Assembly: GCA_964505255.1 (NCBI GenBank)
Contig: CAZDHB010000002.1
Coordinates: 5,092 to 69,091, forward strand
Origin: an uncultured Porphyrobacter sp.
GTDB lineage: Bacteria > Pseudomonadota > Alphaproteobacteria > Sphingomonadales > Sphingomonadaceae
Length of the DNA stretch: 64,000 nt
Direction: 5' to 3'
The translations under genes and the position numbers were made by a program. Each line of letters starts with the position of its first letter. Position 1 is the stretch's first letter. The notes under the pieces were generated by a model. That model worked only from the letters and a program-made list of their open reading frames with translations, did not search any database and had not been told where the DNA came from. Of this stretch, positions 1 through 64,000 are shown one piece after another.

Positions 1-2
1 CC

Positions 3-521
3 AGCTTCCTCGGCAAGGGCGGGTCGCATTTGTCGCTTGAACGCGACTTGGCCGGGGTAGAATATTTTCGCGGCGGAACGCTGGGAGAGATTGGCAAACC
101 TGCCGAAGGCCTCAAAGCACTTGGCACATCTTATGCCATTATGAAACGATTGGTTGACCTAGATAGCGAAGACGTAGGGAGCCGAAGATTGCTCTCTATT
201 GTTGCCGGGCAGATTGCAGCGACTAAGGCCGAGTTAGGAGATTTTGAAGGCGCTATCACGGACTCAAAAAATGCCCTCAACATGAAGCTGGCCTTATCAT
301 CGGAACAACCTGATCAGCAGGGCTTTTTTAGGGATGTTGCGGTCCAAACAAAGCGTCTGGCGGTGATTTACAGTGATGCTGGAAGGCAAGCCGAAGCATG
401 TGACGCTGCCGCAAATGCAATCGCCAGGTTTAATGAGTATGATGAAAGATGGGGTCTGAGCGGCTTCGACAAAAGCAGATCGCTTGCTGATGCGCTGCGA
501 GTGGCTGAGACCTGCAAGTAA
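3..521 (+). CDS. C-terminal part of a TPR-like helical repeat protein (5' end outside window)
   Basis: Frame is open from position 3 to the TAA at 519-521. Repeated TPR-like helices (e.g. LGDFEGAITDSKNAL, AGRQAEACDAAANAI). Confidence 0.5.
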   Translation, partial: SFLGKGGSHLSLERDLAGVEYFRGGTLGEIGKPAEGLKALGTSYAIMKRLVDLDSEDVGSRRLLSIVAGQIAATKAELGDFEGAITDSKNALNMKLALSSEQPDQQGFFRDVAVQTKRLAVIYSDAGRQAEACDAAANAIARFNEYDERWGLSGFDKSRSLADALRVAETCK

Positions 522-531
522 GTGCATCGGC

Positions 532-566
532 GCTGACAGTCGGACCGGAGCTCGTCTCTACTTGGC
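532..566 (+). repeat. Left copy of a degenerate 35-nt direct repeat (other copy 27761-27795)
   Basis: GCTGACAGTCGGACCGGAGCTCGTCTCTACTTGGC vs GCTGTCAGACTAAAGCGAACTCGTCTCAGATTGGC, 24/35 identical without gaps, shared core CTCGTCTC-NNN-TTGGC. Confidence 0.3.
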
Positions 567-758
567 AGATGCGCGGTGCTACTCGGCCAACGTTTCTAGC
601 CAAGAGTTCTCGTCACCCAACCAAGCCCGCTGCGCGGCGGCGATCCTTATGACGGTGCCTTGCTAGGCTTGAGAATCTCCGACAGATGGTCATTCTCGCG
701 CACTTCCTGACAATCGCCATCCGATTTGCTTATCCGCTATGGGAAAGAAGAGGCCTCT

Positions 759-2084
759 ATGATCCGCTCGACCCATCCGATAGCCTTGTGCATGATGCTG
801 TTTGCTATTGTGATGCCCGCTCTTACAAGCTGTGCTGCAACGACAGACCTTGGCAAGCAGGGCGGCGCCGCTTCTGTTCCCCCAACCGACGAGATAGCCG
901 CTTCGCGTTACAGCGCAGCGGACGAAGCGCTCTACATGGCTCGTTTTAAGAGGCTGTCCGAAGGAGGCAGCGGCGGCGCGGGCCTTGCTGGCTATGATAT
1001 TCTCGAGCCGATCCAAGGCGCTCAGACTTTATCGAGTTTTGAAGAAGCAAGCCCAGCGCAGCTATCGCCAGAAGCCTTGGCCAAGGCCACCCAATATGTC
1101 GCAGCGCGCAACACCGCCGCCTTCATCGTGTGGAAAGATGGGGCGATCGAGACCGAACGCTATTTCGGAGACAACACGCGCGAGACACCGCTCGTTTCCC
1201 GATCGCTTTCGAAACCCGTCACAGCCCTGATTGTTGGCCGGGCACTGGCTCAAGGCCACATCCAATCGCTCGATCAACCGGTCGCAGATTTTATCACCGA
1301 ATGGGCAGATGACCCGCGGCGTTCCAAGATACTCGTCCGGCATTTGCTCGACATGCGAACGGGTTTCCTGCCGCAAGGCTTTGCGATGGACCCGAAGGAC
1401 GTTTTGAACCGAGCCTATCTGCATCCTCGCCATGACGAGGTGATCATCCATGACTATCCCATGACGCATGAGCCAGGGACGCGATACGAATATTCCAACG
1501 CCACGTCTGAAATGGTCGCTCCGGTGATCGAGCGCGCCACGGGGATGCGCTACAGCGAATATCTCAGCCAAGCCTTGCTCGAGCCGATCGGCGCTGCAGG
1601 CGGGTCGATTTGGACCAATCGCGAGGGCGGTATGGCGCATTCGGGCTGCTGCATGCTGCTGCCGGCGCGCGCATGGCTGAAAATGGGCATTCTGGTGCTG
1701 CAGGACGGGGTTTGGGATGGCGAACAATTGTTGCCTGAAGGCTTTGCCGCGCAGATGCGGCAGGGCACAGCCGAGAACCAATATTATGGGCTCGGCCTGT
1801 GGCTGGCTGGGCAATATGTCGAAAGACGCGGCTTCGCCCATCCCTCGGTGCCATTTGGCGCAGTTCTGCATAGCGAGCCCTATCTCGACAAGGATATTGC
1901 GCTGTTTGACGGCAATGGCAATCAGACCGTCTATATGATCCCGTCGAAGAATATGGTGGTGGTGCGCCTCGGCGGGCGTCCCGCCAAAGAAGTGGAATGG
2001 GACAATCCCTTCTTGCCCAACCTTTTGATCCGCGATCTGGCCGAAAACGGCGGTGAGCCGCTGCCCGAGGTACAGCCGCTATGA
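759..2084 (+). CDS. Serine hydrolase, beta-lactamase class C/NylB-like, predicted lipoprotein
   Basis: SxxK (SLSK) and YxN (YSN) motifs. Lipobox LTSC. ATG 759 follows GAAGAGG, so it is preferred over the track start at 726. Confidence 0.85.
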   Translation: MIRSTHPIALCMMLFAIVMPALTSCAATTDLGKQGGAASVPPTDEIAASRYSAADEALYMARFKRLSEGGSGGAGLAGYDILEPIQGAQTLSSFEEASPAQLSPEALAKATQYVAARNTAAFIVWKDGAIETERYFGDNTRETPLVSRSLSKPVTALIVGRALAQGHIQSLDQPVADFITEWADDPRRSKILVRHLLDMRTGFLPQGFAMDPKDVLNRAYLHPRHDEVIIHDYPMTHEPGTRYEYSNATSEMVAPVIERATGMRYSEYLSQALLEPIGAAGGSIWTNREGGMAHSGCCMLLPARAWLKMGILVLQDGVWDGEQLLPEGFAAQMRQGTAENQYYGLGLWLAGQYVERRGFAHPSVPFGAVLHSEPYLDKDIALFDGNGNQTVYMIPSKNMVVVRLGGRPAKEVEWDNPFLPNLLIRDLAENGGEPLPEVQPL

Positions 2085-3502
2085 ACGCGAGTATTGCCTC
2101 ACAAGCCCCCAAGGCGGTTGGCCCTGGCGAGAACCAGCGTTTGCCATTCGGACTGAAGCTGGGCTGGGCCAGCGGCGCCTTTGGCATAGCGATCCTGATG
2201 AACGGTATCTCCGGTGTTATTCTCGGGTTTGCCGGAACCGTGCTCGGCATTGATCTCTGGCTCGCTGGCGCTGTCATTTTCGCGAGCAAATTGTTCGATG
2301 TTGTCACCGATCCGGTTGTGGGAATATGGAGCGACAGGCACCGCTCGCCGCGCGGCAGGCGCAGACCGTTCCTGACCTGGGGGGCAATCGTTAGCGCAGT
2401 AAGTTTTGCGCTGATTTTCACGACACCGTCGTTTGACAACCAGTATCTGACCGCGTTCTATCTTTTCCTAGCCCTTTGCATCTATGCATTTGGCTACACG
2501 CTGTTCAACATCCCTTACATGTCCATGCCAGCTGAAATGACAGACAGCTATCATGAGCGTTCCTCGATCCATGCGTACCGCATTGTCTTTGTCGCCCTGG
2601 GAGGGTTAGTTGCCGTTTCGGGCATCAAGGGCGCGGTCGGCTTTCTTGGAGAAAACGACATTGGAAGCTGGCGGATTGTCGGTCTGGCGTGCGCAGCCAT
2701 TATTTTTGTCAGTCTGCTGTGCGCTTATTTGAGCACTTCGAAAGCGCGCTTCACCGATCCGGGGGAGCAGGTAGAGGAGAACAAGTTTGAGCAATTGCGC
2801 CGGGAGTTTCGCGCTGTATTGGGCAATCGGAACTTCGTGCGGTTGATCGCGGTCAAATTTTCCCAGCTCATGGGCGTGCAAACGATTGGCGCTGCGATGC
2901 TCTATTTCTTCCTGCAATATCTGCAAAGCGACTTTGGCACTCTTGCAATCTTTGGTGTGGTGGTCACAGCATCGACAATCATCTTCGCGCCGGTGCTGGT
3001 CAAGTTTTCGAAAATCTACGGCAAGAAGGCTGCCTATTATGTCGCGGCTTTAGCCAATATTGCCTACGCAATTAGCTGGTCGTTTGCCGATCAGGGCGAG
3101 CCAGATTGGGCACTCTTTCTGCGCGCTGCTATTGTTGGCATCGCCTTTGGCGGCAATGTGATCATGGCGATGAGCATGCTGACCGATATAATCAACGAGG
3201 ATGCGGATCGCACGGGAGTGCGCCGCGAAGGGGCTTTCACGGCTCTCTATAGTTTTGTTGAGAAGCTGACCGGTGCGGTTGCGCCGCTGATCGTGGGGAT
3301 CGCTTTATCCGTTGTCGGTTTCGACAAGAATCTGCCTTTTGGTGCGGATCAGGGCGAGAACGTGAACACAGCGCTTTTGCTTGCTGTCTCGTGGCTACCC
3401 GCCATCTTCAATCTCATAGCCATCTGGCTGCTTGCCGGATACAAACTTACCGAGGCTGACGTGAACCAGTCTCGATCCAGTTCAGCGACAGGAAACGTAT
3501 AA
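2081..3502 (+). CDS. MFS transporter, GPH/MelB-like cation symporter family
   Basis: About 12 hydrophobic segments. DVVTDPVVGIWSDR..GRRRPF and NIPYMSMPAEMT motifs typical of GPH symporters. ATGA overlap with the upstream gene. Confidence 0.88.
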   Translation: MNASIASQAPKAVGPGENQRLPFGLKLGWASGAFGIAILMNGISGVILGFAGTVLGIDLWLAGAVIFASKLFDVVTDPVVGIWSDRHRSPRGRRRPFLTWGAIVSAVSFALIFTTPSFDNQYLTAFYLFLALCIYAFGYTLFNIPYMSMPAEMTDSYHERSSIHAYRIVFVALGGLVAVSGIKGAVGFLGENDIGSWRIVGLACAAIIFVSLLCAYLSTSKARFTDPGEQVEENKFEQLRREFRAVLGNRNFVRLIAVKFSQLMGVQTIGAAMLYFFLQYLQSDFGTLAIFGVVVTASTIIFAPVLVKFSKIYGKKAAYYVAALANIAYAISWSFADQGEPDWALFLRAAIVGIAFGGNVIMAMSMLTDIINEDADRTGVRREGAFTALYSFVEKLTGAVAPLIVGIALSVVGFDKNLPFGADQGENVNTALLLAVSWLPAIFNLIAIWLLAGYKLTEADVNQSRSSSATGNV

Positions 3503-4548
3503 TGGAACAGCATATAAACGATCCCCAATTGCGCCAGCGTGGCCGTGCCTCGGTTGAGTTCCTGGTCCAATTGCTCAAGGCCTCTGGTCCGGTCTTCGGA
3601 CAGGTTGGCGCGGAGATTGGCGCGAAGCTGCCCGACCCTGATGCTTTGCCTGATGATCTTGATGCGCGCGATGAGGCGATGAACGCATTGCTCGAAGACA
3701 GCGATGCCTTTGCAACGCAGCGCCTTATTGGCGATTGGCATGGCCGCATGCATGGGCGGGTTTCGGCCGAAGCCTATAATGAAATTGCAGGTGATCTGGC
3801 GCCTGTTCTCGAAGCAACCTCAAAAGGCCCTGCCACGATCGAGTATGATCCCGATATAAAACTGCCGGACTACTATGATGGCGTAAACTTCCACAGGACC
3901 ACAAGCGGGTGGACCGACAATCCCAATCAGGGGTTCATCCATGGCGAGCTGATCCACCGCAAGATGCTTGGTCGGACCTTTCCTGGCGGCATTTTCAAGC
4001 AACGTGAGACCGTGGCGGCGATGGCACCGCGTGATCATTACGACCGGATTTTGGATATGGGCTGCTCGTCTGGTCATTTTACCTATGCTTTGCAGACGGT
4101 TTACCCCGACGCGAAAATAACCGGCATCGACTATGCAGCACCGATGATGGAGCACGCCTGGCGCACCGCTAATGCCAATGGCTGGGACTGGAAACTGATC
4201 CAGCGCGGAGCAGAAGCGACAGGGTTTGACGAGGCAAGCTTCGATCTGGTGGCAAGTTACATCATCCTTCATGAAATGCCTGAGAGTGCAATCCGGGAGG
4301 TTTTTGCCGAAGCTTTTCGTGTCCTCGCGCCGGGCGGCGATATGCTGATGTCTGACGTCACACGTTATGCTGATCTCGATAAGCTATCCGTCTGGAAAGC
4401 GGACCGCGGTGCCAAATATGGCGGCGAACCCCATTGGCGCGAGTCAGCCCTGCTCGATTTCGCCGCGATCGCGCGTGATGTTGGCTTTGAAGATGTAAAG
4501 GCGGAAGGAGCCTATCCGCATGTAGTGCAGGGAAGGAAGCCTGCGTGA
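3502..4548 (+). CDS. Class I SAM-dependent methyltransferase (paralog A)
   Basis: Motif I ILDMGCSSG, acidic motif II (GID), SFDLVASYIILHEMP and RVLAPGG. TAATG coupling to the MFS gene. Confidence 0.85.
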   Translation: MEQHINDPQLRQRGRASVEFLVQLLKASGPVFGQVGAEIGAKLPDPDALPDDLDARDEAMNALLEDSDAFATQRLIGDWHGRMHGRVSAEAYNEIAGDLAPVLEATSKGPATIEYDPDIKLPDYYDGVNFHRTTSGWTDNPNQGFIHGELIHRKMLGRTFPGGIFKQRETVAAMAPRDHYDRILDMGCSSGHFTYALQTVYPDAKITGIDYAAPMMEHAWRTANANGWDWKLIQRGAEATGFDEASFDLVASYIILHEMPESAIREVFAEAFRVLAPGGDMLMSDVTRYADLDKLSVWKADRGAKYGGEPHWRESALLDFAAIARDVGFEDVKAEGAYPHVVQGRKPA

Positions 4549-4835
4549 GCGATCCGAAGGACTTCAATCTGCCCGAAGGGGCGCTCTTAGGCCAAGCACA
4601 GATTGACAATGTCGGACGAGCGCTGATCACTTTGATGCGCGAAGTCGCCGTGCTCAATGACCGGGTGCAGGTTCTAGAATGTCTGCTCGATAAGGAAGGG
4701 GTCATTGCGGCCGAAGCCGTCGACACCTTCCAAGGCGACGAGGCATTCCAGCAGCGCTCGGAACAGTCAATGGCCGCGATTGTGGGCAATGTGATGGCGG
4801 CGCTGCACGGTGCGGATGGCAACACAAGCCAATAG
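4545..4835 (+). CDS. Small helical hypothetical protein, methyltransferase-associated (paralog A)
   Basis: GTGA overlap with the methyltransferase stop. 15/34 identical to the 14338-14700 protein over the IDN...DRVxVLE..L...G segment. Confidence 0.75.
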   Translation: MSDPKDFNLPEGALLGQAQIDNVGRALITLMREVAVLNDRVQVLECLLDKEGVIAAEAVDTFQGDEAFQQRSEQSMAAIVGNVMAALHGADGNTSQ

Positions 4836-4924
4836 TCAAAGCGCCAAAGGACGCCGCGCAGGTACCTCGCTTTTGCTTCCGCCCCAGCAAGGGAGCGGCC
4901 AAGGCGACGAGGCTGAGCGATAGA

Positions 4925-5869
4925 ATGCGCAAACCAGCAATCTCCTCAACACTTATTGGTGCGGCCTTGGCGCTGTCTTCCTGCATCGCCGTTCCAAGCC
5001 CGGATACGGCTGCTCTTTCATGCGCAGCGAGGATGGCGGGGGCGCAAGCCTCGTTTGATCTGCACTTGAAGGCAAAGGATGGCAGGGACATTCCGGTCAC
5101 CGTTTTCCATCCAGATGAGCCGGGCACCTATCCAGTGATTGCTTTCTCGCACGGGGCATTTGCCGCTCCGAAGCGATACACAGCAATGCTGCGCCCGATG
5201 GCTGCAGCCGGTTTTATCATTGTTGCGCCCATGCATAGGGACAGCGAGGAAGCCGGGCTCGCAAGTCCGCCATCGCAAGAGGAAGTGTGGCTGACCCGCC
5301 ATGCAGATTTTGCAATCGCCCTGTCCAAACCTGATGCCATGGCCTCTGCCCTGGCGAGCCGGGCCATTGTGGCAGATGATGCCCCTCCCATCGCCATGGG
5401 CCACAGCTATGGCGCGATAATCGCTCAATTGAGTGCAGGCGCCCAAAGCCTGATGCCTGCAGGCCGCAGCGTTGATGCACCCTTGGATTTGCAAGCAGTG
5501 ATTGCATGGTCACCCCCAGGCGAGGCGAAAGGGATGATCGAGAATGCCGGATGGAGCACTATGGCAACGCCCAGCATGGTCCTGACGGGAACCACAGATA
5601 TTCTCCCCGGCTTTGTCGATGATTGGGAAGACCGAAAGGCCAGCTTCATCCATGCGCCGGCGGGGAACAAGGCTCTGTGGGTAGGAAACCGGATTGATCA
5701 CTATTTCGGCGGCATGTTTGGCAGGGTCAAACCTGCTGATGCAAATTCACAAGGTCTCATGCAGCGGGCGTTGGAACGATCGGTCCAGTTTCTCGACGAA
5801 AACACGGGCAGATATCCTGCTTGCAGCCTTGAGCCATCCTTTAATGGCGAGCAATTTGTCCAGGGCTGA
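4925..5869 (+). CDS. Alpha/beta hydrolase (chlorophyllase/PAF-AH-like fold), predicted lipoprotein
   Basis: FSHG oxyanion motif, GHSYG nucleophile elbow, candidate Asp (TTDILP) and His (IDHYFGG). Lipobox LSSC. Confidence 0.8.
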   Translation: MRKPAISSTLIGAALALSSCIAVPSPDTAALSCAARMAGAQASFDLHLKAKDGRDIPVTVFHPDEPGTYPVIAFSHGAFAAPKRYTAMLRPMAAAGFIIVAPMHRDSEEAGLASPPSQEEVWLTRHADFAIALSKPDAMASALASRAIVADDAPPIAMGHSYGAIIAQLSAGAQSLMPAGRSVDAPLDLQAVIAWSPPGEAKGMIENAGWSTMATPSMVLTGTTDILPGFVDDWEDRKASFIHAPAGNKALWVGNRIDHYFGGMFGRVKPADANSQGLMQRALERSVQFLDENTGRYPACSLEPSFNGEQFVQG

Positions 5870-6063
5870 AAAGTAAAGAGTCGCCTTTTCTCTGCTAGAA
5901 TAAATGGATGAGAATCACCGAAGAGCGGGGATTTTACATAAATCGGGCGGGTCTTGGGGCTACTTTACCCGCCAATCGGATAAAAATGGCATTTGTTTGC
6001 GCTGTAACATGCCTGCTCTTTGATGAATGGAGTACCGACATCAAGGGTAGGGAGTCATTTAAC

Positions 6064-8514
6064 ATGCCGCGTTCTAACCAATCTCGCTTTGCGATCAAAA
6101 CCATGACAACTTCAGGAATGGGTTTGGCGCTTATGGCGCTGTGTGCAAACCCTGCCTTCGCTCAGGAAAGCGAAAGCCCCGCGCCGGAGGCCGAAACGGA
6201 AGATAACGGCAACGTCATCATCGTGACCGCGCGTTCTCGTGAGGAGAGCATTCAGGAAATTCCTTTGGCGATCACGGCGTTCGATGAAGACGCGTTTGCA
6301 AAGCGCGCCATTCAAAATTTGGATGATGTGGCGCGTTTGACGCCAGGTTTGAGCTTTGAAGACTTTACTGGCGGCTTTGCAACACCGGTCATTCGCGGCC
6401 AGTCGCAAACGCGTCTCACCGCTTTGGAACAAAACGTTTCAACATTTCTCGATGGGGTCTATATCCCTCGCTCTTGGGCCATTGATCTTGGCACGCTGAA
6501 CCTTGAGCGGATCGAGGTTGTGAAAGGTCCGCAAAGCGCCCGATATGGTCGGAACGCATTTGCTGGCGCGATCAACTATGTACCTTTCAAGGCAACCATC
6601 GAAAACCAAGATTTTAGCGGCAGCCTCAGTGCGACTGTCGGTAGTGACGAGCGGATTGACGGGGGTGGACGCATCAACTTCTCTCCGAACGACTATTTCG
6701 CTCTCGCGCTTTCCTACAACCGTTCAAGCTTTGACGGCACTTGGGAGAACACTCACCCATTTGCAGACATCGAATTGGAGGAAGGCACTGCAGACAACGC
6801 AGGCGGCTGGGATAACGAAGCGCTCTCTGCATCTTTCTTGATCGAGCCGTCTGACGTGCTCAGCATTGAAGCGAGCTACAATCGCTTTGAAGTCAACAAT
6901 GAAGCCCGTGCCGGCCAAAACAACGATGAATCGGCCGGCGCTTTGAATTGCGGTTCGCAAATTTCAGGAAATTTCCGTTTGTTCTGCGGCGAGCTGCCCG
7001 AAGCGACCGACACTGCCATCGTCGATCCGCGCAATGTGGGTGTTATCGCTGAAACCGATATTTTCCGCGGGGCTGTAAACCTTTCACCTAGCGATAATCT
7101 CGACATCTCCTACGTATTTGGCAAAGTGAAAGGTGAAGTGTTTGCCGGTGGCAGCAGCGAAACCAATCAAGATGTGTGTTTTCCGAACTTCTTCTCTAAT
7201 TTGAATTCGCTGTTTGGCGCTCCTAACGGACCATCAGGGCAATGCGCATTCACGGTTACTCCGGTCGGCGACATCGACTATACTTCGCATGAAGTGCGTG
7301 CAGTGTTTGAGGCAGGTACGTCCTTGCGTTTTGAAGTTGGTGGGTTCCTCTCTGAGGGCAGAGACTTCTTTGAAACTGCATTTGCTTCACCAGGGCCGTT
7401 TTCGGACGATCCAGCCACTCAGATAACCTTGCGTGAGGCTACGGACATCACAGATGGCGAAATCATCGAAACCGATGTCGTCTCAGTCTTTGGCGCGGTT
7501 GAATGGAGCAGCCCAGATGGCAATCTGCGTGTCGGCGCCGAGGGCCGTTACACAGAGAACGAGATCACCGGGTCAACTTTGGCCGGTGGTGCTGCTTCTG
7601 AACTCAACGAGACATTCAAGGTTTTCACGCCTCGTTTCTCGGTCGACTATCAGGCTAACGATGCCATGCTTCTTTATGCATCTGTTGCGCGCGGTTCCAA
7701 AGCCGGCGGCTTTAACCCGGGTGCAATTCAAGATCCGGCACGGCCCGAGCTTGCAGACAACCTGACCTTTGATGAAGAGCTGAACTGGACTTATGAGGTT
7801 GGCGTAAAAGGCCGGTTCCTCAATGATCGCCTGACGCTTAACGCAGCTGGTTTTTACACAGATTGGAGCGCGTTGCAGCTTAACGCACCCGATCCAGGTG
7901 CTGACGCCCTCATCGCCACCAATATCACGCTGAACCTAGGTGATGCGCGGGTCTATGGTCTTGAGCTTGACGGTGCATACCAAATCACCGACAACTTCAC
8001 GATCGATGGTTCGTTCTCGATCTTCGACAACCGTTACAAAGACGGCACGATTGATAACCGCTTTGCAAGGCCAGCCTCGGGCTTCTTTGCAGCCACGATC
8101 GGCGGTGCTTTTGGCACCCCTACTCCGCCCCCTTGCGATGACGTTCTGTGCGCAAGCAATGGCGACGTTGGCGGAAACCGGATCGAAAGAACACCTCCGA
8201 TCCAGGCGACCCTCGGCGCAGAGTATAATGGCTTTAGCGGCGATGTAGAATGGTTCGTTCGCGGCGATCTGAGCTGGCAGGACGAATTCTACGCGACGCC
8301 GGTCAATCTTGCCACGATCCCAAGCCGTTTCCTCGTCAGCGCAAGCGCCGGCGTGACATACGAAAACTTCGATATCAGCTTTTGGATGCGAAACCTTACC
8401 GATGAACGGTATGTCTCCAACTCCTTCGCTGTTATCATTCCATTCGGAAACGCGTACAACACCTTCTATGGTGATCGCCGCTCTTTCGGTGCGACCGCAA
8501 AAGTGAGCTTCTAG
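6064..8514 (+). CDS. TonB-dependent outer-membrane receptor
   Basis: Signal peptide ending PAFAQ, TonB-box-like VIIVTAR, plug motif RIEVVKGPQSARYGRNAFAGAINY, C-terminal Phe (AKVSF). ATG 6064 with GGGAG upstream is preferred over the track start at 5908. Confidence 0.95.
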   Translation: MPRSNQSRFAIKTMTTSGMGLALMALCANPAFAQESESPAPEAETEDNGNVIIVTARSREESIQEIPLAITAFDEDAFAKRAIQNLDDVARLTPGLSFEDFTGGFATPVIRGQSQTRLTALEQNVSTFLDGVYIPRSWAIDLGTLNLERIEVVKGPQSARYGRNAFAGAINYVPFKATIENQDFSGSLSATVGSDERIDGGGRINFSPNDYFALALSYNRSSFDGTWENTHPFADIELEEGTADNAGGWDNEALSASFLIEPSDVLSIEASYNRFEVNNEARAGQNNDESAGALNCGSQISGNFRLFCGELPEATDTAIVDPRNVGVIAETDIFRGAVNLSPSDNLDISYVFGKVKGEVFAGGSSETNQDVCFPNFFSNLNSLFGAPNGPSGQCAFTVTPVGDIDYTSHEVRAVFEAGTSLRFEVGGFLSEGRDFFETAFASPGPFSDDPATQITLREATDITDGEIIETDVVSVFGAVEWSSPDGNLRVGAEGRYTENEITGSTLAGGAASELNETFKVFTPRFSVDYQANDAMLLYASVARGSKAGGFNPGAIQDPARPELADNLTFDEELNWTYEVGVKGRFLNDRLTLNAAGFYTDWSALQLNAPDPGADALIATNITLNLGDARVYGLELDGAYQITDNFTIDGSFSIFDNRYKDGTIDNRFARPASGFFAATIGGAFGTPTPPPCDDVLCASNGDVGGNRIERTPPIQATLGAEYNGFSGDVEWFVRGDLSWQDEFYATPVNLATIPSRFLVSASAGVTYENFDISFWMRNLTDERYVSNSFAVIIPFGNAYNTFYGDRRSFGATAKVSF

Positions 8515-8538
8515 AAGTTCAAGAAGAAAAAAATCAGC

Positions 8539-8570
8539 AAGGGCTGCCAATGCGAATTGGCGGCCCTTTT
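8539..8570 (+). terminator. Intrinsic terminator after the TonB-dependent receptor
   Basis: AAGGGCTGCCAA-tgcgaa-TTGGCGGCCCTT hairpin followed by TT, with an A-run upstream. Confidence 0.75.
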
Positions 8571-8610
8571 GATATCAATTCACCTTGAAAGCTGAGTTCG
8601 GTCCCAAAAC

Positions 8611-9870
8611 ATGACCACTATTAGAGACATTATTCTTGCGCCAGCCAATGGAGCCTTCTTCTACGACGACCAAGCCGCGATCCGCTCCGGCTTGAAGCAG
8701 GATGGCTTCGACTACATCGGAAAACCCGTAACAGATGGCTTTGAGCGCATTCGTCAGCCATCAAGAGCGCTCAGCATTGGTCTGGTTCTTGACAATGGCT
8801 CCGTCGCCTGGGGCGATATGGTCAGCGTCCAATATTCAGGCGCTGCGGGGCGTGATCCATTGTTCGATCCCGAGAAAATTGCGGTGCTGGCCGACGATAT
8901 CCTGCGACCAGAGCTAATAGGGCGGCAGGCGGACGAGGTTCAAACAAATTGTGATGAGGTGCTGGACAAAGAGCGCCCATCGCCGCTCCCTTTGGCGGTG
9001 AAATATGGGCTAAGCCAAGCTTTGATAGCTGCGGCGGCTAACACCAAGCAATGCACCCCGGCCGAAATTGTCTGCGATGCATTTGGTCGCCCCTACCCTA
9101 CCGTGCCGATCCCCATCTTTGCTCAAAGCGGTGATGAGCGATATCTCAACGTTGACAAGATGGTGCTCAAGAAGGTCGATATCTTGCCGCACGGCCTGAT
9201 CAATTCAGCCGAAAAGTTCGGTCCCGAGGGCAGGACCTTTTCCGACTATGTGGAATGGGTCGCCAATCGCGCGACGCAGCTCGGTGGAGAAACTTACCGT
9301 CCCAAGCTGCATTTCGATCTCTATGGCTGGATTGGATTGGGAATCAGCGATGATCCAGAAAAAGTCGCCAGCTTTATCGCGCAATGCGCAGAAAAAGTTC
9401 CTTTGTTTGACCTGCTGATTGAGAGCCCAGTCGATTACGGCGAACGCTCGCTTCAGATCGAAAAATACGCCCAAATCGTAAGCGCGATGGAGCGGATTGG
9501 CACAAGCGCCAAAATCGTGGCGGACGAGCATTGCAATACACTTGGCGACATTCGCGATTTTTGTGACGCGAAAGCGGCGCATGTGATCCAAGTAAAAACG
9601 CCTGATGTTGGCAGCCTGCTCGATACGGCGAGCGCCATTCAATATGCCAAACAATCGGGCGTTGGAGCCTATTGCGGAGGGACGAGTGCAGAAACCGACG
9701 TATCAGCGCGCGCTTGCGTCCATGTCGCGCTTGCTATGCAGGCCAATATGATGCTCGCCAAACCGGGTATGGGCGTTGACGAAGCGATCTGTATTGTCGG
9801 CAATGAGCAAAGTCGCGCGCTGGCGCAGATCCGCTACAACACATCGGCGCAAGCGCGAAACAATGGCTGA
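8611..9870 (+). CDS. mal: Methylaspartate ammonia-lyase (enolase superfamily)
   Basis: MAL signatures WGD..VQYSGAAGRDPLF, FAQSGD, PHGLIN, HFDLYG, IESP, ADEHCN, QVKTPD and LAKPGMGVDE. Confidence 0.9.
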   Translation: MTTIRDIILAPANGAFFYDDQAAIRSGLKQDGFDYIGKPVTDGFERIRQPSRALSIGLVLDNGSVAWGDMVSVQYSGAAGRDPLFDPEKIAVLADDILRPELIGRQADEVQTNCDEVLDKERPSPLPLAVKYGLSQALIAAAANTKQCTPAEIVCDAFGRPYPTVPIPIFAQSGDERYLNVDKMVLKKVDILPHGLINSAEKFGPEGRTFSDYVEWVANRATQLGGETYRPKLHFDLYGWIGLGISDDPEKVASFIAQCAEKVPLFDLLIESPVDYGERSLQIEKYAQIVSAMERIGTSAKIVADEHCNTLGDIRDFCDAKAAHVIQVKTPDVGSLLDTASAIQYAKQSGVGAYCGGTSAETDVSARACVHVALAMQANMMLAKPGMGVDEAICIVGNEQSRALAQIRYNTSAQARNNG

Positions 9871-10987
9871 CCTTGACGGCATTACGGTCGTATCGATCGA
9901 ACAAGCGGTCGCAGCGCCCTATGCATCGATGCGGCTTGCAGCTGATGGCGCAAGGGTCATTAAGATTGAGCGGCCCGAGGGGGATTTCGCTCGGCGGTAT
10001 GACACTTTGGCTTCTGGCCAGAGCGCTTATTTTGTGTGGCTGAATGCAGGCAAGGAATCGATTTGCCTCGATTTGAAATTGGAGGAAGACAAATCCCTTC
10101 TGCTCCAAATCGTGAGCGAGGCCGATGTCGTCATACAAAATCTCAAACCGGGGACGATGGCCAAGCTCGGATTAGCAATCGATGATCTGCGCGCTCAGTT
10201 TCCCTCGCTCATAACCTGCTCGATTTCAGGTTTTGGCGAGGAAGGCCCCTTCGCCGATCTCAAGGCTTATGATCTGATTGTGCAAGCCGAAGCAGGCCTA
10301 TGCTCGATCACGGGCACCCAAGATGGTCCAGCGCGTGTGGGGGTGTCGGTGTGCGATATAGCCGCCGGAATGAGCGCCCATTCGGCAATTCTACAGGCGC
10401 TCTTCCACCGCGAACGAACCGGCGAAGGCAGCGCGCTTGAGGTATCGCTGTTCGATGCTTTGGCAGATTGGATGAACGTCCCTTACCTGCAGCATCGCTA
10501 TGGCGGATTTGAGACAAAGCGCAGCGGAGTGAACCATCCCTCACTCGCACCCTACGGGGCCTATCCAACGCGCGATGGCCGCAAGATCATCTTTTCAGTC
10601 CAAAACGAGCGCGAATGGGTCTGGTTTTGCGAGCATGTGATGGGCTCAAGCGATCTGGCCACGAACGAGCGTTTTGCCAACAACATGCTGCGGCTTGCCA
10701 ACCGCGAGATCTTGGATGACCTGATCAATGCAAGGTTCGCCCAGCTTGAAATGGATGAAGCTCTGGAACTGCTCAAGATATCCGGCTTGGCATGCGGCAG
10801 GCTGAACGGTGTTGCAGAATTGGCCAACCATCCGCATCTGCGAACACGCTCTGTGCTCTTCGATGGCGAGACTTTTGAAGTGATTGCTCCGGGTGTGCAA
10901 AAGAGCGGAGCTTTGCCAACGCAGCTTTCGGTACCCGTAAAAGATCAAGACGGTGCCAGCATCCGATTGCAGACCGCCAAGGGTTAG
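9863..10987 (+). CDS. Family III (CaiB/BaiF) CoA-transferase, possibly a mesaconate CoA-transferase
   Basis: EQAVAAPYAS..LA..GARVIKIERP.GD, NAGKES and YDLIVQAEAG motifs with the catalytic Asp region (VCDIAAG). ATG 9863 overlaps the mal stop. Confidence 0.88.
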   Translation: MADLDGITVVSIEQAVAAPYASMRLAADGARVIKIERPEGDFARRYDTLASGQSAYFVWLNAGKESICLDLKLEEDKSLLLQIVSEADVVIQNLKPGTMAKLGLAIDDLRAQFPSLITCSISGFGEEGPFADLKAYDLIVQAEAGLCSITGTQDGPARVGVSVCDIAAGMSAHSAILQALFHRERTGEGSALEVSLFDALADWMNVPYLQHRYGGFETKRSGVNHPSLAPYGAYPTRDGRKIIFSVQNEREWVWFCEHVMGSSDLATNERFANNMLRLANREILDDLINARFAQLEMDEALELLKISGLACGRLNGVAELANHPHLRTRSVLFDGETFEVIAPGVQKSGALPTQLSVPVKDQDGASIRLQTAKG

Positions 10988-11071
10988 CCAGCAAGCAACA
11001 TCAAACAAATAGAAGCTTGCAGGGCGGGCTTCCGCATTATAGCCAGCGTTTGGGTAAAAGGGGATCAAACT

Positions 11072-11857
11072 ATGGAAAGAGGTGTCCCGGTACGCGCGAT
11101 TAGCCGAGGCTTCGCGGTCCTCTCGGCAGTGAGCCGTGATGGGCCGATTACTCTCATGGACATATCCCGCAGCGCAGATGTCCCCTACGCGACCGCTTGT
11201 CGGGTGGTCCAAACCTTGATGCACGAAGGCTTGATTGAGCGCGAAGTCGGCCGCAAAAAATATCGTGTGACAGCATTGGTCCAATCGCTGGCAACAGGCT
11301 TCCAGCAGGAGGATCTCCTCGCCGCAAAAGCACGGCCCCTCATGGAAGATCTGTGTCAGGAGGTCGGCTGGCCGATCTCCCTTGCAACGCGTGTGGGAAC
11401 GCGCATGATGGTGCGCGAATCCACTCACAAGATGACATCGCTCACTTTTACAAATTACTATCCCGGTTTCACCTTACCCATCGCAGAGTGCGCAACGGGC
11501 AAAGCCTATCTAGCCTATTGCGATGAAGACGAACGCGAGCGCATCCGCGACGCATTCGAGGCGACTGAAAGTGAGGCAGCTCGGACAGGGCTGGTGCTTT
11601 TGTCCGATGAAGGCGCCTTGCAGAATATCCGCACCGCCGGTTTTGCTTTGCAAGCGCGCAATCTCTACAATTTCGAGCCAGGCAAGACTTCCTCGATCGC
11701 GGTGCCGCTAACCGACACTGCGGGCGGCTTGGTGGGAACAATGGCGCTGATCTACTTCGCCTCCGCCATTAAGCCGCACGAGGCAGCCAATCAGTTCCTC
11801 GGCAAAATGCAGCACACGGCCACGCAAATCAGCTCCAGACTGGACGCTGCACAGTAA
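11072..11857 (+). CDS. IclR-family transcriptional regulator
   Basis: N-terminal HTH (VRAISRGFAVL...ATACRVVQTL..EGLI) and IclR effector domain (ATGKAYLA, SIAVPL). Confidence 0.9.
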   Translation: MERGVPVRAISRGFAVLSAVSRDGPITLMDISRSADVPYATACRVVQTLMHEGLIEREVGRKKYRVTALVQSLATGFQQEDLLAAKARPLMEDLCQEVGWPISLATRVGTRMMVRESTHKMTSLTFTNYYPGFTLPIAECATGKAYLAYCDEDERERIRDAFEATESEAARTGLVLLSDEGALQNIRTAGFALQARNLYNFEPGKTSSIAVPLTDTAGGLVGTMALIYFASAIKPHEAANQFLGKMQHTATQISSRLDAAQ

Positions 11858-11859
11858 CC

Positions 11860-13272
11860 TCAAGCCTTCGAGGCCGATTGCGCAGCAGCATGCTGGCCGG
11901 CCAAACGTCCCAAAGTGGTGGCGGTCATCAAACCATTGCCAGCCAAATAGCCATCCGCCGCAGGGCCGGAAATGCCGCGCGCTGCTCCGCCGCCAGCATA
12001 AAGGTTAGGGAACGGTTGGCGCTCGGCATCGAGGACGCGGGCATCGCCGTCCACTTCAAGGCCGCCTTGCGTATGGAACAAGGCGCCGGTGACTTTCACT
12101 GCGTAGAAAGGCGCTGCTAGCTTCGCTTTGCCCGCGAAGGAACGACCGAATGCATCGCTTTTTTCGTTGTCCACCAGATGCCAAGTCTCTTCGACTGTTT
12201 GCGCAAGACCTGCTGCATCCACACCCAATTGCTCGGCCAGTGAACCAAGGTCATCCGCCTTTGTTAGGCATCCTGCCGAGATCGCCTGTTGATAGTCATC
12301 AAACTGTTCCATCACCTTATGACGGGTTTCGTCATAAATGCTCCAGGCAACATGGCCGTCCTGTTTGAGCACCTCGACGGCTTGCTCGGAGTAACCTGAG
12401 GCTTCATTTGCAAAGCGCCTGCCTTGCCGGTTCACCTGTATCCCGCCCTCGACAATCAGGGGCCACAAAATCGGGATACCGTAACCCGCAGCCAAGCCCG
12501 CATGGCCTTGGTAGGAGGAAAGGTCCTCCATCGCTGCATCCAATTCGCGGCCCCAGGCAATAGCATGCCCCTTATTGCCTGGATGGCCGTGGAAAGTGGC
12601 ATGCTCCAGCTCGGGGATTAGCTCGTTGACCATTTGCTGATTACCCGCAAAGCCGCAGCAGGCGAGGATCAGCGCACCGCAACCGATAATATCCTCCTCG
12701 CCATCAGGACGCGTACAGCCGATAGCGAACACGCGATTGTCTGCGTTAACAAACAACCGGTTTGCTGTGCTCTCTGTCAAGAAGTCGACCCCGGCGGTTT
12801 CGCAAGCTGAATAAAGCGCTCCCATTAGCTCACCGCCCGACCGGCTGGGCATGCCATGCATCCGGCGGACCGAGTGACCGGGATAGGTGAACCCATCGAC
12901 GAGGCTGAGATCAAGATTATGCTGATGCGCTAGCCAGTCGATTGTCGCTGCCGATTGGGACACGATATGCTCGACAAGGCCCTGATCAACCGCGCCTTTG
13001 GTTTTGGCGATGATATCGCCGGCGAAGATTTGGACGCTATCAGCCACGCCTGCGGCTTGCTGAATCTTGCTGCCGCAAGCGGGAATAAGGCCAGTGGACA
13101 TCGATGTGGTACCAAGCGGCTGGCGATCCCGCTCCACCACCAACACATCCACACCCGCATCACGCACGGCCAGCGCTGCGCATAAGCCCGTGCCGCCGCC
13201 GCCCACTATTATCACGGGCAAGTCCATGATTGTCTCGGCGCTCTGCGCGCGGACAACTTCAATTGCGCTCAT
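11860..13272 (-). CDS. FAD-dependent oxidoreductase, fumarate reductase/3-ketosteroid dehydrogenase flavoprotein family
   Basis: IIVGGGGTG dinucleotide motif, ILACCGF, LFHTQGGL and PNLYAGG. The C-terminal active-site loop reads GYLAGNG. Confidence 0.8.
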   Translation of the reverse strand: MSAIEVVRAQSAETIMDLPVIIVGGGGTGLCAALAVRDAGVDVLVVERDRQPLGTTSMSTGLIPACGSKIQQAAGVADSVQIFAGDIIAKTKGAVDQGLVEHIVSQSAATIDWLAHQHNLDLSLVDGFTYPGHSVRRMHGMPSRSGGELMGALYSACETAGVDFLTESTANRLFVNADNRVFAIGCTRPDGEEDIIGCGALILACCGFAGNQQMVNELIPELEHATFHGHPGNKGHAIAWGRELDAAMEDLSSYQGHAGLAAGYGIPILWPLIVEGGIQVNRQGRRFANEASGYSEQAVEVLKQDGHVAWSIYDETRHKVMEQFDDYQQAISAGCLTKADDLGSLAEQLGVDAAGLAQTVEETWHLVDNEKSDAFGRSFAGKAKLAAPFYAVKVTGALFHTQGGLEVDGDARVLDAERQPFPNLYAGGGAARGISGPAADGYLAGNGLMTATTLGRLAGQHAAAQSASKA

Positions 13273-13319
13273 AGCTTGTCAGGCTCCAATTGTTAGAACA
13301 AACTCGATCAGTTGCTGCA

Positions 13320-14195
13320 TCAAGGCGCCCCGTGCCGCTTCTGAAATTCCGTTACATCGTCCATGCCCAACAGGCGCGACATTTCCGAGAAGTCGAACAG
13401 GTCTAAATGGGCGCTGTTGGGATCGTCTGCAGCGAGCCCTCGATAGAAATTGCGGGCCGCATGAGCCGCACTGAGCGGCGCGCCAGCCGGGTAAATCACG
13501 AGTTTCACGCCCAGCTCCTGATATCGGGTTGGCGAGAGAATTGGCGTCACACCGCCATGCGCAGCGTTGAGCAGAAGCGGCTTTTGAAGCGCATCGGCTG
13601 CCTGTGCGATCTCTTCTTCGGATTGCGGCCCTTCCAAGAAGAGAATGTCCGCACCTGCATGATCATACTCTTGCAGCCGGCTGATTGCCGCCTCTAGCCC
13701 CTCAGTGCGCCTCGCATCGGTGCGCGCGATAATGCGCATATCGCCCTCTGCGCGCGCTTCTACGGCCACTTCAACGCGCTTGACCATTTCTTGCGCCGAA
13801 ACTGAGCTGGCTTTGCCGACATGGCCGCATATTTTAGGAAAGCCCTGATCCTCTAGCTGGATCGCGGCAATACCGGCTCGTTGATAGGCTTTCACTGCCC
13901 GGTCGAGGTTTGTTAGGCTGCCGAAGCCCGTGTCTGCATCGGCAATAATCGGCGCAGCTGCTTTCTCTGCAAACCGGCTGAATATGGCGAGAAAATCGCT
14001 CGCGCCTGCAATCCCTACATCGGGCTCCCCCAATGAAGAGGCCGCGTTCCAATAGCCTGATGCATAAAAGGCTTTGAAGCCTGCTTCCCTCGCCATCAAG
14101 AGGCTCATGTGATCGTAAATGCCGGGCGCTACGATGATGCCAGACTGCGTCAGCATGTGCCCAAGGGTTTGCGCCGGGGTCTGGTGAGTTTTCAT
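13320..14195 (-). CDS. Isocitrate lyase/PEP mutase superfamily C-C lyase (PrpB/dimethylmalate lyase-like)
   Basis: DADTGFG, IQLEDQ.FPKICGH (KxCGH catalytic loop), IIARTDA and FLEG motifs. Confidence 0.88.
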   Translation of the reverse strand: MKTHQTPAQTLGHMLTQSGIIVAPGIYDHMSLLMAREAGFKAFYASGYWNAASSLGEPDVGIAGASDFLAIFSRFAEKAAAPIIADADTGFGSLTNLDRAVKAYQRAGIAAIQLEDQGFPKICGHVGKASSVSAQEMVKRVEVAVEARAEGDMRIIARTDARRTEGLEAAISRLQEYDHAGADILFLEGPQSEEEIAQAADALQKPLLLNAAHGGVTPILSPTRYQELGVKLVIYPAGAPLSAAHAARNFYRGLAADDPNSAHLDLFDFSEMSRLLGMDDVTEFQKRHGAP

Positions 14196-14337
14196 GGGGG
14201 CTCACTGCCGTATCACGCAGCAATTGGGACACACCGTTCCCCCATTATCCATTGAGCGGATGAATATGCAATCGCGCGTCGATTGATGCGAGGCGCTGGT
14301 GCAGATATATGCTATATTGCAAATGAAGGCGAAATTT

Positions 14338-14700
14338 ATGGAGCAATTGGTGACCGACGAGGCGATCCCGACTGATCTGGGCGATGAGATTGGCGGGCGC
14401 GGGCGCGTCTATTTCGACAATGTCGTGATCGACAATATGATGGATGCGTTGTTGGAACTTTCCGCTGCCGTATGGACCAATCACGACCGTGTGTTGGTGC
14501 TGGAAAAGATCCTTGAAGCCAAAGGAATATCGGTCTCCAAAGAGATAGAGGCGCATCTGCCAGATGCAGAAGAAATCGCGGCACGCGCGGCGGAACGCGA
14601 CGCCTTCGTTGATCAAGTTTTCGGCGCCTTTCTGCGCCGCCCCACTCACAACATTGGACAGGCCGCTGCAGATATCGCTGCCGGGCCCAATCAGGAGTAA
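14338..14700 (+). CDS. Small helical hypothetical protein, methyltransferase-associated (paralog B)
   Basis: ATG 14338 with GAAGG upstream. Paralogous to 4545-4835. Ends 5 nt before the second methyltransferase. Confidence 0.75.
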   Translation: MEQLVTDEAIPTDLGDEIGGRGRVYFDNVVIDNMMDALLELSAAVWTNHDRVLVLEKILEAKGISVSKEIEAHLPDAEEIAARAAERDAFVDQVFGAFLRRPTHNIGQAAADIAAGPNQE

Positions 14701-14705
14701 GATAT

Positions 14706-15800
14706 ATGGACCGCGGTTCTATTGGCATCCTCCCTCGCCCGACCAAGCTCGCCGACGAAAGCTACCTTGAGTTCGTCACCTCCTTTCGAAAATTTGCGAT
14801 CCAGCGCGGTTTCCCCGTGATGGCCGCCAATGGCGAGGCTGAACTGGAACGCGCCATTGAAACAGGCGAAGTTGTGCGCCCCGATGATGGCAGCGACATT
14901 CCGCTGGATGAAGTCAAGAAAGTGTTCGGCAAAGTGCCCTTCACACCGACATGGCAGCGTTTTGTACGTTCCCAGCAGGAGATGATGTGGCGCGGCACGC
15001 GCAAAAGCTTTTTGCGCCAGGGCGAAGATTTGCTGAAGGCGATGGAAGAGGCGGAACAGTCCAATCCTGGCAACATCCATTACGAACCCGGCTTCGAACC
15101 ACCCAAATACACGCGCTGTGAAATTCACTGCCAGCCGGGCGGATACACTGATGACCCATTGGGCGGTGCCGTTTTCCATTACGGTACCAAGATCTTTTAC
15201 GAGGGCTTCAACGATCAGGACGAATTGCACATCGAGCTTGCTGAAAAAGCGACCAAGCCGGAAGATGGCAAGGTCGCCAACGTGCTCGATATCGGCTGCT
15301 CGATCGGGCAAGCGACAACGGTACTCAAGGATCTCTACCCAGAGGCTGAGGTGTGGGGTCTCGATGTGGGTCTGCCGCTGATCAAATATGCCCATATGCG
15401 CGCGACCGAGCGCGGCAAGGATGTGCATTTCAAGCAGGCACTAGCAGAGGACAGCGGCTTTACCGATGGCCAGTTCGATATGGTCCTCTCGTACATCCTC
15501 TTCCACGAAGTGCCGGTGAAGAAGATGAAGGAGATCATCGCCGAGACTTTCCGCGTGCTCCGCCCCGGCGGTATCTTCTCGATTTACGAGTTCCCCAACA
15601 ATAATGACGCAGTGAAAGTGAGCGACAGCCACCGCTTCATGATCGACAATGACAGCCGCGACAATTGCGAACCCTATTCGCCCGCTTTTGTCGCCTCGGA
15701 CTTTAAAGGCATTTTGGAAGAGGCGGGGTTTGTGGTCGAACCGGGCCCCGGTCTCACCAATACATTCTTGCAATCATTGGTCGCGCGCAAACCCGCCTAA
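14706..15800 (+). CDS. Class I SAM-dependent methyltransferase (paralog B)
   Basis: VLDIGCSIG, GLD, QFDMVLSYILFHEVP and RVLRPGG. Clearly homologous to 3502-4548. Confidence 0.85.
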   Translation: MDRGSIGILPRPTKLADESYLEFVTSFRKFAIQRGFPVMAANGEAELERAIETGEVVRPDDGSDIPLDEVKKVFGKVPFTPTWQRFVRSQQEMMWRGTRKSFLRQGEDLLKAMEEAEQSNPGNIHYEPGFEPPKYTRCEIHCQPGGYTDDPLGGAVFHYGTKIFYEGFNDQDELHIELAEKATKPEDGKVANVLDIGCSIGQATTVLKDLYPEAEVWGLDVGLPLIKYAHMRATERGKDVHFKQALAEDSGFTDGQFDMVLSYILFHEVPVKKMKEIIAETFRVLRPGGIFSIYEFPNNNDAVKVSDSHRFMIDNDSRDNCEPYSPAFVASDFKGILEEAGFVVEPGPGLTNTFLQSLVARKPA

Positions 15801-15803
15801 AGG

Positions 15804-16964
15804 TCAAACGCCCAGCAGAGGGGTGGTTGAGGGATCATAGGCGAAGATGCCAAGCGCGTCCTCGTCCTTGATCGGCGTATCGCGGAACATGTCAGGATCA
15901 ATCGCTTGCAAGCGATCGCCGCCCAAATTGCTTTCGCGCTGGAGCATCGAGGCGCGCTCGATCCGCGTGGCGACATAGCAATCGAGTGCCTTGTCCAGAT
16001 CATCACATTGCGCAAACGCGCGGCCGATTATGACCCCATCCTCAATCGCGCAGCCTGCCCCTTGCCCCATATAAGGCAGCATGGGATGCGCGGCATCGCC
16101 CAACAGCACGGTGCGCCCCTTGCGCCATTCGCTGAGCGGTTCGCGGATGAAAAGGCCCCAACAAAACAGCTCCTCTTCCGGGATCTGAGCCAACAGCTCT
16201 TGCACATAAGGCGGAAAGCCCTCGTATTTTGCAAGCAGCTGGGCCTTGTCCGCCTTGACCGCCCAGCCTTCCTCGACCCAGTCATCGGCCTTGGATAAGG
16301 CCACGACATTGATCAATTCGCCCTTGCGAACGGGATAGCTCACAATGTTCTTGCCGAAAGCAAGGTGATTGATGTTGAGCGCCTCACTCGCCCGCGATGT
16401 CACTGTGCCGGCCGGAATAAGTCCGCGATAAGCAAGATGTCCGCTGAACTGCGGCTCGCCAGTTTCAAACAGCGCGCCGCGCACAACCGAACGCAGCCCA
16501 TCAGCGGCAATCGCGATATCCACCTCGGCAACCTCGCCATTGGCAAAGCTGAGCGTAACGCCGTCATCGCGCGATGTGATGCCGGCAAGATCACAATCCA
16601 TCCGGCAATTCTCTACGCCAAAAGCCGCGATGAGCGCAGCGAGCAAATCCGCGCGGTGGAACTGCAGATAAGGCGCCTTGTAACGCTCTCGCGTGTTGCG
16701 CCGCTCAATCGCCTGCAGCAATTCCCCCGTTACGCCGTGGCAAAGATGCTGTTCAAGCGGTTCATTCGCTTCAGATTCGAGAAATTCGCCGAGCCCCAGC
16801 GAGCGCAGCCCCAGCACGGCATTGGGCGACATCGAAATTCCTGCGCCCACCTCGCCAAATTCGGGCGCTCGCTCGTAGAGCGTCACGTCCTGTCCCGCTT
16901 TGCGCAAGGCAATTCCAGCAACCAGGCCGCCAATGCCGCCGCCAATAATCGCAATCTTAGTCAT
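15804..16964 (-). CDS. Group A flavin monooxygenase (salicylate hydroxylase/6-hydroxynicotinate 3-monooxygenase-like)
   Basis: IIGGGIGG, DG motif (AADGLRS) and GD motif (LLGDAAHPMLPYMGQG). Confidence 0.88.
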   Translation of the reverse strand: MTKIAIIGGGIGGLVAGIALRKAGQDVTLYERAPEFGEVGAGISMSPNAVLGLRSLGLGEFLESEANEPLEQHLCHGVTGELLQAIERRNTRERYKAPYLQFHRADLLAALIAAFGVENCRMDCDLAGITSRDDGVTLSFANGEVAEVDIAIAADGLRSVVRGALFETGEPQFSGHLAYRGLIPAGTVTSRASEALNINHLAFGKNIVSYPVRKGELINVVALSKADDWVEEGWAVKADKAQLLAKYEGFPPYVQELLAQIPEEELFCWGLFIREPLSEWRKGRTVLLGDAAHPMLPYMGQGAGCAIEDGVIIGRAFAQCDDLDKALDCYVATRIERASMLQRESNLGGDRLQAIDPDMFRDTPIKDEDALGIFAYDPSTTPLLGV

Positions 16965-18565
16965 GGGTCTTTCCCCCCTAATCCGAGCGCTCCGGGATTG
17001 AGAATGCCATGCGGATCGAGCTGAGCTTTCAGCGACTTGATAAATCCTAAGACTGGTTCGGCCTTTGTCTCGGCATAGGGATACATCCGCCCGATCTGGA
17101 AATGGGTCGCGCCGTGACTCCGCATCAAAGCAATGATTTCGGCAATCATGGACTGTGCAAGCTCGCGCCCTGTCAGGTTCTCGGGATATTCTGGCAAGCC
17201 TGCGAGATAATCAGGCGTCATCCGCGCGTGGTATTCATAGCGTGTATCGGGCCAGTAAAACACTGGCTCGTAAAGAAAGCCGCTCCCCGTGATACCAGCA
17301 AAAAACTCTGCGATGGTCATGCCGCACTGAGCCATTTGTTCCGCATATCGGCCTTTCAATGCAAGATAGTCGTGGTGGAAATCCTGCATGGCATCGGGCG
17401 CAAAAATCCCGTGCACCGGCACCATACGGCGGCCATCCGGGTGAGTGACGGGAAGCGCCGGAAACGGATCAGCGCGCATCATCAAGGGCACAGTGTTGAC
17501 GATTTCATTGCCGCCTTTGGCAAGGCTCCGCAGCGCTTTGACCTTGCTCGCAACATCTTTCGCATCGCGCCCTTCGATGACAAAATGAGCGGTGTAGGTC
17601 GCTTGGTCCATGAATCTGCGGCCGCCCATAGCTACCCGCGCCATCCGGCCAATTGCGGCAAGGGGATTGCCTGCTGATACGCCCACTTTCCAAAGCGATT
17701 TCAAATCACTGACAAGATTGGGAGGACCCGCATTCTGGCGCGCAAAATCTGCATCCATTGCCGTATATTCGCTCACCAGACGGCGCTGCGACACTTCACC
17801 GAAAAAGGCCGCCATGGCGGAAAAATCGTCAAACGCGAAGGATAGCCCGGTCACCTTTGCAGGGCGCGGTTCGATTTCCAAAGTAACCGCGGTTTTGATC
17901 CCCAGCGCGCCTGCATCATTGGCGAAAATGCCTGTGAGATCAGGACCGAAATGCCGGTTAAAGGGCTGCGTTCCATCTGAGCCGTCCGAGCCGGTTTTGA
18001 GCACTTCGCCCGAACCGGTCACGATCTCAAAGCTCTTCACTGCATTGGCAGATGCGCCTGCCTGCCCTGAGCCGAATGTCACCGATCCTTGGCTAAGCGA
18101 GCCGCCCAATGTCGCTGTTGCGCCCGACATGGGGCCCCAGAAACGCGCGCGCATGCCAGCCTTTGCAAGCGCTGCATCAAGCTTGGCCCAAGTGCATCCC
18201 GCCCCTGCGCTGACATAGTCGCGGCGAGCCGATATCTCGCCAATCCAATCAAGCCCGCCCGTATCGAGGACAATTGACTTGGCCCCGCGCGGTTGGAAGG
18301 CATCAGTGTACGACATCCCTCCACCGCGGGGAAAGATTGCAAGATCATGCTCGGCGCACAGTTTAACCAGAGCTTGAACATCGGCGCTTGAGCGTGGACG
18401 CACCACCGCTAGGGGCAAATCGCCTTCAAAAAATAGGTCTTGTGAGAAAAACCTTCGTTCGTGTTCCTCGGTCACAACACAGGCTTCACCAAGTGCCTTG
18501 GCAATCACCGCCAGCACAGGGTCTGCAGAAAATTCGGTTGCGGACTGATGCAAAACCATACCCAC
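16961..18565 (-). CDS. FAD-linked oxidase/dehydrogenase (VAO/PCMH, D-2-hydroxyacid dehydrogenase-like fold)
   Basis: FPRGGGMSY PP-loop, ATLGG, GALGI and C-terminal DPHGILNPG. Start is GTG 18565 or ATG 18559. Confidence 0.82.
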   Translation of the reverse strand: MGMVLHQSATEFSADPVLAVIAKALGEACVVTEEHERRFFSQDLFFEGDLPLAVVRPRSSADVQALVKLCAEHDLAIFPRGGGMSYTDAFQPRGAKSIVLDTGGLDWIGEISARRDYVSAGAGCTWAKLDAALAKAGMRARFWGPMSGATATLGGSLSQGSVTFGSGQAGASANAVKSFEIVTGSGEVLKTGSDGSDGTQPFNRHFGPDLTGIFANDAGALGIKTAVTLEIEPRPAKVTGLSFAFDDFSAMAAFFGEVSQRRLVSEYTAMDADFARQNAGPPNLVSDLKSLWKVGVSAGNPLAAIGRMARVAMGGRRFMDQATYTAHFVIEGRDAKDVASKVKALRSLAKGGNEIVNTVPLMMRADPFPALPVTHPDGRRMVPVHGIFAPDAMQDFHHDYLALKGRYAEQMAQCGMTIAEFFAGITGSGFLYEPVFYWPDTRYEYHARMTPDYLAGLPEYPENLTGRELAQSMIAEIIALMRSHGATHFQIGRMYPYAETKAEPVLGFIKSLKAQLDPHGILNPGALGLGGKDP

Positions 18566-18678
18566 TTTCTACTCGGCTTGGACAAGCCTAAACGAGTCAC
18601 GCGGGTAAGCCTATCCGATAGATGGTCACAAGGGGCAGTTCGCATGCAGCAATTGCGCGCAAGAGCCTAACAGAGGGT

Positions 18679-20034
18679 ATGGCTTCGCAAGCAATCTCTT
18701 CCGCTGAGGCGGCTGAAACAGGCGGAAACTCGCCCGTCTACAGCTGGTTTGTGGTGGGGGTTCTCTCGCTTGCAGGGATTGTGAGTTATATCGACCGCCA
18801 AGTGATCAACCTGCTGGTCGAGCCGATCAAGGCCGATTTAGGGGTTTCCGACTTACAGATCAGCCTGCTCCAAGGGTTTTCTTTCGCGCTTTTCTACGCC
18901 GTTTTGGCAGTTCCTCTCGCTTGGATTGCTGACCGCCATAATCGCAAACTGGTGATCCTATTTGGCCTTGTGTGCTGGTCGGCCGCGACTTTTGCCAGCG
19001 GGCTGGCGATGGCATTTGCTTTTTTGTTCGCAGCGCGCATGTTGATTGGCGTGGGCGAGGCGACACTCTCACCCGCTGGCTTCTCAATAATCAGCGACTA
19101 CTTTGCCAAAGATAAGCTGCCCGGCCCGATCAGCGTGTTTACCGGCAGCAGCTTTATCGGATCCGGACTGGCGCTGATCCTGGGCGGATATCTGTTTGCC
19201 ACATTGAGCGAAATGGGTCCGACCACGCTGCCCTTCGGCACATTCCAACCTTGGCAGCTCACTTTCATGTGCGTGGCGATGTTGAGCCTGCCGGTGTTCT
19301 TTCTGCTTCTGCTTGTTCGCGAGCCAGCACGGCGCGACGGGAACGCAATGGCCGCACAGGATGAAAGCCCGCCTGCCTTTGAGGTCGTGGGCTTCGTAAG
19401 GGCCAATGGAGCCGTGTTCTATCCGCTGTTCATCGGGTTTTCCTGCCTTGCTGGCGCGCAATATGGGCTGGGGGCATGGGTCCCCAGCTATTTCATCCGG
19501 GTGCATGAGTGGACGCAGCTAGAGGTAGGGCAAATATACGGCCCTGTTGTTATGATTGCTGGCCCCTTGGGCGTCATTGCCGGCGGCTTTGTCGCTGAGC
19601 GATTGCTTGCAAAAGGCGTGGAGGATGCGACCTTACGGCTGCCCATTTATGCCATTCTTGCCGCTTTGCCGTTTGCGATCGCGTTTCCCCTTGTCAGCTC
19701 GCCGATGTTGGCGCTTGGCCTGCTCGCAGCTCTCTTGGTGTTGGGGACAATCCCCTTCGGCGCCGGCGTCGCCACCTTCCCGCTCATCACACCCAACCGC
19801 ATTCGCGCGCAAGTGATGGCGGTCTATCTGCTGATCGCCAACCTGCTAAGCTACTCAGCAGGGCCGACCTTGATTGCGGCTCTCACCGACTACGTATTCG
19901 CTGATGAATCGGCCATCAACCTGTCGCTGGCGATCGCAACGCCGGCTGCAATGATTGCTGGCATCGTGTTTCTATTTCTCGCCCTTCGCCCCTATCGCGA
20001 TATGGCGCAATCGCATTCCCACGGAGAAAAATAA
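18679..20034 (+). CDS. MFS transporter (spinster/ACS-like)
   Basis: SYIDRQVINLLVEPIKADL, motif A (WIADRHNRK), RMLIGVGEA and about 12 TM segments. ATG 18679 after GAGGG. Confidence 0.88.
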   Translation: MASQAISSAEAAETGGNSPVYSWFVVGVLSLAGIVSYIDRQVINLLVEPIKADLGVSDLQISLLQGFSFALFYAVLAVPLAWIADRHNRKLVILFGLVCWSAATFASGLAMAFAFLFAARMLIGVGEATLSPAGFSIISDYFAKDKLPGPISVFTGSSFIGSGLALILGGYLFATLSEMGPTTLPFGTFQPWQLTFMCVAMLSLPVFFLLLLVREPARRDGNAMAAQDESPPAFEVVGFVRANGAVFYPLFIGFSCLAGAQYGLGAWVPSYFIRVHEWTQLEVGQIYGPVVMIAGPLGVIAGGFVAERLLAKGVEDATLRLPIYAILAALPFAIAFPLVSSPMLALGLLAALLVLGTIPFGAGVATFPLITPNRIRAQVMAVYLLIANLLSYSAGPTLIAALTDYVFADESAINLSLAIATPAAMIAGIVFLFLALRPYRDMAQSHSHGEK

Positions 20035-20036
20035 CC

Positions 20037-21515
20037 ATGGCTTTGATTGACCTTCTGCCCGACACCAACACCTTTGTAGCCAAGGATAAGAAAGTGCTGA
20101 TCGGCGGCACTTGGTCCGACGCCAAGAGCGCGGATCTGATCGATATTGTGAACCCTTCGGATGGCGCGCGCCTTTCCGGCCTTGCCGATGCGAGCGCGGC
20201 CGATGTCGACGCGGCTGTCTTGGCAGCGCGCAAAGCTTTCGACGAAGGGCCTTGGCCGCTGATGAAACCGGGCGAACGTGCGGCCATGATCCACGCTTTG
20301 GCCGACATTATGGCCGCTCACCACGAGGAGCTAGCCCAGCTCGAAACGCTTGATACGGGAAAGCCCATTAATTCATCGCGCGGCGAGGTTTTCGCAGCCA
20401 TTGGCGCGATCCGCTACTTTGCTGGATGGGCCGACAAGATCACCGGCACCACGCACAATATCAACATGCCGGGCGATCACCATGTCTACACGCTCAAAGA
20501 GCCGGTCGGTGTCGCTGCCCTCGTCGTGCCTTGGAATTACCCGATTGTGATGGCTGCGATGAAATTGGGGCCCTGTTTGGCTGCTGGTTGCACAGCCGTG
20601 CTCAAACCGGCCGAAGACACTTCGCTCACAGCCTTGCGTTTGGGAGAGCTGTTTTTGGAAGCGGGCCTGCCCGAAGGCGTTCTCAACATCGTCACAGGTT
20701 ACGGCGCGACAGCGGGCAACGCCCTCATCCACCACAAGGGGATCGACAAGATCGCCTTCACCGGATCGACAGTGACTGGCAAGGTCATCGCGCATGCGGC
20801 GGCAGAGAATTTGAAGAAAGTCAGCCTTGAGCTAGGCGGCAAATCACCCAATATCATCATGCCTGATGCAAATCTGGAGGCGGCTATTCCCGCCTCTGCC
20901 ATGAGCATTTTCTGGAACACAGGCCAGACCTGCACCGCTGCCTCGCGCCTCTATGTGCACGAGGATATCAAGGATGAAGTGATCGCTGGCGTCGCTGAGG
21001 TTGGCAAGTCGCTGAAGCTTGGTGCGGGGCTTGACGAAGAGACCCAGATCGGCCCGATTGTCTCGGAGAAGCAATTCGACAAGGTGCAAGACTATATCGA
21101 GCTTGGAGCAAGCGAAGGGGCTGAAATCGCCTCGGGCGGCAAGCGTCATGGCAATTCCGGCTTTTTCATCGAGCCGACGGTGATTGCGAACACCACCAAT
21201 GATATGCGCGTCGTACGCGAAGAGATTTTCGGACCTGTCCTCGTCACCCAAACATTCAAAACCGAGGATGAAGCCATCGCATTGGCCAATGACAGCGATT
21301 ATGGCCTCGCAGGCTCTGTTTGGACGGGTGATGTTGCGACCGCGCACCGAATGGCGCGCCGGATCAAAGCGGGCATTATCGGGATCAACAATGCGTCTGG
21401 CGCGGATTGGGACGTTCCCTTGGGCGGATATAAGCAATCGGGCGTTGGCCGCGAAAATGGCCGCGACGGTCTGGAGCTTTACCTCCAAACCAAGTCGGTT
21501 TTCACCACGCTGTAA
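20037..21515 (+). CDS. NAD(P)-dependent aldehyde dehydrogenase
   Basis: PWNYP, KPAE, FTGST, LELGGKSP, catalytic Cys (GQTCTA) and EEIFGPV. Confidence 0.95.
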   Translation: MALIDLLPDTNTFVAKDKKVLIGGTWSDAKSADLIDIVNPSDGARLSGLADASAADVDAAVLAARKAFDEGPWPLMKPGERAAMIHALADIMAAHHEELAQLETLDTGKPINSSRGEVFAAIGAIRYFAGWADKITGTTHNINMPGDHHVYTLKEPVGVAALVVPWNYPIVMAAMKLGPCLAAGCTAVLKPAEDTSLTALRLGELFLEAGLPEGVLNIVTGYGATAGNALIHHKGIDKIAFTGSTVTGKVIAHAAAENLKKVSLELGGKSPNIIMPDANLEAAIPASAMSIFWNTGQTCTAASRLYVHEDIKDEVIAGVAEVGKSLKLGAGLDEETQIGPIVSEKQFDKVQDYIELGASEGAEIASGGKRHGNSGFFIEPTVIANTTNDMRVVREEIFGPVLVTQTFKTEDEAIALANDSDYGLAGSVWTGDVATAHRMARRIKAGIIGINNASGADWDVPLGGYKQSGVGRENGRDGLELYLQTKSVFTTL

Positions 21516-21519
21516 TCCC

Positions 21520-22332
21520 ATGCCAGAAGCGATCCCTACCCAGATCCAGCGCATCGACGTTGGTGATGCTGAAATCCACACAGAGATAACCGGCAGCGGA
21601 CCAGATTTGCTGCTGGTTGCTGGGCTTGGCGGACGCGGCGCATTTTGGCACAAACAAGTCCAGACCTTTGCGCAGCATTTCCGCGTCATCACTTTCGATC
21701 ATCGCGGCTGCGGTGAGAGCACGCCGGACAAGGTCGTCTATGGCGCAGAGCACATGGCGAAAGACGTGCTTGCGCTGATGGATTCGATGGAGATTGAATG
21801 CGCGCGTCTTGTCGGCCATTCGACAGGCGGCGCCATTGGCCAGCATATCGCTCTCAAACATCCCGAGCGGCTGAAACAGCTGGTGCTTTCTTGCAGTTGG
21901 GCCGGACCTGACACTTACCTCACCGAACTGTTTCGAACGCGGCGCGAAGTGCTGATCAGCTGCGGTCCGCTCGCCTATCTGACCATGGGCACTTATCTCG
22001 CCATGCCGCCACGCGCGCTGCAAGAACAGATGAGCGATGCGCGTGCGTTTATGGAAGAGCGGCTCGCTGCCTTCCCCGGCCTTGAGGTCGAGCTATCGCG
22101 CATCAATGCGGTCTACACCCACGATCTGCGCAGCGAGCTTCATAAGATCGCCGTGCCAACTTTATGCATCGGTGCAGAGAATGATGGCATAACCCCGCCC
22201 GGTTTTACCGAGGAGATGGCGCGGCTGATCCCTGATGCGGAGCTGCATCTGCTGCACTCAGGTGGACATTTCTGCCCGATCGCCGCGACCGACGAGTACA
22301 ACCCTCGTGTGCTTGAATTCCTCAACGGCTGA
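21520..22332 (+). CDS. Alpha/beta hydrolase, RutD/amide hydrolase-like
   Basis: LVAGLGG, DHRGCG, GHSTGG nucleophile elbow, AENDGITP and GGHF. ATG 21520 directly follows the ALDH stop (the track start 21184 overlaps ALDH). Confidence 0.8.
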   Translation: MPEAIPTQIQRIDVGDAEIHTEITGSGPDLLLVAGLGGRGAFWHKQVQTFAQHFRVITFDHRGCGESTPDKVVYGAEHMAKDVLALMDSMEIECARLVGHSTGGAIGQHIALKHPERLKQLVLSCSWAGPDTYLTELFRTRREVLISCGPLAYLTMGTYLAMPPRALQEQMSDARAFMEERLAAFPGLEVELSRINAVYTHDLRSELHKIAVPTLCIGAENDGITPPGFTEEMARLIPDAELHLLHSGGHFCPIAATDEYNPRVLEFLNG

Positions 22333-22347
22333 CCAAGGAGAACACTG

Positions 22348-22866
22348 ATGACATCTGAACCTGTCCACCCTCCCTTTGGCCATATTACCAAGGGGCGATC
22401 CGTCGTCGTGGGTCCGGACGAGGGGCGCAGCCTATGGCAACCCATGCCCAGCCGCGGCTATGTCAATGTGAACCTGACGGCAGACAACATGCCTTACGAC
22501 ACATGGTCTTCAGGCACACAGGTGATGCCCCCGGGCTGTATGGTGCGCGAGCACGGACACAAGCAGAACCATGAGTTGGTGTTTGTCTATGAGGGCACGG
22601 GCGAGTGCGATATTGACGGCGAGCTCCACCAATTGGAGCCGGGCACCACTGTCCTTTTCGCGCGCAATTGCACCCATTGGATCAAGAACACGGGCGATAC
22701 GGACATGAAGATGTTCTGGGTCTTCTTTCCGCCAGGTCTTGAAGACTGGTTCTATGCCATCGGCAAAGACCGCACACCGGGCGAGCCGATGCCCGAGCCG
22801 TTCGACCGCCCTGACAATGTGAAGGAGGTGCAAGACAAAATGCGCTTCCTTCCTCCCCGCAGCTAA
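22348..22866 (+). CDS. Cupin-domain metalloprotein
   Basis: Cupin motif 1 (HGH..NHELVFVYEG) and motif 2 (GTTVLFARNCTHWIKN). SD AAGGAG. Confidence 0.85.
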   Translation: MTSEPVHPPFGHITKGRSVVVGPDEGRSLWQPMPSRGYVNVNLTADNMPYDTWSSGTQVMPPGCMVREHGHKQNHELVFVYEGTGECDIDGELHQLEPGTTVLFARNCTHWIKNTGDTDMKMFWVFFPPGLEDWFYAIGKDRTPGEPMPEPFDRPDNVKEVQDKMRFLPPRS

Positions 22867-22881
22867 AGACCACCAACGCCC

Positions 22882-23880
22882 ATGCGTATTATCCCTCAAT
22901 CCGAGGTCGAACGCCTCTTGCCCGTTGGCGCCTGTGTCGATGTCATGCGGCAGGCCATGATCGCGGTAAGCCAAGGCGACGTGACCCTGCCAATCCGTCA
23001 ATTCATGCCGGTGCCCGGAGCAGCAGGCAAAATGGCGATTATGCCCGGCTCGCTTGGCACAGCAAAGCAAACACACGATGCGAGTTTTGGGATCAAGCTG
23101 GTATGCAAATACGAGCGGCCTCAAGATGATCCGCTCGGCACACATGTGGGCATGGTTATCCTGTTCGACAGCGCAAAAGGCGTACCGCTAGCGATGATCG
23201 AGGGGTCCTCCCTCACCGCCATCCGAACGTCTGCCGCCAGCGCGCTCGCCGCGCAATTGATGGCGCGCGAAGATGCAGCACGCCTCGCGATCCTGGGGAA
23301 TGGCGAGCAAGCCGCACGCCATGTCGATGCAATGATGGCTGTCCGCGATATCTCGGAAATAACTGTATGGGGCCGCGATCCGGCACGCGCTGAGGCTTTT
23401 GCTCGAGCGACAGCCGAGCGGGTCGGACTGCCCGTCCAAACCGCCCCTACAGTGAGCGAGGCTGTCGCGGACGCAGAGATCATTTGCACCACCACTTCCG
23501 CGAAAGAACCGATCTTGCACGGCGCTGACCTCAAACCCGGTCAACATATCAATTTGGTTGGCGCGGCCATTCCGACAAGCGCCGAGGTCGATTCCGAAGC
23601 AGTCGCGCGCAGCCGCTTTGTGGTCGATTACCGCCCCGCTGCCATGGCAGCAGCCGGTGAGCTGCTAAACGCGATTAAGGACTCAAGCGTTACCGAGGCG
23701 CATATCGCTGGCGAGATAGGGGAAATTGCAGCGGGCAAAATTCCGGGACGCAGTTCGCCGGATGACATCACCCTATACAAATCGCTTGGCGTCGCCGCGC
23801 AGGATTTGGCCGCAGCGCATGCTTTGTGGACTTTGGCAGAGCAAGAAAGCAGCGGGATCGAGGTTGATCTGCTTGCCTAA
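22882..23880 (+). CDS. Ornithine cyclodeaminase/mu-crystallin family protein (imine reductase or C-N lyase)
   Basis: LTAIRTSAAS, ILGNGEQA Rossmann motif, ICTTTSA and TLYKSLGVAAQDLAAA. Confidence 0.9.
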   Translation: MRIIPQSEVERLLPVGACVDVMRQAMIAVSQGDVTLPIRQFMPVPGAAGKMAIMPGSLGTAKQTHDASFGIKLVCKYERPQDDPLGTHVGMVILFDSAKGVPLAMIEGSSLTAIRTSAASALAAQLMAREDAARLAILGNGEQAARHVDAMMAVRDISEITVWGRDPARAEAFARATAERVGLPVQTAPTVSEAVADAEIICTTTSAKEPILHGADLKPGQHINLVGAAIPTSAEVDSEAVARSRFVVDYRPAAMAAAGELLNAIKDSSVTEAHIAGEIGEIAAGKIPGRSSPDDITLYKSLGVAAQDLAAAHALWTLAEQESSGIEVDLLA

Positions 23881-23892
23881 GGCGATGCGGAC

Positions 23893-24582
23893 TTATGTCC
23901 GGTTGAAGAATGCTTTTTTGGTTTCTTCGCTCGGGTTGCCAACCTTCATACCCGCTTTCAGCACCGCCATACCGCGCTGGACTGCTGGCCGCGCCTCGAC
24001 CTTGTCAATCCACGCGCGAACATGCGGGAATTTCGAAATGTCCACACCGTGCAATTCTTGCTGGCGCGCATCCATCCATGGATAGGTGGCCATGTCTGCC
24101 ACACCATAATCGCAGCTTGGCGTCATCCACTCATTGCATGCCAGGTGCCTGTCAACCAGGCCATAGAGCCGCTGGACCTCACCTGAGTAGCGCTTGATTG
24201 CATAGGGCACTTGCTCATCCGCATATCCTCGGAAATGACCGCACTGGCCGAACATCGGCCCGATATTAGCGCATTGGAAGAACAGCCACTGACGGATCAA
24301 GGATTGCTGAACTGGATCATCTGACCAGAATTGCCGCGTTTTCTCGCATAGATAAAGCAATATCGCGCCGCTTTCGAAAACCTCATGCTGCGCACCGCCC
24401 GGCCCATCGTGGTCAACAATTGCAGGCACCCGGTTGTTAGGGCTGATCGCGATGAATTCTGGCTGGTGTTGTTCGCCCTTCAATATGTTGATTGGCTTAA
24501 CCGTGTAATCCAGCCCGAACTCTTCCAACGCGATGGAGATCTTGTGGCCATTGGGAGTTGGCCAAAAGTAGAAATCGATCAT
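23893..24582 (-). CDS. Glutathione S-transferase, Nu class (YfcG-like)
   Basis: TPNGHK N-terminal motif, SPNNRVPAI and FESGAILLYL. Confidence 0.88.
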   Translation of the reverse strand: MIDFYFWPTPNGHKISIALEEFGLDYTVKPINILKGEQHQPEFIAISPNNRVPAIVDHDGPGGAQHEVFESGAILLYLCEKTRQFWSDDPVQQSLIRQWLFFQCANIGPMFGQCGHFRGYADEQVPYAIKRYSGEVQRLYGLVDRHLACNEWMTPSCDYGVADMATYPWMDARQQELHGVDISKFPHVRAWIDKVEARPAVQRGMAVLKAGMKVGNPSEETKKAFFNRT

Positions 24583-25313
24583 GCCGCATGCGCCTTTTGC
24601 AGCGCGAGCACCTCTTGCACTGCGGTTTGGAGCCGCGTGGCCGAAGTATCGCCGGAGAAATCAACATTGTAATGCGATTGGACCGAGGGACGCTCCAACG
24701 CCGCATCATACCAATCCGAAAGAGCTGGCCGCCCATCGCGCCAGTTAAAATTGGGATGAATTGGGTCTTTCGCTTCGTAAAATTCGGCCCGAAAACCCAA
24801 ATAGCTGATCGCATGCAGCATGGCGGCATGGCCAATATCGAATTGTTCCCAACCTTTCACAGCTTCCTCGTTCATCCAATCAAGCGAGCGGATAAATTTG
24901 GGCCACATCCGTTCAAAGACGTACATGTTCCACTGCTCTGGTTCCTGCCATTGCTCGGCGACCATCTGCACAGTGCCCTCGAAGATGGTATCGGCCATCG
25001 CCAGCCGCGTAATCGCGTCCCACCGCGCAGGGCCGGCTTCAGGGTACATCTTTGCTGCCTTGGAATGCGCGTCAAGATATTCGCATACCGCTTGGCTGCC
25101 AAAGACGACTTGACCAGTATCCGTTGCCAGCGTCGGGACTTTGCTCAGTGGATTAATCGCAGAGATCGAATAGGCATCGCCTTGATCCTCTCCATCCAGA
25201 TTCTTGAAAGGAAAGGTCGCGATGAAGTCGATATCATCCCACAGACCGCACTCATGGGCGGTGACGAGGACCTTATGGATGAATGTGTGGAAGGGCGAAT
25301 AGAACAGCTTCAT
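24579..25313 (-). CDS. Glutathione S-transferase family protein (divergent)
   Basis: NPLSKVPTL, FGSQAVCEYLD and thioredoxin-like N-domain MKLFYSP..F.HKV. ATGA overlap with the Nu-class GST. Confidence 0.78.
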   Translation of the reverse strand: MKLFYSPFHTFIHKVLVTAHECGLWDDIDFIATFPFKNLDGEDQGDAYSISAINPLSKVPTLATDTGQVVFGSQAVCEYLDAHSKAAKMYPEAGPARWDAITRLAMADTIFEGTVQMVAEQWQEPEQWNMYVFERMWPKFIRSLDWMNEEAVKGWEQFDIGHAAMLHAISYLGFRAEFYEAKDPIHPNFNWRDGRPALSDWYDAALERPSVQSHYNVDFSGDTSATRLQTAVQEVLALQKAHAA

Positions 25314-25335
25314 TTTATGTCCTTCCCGGAGCGTT

Positions 25336-26316
25336 TCAATGTGCGCCGACTTTCTTGTGATCGGGCGAAACTTCTTTGGAGGACAATTCTCCGGCGTCTT
25401 CCTTCTCCTTCATCTTCTTGAAGGTATCGAACTCATTGACGCCGCCCATTTCGCGTCTCGGCCAGCGTGTTGCAAATCCGCGTGGATAGCGGCTGTCATC
25501 ATCCTTTCGCCCGTCTTCTGACCAGATCAGCGGGAAGAGATCACCTTCTGGTTTTTCTCCGTCGAGCATCTCGTCAAAGCTAACGCCAGCGATATTCAAA
25601 CAGTCAGGGCGCGGCGCCCAGCGGATGTCATCACCAAACACGCGCTGCGAGACAGCGATGCGGTAATCATCGGTAGGATTGCCTGCCGAATAGTGCAGCA
25701 CCCACGGGTTCACGACCAGCATATCGCCCGGCTCCATTTCCCATTGCAGGAAGCGCAAGCCGTCCTCGCCGCGGCGGCTCTCGATATCGGGATGCGGTAC
25801 GCGATCGTCTGGTTTGATCATCTTGCGCGCATTGGGGCTGAAGAGCCAATACGGCACATCGTCATTCTGAGTGCCCGCCAGCACTTCGAGGCAGTTCTCT
25901 TTTACAATCGGTGTGAGCGGTATCCAAAGGGATGGCACCATTTTTCCTGCCACCGGAAATGCCATGCGATCGCAATGCCACAAGGTGGCAGCGTCCGATT
26001 GCGGCGGCTTGGCAAAAAACTCATCGAAGAAGAAACGGATTTCCTTCGATTGCATGACCCGCCCGGCCGCCTCGGCGATGGGACTTTCAAAAACCATCCG
26101 CCGATATTCGGGAATGCAACGCGCCATGTACCGGCCGGGAATTGTGGGGAGGAGGCCGACGTCCTTCTTTTCGACAATAACCTCGCGTGCGACAGGCTCG
26201 AGCATCTCGATCCAGTCCTTGTCGAGCACTTTGCGCAAGCACACAGCGCCATCGCGATTGTAGGCATCGATATCGTCCTGCGTGATCTCACGTAGGGGGC
26301 GCGAATTGAGCGGCAT
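25336..26316 (-). CDS. Phytanoyl-CoA dioxygenase (PhyH)-family Fe(II)/2-oxoglutarate oxygenase
   Basis: HxD (WHCD), SLWIPL, MEPGD.L distal His (VLHYSAGN) and downstream Arg (YRIAVS). Confidence 0.85.
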   Translation of the reverse strand: MPLNSRPLREITQDDIDAYNRDGAVCLRKVLDKDWIEMLEPVAREVIVEKKDVGLLPTIPGRYMARCIPEYRRMVFESPIAEAAGRVMQSKEIRFFFDEFFAKPPQSDAATLWHCDRMAFPVAGKMVPSLWIPLTPIVKENCLEVLAGTQNDDVPYWLFSPNARKMIKPDDRVPHPDIESRRGEDGLRFLQWEMEPGDMLVVNPWVLHYSAGNPTDDYRIAVSQRVFGDDIRWAPRPDCLNIAGVSFDEMLDGEKPEGDLFPLIWSEDGRKDDDSRYPRGFATRWPRREMGGVNEFDTFKKMKEKEDAGELSSKEVSPDHKKVGAH

Positions 26317-26493
26317 ATTTGGTTCCTTGATTGAGGCCAGACAAATAGGCGTGTCCGCAAGACCCCATAAGTCAGCCGCCCGGTTCTAACCACGGTTTGG
26401 ATAATCAAACATCAGGTTACCGCACAGTGGTGACGCAGGCCAAATGGCCATGGGTTTCCCGACAAGGATCATATTGGTGCGCTGATAACCCCA

Positions 26494-27711
26494 GTGGAGA
26501 GAGTTTTGAAAGAATACCGCACCAAAGTTGTTGTTGCAGGTGCTGGCCCCGTCGGTAGCGTCGCGGCCTATCTACTTGCGCAGCAAGGCATAGAGGTTGT
26601 CCTAGCCGAAGCGCAAAGCGATTGCGCACTCGACCTGCGCGCCTCAACTTTCCATCCACCTACGCTGGAAATGCTCGATGATTTCGGGATCACCGAGAAG
26701 CTAATTGAGCTTGGCCTCAAGGCCCCAATATACCATTTCCGTGAACGTCAATCGGGCGACGTGATCGACTTCGACCTGTCAGAAATTTCGGACCTCACCC
26801 GTTTTCCTTACCGCGTACAATGCGAGCAATACCACCTTTCTCGCATGCTTTCCGAAGCGGTAAGCGATGCGCGCGGAGCAGAAGTTCTGCGCAACCACCG
26901 TGTCATTGGATATGAACAGGATGGCGACGGTGTCTCGGTTTATGTCGAAAGCTCTACCGAAATTGTCAAAATTCGCGCTGATTTTCTGATCGGTGCTGAT
27001 GGCTCTAACTCGATGGTCCGCAAATGGATGGGCACCGGCTTTGATGGCTTCACCTATCCGGAGCGCTTTCTTTGCTACACCTCGAAAGTCCCGCTTGAAG
27101 AGCGGCTCGAAAATCTGAGCTACGTCAATTACGTCTCTGACCCCGAAGAGTGGATGGTGCTGCTGCGTGTTCCCTCCTTGTGGCGTATCCTCGTGCCTGC
27201 AACAGAGAACATGAGCGATGAAGAGCTGAAGGGCGATGCGAAAAAGGTTGAGGTATTTGACCGGCTTTTGGGCGACGGCGAAAGTGTCGAAACCGTCCAT
27301 CGCACGGTCTATCGCGTGCATCAACGAGTGGCAAAGAGCTTTGTCGACAGGCGCGTGGCAATCATTGGCGATGCAGCGCATCTCAACAATCCGATCGGCG
27401 GGTTCGGTATGAACAGCGGTATCCATGATGCATTCAATCTGTGCGAGAAAATGGACGCCATTTACAATCATGGCCGGGATGCCGAAAACGCGCTTGGTCT
27501 GTTTGATCGTCAGCGTCGCAAAACCACGCATGATTTCATTCAGGCCCAGACGATCAAGAACATGGAATTTTTGTCAGATGGTGCAGGAAAGCTGCATGAG
27601 AAGCGGAAGGCCGAGTTCCTCGCGATCAAGGCCGACCCCACAAAACGCCGTGAGTTTCTTCGGCGCCAAGCAATGATCCAATGTTTGGAAGACGAGAAGG
27701 CCATAGCTTAA
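26494..27711 (+). CDS. Group A flavin monooxygenase (MhpA/phenol hydroxylase-like)
   Basis: VAGAGPVG, IGADGSNS and IIGDAAHLNNPIGGFGMNSGIHDAFNL. Start is GTG 26494 or TTG 26506. Confidence 0.88.
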   Translation: MERVLKEYRTKVVVAGAGPVGSVAAYLLAQQGIEVVLAEAQSDCALDLRASTFHPPTLEMLDDFGITEKLIELGLKAPIYHFRERQSGDVIDFDLSEISDLTRFPYRVQCEQYHLSRMLSEAVSDARGAEVLRNHRVIGYEQDGDGVSVYVESSTEIVKIRADFLIGADGSNSMVRKWMGTGFDGFTYPERFLCYTSKVPLEERLENLSYVNYVSDPEEWMVLLRVPSLWRILVPATENMSDEELKGDAKKVEVFDRLLGDGESVETVHRTVYRVHQRVAKSFVDRRVAIIGDAAHLNNPIGGFGMNSGIHDAFNLCEKMDAIYNHGRDAENALGLFDRQRRKTTHDFIQAQTIKNMEFLSDGAGKLHEKRKAEFLAIKADPTKRREFLRRQAMIQCLEDEKAIA

Positions 27712-27760
27712 CGTCGGTATGGCCGCGGCCCAATCCTGATGTCTAAGGACATTGAAAGAT

Positions 27761-27795
27761 GCTGTCAGACTAAAGCGAACTCGTCTCAGATTGGC
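27761..27795 (+). repeat. Right copy of the degenerate 35-nt direct repeat (other copy 532-566)
   Basis: 24/35 ungapped identity to 532-566. Confidence 0.3.
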
Positions 27796-28138
27796 GCAGC
27801 TATCGTAAGGTCGAGCAGAACCTATGCAGCAAAATTTTGCCACTCAGCCAATGCGGCTAAGCGGGCTGCCTGCTTTGGCTTTCGATTTGCGGCTCATCTT
27901 CTGCCGCTAGCACATCCGAACACAAATGCCCCGTTGGTCTGACAAGACCCTTCTCAGTCGAGAATCTGCGATAGACAATAGCTTGTTATCGCCAGACATT
28001 GTTTTTTGAAATTTTGTTACCACCTGGCCATAGAATAGTTACTATAACATCCACTCAATGATGACGCGCTTATGAGCGCCTGTCTTGGTGTTGCACCGAA
28101 TTTCGTGTAAGACTTAGACGCCGGATGGGAGGGCCACT

Positions 28139-29410
28139 ATGCGACCAACGGATCATCCGCTCAGGCAATGGGCGGTAGACGAAATGCACATCCGGCGCTT
28201 TGCTCCCGTGCCTGAACACTGCGAGGTACGACAAGCTGTCCGTTTGCTCACGAAGGAAGAGCGCGCTGTAGAAGATGCGTATTTGCTTGGCGACCGCCCC
28301 CCATTCGACGTTTGGACCCTTAGCGATCGCAGAGCCTCTGGCCAAACGACATCAGGGCTGGAATTCGTTTGGGAGCGGCACACAGAAGCGAGCACGATCA
28401 CTCTTATCATCCCTGAAGGCCGGACAGAGGATGAATGTGCCCCTTACATCCAATGGATGGAAAATTGGGTCGGACCTGTAATCCGTGCAACACGAGTGTT
28501 CGTGGTGGGTGATGGCGAGGATGCCGAGACGCTGATTGATGCGCATGGGATGGATCGCCTGGAATTGGTGTGTTCAGACATAAAAAATTCGGTCAGGATT
28601 TGGTCAGATTTCGGAATTCGCGACGATGGTTATGGGCGATTGATCGCGACGGCGGGTGAGATGTCCGATGCCGAAAGGGGGCGGACAATCCAGCGCATTC
28701 AGGAGCTTGGCAATTACCGCAATCTTGCCCTGCTTGGCTTGCCATTGGTCCAGGAATATGGCCCACAAGCTGATGCCTTGGAACTGCGTCTTTCCGATCA
28801 CGCAGAACGTGTCTCCCAAGCCAAAGACACCGACCAAGACGATGAGCTGCTTGATGAATTGATTGATATCAGTTCCAGCCTCGAAGTTGTTCGGTCTGCA
28901 ACCGGCTTTAGATTGAGCGCCACCGCAGCGTATGCCGGTGTCGCAGCGGATCGCCTCGCCTCGCTCAAGGTTCAACCGGTATCCAACCTTCAATCACTCA
29001 CAGATTTCACTGAGCGTCGACTCGTTCCAGCCGCTCGTACATGTTCGGTTTTTACCGAACGTCTTGCACGAATAGCCGAACGCATTTCACGTGTCATGCA
29101 CACTTTGGATGTGCGAGTAGACACAAGAATCAAGGCACAAAACCTTATCCTTACCAAGCGCATGGAACGCTCAATTCAACTGCAATTTCGGTTGCAAAGC
29201 CTGGTCGAAGGCTTGTCCGTTATTGCCGCAGCCTATTATTTGGTCGGATTGATAGCGTTCGTGGCCAAGGGTGCGGCTGCCTGGCCCTCTGGATCAACCA
29301 CGGAAGTGATTATTGCCGCCGCAACTTTGCCGGTCATTGCCATCATTTACGCCTTTGTTCATCGTACGCGCGGGACTGTTCTTAAAGATAGTGACCTTGA
29401 TACAGATTGA
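28139..29410 (+). CDS. DUF3422-like membrane protein
   Basis: N-terminal HPLR...EMH.R, WERHTE, central NYR.LALLGLP and C-terminal LQ..VEGLSV.A..YY plus two TM helices. SD GGGAGG. Confidence 0.75.
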   Translation: MRPTDHPLRQWAVDEMHIRRFAPVPEHCEVRQAVRLLTKEERAVEDAYLLGDRPPFDVWTLSDRRASGQTTSGLEFVWERHTEASTITLIIPEGRTEDECAPYIQWMENWVGPVIRATRVFVVGDGEDAETLIDAHGMDRLELVCSDIKNSVRIWSDFGIRDDGYGRLIATAGEMSDAERGRTIQRIQELGNYRNLALLGLPLVQEYGPQADALELRLSDHAERVSQAKDTDQDDELLDELIDISSSLEVVRSATGFRLSATAAYAGVAADRLASLKVQPVSNLQSLTDFTERRLVPAARTCSVFTERLARIAERISRVMHTLDVRVDTRIKAQNLILTKRMERSIQLQFRLQSLVEGLSVIAAAYYLVGLIAFVAKGAAAWPSGSTTEVIIAAATLPVIAIIYAFVHRTRGTVLKDSDLDTD

Positions 29411-29514
29411 GCCTTATCACGCTCTTCCGAAACCAAAACAGCGCCCTTCCCTTACGCCATCCATTAGGCTAATAAGGCACCGGAGAGGCAAATCGATAAA
29501 GAACGGGAGTGATT

Positions 29515-30084
29515 ATGCGACGTATTACGGCAATCGCCAACATTTCTGCATTGGCGGTACTGACTGCGGCTTGCTCAGGCGGGGAAACCGCTCCGGCAGA
29601 GCCAGCGGACTCGGCTGAGGCAGAAGCAGTCGAAGAAGTGGCAGCAGAAGAGGGCGCCTCAGGAGAGGAGACCGCTGCTGAGGAGACAACGACAGAAGAA
29701 GCACCGGCTGAAGAAGCAAGTGAAGAAACAGCCATGGGTGCAATGGACACCAAAGACGGCGTTGCCTTTGCGAGCCTGACCGGCGATGCCTCGGCTGGTA
29801 AAATCGTCTTCGCCCAATGTCAAAGCTGTCACTCGGTGGAAGCTGGTGTGAACAAAACTGGCCCATCATTGGCCGGCATTGTTGGCCGTGTCGCTGGCTC
29901 GATCGAGGATTACAACTATTCGCCTTCGAATGCTGAAAGCGGTATCACATGGACCGAAGAACAGCTTTACGTCTATTTGGAAGACCCGCGGCGCGTCGTG
30001 CCCAAGACCAAAATGGTTTACCCTGGTCAAGCGGATGCGCAAAAACGCGCTGACGTGATCGCCTATCTGAAAAATCCAGCCTGA
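29515..30084 (+). CDS. cycA: Cytochrome c2 with lipoprotein-like signal and acidic linker
   Basis: CQSCH heme motif, GPSLAGI, PKTKM axial Met region. N-terminal MRR/hydrophobic/AAC signal and a 50-aa Glu/Ala-rich linker. Confidence 0.85.
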   Translation: MRRITAIANISALAVLTAACSGGETAPAEPADSAEAEAVEEVAAEEGASGEETAAEETTTEEAPAEEASEETAMGAMDTKDGVAFASLTGDASAGKIVFAQCQSCHSVEAGVNKTGPSLAGIVGRVAGSIEDYNYSPSNAESGITWTEEQLYVYLEDPRRVVPKTKMVYPGQADAQKRADVIAYLKNPA

Positions 30085-30104
30085 TTTTTCGAACGATAAG
30101 ACAG

Positions 30105-30136
30105 AAAAAAGGGGCCGGGTTTCCGGCCCCTTTTTT
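30105..30136. terminator. Bidirectional intrinsic terminator between cycA and hemA
   Basis: AAAAAAGGGGCCGG-gttt-CCGGCCCCTTTTTT. Confidence 0.9.
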
Positions 30137-30150
30137 AATGCGGCAACTGG

Positions 30151-31371
30151 CTAAGCTGCAACATCCCGGCGCGCCAGCTCACATTGCGACCATATCTCGC
30201 TGAGCGCGGTGAGCAATCGGTCAATATCGCCATCGGAATGCACCGGTGATGGGGTTAGACGCAGCCGCTCTGTTCCACGGGGCACTGTGGGATAATTGAT
30301 CGGCTGAACATAAATGCCATGATTGTCCATCAGCCAATCACTGATGAATTTACACTTGTGTGCATCGCCAACCATCACGGGGATGATATGGCTGGGATTG
30401 TCGAGATGGGGGATGCCCAACTGGTCAAGCGCACGGCGCACTTTGGCGACGCGTTCCTTTTGCTGATCGCGTTCGTGATTGCTTGCTTTCAAATGTTGAA
30501 TGCTCGCACATGCGCCCGCTGCGATGGTTGGCGGAAGCGCGGTGGTAAAGATAAAGCCGCTGGCGAATGTGCGCACATAATCGCACAGGTTCTTTGATGC
30601 CGCGATGTATCCGCCCATAACGCCAAAGGCCTTGCCAAGCGTGCCTTCAATAACCGTTATCCGGTCCATCAACCCCTCGCGTTCAGCCACACCGCCTCCG
30701 CGTGGACCATAAAGGCCGACCGCGTGAACTTCATCAATGTAGCTCATCGCATTGTGAGCCTCACACACGTCGAGAATTTCGGCGATAGGAGCAATGTCTC
30801 CATCCATTGAATAGACGCTTTCGAAAGCCACCAGCTTGGGGCGATCTGGATTAAGTTCAGCAAGTTTGCGATCGAGGTCAGCCGGCGAATTGTGCTCAAA
30901 GATCATCCGGTCCGCTTTGCTGTGCCGGATCCCTTCAATCATTGAGGCATGGTTAAGCGCATCAGACAACACCATGCAATCGGGGATGCGCGCAGCCAAA
31001 GTACCCAGCGCCGCCCAATTCGATACATAGCCGGAGGTGAACAAAAGTGCGTCTTCTTTGCCGTGGAGGTCCGCCAATTCATTTTCGAGCAGGACGTGAT
31101 GATGGTTCGTCCCTGATATGTTACGAGTGCCTCCCGCCCCGGCGCCGCAATCGTCAAGCACCTTATGCATGGCACTGATAACCCTAGGATGCTGTCCCAT
31201 GCCCAAATAGTCGTTTGAGCACCACACGGTGATATCGCTTTTCACCCCATCAACATAACGGCTCGCATGAGGGAATTGGCCCGCTTTGCGTTCTATTTCG
31301 GCAAAGACACGATAGCGCCCCTCATCCCTAACTGACTGCAGTTCGCTGCCGAAAAACGTCTCATAGTCCAT
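30151..31371 (-). CDS. hemA: 5-aminolevulinate synthase
   Basis: [25 protein letters not shown] and PLP-Lys motif GTLGKAFG. Confidence 0.96.
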
Positions 31372-31389
31372 GGTTTAAGACCCCCCGTT

Positions 31390-32184
31390 TCAATTCTTTA
31401 TCTGGCCCTCTGGCCGCGTTGCGCGATTTTCCAATGCCCATTGCCACAGGGCTGAATCGCGAAAAGGTATAGCAAGAAAGATATGTTCAAGTGCCGCCAG
31501 CAAACACAGACAGCTCAACAAGGCATTTTGGACGACCATACCGGTGGTCGCTGCCGAAAATGCGCTCATCACGAAATACATGCCCCAGACGGCGATAAGC
31601 GCCACACTGATGGGAAGCGCAATCACCAATCGCTTCGGCCCGAAATAGCTTTTGAGATATTCGAGCCTCTTCGGCAAAAGCTCATCACTCATGTTCGGAA
31701 CACCCCAAAAGATGTTGAGCTTAGCTGACAAGCGGAAAATCAAAAGCAGTCCGAAGGCGTAAGCACCGGTCGAATTTTCGGTGAATGCAGCAAGGGAAAG
31801 CAGCAGCCCTGCGGTCATAGCCAGCGCAAATTCGTGATGGATTAGAGCCGCTGTGGCGATCGAAAAACGCACCCATCCTTTTGCATGCTTTGGACAGGGC
31901 TCGCGATGCGAACCAGCAATGGCTCCGCTTAGGAAGCTAATTTCATGCCAGCTCCAAATCAGCAACCCACCAATAAAAGACGCGTAGATTGCCCAGCTCG
32001 CCGTGGTGGTACTGGAGATCACAATAAGACCCAAGCCAACGGTCGCGCACATTCCCGAGATGACCAAAGCGCGGCCGAGCCATTGGCGCAGACGATGATT
32101 GATCATCGCGACCAACCCCGTGCTCACGAACCACAGGGCAATCACCACCGCAAACGGAAGACCAATGTCAAGCGAGCCTACCAC
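31390..32184 (-). CDS. puhE: Photosynthetic complex assembly protein PuhE
   Basis: [32 protein letters not shown] and LEH..LAIP motifs. Position after acsF. GTG 32184 overlaps the acsF stop. Confidence 0.88.
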
Positions 32185-33254
32185 GATGGGGCCAGCCTCA
32201 CAGTTTGCGGCAGCTCGTTTTGCCTTGGCTTCATCAAGAACATGCGTGCGAAGCACAAGCCCGCTTTGGCGGTATGGCCCAGCTTGCTGAAGGCACCTAG
32301 CAACCCGCCGCGCTCCTTCGCGTCTTCGATGCCGACGGAGGCAAGCCGTAGCTCCTCCATTGCTCGGCGGAAACGCGGGTCATCCGTGTCCAATTCAATT
32401 GGAAAGACCTGCTTGCTGATTTCCGTACAGATGGAAAAGACTTTGTAGCCATATTCCGCGGGATCAATGCCAAGTGCATCATGGAATAAGGGCCGGTTGT
32501 GGTCCCGCACATACATTGTGGCATAGACCGACAGCAGGAAGAAGCGGATCCACAGCTTGTTATGTCCCCTCAGCAGCTTGGGATCAGCGCGCAGCAGCAG
32601 CGCGAAGGCTTCGCCATGGCGGAATTCATCATTGCACCACTCTTCGAACCAATCGAAAATGGGGTGGAACTTGTTTTCTGGCCGCTGCGCTAATTCGCGG
32701 AAAATCGTAATGTAGCGCGCATAGCCAATCTTCTCGGAAAGATAGACTGCATAGAAAATAAACTTAGGCCGGAAATACGTGTATTTCTTGGTTTTCGTAA
32801 GGAAGCTCAAATCGACACCAATGCCCGCGCCTTTTAGCGTCTCATTGATAAAACCTGCATGGCGGCTTTCATCGCGTGCAAGCAGCTTGAACAAGCGTTT
32901 CATGTCCGGGTTTTCCGTGCGCCGGGCAATTTCGGCATACAGAATGCAGCCGGAAAATTCGGAAGTCAGCGAGCTTGCCAAAAAGTCGATGAACTCTTTG
33001 CGCAATTCTGGCTCTATCCCCTCAATAACGCCGTCAAACTTGTCAGTCTTTTTGAAGTGCTTTTTGTTAGGATCGCCCTCCATTTCCTGCATTAATTGAT
33101 CCCACTCGGCGCGCACTGGCGAAACATCGAGCTTGTCCATCGCGTCAAAATCCGTGGTGTAAAAGCGCGGTGCTAGGACGGTATCCTGCTGCGCGATAGC
33201 CATGGTGTCAGGCGCGCTTTTCATACCCGCAGTGATCTTGGAATGAGCGTTCAT
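32178..33254 (-). CDS. acsF: Mg-protoporphyrin IX monomethyl ester oxidative cyclase (aerobic)
   Basis: [17 protein letters not shown] and two ExxH di-iron motifs (DESRHAG, DEFRHGE). ATG 33254. Confidence 0.96.
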
Positions 33255-33255
33255 G

Positions 33256-33552
33256 TTAAAGCCTCCCGGGATTGAAACTGACTTCGTACAGCTCAGCCAT
33301 CTCAAGATGGCCAGCAACCTTGGTCCAAAGACGGCGCAAAAGCCCTGCACGCCTCACGGTCGCATTGCGATCAAAGCTGACTTTTTCTCCGAATGAGATT
33401 ATCACCGGCGCTCCGTGCACTTGCACGCTGTCGCCCGGAAAAATCGGCACATTGCCTTCCAGCTTAACATGCGCATGGAAGTGATCAGGGCTTTGCTCAA
33501 CCTCGATCCGGCATCTGGTGTCAAATTCTTCTGCGAACAATAATGCGATCAT
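33256..33552 (-). CDS. Small conserved hypothetical protein between puhC and acsF
   Basis: ATGA overlap with puhC, ends 1 nt before acsF. Beta-rich sequence with HFHAHV and PGD.V.V motifs. Confidence 0.75.
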
Positions 33553-34025
33553 AGGTTTGATCCTTCCAGCAATTCAGCAAAGGCTGCACTGTGATCGGGG
33601 CCGAAACCGTGCAGCTCCGCCTCTTCGCCGGTATGCGGGTCGCTGAGCGAAAGCGCACCATTGTCCCAAAGAGTAAGGGTGAATGGGGGCTGCGCACCAA
33701 TGCCAGCCGCCGAGCGCTTCTTCGCAAAACGTCGCAATGTGGCACGAGTAAAGCCTTCTTCGCCAAAACCGATTACCTTTACCATTGCGCCGGTTGCAGC
33801 GTCCATCACAACCACAGCGCCATCTGCGCGATCTGCAAAGTGCAGTTCACGCTGCTGAGCAGGCGCGACATTGGCCGCCGCGCGTGACAATTGCGGATTG
33901 CCTTCTTGCGGCAAAAGGCCTGATGTTACTGCACCGGTCAGACCAAGCAGCACAGCAATCAGGACAGCTGCCGCTATCAAGGCTCCTCGGGGAACTGTCG
34001 GGTCGTGATCGTGAGCGTGCGTCAT
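33549..34025 (-). CDS. puhC: Photosynthetic complex assembly protein PuhC
   Basis: One TM helix, then LHFADRADGAV..GF.R and DPHTG...L.GFG.D motifs. Position after puhB. Confidence 0.9.
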   Translation of the reverse strand: MTHAHDHDPTVPRGALIAAAVLIAVLLGLTGAVTSGLLPQEGNPQLSRAAANVAPAQQRELHFADRADGAVVVMDAATGAMVKVIGFGEEGFTRATLRRFAKKRSAAGIGAQPPFTLTLWDNGALSLSDPHTGEEAELHGFGPDHSAAFAELLEGSNL

Positions 34026-34630
34026 GCAGGCAATCCCTCCACCACCGGTTGAGGGGCTGCTTTTTCGGCGATCATATCCAATTGCATCGCTTGCGTTGCA
34101 TCCAGCAGCATTTTGGCAAAACCTTGCGCATCAGGGATGGCCCGAAGCATGGGTTGCGGGCGCACAATGCGCAGCGAACGGGCATGCGGCCAAAGCATGG
34201 TATACCCCATGACCGGACGCCCTTTTAGCGCCAGCACGATGTTACCCGAACCGCCGGAAAGCAATTTGAGGTTAGCTGAGGCAATCTCTTGCAAAGGAAT
34301 GTTGATGCATTTGTTAAGAGCAACCCCAATTCTGAGCACCACGCGCTTGTTCGTCAGTGTATAAACGCATGTGCGCTCAACCCCGAACGCATAGAGAGCA
34401 AAAAATGCGGTAATGAGAAGCGCGCAGCCGACCATTGCCATTGCCGCCCCCAAATCCCCTCTCAAAGCAGCGGCCGCGGCGAAAACAGCGAAATAAATCA
34501 ACGCCAAACGGACATGCAACGCGGACGCAACCATGCGTGTCCACTTAGGCGATCCTTGCCATATAATCTGCTCATCGGCAGGAAGATTTTCCGGCAATCC
34601 GCGAATAGGCTCGTAATCGAATTCGCTCAT
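34022..34630 (-). CDS. puhB: Photosynthetic complex assembly protein PuhB
   Basis: EP.RGLP..LP..E.I.WQGSP, YTLTNKRVVLRIG and LWPH.R motifs. Confidence 0.92.
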   Translation of the reverse strand: MSEFDYEPIRGLPENLPADEQIIWQGSPKWTRMVASALHVRLALIYFAVFAAAAALRGDLGAAMAMVGCALLITAFFALYAFGVERTCVYTLTNKRVVLRIGVALNKCINIPLQEIASANLKLLSGGSGNIVLALKGRPVMGYTMLWPHARSLRIVRPQPMLRAIPDAQGFAKMLLDATQAMQLDMIAEKAAPQPVVEGLPA

Positions 34631-35397
34631 ACGAACGGCTCCTGTCTTTCGCGGTTCGCATAAAGGTAACCGCCGCCAAAATAGGCAACGATGCGTTCTT
34701 CCTCGTAAAATGTGATCTCACCAGCTTTTGCTGGGACGGGAGCAGAGGCGAATTGATCAGCATTGATCGCATCAATCTCTACCGTTTTCTTCTTGCCGTG
34801 CACTTTGGACATGCCCATCGGTGCGAGCACCTTTTTCTTGCCCGTATCGACTTCAAGATAGCGGATTTGGTGCTCTGCACGGTCAATCCAGATATCCGTA
34901 ACGGTTCCAGCCGAATTGCCGTCAGCGCCGGTTACATCCATGCCGCGCGGGTCAGGATCATTGGCATGCACTGTTATGCCTTCAACTGCGCCTATCGGCA
35001 CAATCCGATTGCGACCTTCGGCATCAAGATCAGCGTGCTTGGCGCGATCTGCCCATGCAGCTGGTCCAATACCGTCTTCAAGAGGATTTCCCGTGGGATA
35101 GTAAGGCGCGCCGGGAGAACGGAATGTTCGTTTGCCCGCCACGTCCACTGTTTCGCGGCCCTTAGTAGGCGCCGTCACAGGATCGCGCCCAAATGGCATG
35201 ATAAAAGTCTTGGGGCTGGCCTGTGATAAAGGACCACCAGGCGTATCAATTCGGCCTGTCACTTCATCTTCAAGCGGGTAGCCCTCCCGGCGATCTTCGC
35301 GGCGCAGATAGAAGATCAGTACAAGAAAGAACAGCGTGAAGGCGAGGAACACCATCTCCGTCACGTCAAACGTGCCAACTATTTTAATGTCATCCAT
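34627..35397 (-). CDS. puhA: Reaction centre H subunit
   Basis: Single N-terminal TM, YLRREDRREGYPL, DGIGPAAW, PRC barrel and ITFYEEERI.AYFGGG. Confidence 0.97.
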   Translation of the reverse strand: MDDIKIVGTFDVTEMVFLAFTLFFLVLIFYLRREDRREGYPLEDEVTGRIDTPGGPLSQASPKTFIMPFGRDPVTAPTKGRETVDVAGKRTFRSPGAPYYPTGNPLEDGIGPAAWADRAKHADLDAEGRNRIVPIGAVEGITVHANDPDPRGMDVTGADGNSAGTVTDIWIDRAEHQIRYLEVDTGKKKVLAPMGMSKVHGKKKTVEIDAINADQFASAPVPAKAGEITFYEEERIVAYFGGGYLYANRERQEPFV

Positions 35398-35430
35398 ATC
35401 ATGCTCTCCTATTCACTAGGCTTCCGGCTT

Positions 35431-36858
35431 TCAGGTCGGAAATTCCCTCAATCCAAACGCAGGTTCTGCGCTGCTTCCACTGGCAAGCTGCATCCGGCCA
35501 ACAATCGGTCCCAAAATCACGAGGGTCGCCAAAAGCATCGCAATTTCCAGCAGGTAGACAGTGCCATATCCGGTAGCGCGCACGGCCAAGGTGCTTCCCA
35601 AACCATCAGCCAAAGCGATCTGTTGCATGCCGTCGCGGATCAAGCCGCCAAGCGCGATGCCCAGCCCAGCTGCGCTCGCCTGCACCGCGCCCCACGCGCC
35701 AAGCGCAACACCGCTTGCGCCATCGCGCGCGAGCGACATCGCAGCAATCATCGAGCCAACTGAAAAAAGTCCGGTGCCAAATCCAATCGCTGCCGCTCCA
35801 GCAAACAGCAGGGGAATGGATGACATGGGAGCGGCGAATACAATCATCAAAAACGCAGCTATGCCGACCACAACGCCCCATCCCGCCAGCCGCAATGGGT
35901 CAGAACCCAGAGGCAAGCGGCGTGCGCACATTGCAAAGGCTGCCAAAGCGCCCAAGGCCCATGCCCCGGTGAGGCTGGTGGTGGATCCAACAGACAATCC
36001 CATCACCTCACCACCATAAGGTTCAAGCAAGGCGTCCTGCATGGCAAACGCCATCGCGCCAAAACCGATTGCCAGCAACAAGCGCTTGGCATTGGGTTGA
36101 CGGGTAAACTCATCCCAGGTCTGCGCAAAGGTCGACACAGGCTCTAAGGATAAAGCAATCGCTGTATTGCGCGCCTCTTGCTTCCACAGGGCAACAATAT
36201 TGAAGGCAAGGGTGAGTGCGGCTGCGCCCTGTATAATCTGGACCAGCCGTGTCGCTGTGAAGTTGAGCAACATTTGGCCGATCGCCAAAGATGCCGCCAT
36301 CATTCCAATCAAAAGCATGACATAAAGCAGGGCAACGACGCTGGGCCGTTTGTCTTCAGGCGCTATATCCGTTGCCAGTGCCAGCCCTGCAGTCTGAGTC
36401 ACGTGCATACCGGCTCCTGTCAAAAGGAACGATAAGCATGCCGCCATAAGCCCGGCTGTGAAAGTATCGGAGCGTGTGAGCAAGATCAGCGCGAAAGGCA
36501 TGATCGCTAATCCGCCAAACTGGGCCAACGTGCCAAACCATATAAAGGGCACGCGCCTCCACCCCAGAACCGAACGATAGGTATCGCTACGATGCCCAAT
36601 GATTGCTCTGAAAGGGGCAATCAGGAGCGGAATGGCAATCATTAAAGCAACGATCCAAGTGGGCGTCCCAAGCTCAACAATCATGACCCTGTTCAAGGTG
36701 CCATTAAGCAGCACCGCGGCAATCCCAACGCTCACCTGAAACAGGGCCAACCGCAAGAGGCGCGGCAGAGGCAGGTCTGCGCTCGCCGCATCAGCGAAGG
36801 GAAGAAAACGCACGGTGACAGTCTGCCAAAAGGAGAGGGAAGAGCCGCGTTCGCTCAT
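35431..36858 (-). CDS. lhaA: LH1 assembly protein LhaA (PucC-family MFS)
   Basis: LRLALFQVSVG..LNGTLNRVMIVEL, QTAGLALATD and LLEPYGG. Located between bchM and puhA. Confidence 0.92.
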   Translation of the reverse strand: MSERGSSLSFWQTVTVRFLPFADAASADLPLPRLLRLALFQVSVGIAAVLLNGTLNRVMIVELGTPTWIVALMIAIPLLIAPFRAIIGHRSDTYRSVLGWRRVPFIWFGTLAQFGGLAIMPFALILLTRSDTFTAGLMAACLSFLLTGAGMHVTQTAGLALATDIAPEDKRPSVVALLYVMLLIGMMAASLAIGQMLLNFTATRLVQIIQGAAALTLAFNIVALWKQEARNTAIALSLEPVSTFAQTWDEFTRQPNAKRLLLAIGFGAMAFAMQDALLEPYGGEVMGLSVGSTTSLTGAWALGALAAFAMCARRLPLGSDPLRLAGWGVVVGIAAFLMIVFAAPMSSIPLLFAGAAAIGFGTGLFSVGSMIAAMSLARDGASGVALGAWGAVQASAAGLGIALGGLIRDGMQQIALADGLGSTLAVRATGYGTVYLLEIAMLLATLVILGPIVGRMQLASGSSAEPAFGLREFPT

Positions 36859-37550
36859 CGTCGCGTCATCCCCAAGGCTTGTGATTTGTAAAAACCGCTA
36901 GAAACACGCTGAGTAAAATCAATTTTCCAAGAGGGCATTTCAGCAGCGATCTTGTGAACAAGCTTGTCATGTGAGATCGGCTTGATCGCAGGCGAACGAT
37001 CCGATCTCGGAAACAGCTTTCCCGCCACATGCATTGCCCGCAGCAATGCGGTTCCAGGTGCAAAAGTGAACGCGATATGGTTTGCGCGCCCTGACCATGC
37101 ACCAAGCACTGATACAACATCGTGAAGCTCGTAATGGATCAGCGAATCCATGGCGATGACATGATCAAAAACACCCAATTCACTGGCGCGCATATCACCC
37201 ACGCGCCAATCTATGCTGAGTCCGTCGGGCGCACGCTCCGCAGCAACATCAACCAACCCTTGAGAGACATCAATCGCGACAACTTGCGCGCCGCGCTGCG
37301 CTGCCTCAATCGCAAGCGCTCCTGTGCCACATCCCGCATCAAGCAAGCGCATGCCCTGCATATCGGTGGGCAAAGTCGATAGCAACAATGCGCGCATTTC
37401 ATCACGCCCTGCGCGCACCGTTGCGCGGATACCACTCACGGGTGCGTCAGACGTCAGATCTTCCCATGCTTTGCGCGCGGTTTGGTCGAAGTATTTTTCG
37501 AGCCGGACGCGGCTTTCGCTGTATGAGGTAGAGGCGAGGCTTTGATCCAT
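36855..37550 (-). CDS. bchM: Mg-protoporphyrin IX O-methyltransferase
   Basis: YFDQTA..AW..LTSDAPVS.IRATVRAGR, LLDAGCGTG and MDSLIHY. Confidence 0.96.
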   Translation of the reverse strand: MDQSLASTSYSESRVRLEKYFDQTARKAWEDLTSDAPVSGIRATVRAGRDEMRALLLSTLPTDMQGMRLLDAGCGTGALAIEAAQRGAQVVAIDVSQGLVDVAAERAPDGLSIDWRVGDMRASELGVFDHVIAMDSLIHYELHDVVSVLGAWSGRANHIAFTFAPGTALLRAMHVAGKLFPRSDRSPAIKPISHDKLVHKIAAEMPSWKIDFTQRVSSGFYKSQALGMTRR

Positions 37551-41995
<4,445 letters not shown>

Positions 41996-42006
<11 letters not shown>

Positions 42007-43534
42007 AATGCGCCTTTGCATCATAAAGCGTTTCAAGCTCGATCGTGTCGACACCCCTTTCGGCCGCGTACGTCTCCGTATTCTTCCGCGCTTTGCCTCG
42101 AACAAAGAACGGGATTTTTTTCAATTCGCGCTGGGCCTCATCGCTCCACACCGCTTCTGTGTCATTGGCAGGCAGGGCCACCTCCTCACGCTTGGGAGCC
42201 GCGTGGCCAGGCCCAAGGTGTGAAGGCTGTGCATCATCATGGAATTCAAAATCCTCGCGGAACATGGTCAAGAGGTGCTCTTCAAGGCCCATGACCAGCG
42301 GGTGAACCCACTCATCGAAAATCACATTCGCGCCTTCAAATCCCATATGCGGCGAGTAGCGGGCGGGGAAATCCTGAACGTGGACAGGAGAGGAAATGAC
42401 TGCACAGCCGATGCCGAACCGTTTGGCAATGTGGCGCTCCATTTGCGTGCCAAGCACCAGTTCGGGCTGTGCATCCTCAATCGCTTCTTCAACGACGAGA
42501 TGGTCGTCAGTGATTAGCGGCTCAACACCGTAGATTTTCGCCGCCTTGCGCACCTCACGGGCGTATTCGCGGTTGTAACACCCCAGCCCGACGACTTTGA
42601 AGCCCATCTCCTCATGCGCAATCCGCGCGGCTGCAACAGCATGAGTACCATCGCCAAAGATGAAGACGCGCTTTCCGGTCAGGTAATTGGAATCAACGGA
42701 ACGGCTCCACCAGGCAAGGTTGGATTTGGCTTGGCTTAGGATCGGCTCAGCATCGACCCCGATCATTTCCGCAACCTCACGGATAAAATCCTGCGTCGCG
42801 CCAACCCCTATGGGAACCGTTCGAACCACGGACTGGCCGAATTCCCGTTTCAAATAGTCAGCAGCAAGATCACCTGTTTCGGGATACATGACGATGTTAA
42901 AATCCGCCTCGCCCAGCCTTGCAATATCAGCCGCGTTTGCCCCCAATGGCGCGACCACATTCACATCAACACCCATTTGATCGAGCAATCGGGTGATCTC
43001 GATAATGTCGTCGCGGTGGCGGAAGCCCAGTGCTGTAGGACCAAGCAAATTGGCACGAGGACGGCCATTTTCTGTCTTGGCTGGCTTACGCTCTTTATCC
43101 GCCAGCGACCGTACAATTTGATAAAAAGTCTCCGCCGCACCCCAATGCTCTTTGCGCTGATAGCTGGGCAATTCGAGCGGGATGACCGGCAATGGCAATC
43201 CCATTCGCTCGACCAATCCGGCGGGATCGTCCTGAATAAGTTCTGCCGTGCAGGAAGACCCCACCAGCATGGCGTCAGGCGCAAAGCGCTTGATCGCATC
43301 ACGCGCGGCATCCTGAAACAAATGTGATGTATCCTTGCCCAAATCACGCGCTTGAAATGTCGTGTAAGTGACAGGCGGACGATGATCGCGCCGCTCAATC
43401 ATGGTGAACAGCAAATCTGCATAGGTATCGCCTTGGGGCGAATGCAACAGGTAGTGAATGCCCTTCATTGCGGTTGCAACGCGCATGGCACCTACATGCG
43501 GCGGGCCTTCATATGTCCAAACCGAAAGCTGCAT
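41996..43534 (-). CDS. bchB: DPOR subunit B
   Basis: [33 protein letters not shown] and C-terminal PCP_red domain (IPFFVRGKA). Confidence 0.97.
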
Positions 43535-43536
43535 TG

Positions 43537-45380
<1,844 letters not shown>

Positions 45381-45411
45381 TCGGGCGAAACTACCCCCGC
45401 ACAGATAAAAG

Positions 45412-45429
45412 TGTCAAGTTTTTTGGACA
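45412..45429. promoter_or_regulatory. PpsR box in the divergent bchF/ppaA promoter region
   Basis: TGT-caagttttttgg-ACA (TGT-N12-ACA). Imperfect partner boxes 8 nt (45386-45403) and 7 nt (45437-45454) away. TTGACA -35 hexamers on both strands. Confidence 0.85.
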
Positions 45430-45565
45430 TCCAGAATGTTTGACAGTTTTCAATTGCAAATTTCGAGCTTTTCCCGTAGCCTGCGACTCGCGGGGGAGCT
45501 GGCGAAAGCCAGTAGGGCCGACGTTATGCTACGCCGACCAGACTTCGCGGGGAGAGTCTGAAACA

Positions 45566-46495
45566 ATGGCCACAGGATTCCGAATTTCTGGCTTACGCTC
45601 GAAGTTTGAAGACTGGCGCTTTGGCCGCAAGCAAGCGCACGCTGAGACAAAAGGGGATGAGATGGCGTTGCCCTCACCTCCTTCTAGCGATAGCCAACTC
45701 TCTGTGCTCATTGAAAACTTGGTCATTCCCAAGCTGATCGCTGATGCCGGAAACCCTGCGCACAGGATCAGTGAACAAGGTTTGGCCGAAACGATCGGCA
45801 CTGAACGAAGGCGGCCCATTTCGGAAGAGGATGTCGCAACCTTCACCGCATTGACCACGCAGGCAGAAGCGAGCGTGTTGCTTGATTTTGTCGACAATTG
45901 CCTTGCTACTGGTAGCTCTGTTGAAGCGCTTTACATCAATCTCCTTGCTCCGGCTGCGCGGCGGCTTGGCGAGATGTGGGAGGATGATACGGAGGACTTT
46001 GTCGATGTAACCATGGGCCTGTGGCGCATTCAGGAAATATTGCGAGAGCTCTCTCTTCGCGTTCCTCCCCCAAGCCAAAGCGACCATGGTCGGCGGTCTG
46101 CGCTCTTCTCGACGATGCCGGGTGAGCAGCACAGCCTTGGCACTTTAATGATTTCGGAATGCTTCCAACGCGCGGGATGGGATACTGATGTTCTAATTGA
46201 ACCCAGCATTTCTGAGGTGACAGCCAAGGCGGCAAACCGCAGTTATGGCCTAATCGGATTGACGCTCAGCAATGACTGTCCTACTGGCGCGCTCTCTGAT
46301 TTGATCCAGTCGCTGCGATCAGTTTCCAACAACCCGGATGTCCGTATTATGATTGGTGGCAGATTTGTGATTGCCAACCCGGAAATCGTCGAAACATGCG
46401 GTGCAGACGGCACTGCTGCTAATGCGACCGCGGCGATTGAATTGGCAGACAAGATTGTTCCCGCGCGCCCTGACATGCGCCAACCCTCAGCATAG
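45566..46495 (+). CDS. ppaA: Cobalamin-binding antirepressor PpaA/AerR
   Basis: LLAPAARRLGEMWEDD cap helix, B12 motif GEQHSLG...GLTLS...MIGG. Directly upstream of ppsR. ATG 45566 after GGAGAG. Confidence 0.9.
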   Translation: MATGFRISGLRSKFEDWRFGRKQAHAETKGDEMALPSPPSSDSQLSVLIENLVIPKLIADAGNPAHRISEQGLAETIGTERRRPISEEDVATFTALTTQAEASVLLDFVDNCLATGSSVEALYINLLAPAARRLGEMWEDDTEDFVDVTMGLWRIQEILRELSLRVPPPSQSDHGRRSALFSTMPGEQHSLGTLMISECFQRAGWDTDVLIEPSISEVTAKAANRSYGLIGLTLSNDCPTGALSDLIQSLRSVSNNPDVRIMIGGRFVIANPEIVETCGADGTAANATAAIELADKIVPARPDMRQPSA

Positions 46496-46511
46496 AGAGA
46501 GTCGGGAAACC

Positions 46512-47924
46512 ATGCGATCAGACAGTCCAGCAGATGTGCGGGTCCCGTTTGCAGATCCTGATGCAATGTTTGCAGGGTTTGACCGGAACGAGCTGGTTGA
46601 TCTTGGCTATGAGGCTGGGGATTTTTTGCTCGCAATCGATCACGACAATTGCGTGCGCGATGCTGCACAAAATGATACCGATTGCCAGTTTGTGCGCCAA
46701 TGGATTGGGGCAAAGTGGATTGATACAGTCACTGTCGAGAGCAAGCCCAAGATTGAACAGATGCTTGATCCCCAGCACGACAAGGACAAGCTTTGGCGAC
46801 AGGTCAATCATCCGGTTGATGATGAGACGATTCCTGTAAAATACCGTTTGTTTCGCCCCGCCGAGGGCAATTGGGCTATCGCCATTGGGCGCGATTTGCG
46901 GCCAATATCCGCGCTGCAGCAGCGGTTGCTCAAGACTCAGCAGTCAATGGAACGCGACTATCTCACTTTGCGGCAAACAGAGACCCGTTATCGTTTGTTG
47001 TTCGACAATATTGCTTATCCGGTAATGATTGTAGATGCTGAAAAACTGACTGTACAGCAGGCCAATCTATCCCTGCATCTGTTAGCCAGCTCGGCGCCCG
47101 GCAGCCTTGATGGCAAAAGCTTGCTTGACCTCTTTCAGACAAGCTCTCGTGACCCCTTAGTCGCACATATTGGCGCTGCCGCCGTGAGCGAGGCTGCAGG
47201 AAATGTTGAAGTTCAACTTGCCGGACAAGAGCAAACTCACCGTTTATCGCTGTCGTCATTTCGTCAATCCGGCAAACGCTATTGGCTCATCAATATTGAT
47301 GAAGGGGAACGAGAACATCCCACACATCCCTCTGACCGCTACATTCTTGATGCGGTTGAGAAGATGCCCGATGCCTTCGTTTTGGCCAACAACAAGCAGG
47401 AAATTATCGCAGCCAATCGTGCTTTTGCTGATCTCGTGCAAGCGGGATCGGTTGAGCAATTGGCTGGGATTTTCCTAAACCGATTTATTGGCCGCCCGGA
47501 TATTGATCTCAATCTGCTTCGCAAGCAGCTTAAAGATCACCAGGAAGTGCGCAATTTCAGCTCGATCGTTAATGATCTCAATGGGGGTGAGGAACCGGTC
47601 GAAATTTCGGCCATCATGATCGAACGCGAGCAGCCTGTGTTCGGCTATTCACTCAGGACAATCGGCAGGCGCGAACGCGATTTACCAAAGTCTGATCAAG
47701 AGCTGCGTTCTGTTGACCAACTTACTGAGCTTGTTGGGCGCAAGCCTTTGAAGGAAATCGTGCGCGAAAGCACTGACTTGATCGAGCGTATGTGCATCGA
47801 AGCCGCTTTGGTCCACACTTCGGATAACCGCGCGTCAGCTGCTGAAATTTTGGGGCTGAGCCGCCAGAGCCTGTATTCCAAGCTGCACCGTCACGGCTTG
47901 GGTAATCTTTCCGACAAAGATTAA
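46512..47924 (+). CDS. ppsR: Photosynthesis gene repressor PpsR
   Basis: PAS domains, Q-linker LQQRLLKTQQSMERDY and Fis-type HTH IERMCIEAAL...NRASAAEILGLSRQSLYSKL. Confidence 0.95.
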   Translation: MRSDSPADVRVPFADPDAMFAGFDRNELVDLGYEAGDFLLAIDHDNCVRDAAQNDTDCQFVRQWIGAKWIDTVTVESKPKIEQMLDPQHDKDKLWRQVNHPVDDETIPVKYRLFRPAEGNWAIAIGRDLRPISALQQRLLKTQQSMERDYLTLRQTETRYRLLFDNIAYPVMIVDAEKLTVQQANLSLHLLASSAPGSLDGKSLLDLFQTSSRDPLVAHIGAAAVSEAAGNVEVQLAGQEQTHRLSLSSFRQSGKRYWLINIDEGEREHPTHPSDRYILDAVEKMPDAFVLANNKQEIIAANRAFADLVQAGSVEQLAGIFLNRFIGRPDIDLNLLRKQLKDHQEVRNFSSIVNDLNGGEEPVEISAIMIEREQPVFGYSLRTIGRRERDLPKSDQELRSVDQLTELVGRKPLKEIVRESTDLIERMCIEAALVHTSDNRASAAEILGLSRQSLYSKLHRHGLGNLSDKD

Positions 47925-47998
47925 ACACGCCTGGCTAAGTCCAGTCTTTTAATGGCCACCCAAACCTCTGCCAATCAAGGCAAAGCACCACCTCATAC

Positions 47999-48016
47999 TG
48001 TCCATTTATATTGACA
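47999..48016. promoter_or_regulatory. PpsR box overlapping a TTGACA -35 upstream of bchG
   Basis: TGT-ccatttatattg-ACA. TTGACA at 48011-48016. Confidence 0.85.
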
Positions 48017-48045
48017 CTATGGTGCGTGAGGCATAGCCTCCAATT

Positions 48046-48948
48046 ATGGCAGAAACGGTCATACCCAAATCCCATTCGCGCCAGCCAGCATTGCGCGATG
48101 TTGTCGAGCTGACAAAACCCGTCACTTGGTTCCCGCCTATGTGGGCGTTTATGTGCGGGGTGATTTCTTCTGGCGCCTTGCTGGCAGACAATTGGATTTT
48201 CCTTGTCGCTGGCATTGCGCTTACTGGGCCAATTGTTTGCGGAACCAGCCAAGTCATTAACGATTGGTGCGACAGGCATGTGGATGCAATAAATGAACCC
48301 GATCGCCCCATCCCATCAGGCCGTATCCCGGGTCGTTGGGGCATATGGATTGCGCTCATTGGCTGCGTTTTGTCTTTGATTGTCGGGGCATTGCTTGGGC
48401 CATGGGTCTTGCTTGCGACATGCGTTGCCCTGTTCTTTGGGTGGGCATACAGCGCGCCGCCCTTTCGCTTAAAACGCAGTGGCTGGCTCGGTCCCTTAGC
48501 CTGCGCGCTCAGCTACGAAGGGCTCTCGTGGTTCACAGGAACAGCGGTTATGCTTGGCGCCCTGCCCAATCCTTATGTCATCGCGGCTTTGCTGTTCTAC
48601 AGCTTTGGCGCGTTTGGCATCATGACATTGAATGACTTCAAAGCGGTAGAAGGAGACCGCGAAACTGGCTTGCGCTCGCTGCCTGTCACGCTGGGCATTC
48701 ACAATGCAGCGCTGCTCGCGTCAACGGTTATGACCATCGCCCAGCTGGCAGTGATGGCCATGCTTTTGAGCTTGCAGCTATGGGCGTCTCTCGCCTGCGT
48801 CGGCCTCCTCTTGGCGGGCCAAATTCTGTGCATGGTTCGGCTTTTGAAGAACCCCCGCAAATATGCCCCCTGGTACAATGCGACGGGCGTTTTGTCTTAC
48901 GTGCTTGGCATGCTCGCTACCGCCTTGGGATTGGGAGGATATCTGTGA
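48046..48948 (+). CDS. bchG: Bacteriochlorophyll synthase
   Basis: KPVTWFPPMWAF, NDWCDRHVDAINEPDRPIPSGR and NDFKAVEGD. Confidence 0.97.
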   Translation: MAETVIPKSHSRQPALRDVVELTKPVTWFPPMWAFMCGVISSGALLADNWIFLVAGIALTGPIVCGTSQVINDWCDRHVDAINEPDRPIPSGRIPGRWGIWIALIGCVLSLIVGALLGPWVLLATCVALFFGWAYSAPPFRLKRSGWLGPLACALSYEGLSWFTGTAVMLGALPNPYVIAALLFYSFGAFGIMTLNDFKAVEGDRETGLRSLPVTLGIHNAALLASTVMTIAQLAVMAMLLSLQLWASLACVGLLLAGQILCMVRLLKNPRKYAPWYNATGVLSYVLGMLATALGLGGYL

Positions 48949-50270
48949 CGCAGCGCACCGCCACTGAGGGAATAGGCTGGCTCGCAATCGTCCGGCTGGG
49001 CGCGGTTCAAGCCGCAATTGGCGCGATGGTGATGCTCTCAACATCTCTGCTGAACCGGGTCATGGTGGTAGAGTATTCTGTGGCCGCAGCGGTGCCAGCG
49101 GGGCTTGTTGCGTGGCACTATGCGGTCCAGCTTAGCCGCCCATTGTGGGGACACAAATCCGACCGAGCGCGGAGCCGAACGCCTTGGATCATCGGCGGAA
49201 TGTGTGTCCTTGCGCTTGGCTCAATCCTCGCGGTGGACGCGACCATTTTGATGTCCCAGCCAGGCTTTGGGTCGGTCGTTCTGGCAATCATAAGCTTCAC
49301 CATGATCGGTTTCGGCGTTGGGATTGCAGGCACGTCCTTATTGGCATTGCTTGCCTCGCGGGTCGCCCCTCAACGCAAGCCAGCCGCAGCAGCCATCAGC
49401 TGGACGATGATGATTGCAGGGATCGTGCTCGCCGCTGGCATATCGGGTGCTTATCTCGATCCGTTTAGCGAACCGCGCCTAGCAATCGTTTCCAGCATTG
49501 TCGTTCTAAGCGCATTTTGCCTGGCTATCCTTGCTCTTCACAATCTCGAAGCGAAAAACCCAGCAGTGAAGCAGCGCACCCCCGCTGAGCACAATCAAAG
49601 CTTTCCTGAGGCCTTGAGGGAGATTTGGCATGAAAAGGAGGCTCGCCACTTCACCTTCTTTGTTTTCATCTCAATGCTCGCCTATTCGATGCAGGATCTA
49701 ATCATGGAACCTTTCGCGGGCTTTGTCTTTGACATGACGCCCGGCCAATCAACTCAGCTTTCGAGCATCCAGCACAGCGGCATATTGCTCGGAATGCTTG
49801 TCTCAGGCGTGGGTGGCAGTCTTTACGCCAAACGCTTTGGTCACAATCTGAAACTCTGGATCACTGCGGGCTGTGTTGGTTCTGCCATTATGTTGGCGGG
49901 CTTGTCTGTCGCTGCGACGCGAGGCTCAGAATGGCCGCTGATCGCCAATGTCTTCGGGCTTGGTTTGGCCAATGGCATTTTTGCAGTTTCCGCAGTTGGC
50001 GCGATGCTGGGCCTGGCCAGCAAGGGCGAGAATGCTGGGGAAGGCGCGCGCATGGGTGTTTGGGGCGCATCACAAGCCATCGCCTTCGGGCTAGGCGGTT
50101 TAAGCGGGGCAGTGCTGGTTGATGTGCTGCGGGCCATAACCGGTCAGGATGCGACGGCCTTCCAAGCTGTATTTGTTCTGGAGGCCTTGCTGTTCCTTGC
50201 CGCTGCGTGGGTGGCTTCGGGCACCGCCATGGCCCGTCCGACAAATCAAGAAGAAGGATTGACTGCATGA
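48945..50270 (+). CDS. pucC: PucC-family (BCD) MFS transporter
   Basis: IVRLGAVQAAIG..LNRVMVVEY, RTPWIIGG and QDLIMEPFAG. Located between bchG and bchP. GTGA overlap. Confidence 0.85.
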   Translation: MTQRTATEGIGWLAIVRLGAVQAAIGAMVMLSTSLLNRVMVVEYSVAAAVPAGLVAWHYAVQLSRPLWGHKSDRARSRTPWIIGGMCVLALGSILAVDATILMSQPGFGSVVLAIISFTMIGFGVGIAGTSLLALLASRVAPQRKPAAAAISWTMMIAGIVLAAGISGAYLDPFSEPRLAIVSSIVVLSAFCLAILALHNLEAKNPAVKQRTPAEHNQSFPEALREIWHEKEARHFTFFVFISMLAYSMQDLIMEPFAGFVFDMTPGQSTQLSSIQHSGILLGMLVSGVGGSLYAKRFGHNLKLWITAGCVGSAIMLAGLSVAATRGSEWPLIANVFGLGLANGIFAVSAVGAMLGLASKGENAGEGARMGVWGASQAIAFGLGGLSGAVLVDVLRAITGQDATAFQAVFVLEALLFLAAAWVASGTAMARPTNQEEGLTA

Positions 50271-51463
50271 CAACGCAACCGGATTTCGATGTGATTGTCG
50301 TTGGAGGCGGTCCCTCAGGAGCAACCGCTGCCAATGATCTGGCGTTAGACGGACACAAGGTCATGCTGCTCGATAAGGCTGGGCGGATTAAACCATGCGG
50401 CGGTGCCGTTCCTCCACGCCTTCTCAGTGATTTTGAAATACCCGATGCGCTTTTGGTCGCTCAGGCCAATTCAGCCCGCATTATTGCGCCATCACGCAAG
50501 ACGGTCTCAATGCCGTGCGGCGAGGGATATGTTGGCATGGTGGACCGCGATCAATTCGATGAATGGCTGCGCGAGCGCGCCAAAGCAAATGGCGCAGTGC
50601 GGATGACAGGAATGTGTGAAGATGTCGTTCAGCATCCTGATGGCTTTGCAGCAGTATCCTATCGCGCTGATCGCAAGAGCCCTATCAAAACCGTAACCGC
50701 GAGGTGCGTTATCGGCGCAGACGGTGCGCGCTCGCGTGTGGCGAAAAAGTGCATTCCCAACGGCAGCAATGTGAAATGCGTTTTTGCCTATCATGAGATT
50801 GTAAAAGTGCCTCAGCAGACCAATGCTGATTACAAAGCTGATCGCTGCGATGTGTACTATCAAGGCCACCTTTCACCTGATTTCTACGCCTGGGTCTTTC
50901 CGCATGGCAAAACCGCCAGCATTGGATTGGGCAGCGCGGACAAGGGGTTTCCCTTGCGCGAAACCACCCGCCGTCTGCGCGAAGACGCTGGCTTTTCGAA
51001 ATGGGAAACTGTCCGCAAGGAAGGCGCGCCAATCCCGCTGAAGCCGTTAAAGCGATGGGACAATGGAAAGAATGTTCTGGTTTCAGGGGACGCCGCCGGG
51101 GTTGTAGCTCCATCATCAGGCGAAGGGATCTATTACGCCATGACAGCCGGTCGATTGAGCGCCGCAGCGGCCAGCGAATTCCTCGCCACCGGTGATGCAC
51201 GGGCACTCAAAGGCGCGCGCAAAGCCTTTATGAAAGCGCATGGGCGTGTTTTCTGGATTTTGGGTGTGATGCAATATTTCTGGTATAGCAGCGACAAACG
51301 CCGAGAACGGTTTGTCAAAATGTGCGATGATCCTGATGTGCAGCGGCTAACCTGGGAAGCCTATATGAACAAACAACTGGTGCGCCGCGACCCGATGGCT
51401 CACATCAAAATCTTCTTCAAAGATTTGGGCCACTTGATCGGTCTGAGGTCAGTTGAAGCATGA
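50267..51463 (+). CDS. bchP: Geranylgeranyl reductase
   Basis: VVGGGPSGA, KPCGGAVP, YAWVFPHG and GDAAG.V...SGEGIYYAM. Confidence 0.96.
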   Translation: MTTQPDFDVIVVGGGPSGATAANDLALDGHKVMLLDKAGRIKPCGGAVPPRLLSDFEIPDALLVAQANSARIIAPSRKTVSMPCGEGYVGMVDRDQFDEWLRERAKANGAVRMTGMCEDVVQHPDGFAAVSYRADRKSPIKTVTARCVIGADGARSRVAKKCIPNGSNVKCVFAYHEIVKVPQQTNADYKADRCDVYYQGHLSPDFYAWVFPHGKTASIGLGSADKGFPLRETTRRLREDAGFSKWETVRKEGAPIPLKPLKRWDNGKNVLVSGDAAGVVAPSSGEGIYYAMTAGRLSAAAASEFLATGDARALKGARKAFMKAHGRVFWILGVMQYFWYSSDKRRERFVKMCDDPDVQRLTWEAYMNKQLVRRDPMAHIKIFFKDLGHLIGLRSVEA

Positions 51464-51942
51464 CCAGGGCTTCTCTTCTACCCATCCTGATCGCCGGCAG
51501 CTTAGCGCTTATCACGGCGCTGGTAGGCGGCACGATTACAGTGCTTGACGATTGGTATTACAGCCTCGCTCAACCCGATTGGGCGCCGCCCGCTTATATG
51601 TTTGGCATGATCTGGACCGTTGTTTTCGCGCTCATCGCGATGGCCGGTGTTGCCGCATGGGGCAAAGCGCCAACCCGGCGCGATGCCGAGGTGATGCTAG
51701 GCATGTTTGCAATCAACGGCTTTCTCAATTTGCTTTGGAGCTTCCTGTTTTTCCGCTTTCAGCGGCCTGATTGGGCGTTTTTCGAACTTACCGTTCTGTG
51801 GCTTTCGATCGCAATCCTTATCGTATTTTGCGGCCGGTTCTCAAAGCTCGCATCGCTCCTTTTGCTGCCTTATCTTACTTGGGTGAGCATTGCAGGCGCG
51901 CTCAATTATCAGGTCGTGCAACTCAACAGTCCATTTGGCTAG
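51460..51942 (+). CDS. tspO: Tryptophan-rich sensory protein TspO
   Basis: WYYSLAQPDWAPP, LNLLWS.LFF and LLLPYL.W. Confidence 0.93.
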   Translation: MTRASLLPILIAGSLALITALVGGTITVLDDWYYSLAQPDWAPPAYMFGMIWTVVFALIAMAGVAAWGKAPTRRDAEVMLGMFAINGFLNLLWSFLFFRFQRPDWAFFELTVLWLSIAILIVFCGRFSKLASLLLLPYLTWVSIAGALNYQVVQLNSPFG

Positions 51943-51949
51943 CTGACCT

Positions 51950-52198
51950 GTGGAGCAGTTCTTCGCCAGCGGCCGCGCGGTTGACGTTGTTATCCTTGTG
52001 CTTGCAGTGGAGGCGATTTGGCTGAAATGGCGTGGAAACGCTTGGGGAGATGTGGTGCCGGCCCTCCTGCCTGCAGTTTTGATGATGGCGGCTTTGCGTG
52101 CAGCGCTGATGGGAATGGCTTGGCCTTACATCAGCGTGCCGCTGCTGATGGCTTTCCCAGTGCATCTCTACGACTTAAAGCGCCGAGCCATGCGCTAA
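51950..52198 (+). CDS. Small hydrophobic membrane protein of unknown function
   Basis: 82 aa with 2-3 hydrophobic segments, C-terminal H..DL.RR. GTG 7 nt after the tspO stop. Confidence 0.65.
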   Translation: MEQFFASGRAVDVVILVLAVEAIWLKWRGNAWGDVVPALLPAVLMMAALRAALMGMAWPYISVPLLMAFPVHLYDLKRRAMR

Positions 52199-52230
52199 GG
52201 CGACATTCGCTCGGGTAACGACCCGGCAAA

Positions 52231-52268
52231 GGAAAAGGGCCCGACCATTCCTGGTCTAAGCCCTTAAA
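52231..52268 (-). terminator. Probable intrinsic terminator of the puf operon
   Basis: On the minus strand AAGGGC..GACCA-ggaa-TGGTC..GCCCTT followed by TTCC, about 25 nt after the pufM stop. Confidence 0.65.
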
Positions 52269-52292
52269 TCCCTCTTCTCTTTGATGGCCCAA

Positions 52293-53222
52293 TCAGTAAT
52301 CGGGTGCGTAATGGTGCTCAATCGCCCACAGATACCAATTGTCGACCACAGTTCCGGTTAACAGGATGCCAATACCGCCTGTGAATGTGCACAAGACAGC
52401 GAACCACCATGCCCAGCGGTGAATGGACTCCATTGTGGCATTAAAACCCATGGTCCAACGCCAGAATAGCGCAGCGCGTTCAGAGGCAGTCCCGCGGTCT
52501 GTGATCTGCTCAAGCTCGCGCTCACCGCCATAACGTCCCACCGCAAGTATGGTTGCACCATGCATGGCAAACAGCAGGGCAGAGCCATAAAGGAACACAA
52601 TCGAAAGTGCGTGGAATGGATTGTAGAACAGGTTTCCGTAAAGCAGTGAGAAGTTGTTCGTCCACTCAAGGTGTGAGAAAATACCAAAGGGCACGGCTTC
52701 TGACCATTGGCCCATAAAAAATGGGCGAATGAAACCGAGCACAAGATAAAGCCAAATCGCGCTCAAAAATGCCCACGCTACATGCGTTCCCATCCCTAGC
52801 GCCCGGGCACGGCGATATGTCCGTACCCACCACAACAAGATCGAGATTGTCAGGAAAAAGCCAGCCAAAATCCACCAACCCCCTTCGTTTAAGGGGACAA
52901 AAGGTGAGAACCCATATTCGGCAGCAGGAGGATCAAGTGTCAGCCAAAAGAACTGGCGAACAAATTCAACCGGATCCCAATTGACAGAGGCCAGCATATT
53001 GAGACCAATGATCTCAATCGCAAGGAAGCCGAAGAATATCGAGGCGAGCCCTAACCATCCGAGATAAATCGGACCGATCTGAGCTTGGCCAAATTTGCCC
53101 ATCCAATAGCTGAATGTGGTTTCTTTGGTCCGTTCGCTTTGTTCTTGCGGCGAAAGCGGAACACCCATTTCGGGATGATGCGCCAGTTGAACCTGGGTGA
53201 AGATGTTTTGATAGCGTGCCAT
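52293..53222 (-). CDS. pufM: Reaction centre M subunit
   Basis: [44 protein letters not shown] and [10 protein letters not shown]. Confidence 0.98.
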
Positions 53223-53239
53223 GACCTATATTCCCTTCC

Positions 53240-54064
53240 TCACGACCAGATCGGCATGTTGCGCCACCAGTCCCACCATTCGGGAAAACTGCCGTCGTAT
53301 AATGGCCCAGCGATGATAATGCAGACTGCGCTCCAGAAACCCGCGCTCAGCGCCAGGAACAGTCCAAGCCTGTGAATGCCGATTGTGCCCACCGAATAGC
53401 CGATGAAGTCGCGGAAAAACGTGTCCTCATATTCAGGGGTTTTGACTTCCTCACCCTGCTTTGGATTGACCGCCGATAGGATCAACGCACCATGCAGCGC
53501 GAGCGCAAAGGTCGTCACAAAGAAGAACGACACCGCGATCATGTGCGCCGGGTTATAATGAAAGTTCACATACTGATAACCAGTGTTCGACACCCAATCG
53601 AGATGAGAGAAGATGCCATACGGAAAAGCATGCCCCCATGCCCCCATCAATACAGGCCGAAACACAACCAAAGTGACATAAGCCAAGATCGCAAAACTAA
53701 AGGCAACAGGGACATGGTAGCCCATGCCCAGCTTGCGGCATATTTCAACTTCACGCAGCGCCCATGAACTGAAAGCAACAATCGCACAAATGGTTATAAT
53801 CTGCCAAAATCCGCCTTCGGCTAAGGGCGCAAACCCCAAGCCGTAAGAGATATCTGGTGGATTGATGGATATCAGCCACGGGTTCCAGGTGGGCCCGATC
53901 GCCGCAGCATACAAAATCAACGCAGTGCCAAGAATTGCCGAAATCGCGGTGACCACACCGAAAAATCCGACATAGAACGGACCGATCCAGAAATCGAAGA
54001 GATCCCCGCCAATCAGCGTGCCTCCCCTGACCCGGTACTTTCGCTCAAAGCTTAACAGCGACAT
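53240..54064 (-). CDS. pufL: Reaction centre L subunit
   Basis: [37 protein letters not shown] and HYNPAHM. Confidence 0.98.
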
Positions 54065-54147
54065 GGCATTTCCCCTGCGCGCTCACATACGCCCCCAACG
54101 CGTTGGAGGACGAAAATTGCAAATCTCTGCTCCGTAATAGCGGAGCA

Positions 54148-54195
54148 GGCCCATTGGGAGGCACAGCACATGCGTGCTGTGACCTCCATAGGGCC
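54148..54195 (-). other. pufA-pufL intercistronic stem-loop (mRNA decay barrier type)
   Basis: GGCCC..GGAGG-CACAGCAC-atgc-GTGCTGTG-a-CCTCC..GGGCC immediately after the pufA stop. Confidence 0.75.
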
Positions 54196-54199
54196 ATGG

Positions 54200-54385
54200 T
54201 CAGGTTAGTCGTTCAGACTGTTCGATCATGGCCGTTTCCGCTGATCCAGCACCAGGACCCTCAATCCAGTTGAAGCGATCAGTGCTCAACAAGATGAAGT
54301 GAATCAGCAGTGCCAGGACGAACAGGAAAATCGCCAAAGCGACCAATGTCCGACGCGGGTCGAATATTAACCAAAGTCTCCACAT
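54200..54385 (-). CDS. pufA: LH1 alpha polypeptide
   Basis: [27 protein letters not shown] (BChl-ligating His). Confidence 0.96.
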
Positions 54386-54395
54386 AGTTCGTCTC

Positions 54396-54626
54396 CTATC
54401 CTAGCAACGGCGTTAGCGTGGCTTGGACCATGCGAATGCCGTCATCCAAGGCTGCATAGCCATTGACCCCTGGGAACCAGGGACGCCACATCCACACCAA
54501 CACATGCGCGATAATCGCAATGATGGTGAAACCGATGAAGCTGCTCACAAAAATTTTGTGAAATTCCTTGGCTTCTTCTGGGGTCAAATAAGCCCCCGGA
54601 CCGAAGCGGTCGTTATCTTCACTCAT
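54396..54626 (-). CDS. pufB: LH1 beta polypeptide with C-terminal extension
   Basis: LT.EEAKEFH, AIIAH.LVW.WRPW. Confidence 0.96.
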
Positions 54627-54762
54627 ACGTCCTTCTCCATTTTAGCCCTATGTAAGCCACCCAAGGTGCCCCCCACAGGATTTGCTCGAACGGCTGGCAA
54701 TTCAGCCGCAAGAGTTGCGAATGCCCCGGCCGATACCCGGTGCAAATTTTGAGAGCGGCATG

Positions 54763-56214
54763 TCATACGCTCGCTCCATCAAGCAAAACCGCCGCCAATC
54801 GGTCAGCGGTCACACGTGTTGCGCCCGCAAGGCGAGCCTGGCGCTCGGCGCGGTCGCGCAAATTTTTTGCGGCAGAAATGCGCACCAGAACTGGCTGCGC
54901 TTCGACAATCGCGTCGAACTTCTCCTTTGCTTCTTTGTCCCATTCGAGCGGTGCATCAGCTACCGTGCGTGCCGGAGTTGCTTCGCCAGCGTCCATTTGG
55001 GTTGAGAGCGGCAAGATGTGGAACAAAGCGTCAAACAATGCATTGCAAACTTCCTGAACCAGATAGGTCGCTCCGGAATATCCCATATAGGGCGTGCCGG
55101 TGTGGCGACGTATCGCAGCGCCAGGGAAGGATGCTGGAATGAAAATGCCGCGCGCGCCTGCCTCTGCGAGGTACATGCGTTCATTATAACTCCCGAAGAC
55201 AATCATCGGCGGATTGCTGGTTATAGCCTCGCGCACTGCATGATTGTCAGGCTTCACCCCGGCGCTTCGGCCAAACGCAAACGAACACGGCAGTCCCATG
55301 TCATTTTCGAGGAAATTGCGAACACCGCGCGCATAGGTTTCGTTGGCTACAATTGCGAAATTCGCAGTGCCGAAAAAGTCCTGCGTAACCGATCGCCACA
55401 AGTCCCAAAGCGGCTTGATCGTGGTATGTTTTTCTTTCTCAATGAACGGTTCAGGATCAAGGCCGGTCATCTCGCCTAGCTGGCGCAGAAATTTGGTTGT
55501 AGAGTCAAGACCGATAGGAGCCTGCAGATAGGGCCGCTCGAGCATTTCGCACAAGTTGCGCCCAAACTCGCGGTACATGCAGATGTTCACGGATGCATTG
55601 GCCAGCTGGCGAATATCAGCAAGGTGCGTTCCCAACGGGAATACCATATTGACCTCAGCACCAACGCCCTCAATCAACCGCCGAATTTCGGCAAGGTCAG
55701 AGGGCATGTTAAACATGCCGTAAGATGGCCCGATGATATTGACTTTAGGCTTCTCACCCTCAGCCAGCTTCTTTGGCGCGGGCATTTTCTTGGGACCGAA
55801 TTCAGTCCACAGCCAGGACAATGCGCGGTCTTCAGACTGCCACTGATCTTCATCAATAGTGCGCGGCAAAAAGCGCTTGATATTCGTGCCCTCAGGCGTG
55901 ACCCCGCCGCCAATCATCTCAGCAATGGAACCGGTGACAACGACTGCGGGAAGATCCGGGTCAAGCGATTGCCATGCCCGCTTCATTGCCCCCTCAGTGC
56001 CGGTTTTGCCCAGCTCTTCCTCGCCCAGACCGGTGACAACGATTGGCAATTCATGAGGAGGCAGACCGTCAGTGTAATGCAAGACCGAAGTCACCGGCAG
56101 ATTTTCGCAGCCGACCGGGCCATCGACGATCACCTGCAGCCCCTTGACTGCAGTAAAGGCGTAGACAGCACCCCAATAGCCGCCAGCGCGATCATGATCG
56201 AGGATAAGCGTCAT
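54763..56214 (-). CDS. bchZ: Chlorophyllide reductase subunit Z
   Basis: [34 protein letters not shown] and [12 protein letters not shown]. Confidence 0.97.
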
Positions 56215-57755
56215 GTGCCCACCGCCTCTGCCGCTTTGGCGGCCATGGCATTTTGCGCTGCGTATTTTTTCTTGAATTTCGGGCGGTCAGTCGGAGTTTC
56301 TTCCCAAATGCCGCTGGCATGGCCTTCACCTACACCCTCAAAAAATTCCGTCATCCGGTCAAAGCGCTCTTTGTTAGCCATCGCTGCATTGACGACTTGA
56401 GCAAGACTGCCAGCACCTGCTGGCCCCATAAGAGGCCGCGCCGAAATCAGATTGGTGAAGTAAAGCGCCGGAATCGCCTTGGCTTTCGCATGCTGAACAA
56501 CCGGGGTTGTGCCGATTGCCAAATTAGGGTCAAACTCTTCAACCGCTGCGATATCTTGTTCAAGGCTAGCCCGATAATTGACCTGCACACCCTTTGCCTC
56601 AAGCCATTCACGATCAGGATCGGACCAGCGCGTTTGCGGGCATGCTGTACCCACATAAGGCACATCCGCCCCGCTTTCGATAAGCAGCCGGGCGACCAGT
56701 AACTCTGAACCTTCATACCCTGAAACGGTGATGCGCCCCTTAACCGGCATTGCCGAAAGCGCGCCGTCAATCGCTGGCAGCGCAGCGTTTTGCGCCGCTG
56801 CAATGTGCTCAGCGCTCGCGCCAAACGTCTCGCCGATTGCTTTGAGCCAGGCGGCAGTCCCCTCGCGTCCAACCGGTGCAGAGCCCACAATAGGCCGTCC
56901 TGCCGCTTCAAATTCGCGAATGCTGGCGGTGTAGAACGGATGGATGGCTGCGACTATCTGTGAATCAAGCGCGCTGTAAAGCTCGCGCCATTCGCGCGTG
57001 GGCACCACTGGCCCAGCCGCCAGCCCCAAAGGTGCAAGCAAATGCCCGATCCCCACCGGATCTGCCGGGAACATCTCACCCAGCAAAGCGACAGAAGGCT
57101 TATCAGCGCGCTCTTTAGGCGTAGCTACAGGCCCTTGCTCAGCTTCCTCGCGGGCGTATTTGAGCATCGCCCCGGCGAGCACGTCTTTCGCTTCAGCATG
57201 CGTGGGAACACCAAAACCGGGCACATCAATACCGACAATTCTCACGCCATTGATTGAGTCTGGCAACAAGCGCAGAGGCACTCCGCTTGCCGTCGGCACA
57301 CACAGATTGGTGACCACAATCGTATCAAATTGTTCCGGGTCAGCCATCTGTTCAACGGCCTCTTTAATGTCCTCAAACAGCTTGCCGGTAACCAATGTTT
57401 CGGAACTGAATGGAACGTAGCCCACGCTGCGCCGCGCGCCATAAAAATGCGACGTGAACGTTAGGCCGTAAACACAGCAGGCTGATCCCGACAGGATCGT
57501 AGCCGTGCGCCGCATCCTTAGCCCTACGCGCAATGACCCAAATGCCGGGCACATGCTTTGCGGTTGATCGTGCGGGCCAACAGGATAATCCCGCTCATAT
57601 TGATCGAGAATATCGCTTTTGCCCGCCTTCTTCGCAGCCTCCTTCATGGTGTCCGCGCCGCCATGGCAGCCCGATCCCTCGCGCTCGGTGACCGCCGGAG
57701 CAAGATCGATCCGGTCAGCGGTGCGTTTCGCAGGAACGGTGGCGGTTTCACTCAT
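56211..57755 (-). CDS. bchY: Chlorophyllide reductase subunit Y
   Basis: [26 protein letters not shown] and [14 protein letters not shown]. Confidence 0.97.
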
Positions 57756-57758
57756 GCA

Positions 57759-58742
57759 TCAAACCTCGTCGTAAACCACTTCAAGGCTTGGCTTTTCTTC
57801 GAAAACACCGCCGCGCATATCGGCCTGCGTTGCGGGAACAAGTTCGATATTGCCGCCGGTGTCTTCGGGAGAGAAAAGGTCAAGAAGGCCTTCCTGATCA
57901 AGCGGCTTGGGCTGCTTCGGCGGAGCATCAGCTACATTGCTGGCAAGCTCTTCGAACAGGCCGCCCCATTCACCATCAGGAGTTCCGATAATCTGATAAT
58001 TGGCCGACTTGCGCCGAATATCTTCATTCGCGGGAATTGAGGTAAGGACCGGAACATCGACCGCCTTGGCAAAATTCTGGGCCTCGCCGGTGCCGTCATC
58101 CTTGTTGATGATCATTCCAGCAACGCCAACATTACCGCCCATCTTGCGGAAGTACTCAACCGCGTGACAGACATTGTTGGCAACATAAAGCGACTGGAGG
58201 TCATTTGAGCCTACAACAATCACTTTCTGGCACATGTCACGCGCTATCGGCAGACCAAATCCGCCGCACACAACATCACCAAGGAAATCGAGCAGGACAT
58301 AGTCAAAGCCCCACTCGTGAAAACCCAATTTCTCAAGCAGTTCAAAGCCATGAATAATACCACGGCCTCCGCAACCTCGACCCACTTCTGGCCCGCCCAA
58401 TTCCATCGCAAAGACGCCATCACGCTGGAAACACACATCTTCAATCGTCACTTCTTCGCCAGCGAGCTTTTTCTTGGACGATGTTTCGATAATGGTTGGG
58501 CAGCTTTTGCCGCCAAACAAAAGGCTGGTTGTATCCGACTTGGGATCACAGCCAATCAACAGAACCCGCTTGCCCTGCTGCGCCATCATGTAGCTAAGGT
58601 TGGACAGAGCGAAACTCTTGCCTGACCCACCTTTGCCATAAATAGCGATCACCTGAGTCTCAGACTTCACCTCTCCTGTGTGAACCGGATCGGGTTCCTG
58701 AGCCGCCTCTTCGCGCAATTTCGTTACATCCAATACGCTCAT
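57759..58742 (-). CDS. bchX: Chlorophyllide reductase iron protein X
   Basis: YGKGGSGKS, GCDPKSDTT, GRGCGGRG and [15 protein letters not shown] 58742 overlaps the bchC stop. Confidence 0.97.
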   Translation of the reverse strand: MSVLDVTKLREEAAQEPDPVHTGEVKSETQVIAIYGKGGSGKSFALSNLSYMMAQQGKRVLLIGCDPKSDTTSLLFGGKSCPTIIETSSKKKLAGEEVTIEDVCFQRDGVFAMELGGPEVGRGCGGRGIIHGFELLEKLGFHEWGFDYVLLDFLGDVVCGGFGLPIARDMCQKVIVVGSNDLQSLYVANNVCHAVEYFRKMGGNVGVAGMIINKDDGTGEAQNFAKAVDVPVLTSIPANEDIRRKSANYQIIGTPDGEWGGLFEELASNVADAPPKQPKPLDQEGLLDLFSPEDTGGNIELVPATQADMRGGVFEEKPSLEVVYDEV

Positions 58743-59674
58743 GCAGCATCTCTCCAATCGAGAACCATTTTCAGGCACTCAGGGTTTTCAAAAGCAGCCG
58801 GGTAAGCAGTCTTGGCCCGCCAAGCCGCGGAAATGTCAGTGATTAAGCCGCTCAAATCGAGCGCCCCGGTTTCAACCATGACGTTGACTGACGTTAGATC
58901 TTCCGGCTGCCATTCTGCCGCGACGCGCAGTCTCGCCTCGCGCTGGAAGGCGGGCGGAAAAGCGAACTGGATCGGCTGGTCATAGAAGCCTGCAAGCACC
59001 AGCTCGCCGCCCTTGGCTAACCGGCTGACGAAAACATCCATCGACGTCGCATCGCCGCTGGCATCGTAGATATTCGCATAGTCAGCACGGTTATCATCAT
59101 CAGGATGCATGACCTTGTAGCCAGCCGCGCCAGACTGACGATGCTGCGCCGTTTCCCAGACCACTGGGGCTTTCGCTCCAGCGGCAATGGTCAATCGCGC
59201 CAACAGCCTGCCCAAGACGCCGTGTCCGATAATCAATTCAGGCGGCTTACCCTGAGAGATCGCATGCAATGCAGTAGCTGCCAACGCATAAAGAATGCCA
59301 TCATGACCGAGCTTTTCTGAAACCGGCAGCGCGCGTGCTGATGGCAAGATGACTGACTTTGCCGAACCACCAAAGAGCCCACGCGCATCCTCATAGCAAT
59401 TGGCCCCAGGGACAAACACCCATTCGCCGATGCGCGCTTTTGCGCTGGCGCCGGCATCGGAAATCCAACCCACTGATTCGTAACCGGGGACCAGGGGATA
59501 TCCCATGCCCGGAAATGCAGGCATTGTTCCCATCCACAAAAGCTTCTCAGTGCCTGAGCTGATCCCGCTCCATTGAACATCGACCAACACATCCTCATCG
59601 CCCATCGGTTTGAGAGCGGATTCCCGCATGACCAAACTGCCAGGAGCATCAAGGATGATTGCCGCTGTATTCAA
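58739..59674 (-). CDS. bchC: Bacteriochlorophyllide dehydrogenase BchC
   Basis: SGISSGTEKL, GYPLVPGYE, VFVPGANC, GHGVLGRLLAR and LVLAGFY. TTG 59674 after GGAGAAGGG. Confidence 0.95.
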   Translation of the reverse strand: MNTAAIILDAPGSLVMRESALKPMGDEDVLVDVQWSGISSGTEKLLWMGTMPAFPGMGYPLVPGYESVGWISDAGASAKARIGEWVFVPGANCYEDARGLFGGSAKSVILPSARALPVSEKLGHDGILYALAATALHAISQGKPPELIIGHGVLGRLLARLTIAAGAKAPVVWETAQHRQSGAAGYKVMHPDDDNRADYANIYDASGDATSMDVFVSRLAKGGELVLAGFYDQPIQFAFPPAFQREARLRVAAEWQPEDLTSVNVMVETGALDLSGLITDISAAWRAKTAYPAAFENPECLKMVLDWRDAA

Positions 59675-59718
59675 AGACCCTTCTCCCCAACCCGCCAAGA
59701 AACGGAAATTTATCACAT

Positions 59719-59762
59719 GTTAATCTAATACGACGTTTGGAAATGTCAATTTTATTGGACAC
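59719..59762. promoter_or_regulatory. Tandem PpsR boxes upstream of bchC
   Basis: TGT-caattttattgg-ACA (59745-59762) and TGT-taatctaatacg-ACG (59719-59736), 8 nt apart. Confidence 0.88.
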
Positions 59763-59770
59763 TTAATCTG

Positions 59771-60907
59771 TCAACGGGTTGCAAGGATGGCGCGCGCAAC
59801 AATTGGAAGAGGCGTTGAAATCTCGCGAGATGAAGAAAAACCACTTTTTTTCAGTAGTTTATGGATTTCGTGACTGGCCCTTGGTCGACCAGAACCCATC
59901 GCCCAGAGATACATGCCGAAATAGGCATCCCCCATAGGTTTGGCACGAGGGGTTTGCGCCATGGGCTCAACAATCAACAACCGCCCCCCGGTTGGAAGCG
60001 AATCGCTCACCTTATGCAAAAGGCCCTCCGCAACGTCATCATGATGATCGTGAAGGATCCGTATCAATGTGATGAGATCAAATCCGGTTGGAAGAGAGTC
60101 TGTTTGGAAGCTGCCTTTATGCAAGGCCACTCTGCCTTCCATGGTCGAACCGGCAAACCTTTGGGCGGCCAGTGGAATAACATCAGGCAAATCAAACACA
60201 CCCAGCTCCAAACCCAAGTGCGCTGCGCCAACCTGCTCTACAAATGCTCCTGAACCACCTCCAATATCGAGCATTCTTGAATGCCGGCCAAAAGGATAAC
60301 GTCCGACAATCTGCCGCCAGACCATGGGCTGAGTTGCCCGCATCAATGCTGAATACGGCGCCGCGTCCTTGCTCGATGGCTCAACATCAGTGGCGTAATG
60401 CCAAAATTGTGCGAGCTGTGTTTGCGAGCGCTCCTGCAAACCCAAAAGGGCAATCGGATCTGCCAAATCTTTATACAGTAATTCATGGTGCTTGATCATG
60501 GCCAGCACGCCTTCATTGGCAGAAAGCGCGGCACCGGCTTCGCCCAACAGCCAAGAGCCGGCTTTCGGCTCTTCGGACAATTCCAACGCTCTTCCAGCCA
60601 GCAAAATTCGCCGTGTGGCTTCGTCAGAAAAACCGAGAAAGCGACCAATCTCAGCCTCATTTTTGGGACCTTGCGCTAAGCAGCCCAAGAGGCCAGACTT
60701 CACATAGGCCATAGTGATCTGGGTATAGACAAAGCCTGCCACCAGATCGAATTGAGCCGACGCTTTGCGCCGCGCAATGCTGCGCAAAACGGGTGTTTTG
60801 GCAGCCCATTCCTGAAATTTAGAGCTGCCCAAAACCTTGTTGCGCATAAGCACCCAGCGGGTTTTCCAGCCAAGGAAGGATTGCAAAGAGTCTTTTTTGT
60901 TTGACAT
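59771..60907 (-). CDS. crtF: Hydroxyneurosporene O-methyltransferase
   Basis: FDLVAGFVYTQ, LDIGGGSG, RILHDH and FGMYLWAMGSGRPR. Confidence 0.93.
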   Translation of the reverse strand: MSNKKDSLQSFLGWKTRWVLMRNKVLGSSKFQEWAAKTPVLRSIARRKASAQFDLVAGFVYTQITMAYVKSGLLGCLAQGPKNEAEIGRFLGFSDEATRRILLAGRALELSEEPKAGSWLLGEAGAALSANEGVLAMIKHHELLYKDLADPIALLGLQERSQTQLAQFWHYATDVEPSSKDAAPYSALMRATQPMVWRQIVGRYPFGRHSRMLDIGGGSGAFVEQVGAAHLGLELGVFDLPDVIPLAAQRFAGSTMEGRVALHKGSFQTDSLPTGFDLITLIRILHDHHDDVAEGLLHKVSDSLPTGGRLLIVEPMAQTPRAKPMGDAYFGMYLWAMGSGRPRASHEIHKLLKKSGFSSSREISTPLPIVARAILATR

Positions 60908-60913
60908 TGTGTG

Positions 60914-60931
60914 TGTCCAATTATTTGGACT
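60914..60931. promoter_or_regulatory. PpsR-like box in the divergent crtF/crtD promoter
   Basis: TGT-ccaattatttgg-ACT, one mismatch. Shares the extended TGTCMA-N6-TKGAC pattern of the other boxes. Confidence 0.65.
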
Positions 60932-60985
60932 TATGCTATTGAGTCGTCAAATTGAAACTGCGGTTTTAAAACTCGGAGGGCAAAA

Positions 60986-62533
60986 CTGGATCCGGTTGTC
61001 ATCATTGGGGCAGGGATGGGAGGCCTAACCAGTGCAGCGCTTTTATCCGCGCGCGGTGTGCCGATTATTTTGCTCGAAAAAGAGACTTCGTCAGGGGGGA
61101 AAATTCGCCAAATCGAGGTTGGCGGCGTTCCGATAGATGCAGGCCCTACTGTGTTCACAATGCGCGATGTGCTTGAAGACATCTTTGACAGCGCGGGCGC
61201 AAATCTTGCAGATCACATCCATCTTGTCCGCGCCAATGTGTTGGCACGCCATGCGTGGGATGACACAGGTCATCTCGACCTTTACGCGGACCATGAACAA
61301 AGCGCTGAGGCCATTGGTGATTTTGCCGGAGCGCAAGCAGCGGCAGGATTTCGCAGCTTTTCGGCCGAAGCAAAACGCATTTACACCATTCTTAACAAAC
61401 CGATGCTGCGCGCAAGCAAAGTGAGTTGGCCGTTGCCGTTGATGTGGCGGATTGGGTTGTGGCGCATAGCTGCGCTTCATGCCTTGCGCCCTTATGAAAG
61501 CCTGTGGAAAGTGCTGGGCGAACATTTTGCTGATCCGCGCCTGCGCCAATTGTTTGGCCGCTATACCACCTATTGCGGATCATCCCCTTTCCAATCGCCT
61601 GCCACACTTATGCTGATAGCCCATGTCGAAGCTCAAGGCGTTTGGGCCATTAAAGGCGGGATGAGCGCGCTTGCGTGTGCGCTCGAAACGGTCGCAACAC
61701 AAAACGGGGCGCAGTTTCGCTATGGTGCGCCCGTTGAATTCATTGACGTCCAAGACAAACAAGCCAACGGGGTTCAGCTTGCAAATGGCGAGTACATTCG
61801 TGCCTCCGCCGTCATCTGCAACGCTGACCCAGCTGCCTTAGGCGCCGGGCTGTTTGGCGAACAGGCGCGTCACGCCTCACCCCCATTGAAAACCAAAGAC
61901 CGTTCATTGTCGGCGATGGTCTGGCTCGCCAAAAACAAGGCAACAGGCTTTCCGCTCGAATATCATAATGTCTTCTTTTCGCGCGACTACGCCGCGGAAT
62001 TTGAAGCCATTCAGTCTGGCCATATTCCAAGCGAGCCCACCGCTTATGTCTGCGCTTTGGATCATGGACACGCACAACCAGGCACAAGCCAGCGCTTTCA
62101 AATCATCGTCAATGCGCCAAGCAATGGCGACAGGCACACCTATTCACAGCAGGAGCAGGACCTATGCACTCAGAACATGTTGAACAGGCTCAACGCCTGC
62201 GGGCTCGAGCTGGAGAGACCGCTTCAATACGCCTTGGTCACGCCGAACGATTTCTCGAAACGCTTCCCGGCGACCGGCGGAGCGATCTATGGACGGGCTT
62301 CGCACGGGTGGGCGGCCTCCTTCCTGAGGCAAGGCAGCCGGACGAGGATCCGTGGGCTTTACTGCGCAGGGGGCGCGACTCATCCCGGCGCGGGCGTGCC
62401 GATGGCAGCCTTGTCAGGCAAGCTGGCAAGCGAAACCGCTCTGTGCGACCTTACTTCGACACGGCGGTTCCACCCGGCGGCTATCGCTGGTGGTATGTCG
62501 ACGCGCTCAGCGATGACGGGAGCTACGGGCTGA
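60986..62533 (+). CDS. crtD: Hydroxycarotenoid 3,4-desaturase CrtD (probable CTG start)
   Basis: VVIIGAGMGG FAD motif begins upstream of the track ATG 61016. DAGPTVFTM, YTTYCGSSP and GATHPGAGVPMAALSG. Confidence 0.93.
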   Translation: MDPVVIIGAGMGGLTSAALLSARGVPIILLEKETSSGGKIRQIEVGGVPIDAGPTVFTMRDVLEDIFDSAGANLADHIHLVRANVLARHAWDDTGHLDLYADHEQSAEAIGDFAGAQAAAGFRSFSAEAKRIYTILNKPMLRASKVSWPLPLMWRIGLWRIAALHALRPYESLWKVLGEHFADPRLRQLFGRYTTYCGSSPFQSPATLMLIAHVEAQGVWAIKGGMSALACALETVATQNGAQFRYGAPVEFIDVQDKQANGVQLANGEYIRASAVICNADPAALGAGLFGEQARHASPPLKTKDRSLSAMVWLAKNKATGFPLEYHNVFFSRDYAAEFEAIQSGHIPSEPTAYVCALDHGHAQPGTSQRFQIIVNAPSNGDRHTYSQQEQDLCTQNMLNRLNACGLELERPLQYALVTPNDFSKRFPATGGAIYGRASHGWAASFLRQGSRTRIRGLYCAGGATHPGAGVPMAALSGKLASETALCDLTSTRRFHPAAIAGGMSTRSAMTGATG

Positions 62534-63378
62534 CGATCATTGGCTTTGTGGGAAGCGTTTTCTCACCCTACTACAAGAATTCGGGGCGCAAAATTCCGCT
62601 TGATCACAGCTGCTTGAACATCGCACTTTATGGCAAAAGCGGCGCGCGTTGGGTGATGACGGAACGTTGCGAAAGGGACACAGCCCAATCGCAAGATTGC
62701 TTGCAAATCGGACCAAGCGCGATGCGTTGGCACGATGACAAACTCATCATTGAAATCGAAGAGCGCGACATTCGCCTTGGCATACCCTGGCGAAGGCGGG
62801 TGGCGGGCAAGATCGTGCTGACCCCGCAAGTGCTTAACGCCCGCGGATTTGATCTGGACAGCCAAGGCAAACATGTCTGGCACACGATTGCGCCGCGCGC
62901 AGGTATCGAAGTCAACATGTCACAGCCGGACGTTTCCTGGTCTGGCAGTGCTTATCTCGATGGCAATCACGGCAGCGAACCGATTGAGGATGGCTTTCGC
63001 AACTGGCACTGGTCACGCGCTCATGCGGGCAAAGATGTTGCCGTTGTTTATGAAGGCAATCGCCGTGATGGTTCCCATTTCGCAAGTCTTTTGCGGTTCG
63101 ATGCTCAAGGTGTCCCACATGAGGAGGAATTGCCGCCAATCGCTCCTTTGCCGCCGACATTGTGGGCGATGAAGCGTCAGACCCGTGCGGATCGCGGATT
63201 CGCGCGCGTGGCGCGGACATGGGAGGATTCACCCTTTTATGCCCGATCAGAACTCAAACTTGGAATATTGGGGAAACAGGTCACAGCCGTGCAGGAGAGC
63301 ATTTCGCTTGATCGGCTCATTCATCCGGTGGTGCAGTTTATGCTGCCTTACAAAATGCCAAGAGAAGCAAAAGAGTAA
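62443..63378 (+). CDS. crtC: Carotenoid 1,2-hydratase CrtC (start uncertain, overlaps crtD 3' end)
   Basis: PPGGYRWWYVDALSDDG, FVGSVFSPYY, YLDGNHG.EP and EDSPFYARS. Confidence 0.9.
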   Translation: MRPYFDTAVPPGGYRWWYVDALSDDGSYGLTIIGFVGSVFSPYYKNSGRKIPLDHSCLNIALYGKSGARWVMTERCERDTAQSQDCLQIGPSAMRWHDDKLIIEIEERDIRLGIPWRRRVAGKIVLTPQVLNARGFDLDSQGKHVWHTIAPRAGIEVNMSQPDVSWSGSAYLDGNHGSEPIEDGFRNWHWSRAHAGKDVAVVYEGNRRDGSHFASLLRFDAQGVPHEEELPPIAPLPPTLWAMKRQTRADRGFARVARTWEDSPFYARSELKLGILGKQVTAVQESISLDRLIHPVVQFMLPYKMPREAKE

Positions 63379-63382
63379 CGCA

Positions 63383-63541
63383 TCACTTAGGCTTTTTCGC
63401 GTCCTTGGCGGCGGCTTTCTCTTTATCTTTGGCAATCTCGCGGTTGACTGACCATAACTGATAGAAGCCAAAGCCCAGCGCAACAGCACCGGAAAACACA
63501 ATTTCAATCCAGCCCAGATTATCCCATGCACTCGCTTCCAT
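63383..63541 (-). CDS. Small single-pass membrane protein downstream of bchO
   Basis: ATG 63541 after AAGGAG. 52 aa with one TM helix and a Lys/Ala-rich tail. Confidence 0.6.
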   Translation of the reverse strand: MEASAWDNLGWIEIVFSGAVALGFGFYQLWSVNREIAKDKEKAAAKDAKKPK

Positions 63542-63564
63542 TGCGCTCTCCTTAGTGCCCCGGC

Positions 63565-63999
63565 TCACTCAATAAATGATCTGACAAAACGCGCAATGTC
63601 CTGTGGATTTTCCTCATGCGCAAGATGACCAAGCGCTGTGACTTCTTCCAATTGTGACTGCGGAATGCGTTTGGCTGCCTTGGCAATGGCGCTGCGCGGT
63701 ATCGCTTTGTCATTTTCACCATGCACCAGCATGACGGGAAAGCGGACATCGCCCAATCGTTTTTCCAATTCCGCCAAATCCCAGCTTGCCATCATCCGAA
63801 TAGCGCCGTCGCAATGACCCGAATGGCGAAACAGGCGATGGTAAAATTCCACCCCATCTGGATCAAGCTGTGATCCGGTTGAGCGTTCAAGAAACAATCT
63901 GACATCATCGCGTCGGCGCGCCATGCGAGCAAAAATGATTGCGGTAAACGGATTGGTGAAAAGAACCTTCGCCAGCGCTGGAAAAAGTTTTGCCGCAAG
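63565..63999 (-). CDS. bchO: BchO alpha/beta hydrolase-fold Mg-chelatase accessory protein (5' end outside window)
   Basis: Frame is open to the window edge. LFPALAKVLF.NPF, MMASWDL and LGHLAHEE. Confidence 0.82.
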   Translation of the reverse strand, partial: LAAKLFPALAKVLFTNPFTAIIFARMARRRDDVRLFLERSTGSQLDPDGVEFYHRLFRHSGHCDGAIRMMASWDLAELEKRLGDVRFPVMLVHGENDKAIPRSAIAKAAKRIPQSQLEEVTALGHLAHEENPQDIARFVRSFIE

Positions 64000-64000
64000 T

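Follow-up and report, generated by a model that had tools for sequence, protein, structure and literature searches.

A putative uptake and breakdown gene cluster of mosaic makeup, marked by methyltransferases paired with small helical proteins

The 27-kb island at the start of the window (the whole 64,000-nt stretch of DNA analyzed) is a mosaic of about four modules with a co-conserved core. The evidence supports an undescribed (orphan) uptake and breakdown cluster. Its signature is a set of two paralogous class I methyltransferases, each beside a paralogous helical protein of 96–120 residues. We put at about even odds (roughly 0.5) that this supercluster catabolizes an exogenous N-containing cyclic organic acid, probably a phototroph product that arrives as an ester or conjugate, with the pathway ending at 3-methylaspartate/mesaconate.

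Gene content and organization

The ORF listing, Pfam and independent gene calls on identical public contigs agree on exactly 24 genes within positions 759–27711 (Table 1). They are tightly packed and many are coupled, as described in the first-pass annotation: 96.6% (∼97%) of the bases are coding, six junctions overlap by 1–8 nt, and nine more have gaps of at most 22 nt. GC content is uniform across the island (0.53–0.59). A search for RNA runs containing island sequence found none.

Every protein family named by that annotation was found with Pfam: a TonB receptor (plug and barrel), GPH-type and ACS-type MFS importers and an IclR regulator; three hydrolases (beta-lactamase-family, chlorophyllase/PAF-AH-like and RutD-like); the redox families FAD_binding_3 (two monooxygenases), PhyH, Cupin_2, FAD_binding_4, Aldedh and FAD_binding_2; and OCD/mu-crystallin, MAL, two GSTs, an ICL/PEP-mutase lyase and a family III CoA-transferase. 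The list was incomplete, covering 20 of the 24 genes and leaving out MT1, s96, s120 and MT2. NRPS, PKS, ligase and ATP-grasp scaffold enzymes are absent among the 24 genes by Pfam. The receptor, two importers and regulator, together with this absence, support the original proposal of an uptake and catabolic locus.

Table 1. Genes of the island, with window coordinates and main basis of assignment.
Product	Position	Strand	Basis
Beta-lactamase-family serine hydrolase (family VIII esterase/peptidase-like), predicted lipoprotein	759..2084	+	PF00144, 93 bits; start from public gene call
GPH/MFS_2-family cation symporter, inner-membrane importer 1	2081..3502	+	PF13347, 278 bits
MT1, class I SAM-methyltransferase fold with ∼170-aa N-terminal extension	3502..4548	+	Methyltransf_25/11, residues 183–282 only
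s96, 96-aa helical partner of MT1	4545..4835	+	called as gene on public contig
Chlorophyllase/PAF-acetylhydrolase-like alpha/beta hydrolase, predicted lipoprotein	4925..5869	+	PF07224, 43 bits (cutoff 26)
TonB-dependent outer-membrane receptor	5986..8514	+	Plug + barrel
3-Methylaspartate ammonia-lyase (MAL)	8611..9870	+	TIGR01502, 549 bits (cutoff 286)
Family III CoA-transferase, dicarboxylate type	9863..10987	+	PF02515, 338 bits
IclR-family regulator	11072..11857	+	HTH_IclR + IclR_C
Soluble FAD_binding_2 flavoprotein, fumarate reductase (Frd)/tricarballylate dehydrogenase TcuA-like	11860..13272	-	PF00890, 167 bits
ICL/PEP-mutase-family C-C lyase, methylisocitrate/2,3-dimethylmalate lyase type	13320..14195	-	PDB matches
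s120, 120-aa helical partner of MT2	14338..14700	+	adjoins MT2 in 79/80 genome loci
MT2, class I methyltransferase with new N-terminal helical domain	14706..15800	+	Pfam match, residues 193–292 only
FMO1, group A flavin monooxygenase, decarboxylative-hydroxylase clade	15804..16964	-	PDB matches
FAD-linked oxidase, FAD_binding_4/FAD-oxidase_C clade	16961..18559	-	Pfam
MFS_1 importer, anion:cation symporter type, inner-membrane importer 2	18679..20034	+	PF07690, 143 bits
NAD(P)-dependent aldehyde dehydrogenase (ALDH)	20037..21515	+	PF00171, 585 bits
Alpha/beta hydrolase (ABH), RutD/enol-lactonase/esterase-like	21520..22332	+	RutD TIGR03611, 181 (cutoff 238)
Metal-binding monocupin, 172 aa	22348..22866	+	Cupin_2
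OCD/mu-crystallin-family ketimine (cyclic imino acid) reductase	22882..23880	+	PF02423, 231 bits
GST1, YfcG/YghU-like, nu class	23893..24582	-	GST_N
GST2	24579..25313	-	GST_N_2 + GST_C_2
PhyH-family Fe(II)/2-oxoglutarate oxygenase, MysH-like	25336..26316	-	PF05721
FMO2, second group A flavin monooxygenase, MhpA/PRK08132-like	26494..27711	+	FAD_binding_3, 185 bits

Methyltransferase–partner pairs

The methyltransferases of both pairs each carry a new N-terminal domain of ∼170 residues; the 173 N-terminal residues of MT1 have no Pfam match even at E=10. MT1 and MT2 are 31% identical, s96 and s120 29%, and the s96 and MT1 genes overlap by 4 nt. s120 has no match in Pfam or NCBIfam and contains the conserved motif GxEIxGxG..YFDN..DN..ALLEL.A.VWT..DR..VLE. 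Since a Foldseek search with the AF2 model of MT2 (pLDDT 81) retrieves only generic C-, O- and N-methyltransferases (TM ≤0.49), the fold does not discriminate between these specificities.

MT2 is found in 147 species (GTDB representative genomes), and its relatives form 276 clusters at 50% identity (E<1e-30). MT1 orthologues (51–65% identity) adjoin MT2 in at least 10 loci, and the pair of MT1 and a small ORF recurs in loci L086 and L087. In a paralogous methyltransferase subfamily, 43 of 69 loci retain a small partner specific to it. Its neighbors are again catabolic enzymes, namely hydantoinase A/B, an isochorismatase-like amidase, an HMGL-like lyase, a family III CoA-transferase, an FMO and an ABH; one such locus also holds two PhyH genes, an MFS and a TonB receptor. 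The one apparent partner–methyltransferase fusion (P0418) is probably a frameshift artefact and was thus not counted as evidence; its long-read contig has 2x coverage, and a PQQ dehydrogenase gene there is also split.

Conserved core and mosaic structure

Co-occurrence was counted across 80 loci outside this genome, many of them truncated contigs, which belong to Sphingomonadales, Rhodospirillaceae, Hyphomonadaceae and several Gammaproteobacteria; the loci were anchored on MT2, which biases the counts toward methyltransferase-containing loci. The ABH, FAD oxidase, MFS_1 importer (56/80), cupin, ICL-family gene, OCD reductase and FMO1 each occur in 48–58 of these loci, PhyH and ALDH in 37 and 36, respectively; the genes flanking the island in the window occur in none. 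The clustering is far beyond chance: order and orientation vary, but the same families stand together in dozens of genomes spread over two proteobacterial classes, and the window flanks occur in none of them. The possibility, raised at first, that the genes are not co-conserved does not apply to a core of about 10 genes.

About 150 species of aquatic bacteria carry the core set, and compact 12-gene versions occur in unrelated taxa. In L083, L085 and L090 it is arranged as OCD-cupin-ABH-MT2-s120, LysR with PhyH-GMC, ICL-like-MFS, and FADox-FMO1. PhyH-anchored look-ups recovered the same gene set in two of three genomes. A second module, Blac-ABH-MT1-s96 (Blac, beta-lactamase-family hydrolase; ABH, here a homologue of the chlorophyllase-like hydrolase), is one operon adjoining the core in Hyphomonadaceae locus L086. 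In 30 of the 80 loci, a homologue of the beta-lactamase-family hydrolase is found no more than 10 kb from MT2.

Contrary to the first assumption, the island is not one unit. Even relatives whose MT2 is 83–87% identical have a different gene order. MAL, the CoA-transferase, the Frd-like flavoprotein and IclR are limited to a subset of Sphingomonadales, and distant loci have a LysR regulator in place of IclR. The TonB receptor and chlorophyllase-like hydrolase are rarely co-located with the core, with TonB receptors also present in L083, L087, L089 and L091. GST1 (1/80 loci), GST2 (none of the 80; overlapping GST1 by 4 nt) and FMO2 (8/80, mainly gammaproteobacterial) are not co-conserved with the core and may be unrelated neighbors.

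Relatives add a propionate/acetate-CoA ligase, Zn-ADH, GMC oxidase, EutA/hydantoin-racemase-like proteins and a PuuE-like cyclic amidohydrolase, enzymes that fit cyclic amide chemistry and short-acid products.

Predicted uptake and periplasmic hydrolysis

Lipoprotein signal sequences can be read from the translations of both periplasm-facing hydrolases, with lipoboxes LTSC (beta-lactamase-family) and LSSC (chlorophyllase-like); the latter also has a GHSYG motif. Its PF07224 match spans only one third of the profile, and its top PDB match is a chlorophyllase (29.6 bits, E 4.6e-6). The TonB receptor falls under all NCBIfam receptor cutoffs. The GPH symporter, whose gene overlaps that of the upstream beta-lactamase-family hydrolase by 4 nt, scores 216 against TIGR00792 (cutoff 231). 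The MFS_1 importer best matches the D-galactonate transporter subfamily in NCBIfam and shares 33% identity with the MFS encoded by the paralogous L091 system.

Predicted ring and C-N chemistry

FMO1 matches tropone 2-monooxygenase (200 bits), NicC (176), decarboxylative vanillate and 4-hydroxybenzoate hydroxylases (165–168) and salicylate hydroxylase (157) in the PDB, and scores 226 against NCBIfam 3-hydroxybenzoate 6-monooxygenase (cutoff 459). NCBIfam matches of FMO2 are all under cutoff, as are the closest models of the aldehyde dehydrogenase (phenylacetaldehyde and betaine-aldehyde dehydrogenases). GST1 reaches 205 against NF010579 (cutoff 332).

The FAD oxidase had been described as VAO-type. 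Foldseek with its AF2 model (pLDDT 83) finds vanillyl-alcohol dehydrogenase and eugenol oxidase (TM 0.70–0.72), D-lactate/D-2-hydroxyacid dehydrogenases about equally near (0.70), and AGPS (0.66), all at 16–20% identity. This near-equal likeness to 4-phenol oxidases and D-2-hydroxyacid dehydrogenases does not allow assignment to phenol or 2-hydroxyacid chemistry.

The RutD-like hydrolase scores 95 bits against PDB RutD and directly follows MT2 in distant loci. In the monocupin, H69, H71, H75, E76, H110 and N114, the metal ligands among them, are invariant in 45/45 homologues; PDB searches give only weak neighbors (TcmJ, 5-nitrosalicylate dioxygenase, DddK and quercetinase), and the protein may not be a dioxygenase but an isomerase or hydrolase. 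The OCD protein matches delta1-pyrroline-2-carboxylate reductase (171 bits), ketimine reductase (142) and iminosuccinate reductase (101).

Predicted C5-dicarboxylate end point

A C5-dicarboxylate end point, already suggested by the first-pass annotation, is the best-supported part of the predicted chemistry, because a bona fide MAL, with both MAAL_N and MAAL_C domains, overlaps (by 8 nt) a family III CoA-transferase. The latter scores about equally (219–227 bits), and far under cutoff, against NCBIfam succinate-glutarate, oxalate and succinyl-CoA:mesaconate CoA-transferases. The FAD_binding_2 flavoprotein scores 239 against flavocytochrome c (cutoff 285) and 172 against TcuA. The C-C lyase matches PrpB (159 bits) and DMML (155 bits) and has the catalytic loop K-I-C-G-H; the ICL-family member of distant core loci lacks Cys-Gly-His and is thus a different paralogue. 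MAL, the CoA-transferase, the Frd-like flavoprotein and IclR occur in only some Sphingomonadales, so ending at mesaconate may not be a general feature of the core pathway.

Proposed pathway

Three candidate substrates are ranked, each of low probability: first carboxylates of methyl-branched pyridone, lactam or imide type, then, slightly lower, mycosporine-like amino acids, and last, as highly improbable, pyrrolic fragments of tetrapyrrole pigments. We infer all of the following steps; for MAL, the direct result is its family assignment. The TonB receptor would import the conjugate, from which the two lipoprotein serine hydrolases would free a smaller acid in the periplasm, and the GPH symporter and anion-type MFS would bring the products into the cell. 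Each methyltransferase with its ∼12-kDa helical partner (MT1/s96, MT2/s120) would form a new two-protein cytoplasmic unit that attaches a methyl group, either to the substrate or to an intermediate formed early on, for transient activation or masking. Spending SAM is unusual and costly for a catabolic route, which counts against the proposed pathway. This methyl group, or an N-substituent, would later be removed by the adjoining alpha/beta hydrolase and/or the MysH-like oxygenase.

The decarboxylative-type flavin hydroxylase, FAD oxidase and aldehyde dehydrogenase may prepare the ring, the 3His-1Glu cupin may cleave it, and a hydrolase may split the product. The ketimine reductase would then convert an imino acid into an amino acid, thus conserving the nitrogen. 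In the host organism this amino acid would be 3-methylaspartate or its precursor; MAL would yield mesaconate and ammonia, and activation of the C5 diacid would fall to the overlapping CoA-transferase. A parallel branched-chain acid could be handled by the TcuA/Frd-like flavoprotein and the PrpB/DMML-type lyase, which has the catalytic Cys, and the GSTs might isomerize a cis-enedioate.

Comparison with known systems

Among the 24 proteins, only MAL passes a curated NCBIfam cutoff; PDB sequence neighbors are distant, and no described pathway matching the island was found in NCBIfam, PDB sequences or the full-text literature searched. The orphan status first proposed is thus supported. The analogies drawn at the time to nicotinate (NicC/NicD), vitamin B6 (MHPCO/AAMS hydrolase) and pyrimidine (RutD) degradation are likenesses at the family level only, with the RutD-like hydrolase under cutoff (Table 1) and none of the partner genes of these pathways in the island.

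Conservation within the set is highest for PhyH (64–88% identical across classes), in which H114-x-D116, H208 and R219/R225, including the iron ligands, are invariant in 29/29 homologues. Its sole strong PDB match is MysH (83 bits, E 2e-22), followed by SnoN (25 bits). This closeness to the N-dealkylating MysH counts in favor of the proposed breakdown of an N-containing cyclic acid.

Organization and genomic context of the island

The island is an orphan catabolic cluster with an apparently new enzyme pair, a methyltransferase and a small helical partner; what it degrades and why it methylates are matters of conjecture. ORF, Pfam and public gene calls bear out the 24 genes at 759-27711 counted in the first-pass annotation, and Pfam confirms every protein family named there. 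Four genes that it had left unnamed encode two methyltransferases, MT1 and MT2, and their respective partners, s96 (4545-4835) and s120 (14338-14700). Coding sequence makes up 96.6% of the bases; six of the gene junctions are overlaps of 1-8 nt, and most others are shorter than 25 nt. The GC content is uniform (0.53-0.59), giving no compositional sign of recent transfer.

The source is a seawater metagenome-assembled genome of an Erythrobacter-like member of the Sphingomonadales, with identical contigs in ENA and JGI, and the closest genomes are those of uncultured Erythrobacter and Parasphingorhabdus. The photosynthesis gene cluster in the window indicates that the host is an aerobic anoxygenic phototroph. 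Adjacency to this cluster was dropped as a functional clue, since it is seen at none of the 80 other loci compared here. No Rfam match to a cis-regulatory RNA was found anywhere in the 64-kb window, and the island sequence was found only in seawater DNA metagenomes, in no RNA run.

Features of the window and of compared loci, with the number of MT2-anchored loci that have a homologue near MT2. Many of the 80 loci end at contig ends, so the counts are lower bounds.
Feature	Position (nt)	Loci (of 80)	Description
Left border			TPR-like ORF
Module 1			Blac-GPH-MT1-s96, hydrolase and TonB receptor
Module 2			MAL-CoAT-IclR / Frd-lyase
Module 3			s120-MT2 / FMO1-FAD oxidase / MFS-ALDH-ABH-cupin-OCD
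Module 4			GST-GST-PhyH / FMO2
MT1	3502-4548		methyltransferase
s96		5	small helical partner of MT1
MT2	14706-15800		methyltransferase, anchor of the comparison
s120		79	small helical partner of MT2
ABH		58	RutD-like alpha/beta hydrolase
FAD oxidase		57	
MFS		56	importer
Cupin		54	
ICL-family gene		54	
OCD		50	ketimine reductase
FMO1	15804-16964	48	group A flavin monooxygenase
PhyH		37	
ALDH		36	
Blac		30	beta-lactamase-family hydrolase
IclR		28	
Frd-like		27	FAD_binding_2 flavoprotein
MAL		17	3-methylaspartate ammonia-lyase
GPH		17	importer
CoAT		14	family III CoA-transferase
TonB receptor		11	
FMO2	26494-27711	8	group A flavin monooxygenase
Chlorophyllase-like hydrolase		3	
GST1		1	
Flanking genes of the window		0	
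Right border			427-bp gap, then DUF3422 gene, cytochrome c gene and photosynthesis gene cluster from 30.1 kb
DUF3422 gene (331 bits, full-length) and cytochrome c gene	28139-30084		between island and photosynthesis cluster
Photosynthesis gene cluster	30151-44820 and beyond		hemA-like aminotransferase, puhE (DUF3623), acsF-like rubrerythrin protein, puhA, lhaA/PucC; further genes bchM, bchL, bchH, bchB, bchN
Region compared with the Frd-lyase operon of relatives, which has CoA ligase and Zn-ADH genes	13272-14338		neither gene in the window
L088, Erythrobacter isolate 229	12316-17177		PhyH and integrated element
L091, paralogous system	7083-14411		PhyH-MT-112-aa partner-MFS-PhyH-TonB receptor
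L175, plasmid pSA1	1077800-1102867		MT2 matches on a megaplasmid
L176, protein P0418	3070-4554		apparent partner-methyltransferase fusion

Conservation and modular structure

Every protein of the window was scored against 80 loci from a one-genome-per-species collection, anchored on MT2 and taken out of 147 matching species; a homologue was counted if it lay no more than 10 kb from MT2. The carriers are Alphaproteobacteria (Sphingomonadales, Rhodospirillaceae, and Hellea and Algimonas of the Hyphomonadaceae) and Gammaproteobacteria (Aliiglaciecola, Congregibacter, Chromatocurvus, Arenicella and Steroidobacterales, OM60-type bacteria included) from seawater and oceans, lakes, glacier-fed streams and algal cultures. 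Distant taxa have a compact version of about 12 genes, which differ in order and orientation. Loci L083, L085 and L090, for example, are arranged as OCD-cupin-ABH-MT2-s120 / LysR, PhyH-GMC / ICL-like-MFS / FAD oxidase-FMO1. Look-ups anchored on PhyH regained the same neighbourhood in two of three genomes.

The first-pass annotation had named a lack of co-conservation as one of the results that would count against a single pathway. In the comparison of 80 loci the core proved to be co-conserved, whereas the whole 27-kb island is, by sequence comparison, a mosaic of four modules. In a Hyphomonadaceae locus, a further module (Blac, a PAF-AH/chlorophyllase-like hydrolase, MT1 and s96, often with GPH) forms an operon beside the core, and MT1 orthologues occur alongside MT2 in at least 10 loci. 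Gene order is already changed in relatives with 83-87% MT2 identity; in loci L004-L012, Blac-GPH is placed after OCD. These close relatives, together with L017 and L020, carry, between Frd and the lyase, genes for a propionate/acetate-CoA ligase and a Zn-ADH. Neither gene is present in the 64-kb window, which suggests a recent loss or relocation.

The variable gene order, seen even among close relatives, could also reflect independent accretion, that is, unrelated small operons that became neighbours by chance and share no substrate. GST1, GST2 and FMO2 show essentially no co-conservation, homologues of the TonB receptor and of the chlorophyllase-like hydrolase seldom accompany the core, and PhyH lies about 300 kb from MT2 in one close relative. 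However, the same 10-12 families have been re-assembled in many orders in both Alpha- and Gammaproteobacteria, often with translational coupling, and modules 1 and 2 adjoin in at least 10 loci. This pattern argues for selection for co-localization rather than chance, and we consider accretion quite improbable.

The relative with the distant PhyH gene is Erythrobacter isolate 229, where PhyH adjoins an integrated element with genes for a serine recombinase, a ParB-like methylase, DUF5681, DUF3489 and DUF2924.

Methyltransferase-partner pairs

MT1 and MT2 are paralogues (31% identity), as are s96 and s120 (29% identity). In both methyltransferases, the class I SAM-methyltransferase domain is confined to the C-terminal half (Methyltransf_25/11 matches), while the first ~170 residues and the small partners have no match in NCBIfam or, even at E=10, in Pfam. 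The AlphaFold model of MT2 (AF2, pLDDT 81) consists of a Rossmann-type methyltransferase domain with a helical N-terminal domain as a cap. Motif I is conserved as the variant L-D-x-G-C-S-x-G, in which Ser replaces the middle Gly. A near-invariant stretch, E-I-H-x-Q-P-G-G-Y...H-Y-G-T...N-D-Q-D-E-x-H, is located just before the Rossmann domain. By these features MT1 and MT2 are assigned to the class I SAM-dependent methyltransferase fold, with predicted SAM binding. Foldseek searches with the MT2 model returned many methyltransferases at a probability of 1.0, all generic C-, O- and N-methyltransferases, so that no methyl-acceptor specificity could be obtained from the structure despite the good model.

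The partner is a helical protein of ~12 kDa that contains neither Cys nor His and conserves the motif G-x-E-I-x-G-x-G...Y-F-D-N...D-N...A-L-L-E-L...V-W-T...D-R...V-L-E. A profile search of 1.8 billion representative proteins gave 276 full-length-matching clusters at E<1e-30. The pair is undescribed in NCBIfam (June 2026), PDB sequences and the full-text literature searched; with its own N-terminal domain and its small helical partner, the methyltransferase is apparently a new enzyme type. A candidate fusion of partner and methyltransferase, P0418, is probably a frameshift artefact: it is encoded on a long-read contig of 2x coverage, and the adjoining PQQ dehydrogenase gene is split.

A paralogous branch of methyltransferases, ~31% identical to MT1 and MT2, has at least 500 matches in metagenome contigs and keeps a partner of ~112 aa in 43 of 69 loci. 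Its neighbours include ATP-dependent hydantoinase/oxoprolinase A (16 loci) and B (10), isochorismatase-family amidases (10), family III CoA-transferases (9) and HMG-CoA-lyase-like proteins (8), in addition to ABH, FMO1-like, FAD-oxidase-like and Frd-like proteins. Among window-type loci, the Hyphomonadaceae locus is bounded by an isochorismatase-family gene on one side and by HMGL-like and hydantoinase genes on the opposite side, and the Congregibacter locus encodes two EutA/hydantoin-racemase-family proteins and a PuuE-like cyclic amidohydrolase. Novosphingobium megaplasmids, unannotated in PLSDB, carry distant methyltransferase homologues only (32-40%). These contexts indicate that the methyltransferase and its partner are a recurrent component of loci that look, from their gene content, like systems for the catabolism of cyclic amides or imides and of branched dicarboxylates.

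One of these megaplasmids, pSA1 of Novosphingobium resinovorum SA1, contains six MT2 matches, one of which lies among homologues of a TonB receptor, HyuB, ALDH, an ICL-like protein, isochorismatase and ABH. On metagenome contigs L127, L135, L144, L151 and L173, isochorismatase-HyuB-HyuA-HMGL-like genes are divergent from CoA-transferase-isochorismatase-297-aa protein-MT-partner, which appears to be another undescribed type of catabolic operon. In the paralogous system of L091, also seen in L092, the methyltransferase, PhyH, MFS and receptor are 28-34% identical to their counterparts in the window. Its flanks encode a secreted SOUL/haem-binding-family protein, two DUF1838 proteins, and SnoaL-like and LytTR proteins.

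Predicted functions and candidate substrates

MAL is the only one of the 24 proteins that scores above a curated NCBIfam cutoff (TIGR01502, 549 bits versus 286), and it also matches PF05034 (MAAL_N, 166 bits) and PF07476 (MAAL_C, 318 bits). PDB sequence searches with 10 island proteins found no close characterised homologue. CoAT, which overlaps MAL, scores equally against succinate-glutarate, oxalate and mesaconate CoA-transferases, in each case below the cutoff. The ICL-family protein is ~40% identical to PrpB and to dimethylmalate lyase. It misses the PrpB equivalog cutoff (217 versus 354) and, by that criterion, its substrate is not methylisocitrate. The lyase loop P-K-I-C-G-H, which holds the catalytic Cys, is conserved in 26 of 53 homologues and assigns the window protein to the lyase branch (PrpB/DMML/PDP) of the ICL/PEP-mutase superfamily; the ICL-family paralogue of the distant core loci is without Cys-Gly-His, implying a different function there.

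The metal site of the cupin is complete, and H69, H71, H75, E76 and H110 occur without exception in its 45 homologues; its neighbours are weak only. OCD is nearest to delta1-pyrroline-2-carboxylate and ketimine reductases, followed by iminosuccinate reductase. For the FAD oxidase, the "VAO-type oxidase" of the first-pass annotation, the model (pLDDT 83) is equidistant from D-2-hydroxyacid dehydrogenases (Foldseek TM 0.70), 4-phenol oxidases (0.70-0.72) and alkyl-DHAP synthase, with identities of 16-20%. Assignment as a p-cresol/vanillyl-type phenol oxidase was dropped because of this ambiguity.

FMO1 is nearest to decarboxylative hydroxylases (tropone 2-monooxygenase, NicC, vanillate/4-hydroxybenzoate 1-hydroxylases and salicylate hydroxylase), scoring 176 bits against NicC and 127-189 bits against HpxO, and ABH is nearest to RutD and esterases (NCBIfam 181.5 bits versus a cutoff of 238.5; PDB 95 bits). 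These similarities are consistent with degradation of a methyl-branched N-heteroaromatic or lactam acid of the pyridone, pyridine-carboxylate, hydantoin or imide type. By a logic like that of the nicotinate or Rut pathways, (decarboxylative) hydroxylation would be followed by ring cleavage, a deformylase or amidase step, and isomerization of a cis-enedioate to mesaconate. MAL and CoAT point to a methyl-branched C4 backbone, and related loci encode isochorismatase-family amidases (the family of NicF, RutB and carbamoylsarcosine amidase), Asp/Glu/hydantoin-racemase-family proteins (the NicE family), a PuuE-like cyclic amidohydrolase and ATP-dependent hydantoinase/oxoprolinase pairs. However, NicA/B, NicX, NicF, NicE and RutA/B/C are all absent from the window, in which tblastn found no isochorismatase or hydantoinase, and every similarity is below its curated cutoff. 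Nor do the nicotinate and Rut pathways include anything that corresponds to the OCD reductase, to the MysH-like oxygenase or to the methyltransferases. A substrate of this class is on balance unlikely, although it ranks first among the three classes considered here.

PhyH is the most conserved protein of the island (64-88% identity across classes). Its sole strong relative among solved structures is MysH (83 bits, E 2e-22; no other PhyH fold exceeds 25 bits), and its iron triad H-x-D...H, invariant in homologues, aligns with the iron ligands of MysH. Based on fold, triad and this specific affinity, PhyH is classified by sequence as a MysH-type protein. The similarity raises the possibility that the island degrades MAAs or gadusol-type sunscreens released by algae or cyanobacteria. 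The MysH-like oxygenase, with OCD or the FAD oxidase, would strip the amino-acid substituents, the RutD-like hydrolase would hydrolyse the enaminone, and a GMC oxidase or ALDH would oxidize the ring hydroxymethyl. The cupin would then cleave the cyclic 2-methoxy-1,3-diketone, like Dke1 or acireductone dioxygenases, and the branched C4-C5(C7)-C6-C1 fragment would yield itaconate or mesaconate. RutD-type enamine hydrolysis and cupin cleavage of diketones are established chemistry. MAAs, which are rich in N and contain a branched C7 ring, are organic acids with a plausible chemical route to a C5 diacid; the carriers are aquatic, often from high-light or alga-associated taxa; and no bacterial MAA catabolic genes were found in the literature searched. 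Nevertheless, the case is essentially a single protein similarity of only ~30% identity. MAA chemistry offers no role for a methyltransferase, as MAAs are already O-methylated, no glycosidase is present despite the GPH transporter, and the FMO1-type aromatic hydroxylases and two esterases are left unexplained. We regard sunscreens as a distinctly unlikely substrate.

Both periplasm-facing hydrolases have lipoprotein signal sequences. One of them exceeds the Pfam chlorophyllase threshold and has a chlorophyllase as its top PDB match, which would suit the import of chlorophyll or other tetrapyrrole derivatives and the degradation of their methyl-substituted pyrrolic fragments (maleimides, hematinic acid, pyrrolinones). 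The esterases would de-esterify the pigment and the methyltransferase would esterify a propionate side chain, as BchM does. The size of a pigment would require a TonB receptor. Each pyrrole ring bears a methyl group, in keeping with branched diacids and with enzymes of the TcuA-like tricarboxylate dehydrogenase and dimethylmalate-lyase types. Further hints are the SOUL protein of L091, encoded beside the PhyH-MT-partner-MFS-PhyH-receptor genes, and the photosynthesis genes next to the island. However, the match to chlorophyllase is a weak one that covers one third of the profile (29.6 bits), and the hydrolase occurs in few loci. The SOUL protein is found in that one paralogous locus only, the island adjoins a photosynthesis gene cluster in this genome alone, and there are no haem oxygenase or bilin reductase genes. 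Pigment degradation is, in our view, very doubtful.

Two SAM methyltransferases, an imine reductase and an Fe/2OG oxygenase related to MysH, which itself acts in biosynthetic tailoring, form a typical tailoring set and would also suit a salvage or biosynthetic system that methylates, hydroxylates or reduces an imported precursor into a sunscreen, osmolyte or signal of the host's own. Scaffold-forming enzymes are absent, however, and MAL, CoAT, the C-C lyase, ALDH, the importers, the LysR/IclR regulators and the acyl-CoA ligase of relatives are a classic catabolic make-up; a biosynthetic role is highly unlikely. Microcystin (beta-methylaspartate, MlrB-like hydrolase), betaine-lipid head groups, siderophore recycling and APD-type alkylproline chemistry were set aside for want of support, as were ectoine-type rings, for which EctC-, EctD-, EutA- and EutC-like families occur with weak scores only.

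A putative uptake and catabolic pathway

The reading we favour is a general scheme of uptake and catabolism, to which we give about an even chance (roughly 0.5); only the family assignments come directly from the analysis, and we infer the order of the steps. A conjugate would enter through the outer-membrane TonB receptor and be de-esterified or de-acylated by the two lipoprotein serine hydrolases, with GPH and the anion-type MFS importing the products. The methyltransferase and its partner would methylate the substrate or an early intermediate. Flavin-dependent hydroxylation, possibly decarboxylative, FAD-dependent oxidation and aldehyde oxidation would prepare the ring, the cupin would cleave it, and the alpha/beta hydrolase would split the product. 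The OCD-type reductase may trap an imino acid as the amino acid, as BhcD does. In this genome, MAL would free ammonia from 3-methylaspartate, and the overlapping CoA-transferase would activate the resulting mesaconate. The TcuA/Frd-like flavoprotein and the PrpB/DMML-type lyase would process the branched acid to pyruvate and a short acid, products that are consistent with the acyl-CoA ligase of relatives.

The methyl group may be transient, either as an ester mask of the BioC/BioH kind or as an activating N- or O-methyl group that is later removed. A transient role is favoured because ABH directly follows MT2 in most compact loci and a MysH-like, putatively N-dealkylating oxygenase is the most faithful companion. 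A bolder version, which we think improbable, would make this the first bacterial pathway for the breakdown of phototroph sunscreens or pigments, MAAs foremost and pyrrolic chlorophyll or bilin fragments second. Transient SAM methylation by the two-protein methyltransferase would be its obligatory first cytoplasmic step, undone by the MysH-like oxygenase or an esterase.

Should the core pathway prove real, aquatic heterotrophs of ~150 species from oceans, lakes and glacier-fed streams would have a previously unrecognised way to regain carbon and nitrogen from a specialised compound, probably of phototroph origin, and the methyltransferase unit would add a new enzyme type found in several hundred catabolic-looking loci. 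To our knowledge, degradative pathways rarely employ SAM-dependent methylation. Among the many orphan catabolic clusters, this one stands out by its broad conservation, its unusual methyltransferase unit and the existence of cultured carriers, which makes it directly testable. The cultured carriers include Parasphingorhabdus marina DSM 22363, Altererythrobacter lutimaris JGD-16, Erythrobacter sp. HA6-11, W53 and HL-111, Altererythrobacter sp. GH1-8 and BO-6, and Aliiglaciecola sp. SL4.

Comparison with known systems

The gene combination matches no described pathway in NCBIfam (June 2026), PDB sequences or the full-text literature, which was searched for MAL with OCD and cupin, homarine, mycosporine catabolism, MysH, betaine lipids, the family combination, maleimide/hematinic acid, and hydantoinase with isochorismatase, CoA-transferase and methyltransferase. 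The homarine operon homABCDER, in which HomA (a FAD protein) is adjacent to HomB and which also encodes the peptidase HomC and the aldehyde dehydrogenase HomD (PMC13236597), was rejected as a match by its described gene content only, the sole shared item being a generic ALDH.

In general plan the island resembles classical aerobic heterocycle clusters, with a receptor, importers, a regulator, a hydroxylase, ring cleavage, a hydrolase and a lower pathway. The nic pathway of Pseudomonas putida (NicC, NicX, NicD, NicF and NicE) likewise has a flavin-dependent decarboxylative hydroxylase and an alpha/beta hydrolase that acts after ring cleavage. Its cis-enedioate product needs isomerization, and isochorismatase- and racemase-family genes occur in loci related to the island. 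However, the island itself lacks these two genes as well as NicAB, NicX (an M29-type dioxygenase, in whose place it has the cupin), NicF and NicE; FMO1 is NicC-like at the family level only; and the product of the island would be methyl-branched, as indicated by MAL. The island also adds the methyltransferase pairs, the OCD reductase, the MysH-like oxygenase, the TonB receptor and the periplasmic esterases. The Rut pathway (RutA-G) shares with the island an ABH nearest to the enamine (aminoacrylate) hydrolase RutD, but the match is below the cutoff (TIGR03611), and RutA, RutB, RutC, RutE and RutF are missing.

Membership in the gentisate pathway is not supported: the best score against the 3-hydroxybenzoate 6-hydroxylase model NF006021 is 226 versus a cutoff of 459, the island cupin, a monocupin of 172 aa, scores 23 bits against gentisate 1,2-dioxygenase (GDO), a bicupin of ~350 aa, and the island GSTs score 50 and 29 bits against the cutoff of 171 for the MaiA-type GST isomerase. 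As in the beta-hydroxyaspartate cycle (BhcABCD, BhcR), an OCD-family enzyme would rescue an imino acid without loss of ammonia, and the regulator is of the IclR type. The scores are far below the cutoffs, though (BhcD 167 versus 500; BhcR 65 versus 350), BhcA, BhcB and BhcC are absent, and the island encodes no aminotransferase, dehydratase or aldolase; the amino acid formed would here be 3-methylaspartate, which MAL would remove.

MysH of cyanobacterial MAA biosynthesis resembles the island PhyH in sequence, and its reaction, the oxidative removal of an N-carboxymethyl group, is an N-dealkylation that could be used in catabolism. PhyH differs in being longer (326 versus 270 aa) and in occurring in heterotrophs, in a catabolic context that has no MAA biosynthetic genes. 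BioC and BioH of biotin synthesis, which place a methyl-ester mask on a dicarboxylate and remove it with an alpha/beta esterase, are mirrored by MT2-ABH in one operon (L083, L085, L087 and L090) and by dicarboxylate CoA-transferases near the methyltransferase, with BioC among the weak NCBIfam matches. This is an analogy only, as the BioC model scores 37-45 bits versus a cutoff of 185, BioC has no N-terminal domain or partner, and the context of the island is catabolic rather than biosynthetic.

The lower part of the island is reminiscent of methylaspartate and mesaconate metabolism in glutamate fermentation and the haloarchaeal cycle, in that a bona fide MAL is followed by a family III CoA-transferase like succinyl-CoA:mesaconate CoA-transferase. 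Glutamate mutase, mesaconyl-CoA hydratase and methylmalyl-CoA lyase are not part of the island, where methylaspartate or mesaconate would instead come from the imported compound.

Follow-up and report, generated by a model that had tools for sequence, protein, structure and literature searches.

Methylaspartate ammonia-lyase (MAL) is usually taken to indicate either B12-dependent glutamate fermentation or the methylaspartate cycle of haloarchaea; NCBI annotation labels the MAL genes considered here with "anaerobic glutamate catabolic process" as GO term. In this study, we examined a window of 64,000 nucleotides from a marine phototrophic Erythrobacter-like bacterium, in which MAL is followed by a family III (CaiB/BaiF) CoA-transferase. 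With the methylaspartate pathway (Clostridium tetanomorphum; glmS-glmL-glmE-mal-fumD in Enterobacteriaceae) the window has in common the lyase family, an active site kept save for C361S and, presumably, mesaconate as product. However, its MAL falls in a separate clade (42-46% identity), glutamate mutase, mesaconase and citramalate lyase are missing nearby, and the host is an aerobic phototroph; 3' of MAL lies the CoA-transferase, whereas the enterobacterial-type cluster has DUF1446/AtuA and FumD. The haloarchaeal methylaspartate cycle (Mal, Mct, Mch, Mcl; PMC5592240) likewise has MAL followed by a family III CoA-transferase, and conversion of mesaconate to mesaconyl-CoA is a possible reading for the window too. 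Yet the window transferase scores 218.7 bits against the Mct equivalog NF041294, below its cut-off of 700, mamAB, mch and mcl are absent from the 64-kb window, and the haloarchaeal route is an acetate-assimilation cycle while the context here is a catabolic island. Bacterial mesaconate and itaconate utilisation, in turn, relies on a class I fumarase acting as mesaconase, a succinyl-CoA:(S)-citramalate or itaconate CoA-transferase, and an (S)-citramalyl-CoA lyase (PMC4682846). Its transferase subfamily is that of the window enzyme, which is 46-50% identical to the itaconate-type cluster transferase of Mesorhizobium contig L091, and exactly these three enzyme types stand next to MAL in a rhizobial module described below; the window, by contrast, lacks the fumarase and the CoA-ester lyase, its conserved neighbours being an ICL-type lyase and a fumarate-reductase-like flavoprotein. 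Finally, glmS-glmL-glmE-mal-CaiB clusters of aerobic proteobacteria (an Ensifer adhaerens plasmid; the glm-positive Mesorhizobium sp. contig L091) show mal and a CoA-transferase gene overlapping or adjacent, as in the window, but they include the mutase and a MAL of what we call clade A, whereas the window pair is of clade B and lacks the mutase.

The lyase and its coupled CoA-transferase

8611 to 9870, forward strand: mal, 419 aa, methylaspartate ammonia-lyase of the "orphan" clade B
9863 to 10987, forward strand: family III (CaiB/BaiF) CoA-transferase, 374 aa, translationally coupled to MAL via ATGGCTGA

The lyase carries full-length MAAL_N and MAAL_C domains (PF05034, 166 bits; PF07476, 317.6 bits; Pfam), reaches 549 bits against the TIGR01502 equivalog with its cut-off of 286 (NCBIfam), and is 44-45% identical to 1KKO/1KCZ. 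In the alignment the catalytic and metal-binding set is kept: Lys331 and His194, which we take from published structures and mutagenesis to be the bases, Asp238, Glu273 and Asp307, presumably the Mg ligands, and Gln329; the same six residues are conserved in 16 clade-B sequences. The pockets that, on the same grounds, we assume to receive the amine (Gln73/Gln172), the methyl group (Phe170/Tyr356/Leu384) and the carboxylate (Thr360/Cys361) are retained as well, the sole change being a conservative replacement of Cys361 by Ser, a position occupied by either residue across clade B. As judged from sequence, 8611-9870 encodes a predicted functional L-threo-3-methylaspartate ammonia-lyase. Since the gene is intact and all catalytic residues are retained, it is not pseudogenising, a possibility that the preliminary description had raised against its own reading. 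That description had also allowed an N-substituted analogue as substrate; a bulky one is unlikely, because Gln73, which limits amine size, is conserved. No metatranscriptome run contains the gene.

The partner gene was at first listed as an open reading frame at 9776-10987, which opens at TTG. This start, giving the longest frame and a 95-nt overlap, was rejected: the Pfam match begins only at residue 33, an in-frame ATG lies at 9863 inside ATGGCTGA, and identical metagenome contigs have the gene called at 374 aa. The gene thus spans 9863-10987, and the overlap with mal, correctly noticed before, measures 8 nt up to the MAL stop and not 95 nt; in Erythrobacter sp. W53 it is 4 nt (ATGA). PF02515 matches the product with 338 bits over profile positions 1-334 of 366 (Pfam), and the best PDB relatives are 4ED9, a formyl-CoA transferase (10UH), YfdE and SUGCT. 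Taking the catalytic Asp (Asp169 in Frc/YfdE numbering) as criterion, Asp165 in "GVSVCDI" aligns with the active-site Asp of 4ED9, YfdE and SUGCT, and its equivalent is invariant across all MAL-linked transferases, to which the window enzyme is 60-73% identical. At the position of the GNxH loop, a family III CoA-transferase feature (PMC5592240), YfdE and 4ED9 have G-N-x-H, the window enzyme G-V-N-H-P and all MAL-linked relatives G-V/L-x-H-P. Scores for the succinate-glutarate (226.7), CoA:oxalate (PRK11430; 226.9) and Mct (218.7) models are about equal; with SUGCT, YfdE and Mct so close and the catalytic Asp kept, the enzyme is predicted to be a CoA-transferase of the dicarboxylate type.

The Erythrobacteraceae island and its candidate operator

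759 to 8514, forward strand: upstream operon for an exported beta-lactamase-fold hydrolase, a GPH/MFS_2 symporter, a methyltransferase paralogue with a 96-aa ORF, a lipoprotein esterase (chlorophyllase/PAF-AH-like) and a TonB-dependent receptor (5986-8514)
8539 to 8568, forward strand: hairpin with 13-nt arms (92% complementary) and a 4-nt loop, followed by TTTTG
11072 to 11857, forward strand: IclR-family regulator (PF09339, PF01614), downstream of MAL; 14/19 Sphingomonadales loci
11860 to 13272, reverse strand: soluble fumarate-reductase-like FAD flavoprotein (PF00890); 14/19 loci
13320 to 14195, reverse strand: ICL/PEP-mutase-superfamily lyase (PF13714), with methylisocitrate lyase and dimethylmalate lyase as relatives; 15/19 loci
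14246 to 14262, no strand assigned: operator-like palindrome TATCCATTGAGCGGATG in the divergent promoter region between the ICL-like lyase gene and the small ORF
14338 to 14700, forward strand: conserved small ORF of 120 aa without a Pfam match, in every case paired with the methyltransferase
14706 to 15800, forward strand: class I SAM methyltransferase, 364 aa, 68-87% identity, the best-conserved island gene
15804 to 16964, reverse strand: Group A flavin monooxygenase, with tropone 2-monooxygenase and 6-hydroxynicotinate 3-monooxygenase as relatives
16961 to 18565, reverse strand: FAD_binding_4 (VAO/GlcD-type) flavoprotein
18622 to 23880, forward strand: operon for an MFS transporter, an aldehyde dehydrogenase, an alpha/beta hydrolase (RutD/PcaD-like), a cupin and an ornithine cyclodeaminase/mu-crystallin-like protein (OCD)

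MAL lies in a shuffled yet conserved island of Erythrobacteraceae, about 27 kb long, whose set comprises the IclR regulator, the fumarate-reductase-like flavoprotein, the ICL-like lyase, methyltransferase, monooxygenase, aldehyde dehydrogenase, hydrolase, cupin and OCD. The regulator, both flavoproteins, the ICL-like lyase, the small ORF with its methyltransferase and the monooxygenase co-localise with mal in 10-16 of 19 loci, with gene order rearranged. Homologues of the 759-8514 operon genes occur in other arrangements in three loci (L012, L018, L020), and Erythrobacter sp. W53 has no conserved counterpart of the operon; in another locus (L009) the hydrolase, cupin and OCD genes lie directly 3' of MAL. 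Complete isolate genomes with the island are available for Erythrobacter sp. W53 (CP193502.1), Erythrobacter sp. HA6-11 (CP193501.1) and Altererythrobacter sp. GH1-8 (NZ_CP171690.1). Among the island enzymes, the ICL-like lyase retains the K-I-C-G-H loop with the lyase-type Cys and the DADTGFG/EDQ metal ligands, and a second ICL-like paralogue is found divergent beside MAL in six loci (L014, L019, L021-L023, L033). The flavoprotein at 11860-13272 was considered as a fumarate or mesaconate reductase and rejected. By alignment with Shewanella Fcc3, in what we take to be its residue numbering, the equivalents of His365, Arg402 and His504 are kept; those of Thr377, Glu378, Arg381 and Arg545, presumably carboxylate-binding and proton-relay positions, are missing, which sets it apart from canonical fumarate reductases. 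In the methyltransferase, the 180-aa N-terminal part is uncharacterised: a PDB search returned generic class I methyltransferases only, and neither this half nor the small ORFs had a Pfam match.

The palindrome TATCCATTGAGCGGATG is an exact match to TATCC-N7-GGATR, and a TATCC-N7-GGATA candidate operator recurs in the Erythrobacteraceae island; further sites of this type in the window are 5966-5982 and 26387-26403. With at most one mismatch, ATCC-N7-GGAT stands upstream of the small ORF in 16/17 loci and upstream of mal in 9/20, where chance would give about 0.13 sites per locus; we used only such sites and their positional conservation, since two mismatches gave 99 matches in the whole window against 67 expected, which is too noisy. 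The mal-upstream copy in the window itself is degenerate, and the hairpin at 8539-8568, between the TonB receptor gene and mal, overlaps this degenerate version of the motif seen in relatives. A simple promoter and terminator scan yielded sites no more frequent than in shuffled sequence.

Partner genes and the two lyase clades

Pfam domains were assigned on every sizeable ORF of the 64 kb, and tblastn was run with GlmS, GlmL and GlmE of Ensifer and E. coli, a CitE-like lyase, an HpcH lyase, a MaoC-like hydratase, AtuA and class I fumarase as queries. The tblastn matches in the 64 kb were all short (E >= 0.077), and both approaches agree that glutamate mutase, MaoC-type hydratase/FAS1_DH_region, CitE/HpcH lyase and class I fumarase (Fumerase) are absent from it, which bears out the preliminary description as to the mutase and the hydratase. 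The sole protein with a B12-binding domain in the 64 kb, 309 aa long, is the PpaA/AerR-type regulator that neighbours PpsR within the photosynthesis gene cluster. As read, the pathway is incomplete, because the window encodes no mesaconate/mesaconyl-CoA hydratase and no CoA-ester lyase.

Comparison with other genomes separates two co-diverging groups, glm-linked MAL with its CoA-transferase and orphan MAL with its own. Clade-B MALs are 42-46% identical to the glm-linked MALs of clade A; the window MAL and transferase are 52-58% and 60-66% identical, respectively, to the rhizobial genes, and 42-50% to clade A. None of 80 alphaproteobacterial loci of other genomes has glm genes within 10 kb of MAL. 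On identity and gene neighbourhood, the window MAL is assigned to a separate lineage of alphaproteobacterial MALs that have no glutamate mutase next to them and occur in marine phototrophic Erythrobacteraceae and on rhizobial symbiosis plasmids. The CoA-transferase gene lies directly 3' of MAL in 60/80 loci of other genomes, and since the pairing recurs so often, the adjacency is not due to chance. In rhizobia, the clade-B module reads MAL, CoA-transferase, CitE-like lyase, aldehyde dehydrogenase, class I fumarase and omega-aminotransferase. The window carries orthologues of the first two; CoA-ester lyase and class I fumarase are absent from it and from all 19 Sphingomonadales loci, and the rhizobial module has no ICL-like lyase. 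The proposal that the transferase makes mesaconyl-CoA survives as one option, but citramalate fits as acceptor at least as well, because the neighbours of the 60-66% identical rhizobial orthologues include a CitE-like CoA-ester lyase and a mesaconase-type class I fumarase.

Among the Sphingomonadales loci, the transferase is present in 7/19 and absent from 12/19, and is therefore not essential to the role of MAL there; in Erythrobacteraceae the CoA branch looks like an inherited module that can be dispensed with. A PrpE-like ligase occurs in 11 loci, four of which also have the transferase. Many relatives lack the CoA branch and possess, in its place, a propionate/acetate-CoA ligase and an ICL-type lyase, which suggests that in them the hydrated C5 acid is cleaved without CoA.

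Origin and fate of 3-methylaspartate

In the reading that we prefer, MAL would convert 3-methylaspartate to ammonium and mesaconate, its substrate being generated by, or imported for, the surrounding IclR-type catabolic island of about 27 kb with its TonB receptor, GPH and MFS importers, exported hydrolases, flavoproteins, aldehyde dehydrogenase, cupin and OCD-like enzyme. The CoA-transferase would then use succinyl-CoA as donor to activate a C5 dicarboxylate, either mesaconate itself or (S)-citramalate that a promiscuous class I fumarase has made. The resulting CoA ester may be cleaved by enzymes encoded elsewhere, such as the citramalyl-/methylmalyl-CoA lyase of a partial 3-hydroxypropionate bicycle, whose enzymes have been reported in AAP Erythrobacteraceae (Erythrobacter NAP1, Porphyrobacter; PMC10674011); the preliminary description had instead suggested the ethylmalonyl-CoA pathway as a sink. 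For the whole of this reading, an orphan-clade MAL acting on island-derived 3-methylaspartate plus CoA activation of a C5 dicarboxylate, we estimate a probability of about 0.5. Because 80 related loci likewise lack a nearby glutamate mutase, 3-methylaspartate probably comes from a compound other than glutamate, with no mutase involved. An intact MAL, a window without mutase, no glm genes in 80 loci, a different glm-linked clade and an island with importers together fit the origin in an imported compound proposed in the preliminary description; the operator motif that MAL has in common with importers and catabolic genes fits as well, and the idea is plausible.

Three other explanations deserve consideration. 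The classical pathway might be split, a B12-dependent glutamate mutase outside the window feeding MAL, with MAL and transferase representing the later steps of glutamate catabolism or of a route like the methylaspartate cycle. Aerobic proteobacteria do encode GlmE (Ensifer, some Mesorhizobium, Rhodobacterales, one Sphingomonas), the organism uses B12, given its PpaA/AerR regulator, and our inspection covered 64 kb of the genome. Even so, this arrangement appears improbable: glmS-glmL-glmE lie directly upstream of a clade-A MAL, not of a clade-B one, in each of the three glm-bearing loci of proteobacteria that we examined; the 80 clade-B loci have no glm genes nearby; and mal co-localises, and has an operator in common, with catabolic genes unrelated to glutamate. 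A weak negative points the same way, no Erythrobacteraceae-labelled GlmE being present among the best 120 relatives of Ensifer or Sphingomonas GlmE, most of which are nameless. Alternatively, the transferase may not act on the MAL product at all but activate whichever acid the ICL-like lyase sets free, acetate, propionate or another, doing the same job as the PrpE-like ligase. The product of such a lyase would be a free acid, YfdE, which is structurally close to the transferase, uses acetyl-CoA (PMC5592240), and transferase and ligase are largely either/or (four loci with the transferase only, seven with the ligase only). Nonetheless, four loci carry both, the transferase is translationally coupled to MAL and not to the ICL-like lyase, its rhizobial orthologues sit between MAL and a CoA-ester lyase with no ICL-like lyase, and characterised relatives of its subgroup act on C4-C5 dicarboxylates (PMC5592240), all of which makes this role rather unlikely.

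The anabolic direction, finally, strikes us as very unlikely. Here the transferase would free mesaconate from central mesaconyl-CoA and MAL would aminate it to 3-methylaspartate, a building block of a methylated natural product that the island makes. The MAL reaction can run both ways, but its equilibrium favours deamination at physiological ammonium. The island has two SAM methyltransferases, several tailoring-type oxidoreductases, monooxygenases among them, and GSTs, and related phototrophs are reported to have pathways that form mesaconyl-CoA (PMC10674011); however, NRPS, PKS, ATP-grasp and other ligases are all absent, the hallmarks are catabolic (IclR, TonB receptor, two importers, exported hydrolases, aldehyde dehydrogenase, C-C lyase and, in relatives, the propionate/acetate-CoA ligase), and the rhizobial sister module is plainly catabolic.

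A further reading, which we regard as tentative and rather doubtful, is that clade-B MAL marks a B12-independent aerobic route through 3-methylaspartate, which neighbouring enzymes would produce from a methyl-branched nitrogen compound and not from glutamate. Rhizobia would employ the omega-aminotransferase and semialdehyde dehydrogenase, and Erythrobacteraceae the MFS, aldehyde dehydrogenase, hydrolase, cupin and OCD set on a possibly ectoine-like marine solute, followed by a new CoA-independent ICL-type lyase. Rhizobial candidates would be 2,4-diamino-3-methylbutanoate or rhizolotine, an opine-like tetrahydropyrimidine of Lotus nodules. D-MeAsp from microcystin or nodularin was also considered as a source and left as speculation: genes of the MlrA or MlrC type are absent, and a literature search returned no paper linking MAL with microcystin. 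For MAL in Mesorhizobium nothing useful came up either, and the papers listed by a poorly framed query on Sphingomonadales genera included none with MAL.

The comparison thus shows a whole MAL clade of aerobic Alphaproteobacteria with no mutase within 10 kb (80 loci), embedded in catabolic clusters. If 3-methylaspartate comes from another compound, a new nutrient and its degradation pathway are to be discovered, a pathway that would take in the fumarate-reductase-like flavoprotein, the ICL-type lyase and the methyltransferase; the isolates with complete genomes and the candidate operator make the question directly testable. Were this true, it would be a mistake, in these taxa, to deduce glutamate fermentation from an annotated mal gene.

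The lyase–transferase pair and its missing partners

Genes for methylaspartate ammonia-lyase (MAL) and a family III (CaiB/BaiF) CoA-transferase are both present, as the preliminary description had stated and as the Pfam domains of the two open reading frames (ORFs) confirm:

8611-9870, + strand, MAL (mal), 419 aa, both MAL Pfam domains
start ATG 9863, + strand, CoA-transferase, 374 aa, full-length PF02515 (338 bits)

MAL matches the NCBIfam equivalog TIGR01502 with 549 bits against a cut-off of 286. The CoA-transferase start was placed at ATG 9863, since the PF02515 match begins at residue 33 of the ORF opening at TTG 9776, the gene as called on identical metagenome contigs encodes 374 aa, and this ATG sits within ATGGCTGA, where TGA is the MAL stop; TTG 9776, the start of the longest ORF, and the 95-nt overlap that goes with it were dropped. 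Thus, the overlap first described stands, but with a length of 8 nt, which by its sequence is translational coupling of the typical kind. In Erythrobacter sp. W53 the overlap is 4 nt, in the form ATGA.

The window MAL is 44-45% identical to the crystallised 1KKO and 1KCZ. Aligned with MALs encoded beside glutamate mutase (glm), it conserves the catalytic bases Lys331 and His194, the Mg ligands Asp238, Glu273 and Asp307, and Gln329; it also keeps the amine pocket Gln73/Gln172, the methyl pocket Phe170/Tyr356/Leu384, and Thr360, with Ser at position Cys361 (residue roles as in the structural literature on MAL). Of the substrates first suggested, 3-methylaspartate or an N-substituted analogue, retention of the methyl pocket favours 3-methylaspartate itself, and retention of Gln73 speaks against a bulky N-substituent. 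In the CoA-transferase, Asp165 aligns with the active-site Asp of YfdE, SUGCT and 4ED9 (Asp169 in PMC5592240). The protein falls below every equivalog cut-off and scores about 220 bits each on the Mct, succinate-glutarate transferase and CoA:oxalate transferase models, so it is best described as a dicarboxylate-type family III enzyme, with no finer class. Both enzymes look active; judged from sequence, the window encodes an intact 3-methylaspartase and a coupled, catalytically competent dicarboxylate-type CoA-transferase, together with an IclR regulator and importers, with the mutase absent in cis.

Among the Pfam annotations of all sizeable window ORFs there was no E subunit of glutamate mutase, no hydratase of the MaoC type, no HpcH/CitE lyase and no class I fumarase, and tblastn of the window with such proteins from the Ensifer, Mesorhizobium and E. 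coli loci gave only short matches (E at least 0.077); the absence of glutamate mutase and MaoC hydratase from the 64 kb is therefore borne out. The sole B12-binding-domain protein in the window is a PpaA/AerR-type regulator adjoining PpsR.

MAL lineages and the mal-bearing island

In all three glm-bearing proteobacterial loci examined (an Ensifer adhaerens plasmid, a Mesorhizobium contig and E. coli) glmS-glmL-glmE lie directly 5' of mal. Their MALs are 67-75% identical to each other and only 42-46% to the "orphan" MALs of the window and rhizobia, which share 52-74% among themselves; the attached CoA-transferases split in parallel. The identity split and the glm context place the window pair in a lineage (clade B) that consistently lacks a mutase in cis. 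GlmE does occur in aerobic alphaproteobacteria, and a mutase encoded elsewhere in the genome might supply 3-methylaspartate; MAL clade and gene context speak against such a supply, which we consider quite unlikely. No Erythrobacteraceae-labelled GlmE appeared among the 120 best relatives of Ensifer or Sphingomonas GlmE, a weak result as most entries are nameless. On the Mesorhizobium sp. contig (L091, 1171-17349), the set glmS-mutL-glmE-mal-CoA-transferase-AtuA/DUF1446-DUF4387-class I fumarase, directly 3' of itaconate-degradation-like genes (acyl-CoA dehydrogenase, CoA-transferase, MaoC-like hydratase, HpcH lyase, PrpD), appears to give an aerobic rhizobium a complete aerobic methylaspartate pathway starting at glutamate; the DUF1446/DUF4387 pair is shared with the E. 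coli locus.

A MAL-profile scan of one genome per species gave 80 loci, 19 from Sphingomonadales and 61 others (mostly Mesorhizobium, Bradyrhizobium, Sinorhizobium and Microvirga), whose 10-kb flanks were searched by tblastn for every island protein and for reference Glm, lyase and fumarase proteins. No glmS/L/E lay within 10 kb of mal at any Sphingomonadales (0/19) or other (0/61) locus.

Table. Genes near mal (Sphingomonadales; others where given).
CoA-transferase immediately after MAL: 7/19; 53/61, 3 more within 4 kb
CitE-like CoA-ester lyase: 0/19; 42/61
Class I fumarase: 0/19; 41/61
Methyltransferase: 16/19
Isocitrate-lyase (ICL)-like lyase: 15/19
Fumarate-reductase (FRD)-like flavoprotein: 14/19
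IclR: 14/19
Flavin monooxygenase: 13/19
VAO-like flavoprotein: 10/19

Gene order in the island differs from locus to locus: hydrolase, cupin and ornithine cyclodeaminase (OCD)-like genes come after mal in one (L009), mal adjoins a small ORF and the methyltransferase in another (L020), 13 have a Zn-ADH gene separating the frd-like gene from the icl-like gene, and six have a second ICL-like paralogue, transcribed divergently from mal. That the genes stay together through such rearrangement favours a single functional unit, ~27 kb in size (window ~0.7-27.7 kb). In 11 loci, 7 of them devoid of the CoA-transferase, there is also an acyl-CoA ligase of 621 aa, most similar to propionate-CoA ligase (690 bits, cut-off 955). 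An uncultured Erythrobacter locus (L092, identical to L011; 8112-11864) retains mal, with the remainder of the island absent, a divergent FAD_binding_4/ALO flavoprotein on one flank and, after mal, a cupin with a weak DMSP_lyase match (25.8 bits, cut-off 27); the MAL-cupin and MAL-flavoprotein links may thus be the tightest.

Two paralogous class I SAM methyltransferases (~32% identical; in 3502-4835 and 14338-15800) each have a ~180-aa uncharacterised N-terminal part and a partner small ORF without Pfam match (96 and 120 aa); the second is the best-conserved island gene (68-87% identity across Erythrobacteraceae). The flavoprotein at 11860-13272 (- strand) is of the soluble flavocytochrome-c type without haem domain; it keeps the His/Arg/His core, lacks Thr377, Glu378, Arg381 and Arg545 of Shewanella fumarate reductase, and is probably an enoate reductase or dehydrogenase with a non-fumarate substrate. 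Two exported hydrolases (759-2084 and 4925-5869) are encoded 5' of the TonB receptor. The first has a beta-lactamase fold (S12-type) and a hydrophobic segment at its N-terminal end; the second is an alpha/beta hydrolase that carries a lipoprotein signal (…LALSSC) and has chlorophyllase/PAF-acetylhydrolase-like matches. The two together suggest that a large imported substrate is de-esterified or de-acylated in the periplasm.

A conserved palindrome, TATCC-N7-GGAT(A/G), occupies the icl/small-ORF intergenic region. With at most one mismatch, ATCC-N7-GGAT occurs within 220 nt 5' of the small ORF in 16/17 loci and at a constant position ~100 nt 5' of mal in 9/20, the chance expectation being ~0.13 sites per locus. 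Window copies are:

14246-14262, 0-1 mismatch, icl/small-ORF spacer
5966-5982, 0-1 mismatch, just 5' of the TonB-receptor start (5986)
26387-26403, 0-1 mismatch, phyH/fmo2
731-747, weaker (2 mismatches), 5' of the hydrolase gene
11040-11056, weaker (2 mismatches), 5' of iclR
18612-18628, weaker (2 mismatches), vao/mfs spacer

Upstream of the window mal the motif is only degenerate, inside a hairpin 3' of the receptor gene. From the shared sites we infer one regulon, probably under the IclR-type protein encoded after mal (11072-11857), with TATCC-N7-GGATA as its candidate operator.

Possible source of 3-methylaspartate and fate of mesaconate

An imported compound would be catabolised to 3-methylaspartate, which MAL would convert to NH4+ and mesaconate. 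The reverse, anabolic use, with MAL aminating mesaconate, is highly improbable, since the island bears the marks of catabolism. On rhizobial symbiosis plasmids and islands (L005, L087, L088 and ~55 of L024-L086) a compact clade-B module recurs, ordered LysR / MAL-CoA-transferase-CitE-like lyase-SSADH-like ALDH-class I fumarase-Lrp/AsnC-class III omega-aminotransferase, with IS elements on its flanks in the plasmid records inspected and glm within 10 kb in none. Its gene content looks sufficient to take an omega-amino, methyl-branched compound all the way to acetyl-CoA and pyruvate. Its ALDH, Lrp/AsnC and omega-aminotransferase set parallels DoeC/DoeX/DoeD of diaminobutyrate and ectoine catabolism, and 3-methylaspartate would result if an omega-amino compound bearing a 3-methyl branch were transaminated and oxidised. 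Nodules that Rhizobium loti forms on Lotus are reported to contain both 2,4-diamino-3-methylbutanoate and rhizolotine, a tetrahydropyrimidine opine. The MFS-ALDH-hydrolase-cupin-OCD operon of the window could be an analogous feeder; matches of its cupin to Ectoine_synth (25.2 bits, cut-off 27) and of its OCD-like protein to EutC (174 bits, cut-off 472) are below threshold and serve as leads only.

The hydratase and CoA-ester lyase acting after the window MAL would have to be encoded outside the window. For aerobic anoxygenic phototrophic Erythrobacteraceae, partial sets of 3-hydroxypropionate-bicycle enzymes are reported (PMC10674011). Enzymes of this bicycle include mesaconyl-CoA hydratases and a trifunctional lyase. 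What follows MAL is best judged from the rhizobial sister module: its MAL, CoA-transferase, CitE-like lyase and class I fumarase reproduce a published route, from mesaconate by mesaconase to (S)-citramalate, then citramalyl-CoA, and from there acetyl-CoA plus pyruvate (PMC4682846, Fig. 2 legend). Thus, where the CoA-transferase had been proposed to hand on mesaconyl-CoA, its acceptor may instead be citramalate, with enzymes elsewhere in the genome still required; haloarchaeal Mct takes mesaconate and methylsuccinate, not citramalate (PMC5592240). Frequent loss of the CoA-transferase, the conserved ICL-type lyase, which retains its catalytic Cys loop, and the PrpE-like ligase suggest a second branch; we hypothesize that it is CoA-independent and would split a hydrated C5 acid, giving a 2-oxo acid along with free propionate or acetate. 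That the CoA-transferase activates the acid product of the lyase is unlikely, its coupling to MAL and the rhizobial context both weighing against it.

Host and significance

The window from ~31 to 64 kb (~31400-64000) is a complete-looking photosynthesis gene cluster, directly adjoining the island: puhE, acsF, puhCBA, lhaA, bchMLHBNF, ppaA/aerR (B12-binding), ppsR, bchG, a PUCC-type MFS gene, a FAD_binding_3 protein, tspO, pufBALM, bchZYXC, crtF/D/C and bchODI. In Erythrobacter sp. W53 no such cluster is seen in the 10 kb 5' of the island, which instead carry sugar-related genes and an IS element. This cluster, the presence of the window sequence in seawater metagenomes, and the closest MAL relatives (Erythrobacter, Porphyrobacter, Altererythrobacter) indicate a marine aerobic anoxygenic phototroph of the Erythrobacteraceae.

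MAL and the CoA-transferase each belong to a known family and are unremarkable within it; the novelty lies in their setting, a MAL lineage of aerobic Alphaproteobacteria that lacks the mutase and is embedded in uncharacterised catabolic clusters. The literature searched yielded no publication on such a lineage, and PMC4682846, where it treats MAL distribution, deals with organisms that have both enzymes. The outcome is not a surprising mechanism but a testable question on the source compound, for which isolates and a candidate operator are available.

Follow-up and report, generated by a model that had tools for sequence, protein, structure and literature searches.

A conserved hydrolase-cupin-OCD operon as possible core of a catabolic island and plausible vitamin-B12-independent source of 3-methylaspartate

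The window, a 64,000-nucleotide stretch of DNA from an uncultured Porphyrobacter sp., a marine, Erythrobacter-like bacterium, carries five plus-strand genes arranged head to tail as an operon, recognised from open reading frames and from Pfam and NCBIfam matches. The first encodes an MFS_1 transporter of the anion:cation symporter type (18622..20034, Pfam MFS_1 143 bits), which also lies upstream of the aldehyde dehydrogenase gene in related loci at 66-78% identity. It is followed by an NAD(P)-dependent aldehyde dehydrogenase (ALDH; 20037..21515, Pfam Aldedh 584.6 bits), a RutD-like alpha/beta hydrolase (21520..22332), a 172-residue monocupin (22348..22866, Cupin_2 64 bits) and an NAD(P)-dependent enzyme of the OCD/mu-crystallin family (22882..23880, PF02423 230.9 bits), the sole member of that family in the genome. 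The successive gaps are 2, 4, 15 and 15 nt, which confirms an earlier note that had described the last four genes as co-oriented, 4-15 nt apart and placed behind an MFS transporter. A convergent glutathione S-transferase (GST) gene begins 12 nt past the end of the operon, and a divergent pair encoding a VAO-type flavoprotein and a flavin monooxygenase lies 56 nt from its start. About 15 Erythrobacteraceae/Parasphingorhabdus genomes, as well as marine metagenome contigs, share the order methyltransferase, monooxygenase and oxidase, then transporter, ALDH, hydrolase, cupin and OCD, and the arrangement is therefore not due to chance. Its conserved core is the triad of hydrolase, cupin and OCD genes, which some 35 loci of marine and freshwater origin also have; we found no characterised close relative for any enzyme of the triad, a putative ring-cleavage module that appears undescribed.

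The operon is embedded in an island rich in oxidative enzymes. The VAO/PCMH-type FAD oxidase (16961..18565, minus strand, FAD_binding_4 103 bits) is syntenic in every marine locus, and its PDB matches, to glycolate/D-2-hydroxyacid dehydrogenases and vanillyl-alcohol/eugenol oxidases, are weak; in L068 and L086-L090 a GMC oxidoreductase occurs, either with this oxidase or where it is missing. Its neighbour is a group-A flavin monooxygenase, a hydroxylase (15804..16964, minus strand, FAD_binding_3), matching tropone 2-monooxygenase (E 4e-58), 6-hydroxynicotinate 3-monooxygenase (E 1e-50) and vanillate 1-hydroxylase, and a second, syntenic group-A monooxygenase is encoded at 26494..27711 (plus strand, FAD_binding_3 185.5 bits). 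Beyond the operon lie a Nu-class, YfcG-like GST (23893-24582, minus strand, GST_N, NF010579 204.9 bits) and a second GST (24579-25313, minus strand, GST_N), both of which accompany the island in other genomes, and a PhyH-family Fe(II)/2-oxoglutarate oxygenase (25336..26316, minus strand, PhyH 66 bits). On the other side are a syntenic protein of the SAM-methyltransferase fold with an N-terminal extension (14706..15800, plus strand, Methyltransf_25/11), with a small partner ORF just upstream, and a PrpB/DMML-like lyase of the ICL superfamily (13320-14195, minus strand). Genes for uptake and de-conjugation occupy 726..8514 on the plus strand (a beta-lactamase-fold hydrolase, an MFS_2/GPH transporter, a methyltransferase with its partner, a chlorophyllase/PAF-AH-like hydrolase and a TonB-dependent receptor), and in other genomes they follow the OCD gene directly.

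The mechanically called ORF of the hydrolase begins at a TTG at 21184, within the ALDH gene, but reading of the sequence places the real start at the ATG at 21520, giving a protein of 270 residues with a GHSTGG nucleophile motif. Its RutD-like identity, as proposed earlier, is supported by an intact Ser-His-Asp triad, by a PDB match to RutD (3v48, E 3e-26) and by RutD as the top NCBIfam match, although the score on that model (TIGR03611, 181.5 bits) is below the cutoff of 238.5. RutD is thus the nearest curated family, and RutA, RutB and RutC are absent here. The ALDH, whose top NCBIfam model is of the StyD/BADH type with scores under the cutoffs, provides the aldehyde-oxidation gene that had been assigned to the operon, but it is a variable member of the module and lies outside the core: marine loci and some of the freshwater ones carry it, and six others (L086, L087, L068, L069, L081 and L085) lack it.

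The cupin family is rare, occurring in one of 400 genomes of the phylum, and similarity at the level of the cupin fold is generic. A 3His/1Glu metal site (H69, H71, E76 and H110) is invariant across 16 homologues, and the best full-length fold matches of the AlphaFold2 model (pLDDT 91.5) are the Streptomyces Ni-quercetinase QueD (5FLH, TM 0.74) and Bacillus subtilis YxaG. Both share with the window's cupin its monocupin size, C-terminal helices and 3His/1Glu site, which in QueD presumably occupies equivalent positions, but identity is just 18-19% and quercetinase activity is putative here; the genomic partners of this cupin are amino-acid dehydrogenases and RutD-like hydrolases rather than flavonoid genes. 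In 33 of 64 loci of more distant cupins an HpaB-family monooxygenase is encoded within 4 kb; a group-A flavin monooxygenase or a Rieske LigXa-like oxygenase is found in others, and a hydrolase adjoins the cupin in about 12. Homologues of the window's flavin monooxygenase lie beside two of these cupins (L104 and L142). Taken together, the invariant metal site, the QueD-like model and the pairing of relatives with aromatic hydroxylases of three kinds point to the cupin as a good candidate for O2-dependent ring opening, and the earlier proposal of such a step is upheld to that extent.

Evidence on the OCD protein comes from the cupin tree, where the 35 rows linked to OCD form a clade (99/90) whose sister (94/98) holds the rows linked to aspartate dehydrogenase (AspDH). 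An OCD gene lies within 4 kb of 32 of the 35 clade-B1 cupins. In the sister clade, from rhizobial and Paraburkholderia plasmids and soil contigs, an AspDH gene takes its place beside the cupin and hydrolase: the combination was found in all seven PLSDB records examined, in genome G227, whose AspDH scores 196.7 on NF009828, above the cutoff of 177, and in metagenome contig L151. In these loci the hydrolases adjoining the cupin homologues are 33-38% identical to the window's hydrolase, and comparison of the OCD and AspDH proteins revealed no sequence similarity. To our knowledge, the sole activity known from both families, through BhcD and NadX, is to interconvert iminosuccinate and aspartate in an NAD(P)-dependent manner. 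Displacement by a non-homologous enzyme with this one shared activity supports the prediction that the OCD protein performs an aspartate-type imine or amino-acid step, much as the earlier note had envisaged in pointing to BhcD, the OCD-family iminosuccinate reductase of the beta-hydroxyaspartate cycle. The match to BhcD itself is less good: the protein scores 167 bits on that model against a cutoff of 500, and BhcA, BhcB and BhcC genes are absent.

Higher scores are obtained on models for reductases of cyclic imines, the top NCBIfam match being NF004793 (Pyr2C/Pip2C reductase, 245 bits) and the closest PDB match a delta1-pyrroline-2-carboxylate reductase (6t3e, E 4e-49). The substrate of the OCD protein might accordingly be a pyrroline or piperideine carboxylate formed in the pathway, on which it would work as a Pyr2C/Pip2C-type reductase or as a cyclodeaminase, and it might share no more than an island with the methylaspartate ammonia-lyase described below; genes of the proline racemase family, which precede the cupin in five of the seven AspDH-type plasmid loci, are in keeping with this. 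We consider it unlikely, because the NF004793 score falls under the equivalog cutoff of 322, because we know of no cyclic ketimine reduction in the AspDH family that takes the OCD protein's place, and because no proline racemase gene is present among the annotated ORFs of the window's island.

A methylaspartate ammonia-lyase (MAL) is encoded at 8611..9870 on the plus strand (MAAL_N and MAAL_C, 365 bits to 1KKO). It appears canonical: the residues that we take to be catalytic or to line the pocket appear conserved in the alignment, except for C361S. No glutamate mutase E subunit was found in the genome. The MAL gene is followed by those for a family III CoA-transferase (9776..10987, plus strand, CoA_transf_3 338 bits), whose ORF start overlaps MAL and whose true start is probably near 9870, and an IclR-family regulator (11072..11857, plus strand). 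The CoA-transferase scores similarly on oxalate, succinate-glutarate and mesaconate CoA-transferase models, and the regulator is generic (65 bits on the BhcR model, cutoff 350). Co-occurrence of OCD and MAL, proposed as a check, is seen among Erythrobacteraceae, where MAL is present in 13 of 15 related OCD-bearing genomes (14 of which have the island) against none of 150 sampled genomes of the family; it lies 2-16 kb from the OCD gene in at least nine, and in L015 immediately upstream of the hydrolase. It does not hold more widely: triads with no MAL are found in G080, G134, G048 and G154, in freshwater contigs and in every AspDH-type locus, and MAL-CoA-transferase modules occur without the triad on plasmids of Mesorhizobium and Sinorhizobium. 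Since the MAL-bearing genomes form one marine clade on the cupin tree, their co-occurrence may reflect a single ancestral gain rather than many independent events.

We tentatively favour the reading, with a probability of roughly 0.4, that the operon forms the centre of an accessory island for the catabolism of an oxidised ring compound that contains nitrogen and carries a carboxylate, with an aspartate-type amino acid as product. For the chemistry we infer a route, including its methyl group and reductive direction, in which the flavoproteins (VAO/GMC type and group-A monooxygenase) and the PhyH oxygenase would ready the ring, and the QueD-like cupin would use O2 to open it beside the nitrogen. 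The RutD-like hydrolase would then strip the resulting N-acyl or N-formyl group, or hydrolyse an enamine, and, in loci that have it, the ALDH would convert an aldehyde to a second carboxylate. The OCD enzyme would finally reduce an unstable imino- or enamino-dicarboxylate of the iminosuccinate type with NAD(P)H. In MAL-bearing marine Erythrobacteraceae the amino acid would probably be 3-methylaspartate, which MAL and the CoA-transferase would convert to mesaconate and a CoA ester. The operon is thus a plausible vitamin-B12-independent source of 3-methylaspartate for the nearby methylaspartase, as the earlier note had suggested. That suggestion is partly supported, by the cupin, the hydrolase, the displacement of OCD and the co-occurrence with MAL, while triads without MAL, MAL without the triad and the variable ALDH weigh against it.

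Parts of this scheme have counterparts in known systems. Quinaldine and alkylquinolone degradation employs a flavin 3-hydroxylase (Moq or AqdB), a 2,4-dioxygenase (Hod or AqdC) and an amidase (Amq or AqdA). It would resemble the proposed route in its group-A hydroxylase, O2-dependent opening of an N-heterocycle beside the nitrogen and alpha/beta-hydrolase-type amidase acting on an N-acyl product, but its dioxygenase is a cofactor-free alpha/beta-hydrolase-fold enzyme rather than a metal cupin, its product is anthranilate, and it has neither imine reductase nor MAL. The nicotinate pathway (NicC-NicX-NicD) likewise pairs a hydroxylase, to which the window's monooxygenase is similar, with a hydrolase whose substrate is the N-formyl or enamine product of ring opening, but the island has no NicX-type dioxygenase, NicF or NicE. 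With glutamate fermentation through methylaspartate, and with the methylaspartate cycle, the window shares a MAL whose catalytic and pocket residues appear conserved, followed by a family III CoA-transferase; both of those routes depend on glutamate mutase, however, which this genome lacks, and here the host is aerobic and MAL lies within an oxidative catabolic island.

The direction of the OCD reaction bears on a second account, in which the cupin and hydrolase already yield a substituted aspartate that is saturated, as they might from an N-formyl derivative, and the OCD protein works oxidatively as a (3-methyl)aspartate dehydrogenase. Cleavage or decarboxylation of its 2-oxo acid product, of the 3-methyloxaloacetate type, would fall to the ICL-superfamily enzyme, and an ACS/PrpE-like ligase would activate the short acid that results, leaving MAL as a parallel, optional outlet rather than a consumer of the OCD product. 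The ICL superfamily includes oxaloacetate hydrolases and oxaloacetate/3-methyloxaloacetate decarboxylases, and the window's lyase has 3lye and 3b8i among its PDB matches. ICL-like and ACS-like genes widely accompany the OCD gene, including in marine and freshwater loci listed as MAL-less (L028, L029, L068, L069, L081, L085, L087, L088, L090 and L015), and an oxidative OCD role suits such neighbours at least as well; in Neorhizobium the AspDH-type module is followed by genes for the E1 and E2 components of a 2-oxoacid dehydrogenase. We nevertheless regard this account as doubtful, because an unstable imine calls for a trap more obviously than a stable amino acid calls for a dehydrogenase of its own, OCD and MAL would be redundant within one island, and ICL-like and ACS-like genes are absent from the AspDH-type loci.

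The PhyH oxygenase invites another view of the substrate, its single clear PDB relative being MysH (E 2e-22), an N-dealkylating enzyme of mycosporine-like amino acid biosynthesis (PMC10666671). Were the island to degrade such compounds, the MysH-like enzyme would dealkylate the chromophore, the QueD-like cupin would cleave the alpha-oxygenated enaminone ring with loss of CO, and the hydrolase would free the amino acid; oxidase and ALDH would turn a hydroxymethyl group into a carboxylate, yielding a citrate-like product for the ICL-like lyase, and the OCD protein would take an N-substituted amino acid or imine. The PhyH gene travels with the OCD-type triad, adjoining it in L030, L086 and L087 and lying nearby in L068 and L069; the contigs are of marine and freshwater origin, the island holds a glycoside-type MFS_2 transporter, a TonB receptor and esterases, and a literature search turned up no catabolic pathway for mycosporine-like amino acids, a gap that such an island would fill. 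This view is improbable all the same: it starts from a single distant homology (83 bits), its chemistry is of our own devising, and it leaves without explanation MAL, the methyltransferases and the AspDH and proline racemase contexts of the sister clade. Least probable is a nitrogen-free aromatic pathway (flavonol C-ring cleavage, or vanillate to methoxyhydroquinone, ring fission and ester hydrolysis) with an unrelated or moonlighting OCD protein, which would suit the quercetinase-like fold, the resemblance of the monooxygenase to decarboxylative vanillate/4-hydroxybenzoate hydroxylases, and the presence of a VAO-type oxidase, ALDH, GSTs and esterases, which would serve in routes for compounds derived from lignin or flavonoids, but conflicts with the linkage to MAL and with the tight, repeated coupling of the module to an amino-acid dehydrogenase from one of two unrelated families.

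Between the regulator and the ICL-superfamily lyase the window encodes a soluble flavoprotein of the Frd/TcuA/KstD superfamily (11860-13272, minus strand), and KstD-like flavoproteins lie beside the cupin in Neorhizobium, G227 and R. ruizarguesonis.

The operon occupies the plus strand and comprises five co-directional genes, for an MFS transporter (18622-20034), an aldehyde dehydrogenase (ALDH; 20037-21515), a RutD-like alpha/beta hydrolase of 270 residues (21520-22332, the true start being the ATG at 21520), a cupin of 172 residues (22348-22866) and an OCD/mu-crystallin protein (22882-23880), separated in this order by 2, 4, 15 and 15 nt. The ORF listing and the family scans thus agree with the earlier note, which had described co-oriented ALDH, hydrolase, cupin and OCD genes behind an MFS transporter. 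A scan of the operon for promoters and terminators gave signals at or below chance level. A VAO-type flavoprotein and a group-A flavin monooxygenase (FMO) are divergent from the operon, 56 nt upstream, with a methyltransferase-fold gene beyond both. The 3' side has two convergent GSTs, a convergent PhyH-family oxygenase and then, on the plus strand, a second FMO. Farther upstream are methylaspartate ammonia-lyase (MAL), a family III CoA-transferase, an IclR regulator, a soluble Frd/TcuA/KstD-type flavoprotein and a PrpB/DMML-like (ICL-like) lyase, together with an uptake/esterase block consisting of a beta-lactamase-fold hydrolase, an MFS_2 transporter, a second methyltransferase pair, a chlorophyllase/PAF-AH-like hydrolase and a TonB-dependent receptor.

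Scanning the OCD protein against species-representative genomes yielded 45 loci, onto which the window's proteins were then mapped. The order methyltransferase, FMO and VAO-type flavoprotein, MFS-ALDH-hydrolase-cupin-OCD is kept in about 15 Erythrobacteraceae/Parasphingorhabdus genomes, and the near homologues of the OCD protein carry the names Erythrobacter, Altererythrobacter and Parasphingorhabdus; cultured carriers are Altererythrobacter sp. GH1-8, A. lutimaris JGD-16 and Erythrobacter sp. W53. The operon is accompanied, in varying arrangements, by the uptake/esterase block, by the GSTs and PhyH and by the second FMO, and all of these together therefore constitute one accessory island. Its occurrence is sporadic, the cupin-OCD pair being present in 3 of 150 sampled genomes of the family and absent from the sampled genome of the host's own genus. 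In distant versions, seen in two other genomes (G134 and G048), in freshwater metagenome contigs and in a contig of Acidibacter, hydrolase-cupin-OCD is retained next to other neighbours; these include a LysR regulator, PhyH, a GMC oxidoreductase, an ICL-like paralogue, an MFS transporter and an ACS/PrpE-like ligase, and in some cases ALDH, VAO or FMO is missing. Since the three genes stay together while their surroundings are exchanged, the hydrolase-cupin-OCD triad is the conserved core of the module; the ALDH, one of the four enzymes on which the earlier note had built its scheme, is part of the variable upper portion. An ACS/PrpE-like CoA ligase and a Zn-dependent alcohol dehydrogenase are further members of the islands at three related loci (L072, L073 and L015), where they either follow the OCD gene directly or separate the methyltransferase from the Frd-like flavoprotein; both are absent from the window's corresponding stretch.

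The cupin belongs to a rare family (one match in 400 sampled genomes of the phylum), and no named relatives were found in NCBIfam, among PDB sequences or in the protein atlas: for the cupin and its bicupin relatives the first two gave no more than weak matches, to gentisate, 5-aminosalicylate and quercetin dioxygenases, and the atlas nothing beyond clusters of 'cupin domain proteins'. Its two-motif metal site of three histidines and one glutamate (H69, H71, E76 and H110), as in QueD-like metal-dependent cupin dioxygenases, shows no variation across 16 homologues that are 33-47% identical to the query. The best match of an AlphaFold model (pLDDT 91.5), over the whole length including the C-terminal helices, is the monocupin Ni-quercetinase QueD (5FLH; TM 0.74 over 163 columns, E 1e-10, at an identity of only 18-19%), and the domains of B. 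subtilis YxaG match as well, so that the model resembles a solved quercetinase in fold over the entire chain. Among 80 metagenome loci fetched with a five-sequence cupin alignment, an HpaB-family flavin monooxygenase lies within 4 kb of 33 of the 64 more distant cupins (38-57% identity), mostly immediately upstream; a group-A FMO or a Rieske LigXa-like oxygenase is found at others of these loci, and in about a dozen a hydrolase adjoins the cupin. A hydroxylase with this cupin behind it is what usually marks an O2-dependent ring-cleaving enzyme. Gene context and fold together thus point to the cupin, for which ring opening had been proposed, as a putative enzyme of this kind: the metal site, the fold and the hydroxylases neighbouring its relatives are observed, and ring cleavage is what they would imply. 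The HpaB-cupin pair is itself widespread in soil, freshwater and marine contigs (L092-L155), sometimes as HpaB-hydrolase-cupin, and these loci have no OCD or AspDH (aspartate dehydrogenase) gene nearby.

The hydrolase scores 181.5 bits against the RutD aminoacrylate hydrolase family TIGR03611, below the cutoff of 238.5, and is therefore RutD-like rather than a member; its GHSTGG nucleophile and candidate Asp and His residues of the triad are visible in the sequence. The OCD protein, encoded by the single OCD-family gene of the host genome, is a full-length member of PF02423 (230.9 bits against a gathering score of 24, residues 6-315). A candidate Rossmann dinucleotide motif (G139-N-G-E-Q-A) is visible in it, and R39, K72 and R115 are, by their position in the sequence, candidates for the Arg/Lys/Arg carboxylate-binding triad of P. 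putida OCD. Against the equivalog of BhcD, the iminosuccinate reductase that the earlier note named as an OCD-family example, it reaches 167.1 bits where the cutoff is 500 (PDB 6rqa, E 8e-28), which makes identity with BhcD less probable but not a BhcD-like mode of action. The best sequence matches are reductases of the Pyr2C/Pip2C type, and the best solved relative is pyrroline-2-carboxylate reductase (PDB 6t3e). A role as cyclic ketimine reductase, suggested by these matches and by the proline-racemase neighbours in the sister clade described below, nevertheless seems unlikely, the score against the Pyr2C/Pip2C equivalog NF004793 being 245 bits with a cutoff of 322.

The clearest indication of the role of the OCD protein comes from loci that lack it. 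The few homologues of the cupin that the plasmid database contains belong to Neorhizobium, two symbiosis plasmids of Mimosa-nodulating Paraburkholderia, Paracoccus versutus, Shinella and Rhizobium spp., and two further carriers of this type are a chromosomal alphaproteobacterium (G227) and a metagenome contig (L151). In all of them the cupin adjoins a RutD-like hydrolase, 33-38% identical to that of the window, and an aspartate dehydrogenase stands where the OCD gene would be; the enzyme of G227 passes the curated aspartate dehydrogenase threshold. No sequence similarity is detectable between OCD and AspDH; two unrelated NAD(P) enzymes have thus joined one cupin-hydrolase pair. A maximum-likelihood tree of 107 cupins places the OCD-linked clade (35 rows, support 99/90) as sister (94/98) to the clade in which the AspDH-linked rows lie (100/94), with the HpaB-linked cupins outside both. 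An OCD gene lies within 4 kb in 32 of the 35 rows of the OCD-linked clade, the remaining three being short contigs or contigs that end near the cupin. Both module types share further partners, namely GMC oxidoreductases, KstD/Frd-superfamily flavoproteins and a family III CoA-transferase. To our knowledge, the interconversion of iminosuccinate and aspartate is the only reaction known in both families (BhcD in the one, NadX-type enzymes in the other). The displacement of OCD by AspDH thus lends independent support, short of proof, to the role proposed earlier for the OCD protein, and is compatible with either direction of the reaction. It is also unlikely that the OCD protein works oxidatively, feeding the ICL-like enzyme and the ACS-like ligase, whose genes widely accompany it. 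The conserved operon on five AspDH-type loci (L158, the P. phenoliruptrix pSym, and L159, L161, L162 and L163) consists of a proline-racemase-family protein, a GMC or FAD oxidoreductase, the cupin, the RutD-like hydrolase and AspDH, the Paraburkholderia version adjoining hydroxyproline-type genes (DHDPS-family, ALDH). The proline-racemase-family proteins have a Ser/Cys active-site pair, not Cys/Cys or Cys/Thr, and the operon may convert a cyclic imino acid oxidatively to aspartate by a route not yet described.

The MAL of the window (8611-9870, plus strand) matches both domains of its family (MAAL_N, 166 bits; MAAL_C, 317.6 bits) and the Citrobacter enzyme (1KKO) at 365 bits. The motifs that in MAL numbering hold Q73, F170, Q172, H194, D238, E273, D307, Q329, K331, Y356 and L384 are conserved in the 1KKO alignment, including those of the amine pocket (Q73, Q172), the alkyl pocket (F170, Y356, L384), the catalytic bases and the Mg ligands; the only change among the residues checked is Ser for Cys361 of the Citrobacter and Clostridium enzymes (GGTC to GGTS). 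By its sequence this is a canonical methylaspartate ammonia-lyase. The host genome (2.76 Mb, 94.8% complete) has no match to the glutamate mutase E subunit (PF06368), and another source of 3-methylaspartate is therefore needed. MAL is present in 13 of the 15 other genomes with an OCD homologue, 14 of which have the syntenic island, and absent from all 150 genomes sampled from the family; its distance from the OCD gene is 2-16 kb in at least nine of the 13, with three different arrangements, and one Erythrobacter MAG has TonB receptor-MAL-hydrolase-cupin-OCD-ACS-like on a single strand. OCD and MAL thus co-occur in these genomes, but not generally. The triad occurs without MAL in three genomes (G080, G134 and G048), in freshwater contigs and in all AspDH-type loci, and MAL homologues (52-57% identity) on Mesorhizobium and Sinorhizobium plasmids cluster with a CoA-transferase, a CoA-ester lyase, an ALDH and a class I fumarase and with no cupin or OCD; no plasmid was found with both MAL and the triad. 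MAL and the CoA-transferase therefore behave as a portable methylaspartate-utilisation module, attached to the island in Erythrobacteraceae. The MAL-bearing genomes form one marine clade in the cupin tree, and the counts may reflect a single gain followed by loss in Parasphingorhabdus.

According to the mechanism that we favour, to which we assign a probability of about 0.4, the flavoproteins and the PhyH oxygenase would prepare a nitrogen-containing ring carboxylate, which the cupin would open with O2 beside the nitrogen. The RutD-like hydrolase would take off an N-acyl or formyl group, or hydrolyse an enamine, with ALDH supplying a second carboxylate where needed. The OCD enzyme would then trap a labile imino-dicarboxylate by turning it into an aspartate-type amino acid, which in the MAL-bearing lineage would be 3-methylaspartate; MAL and the CoA-transferase would take this to mesaconate and then to a CoA ester. 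We suggest tentatively that the triad, with OCD or AspDH, is an undescribed module for the oxidative opening of a heterocyclic or enaminone carboxylate, whose nitrogen it would deliver with four carbons as an aspartate-type amino acid, and that in marine Erythrobacteraceae it would be the first B12-independent, mutase-free biological source of 3-methylaspartate, accounting for the orphan MAL. We know of no substrate source for the mutase-less MAL genes that recur in aerobic Alphaproteobacteria; the present analysis ties one of them to a defined, conserved gene module, and the replacement of OCD by AspDH is an independent genomic argument for the role of the last enzyme. The module is also found on rhizobial and Paraburkholderia symbiosis plasmids and in metagenomes from soil and fresh water, which makes it probable that its substrate is a nitrogen compound common in nature, with a turnover so far missing from metabolic maps.

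The step logic resembles that of quinaldine/alkylquinolone degradation (flavin hydroxylase, 2,4-dioxygenase, amidase) and of the NicC-NicX-NicD route, but here the putative dioxygenase is a QueD-like cupin and the sequence ends in an imine reductase or amino-acid dehydrogenase. We found no paper describing the hydrolase-cupin-OCD combination. Pathways for pyridoxine, nicotinate, trigonelline, ectoine and histamine, and the microcystin mlr genes, were set aside because their defining enzymes are missing, and a tetrapyrrole or maleimide origin would not give a mono-methyl aspartate skeleton. Homarine catabolism was rejected since the published hom operon has other protein families and yields N-methylglutamate (PMC13236597).

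The PhyH-family oxygenase (25336-26316, minus strand) has a single clear solved relative, MysH (E 2e-22), the next matches being near noise. MysH is an Fe/2OG enzyme that N-dealkylates mycosporine-like amino acids. This MysH-like gene, together with chemistry that we worked out ourselves, is all that suggests degradation of mycosporine-like amino acids by the island, which we consider improbable. Least probable of all is that the island degrades a nitrogen-free aromatic compound.

Further observations concern gene boundaries and surroundings. The CoA-transferase ORF as listed (start 9776) overlaps the end of MAL by 95 nt (9776-9870), and its real start is probably near the MAL stop codon, because the Pfam match begins at residue 33; in a related MAG (G158:C9:120262-121506) the MAL match lies inside a 738-residue open frame with one in-frame TGA, which may point to a fusion, a frameshift or an artefact of assembly. 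The mutase-less MAL clusters of Mesorhizobium amorphae pM0123d (L164) and S. meliloti pC (L165) additionally contain LysR, Lrp and an aminotransferase, their CoA-transferase being CaiB-type and the Mesorhizobium cluster being preceded by M20 and M24 metallohydrolase genes, and may represent another supply route for methylaspartate. From about 30 kb, a few kb beyond the downstream end of the catabolic island, the window contains genes of photosynthesis-cluster type (30151-33350, minus strand: DUF3623, a gene of class I/II aminotransferase fold, read as hemA, and one of the rubrerythrin family, read as acsF); relatives that are not phototrophic have the island in another place.
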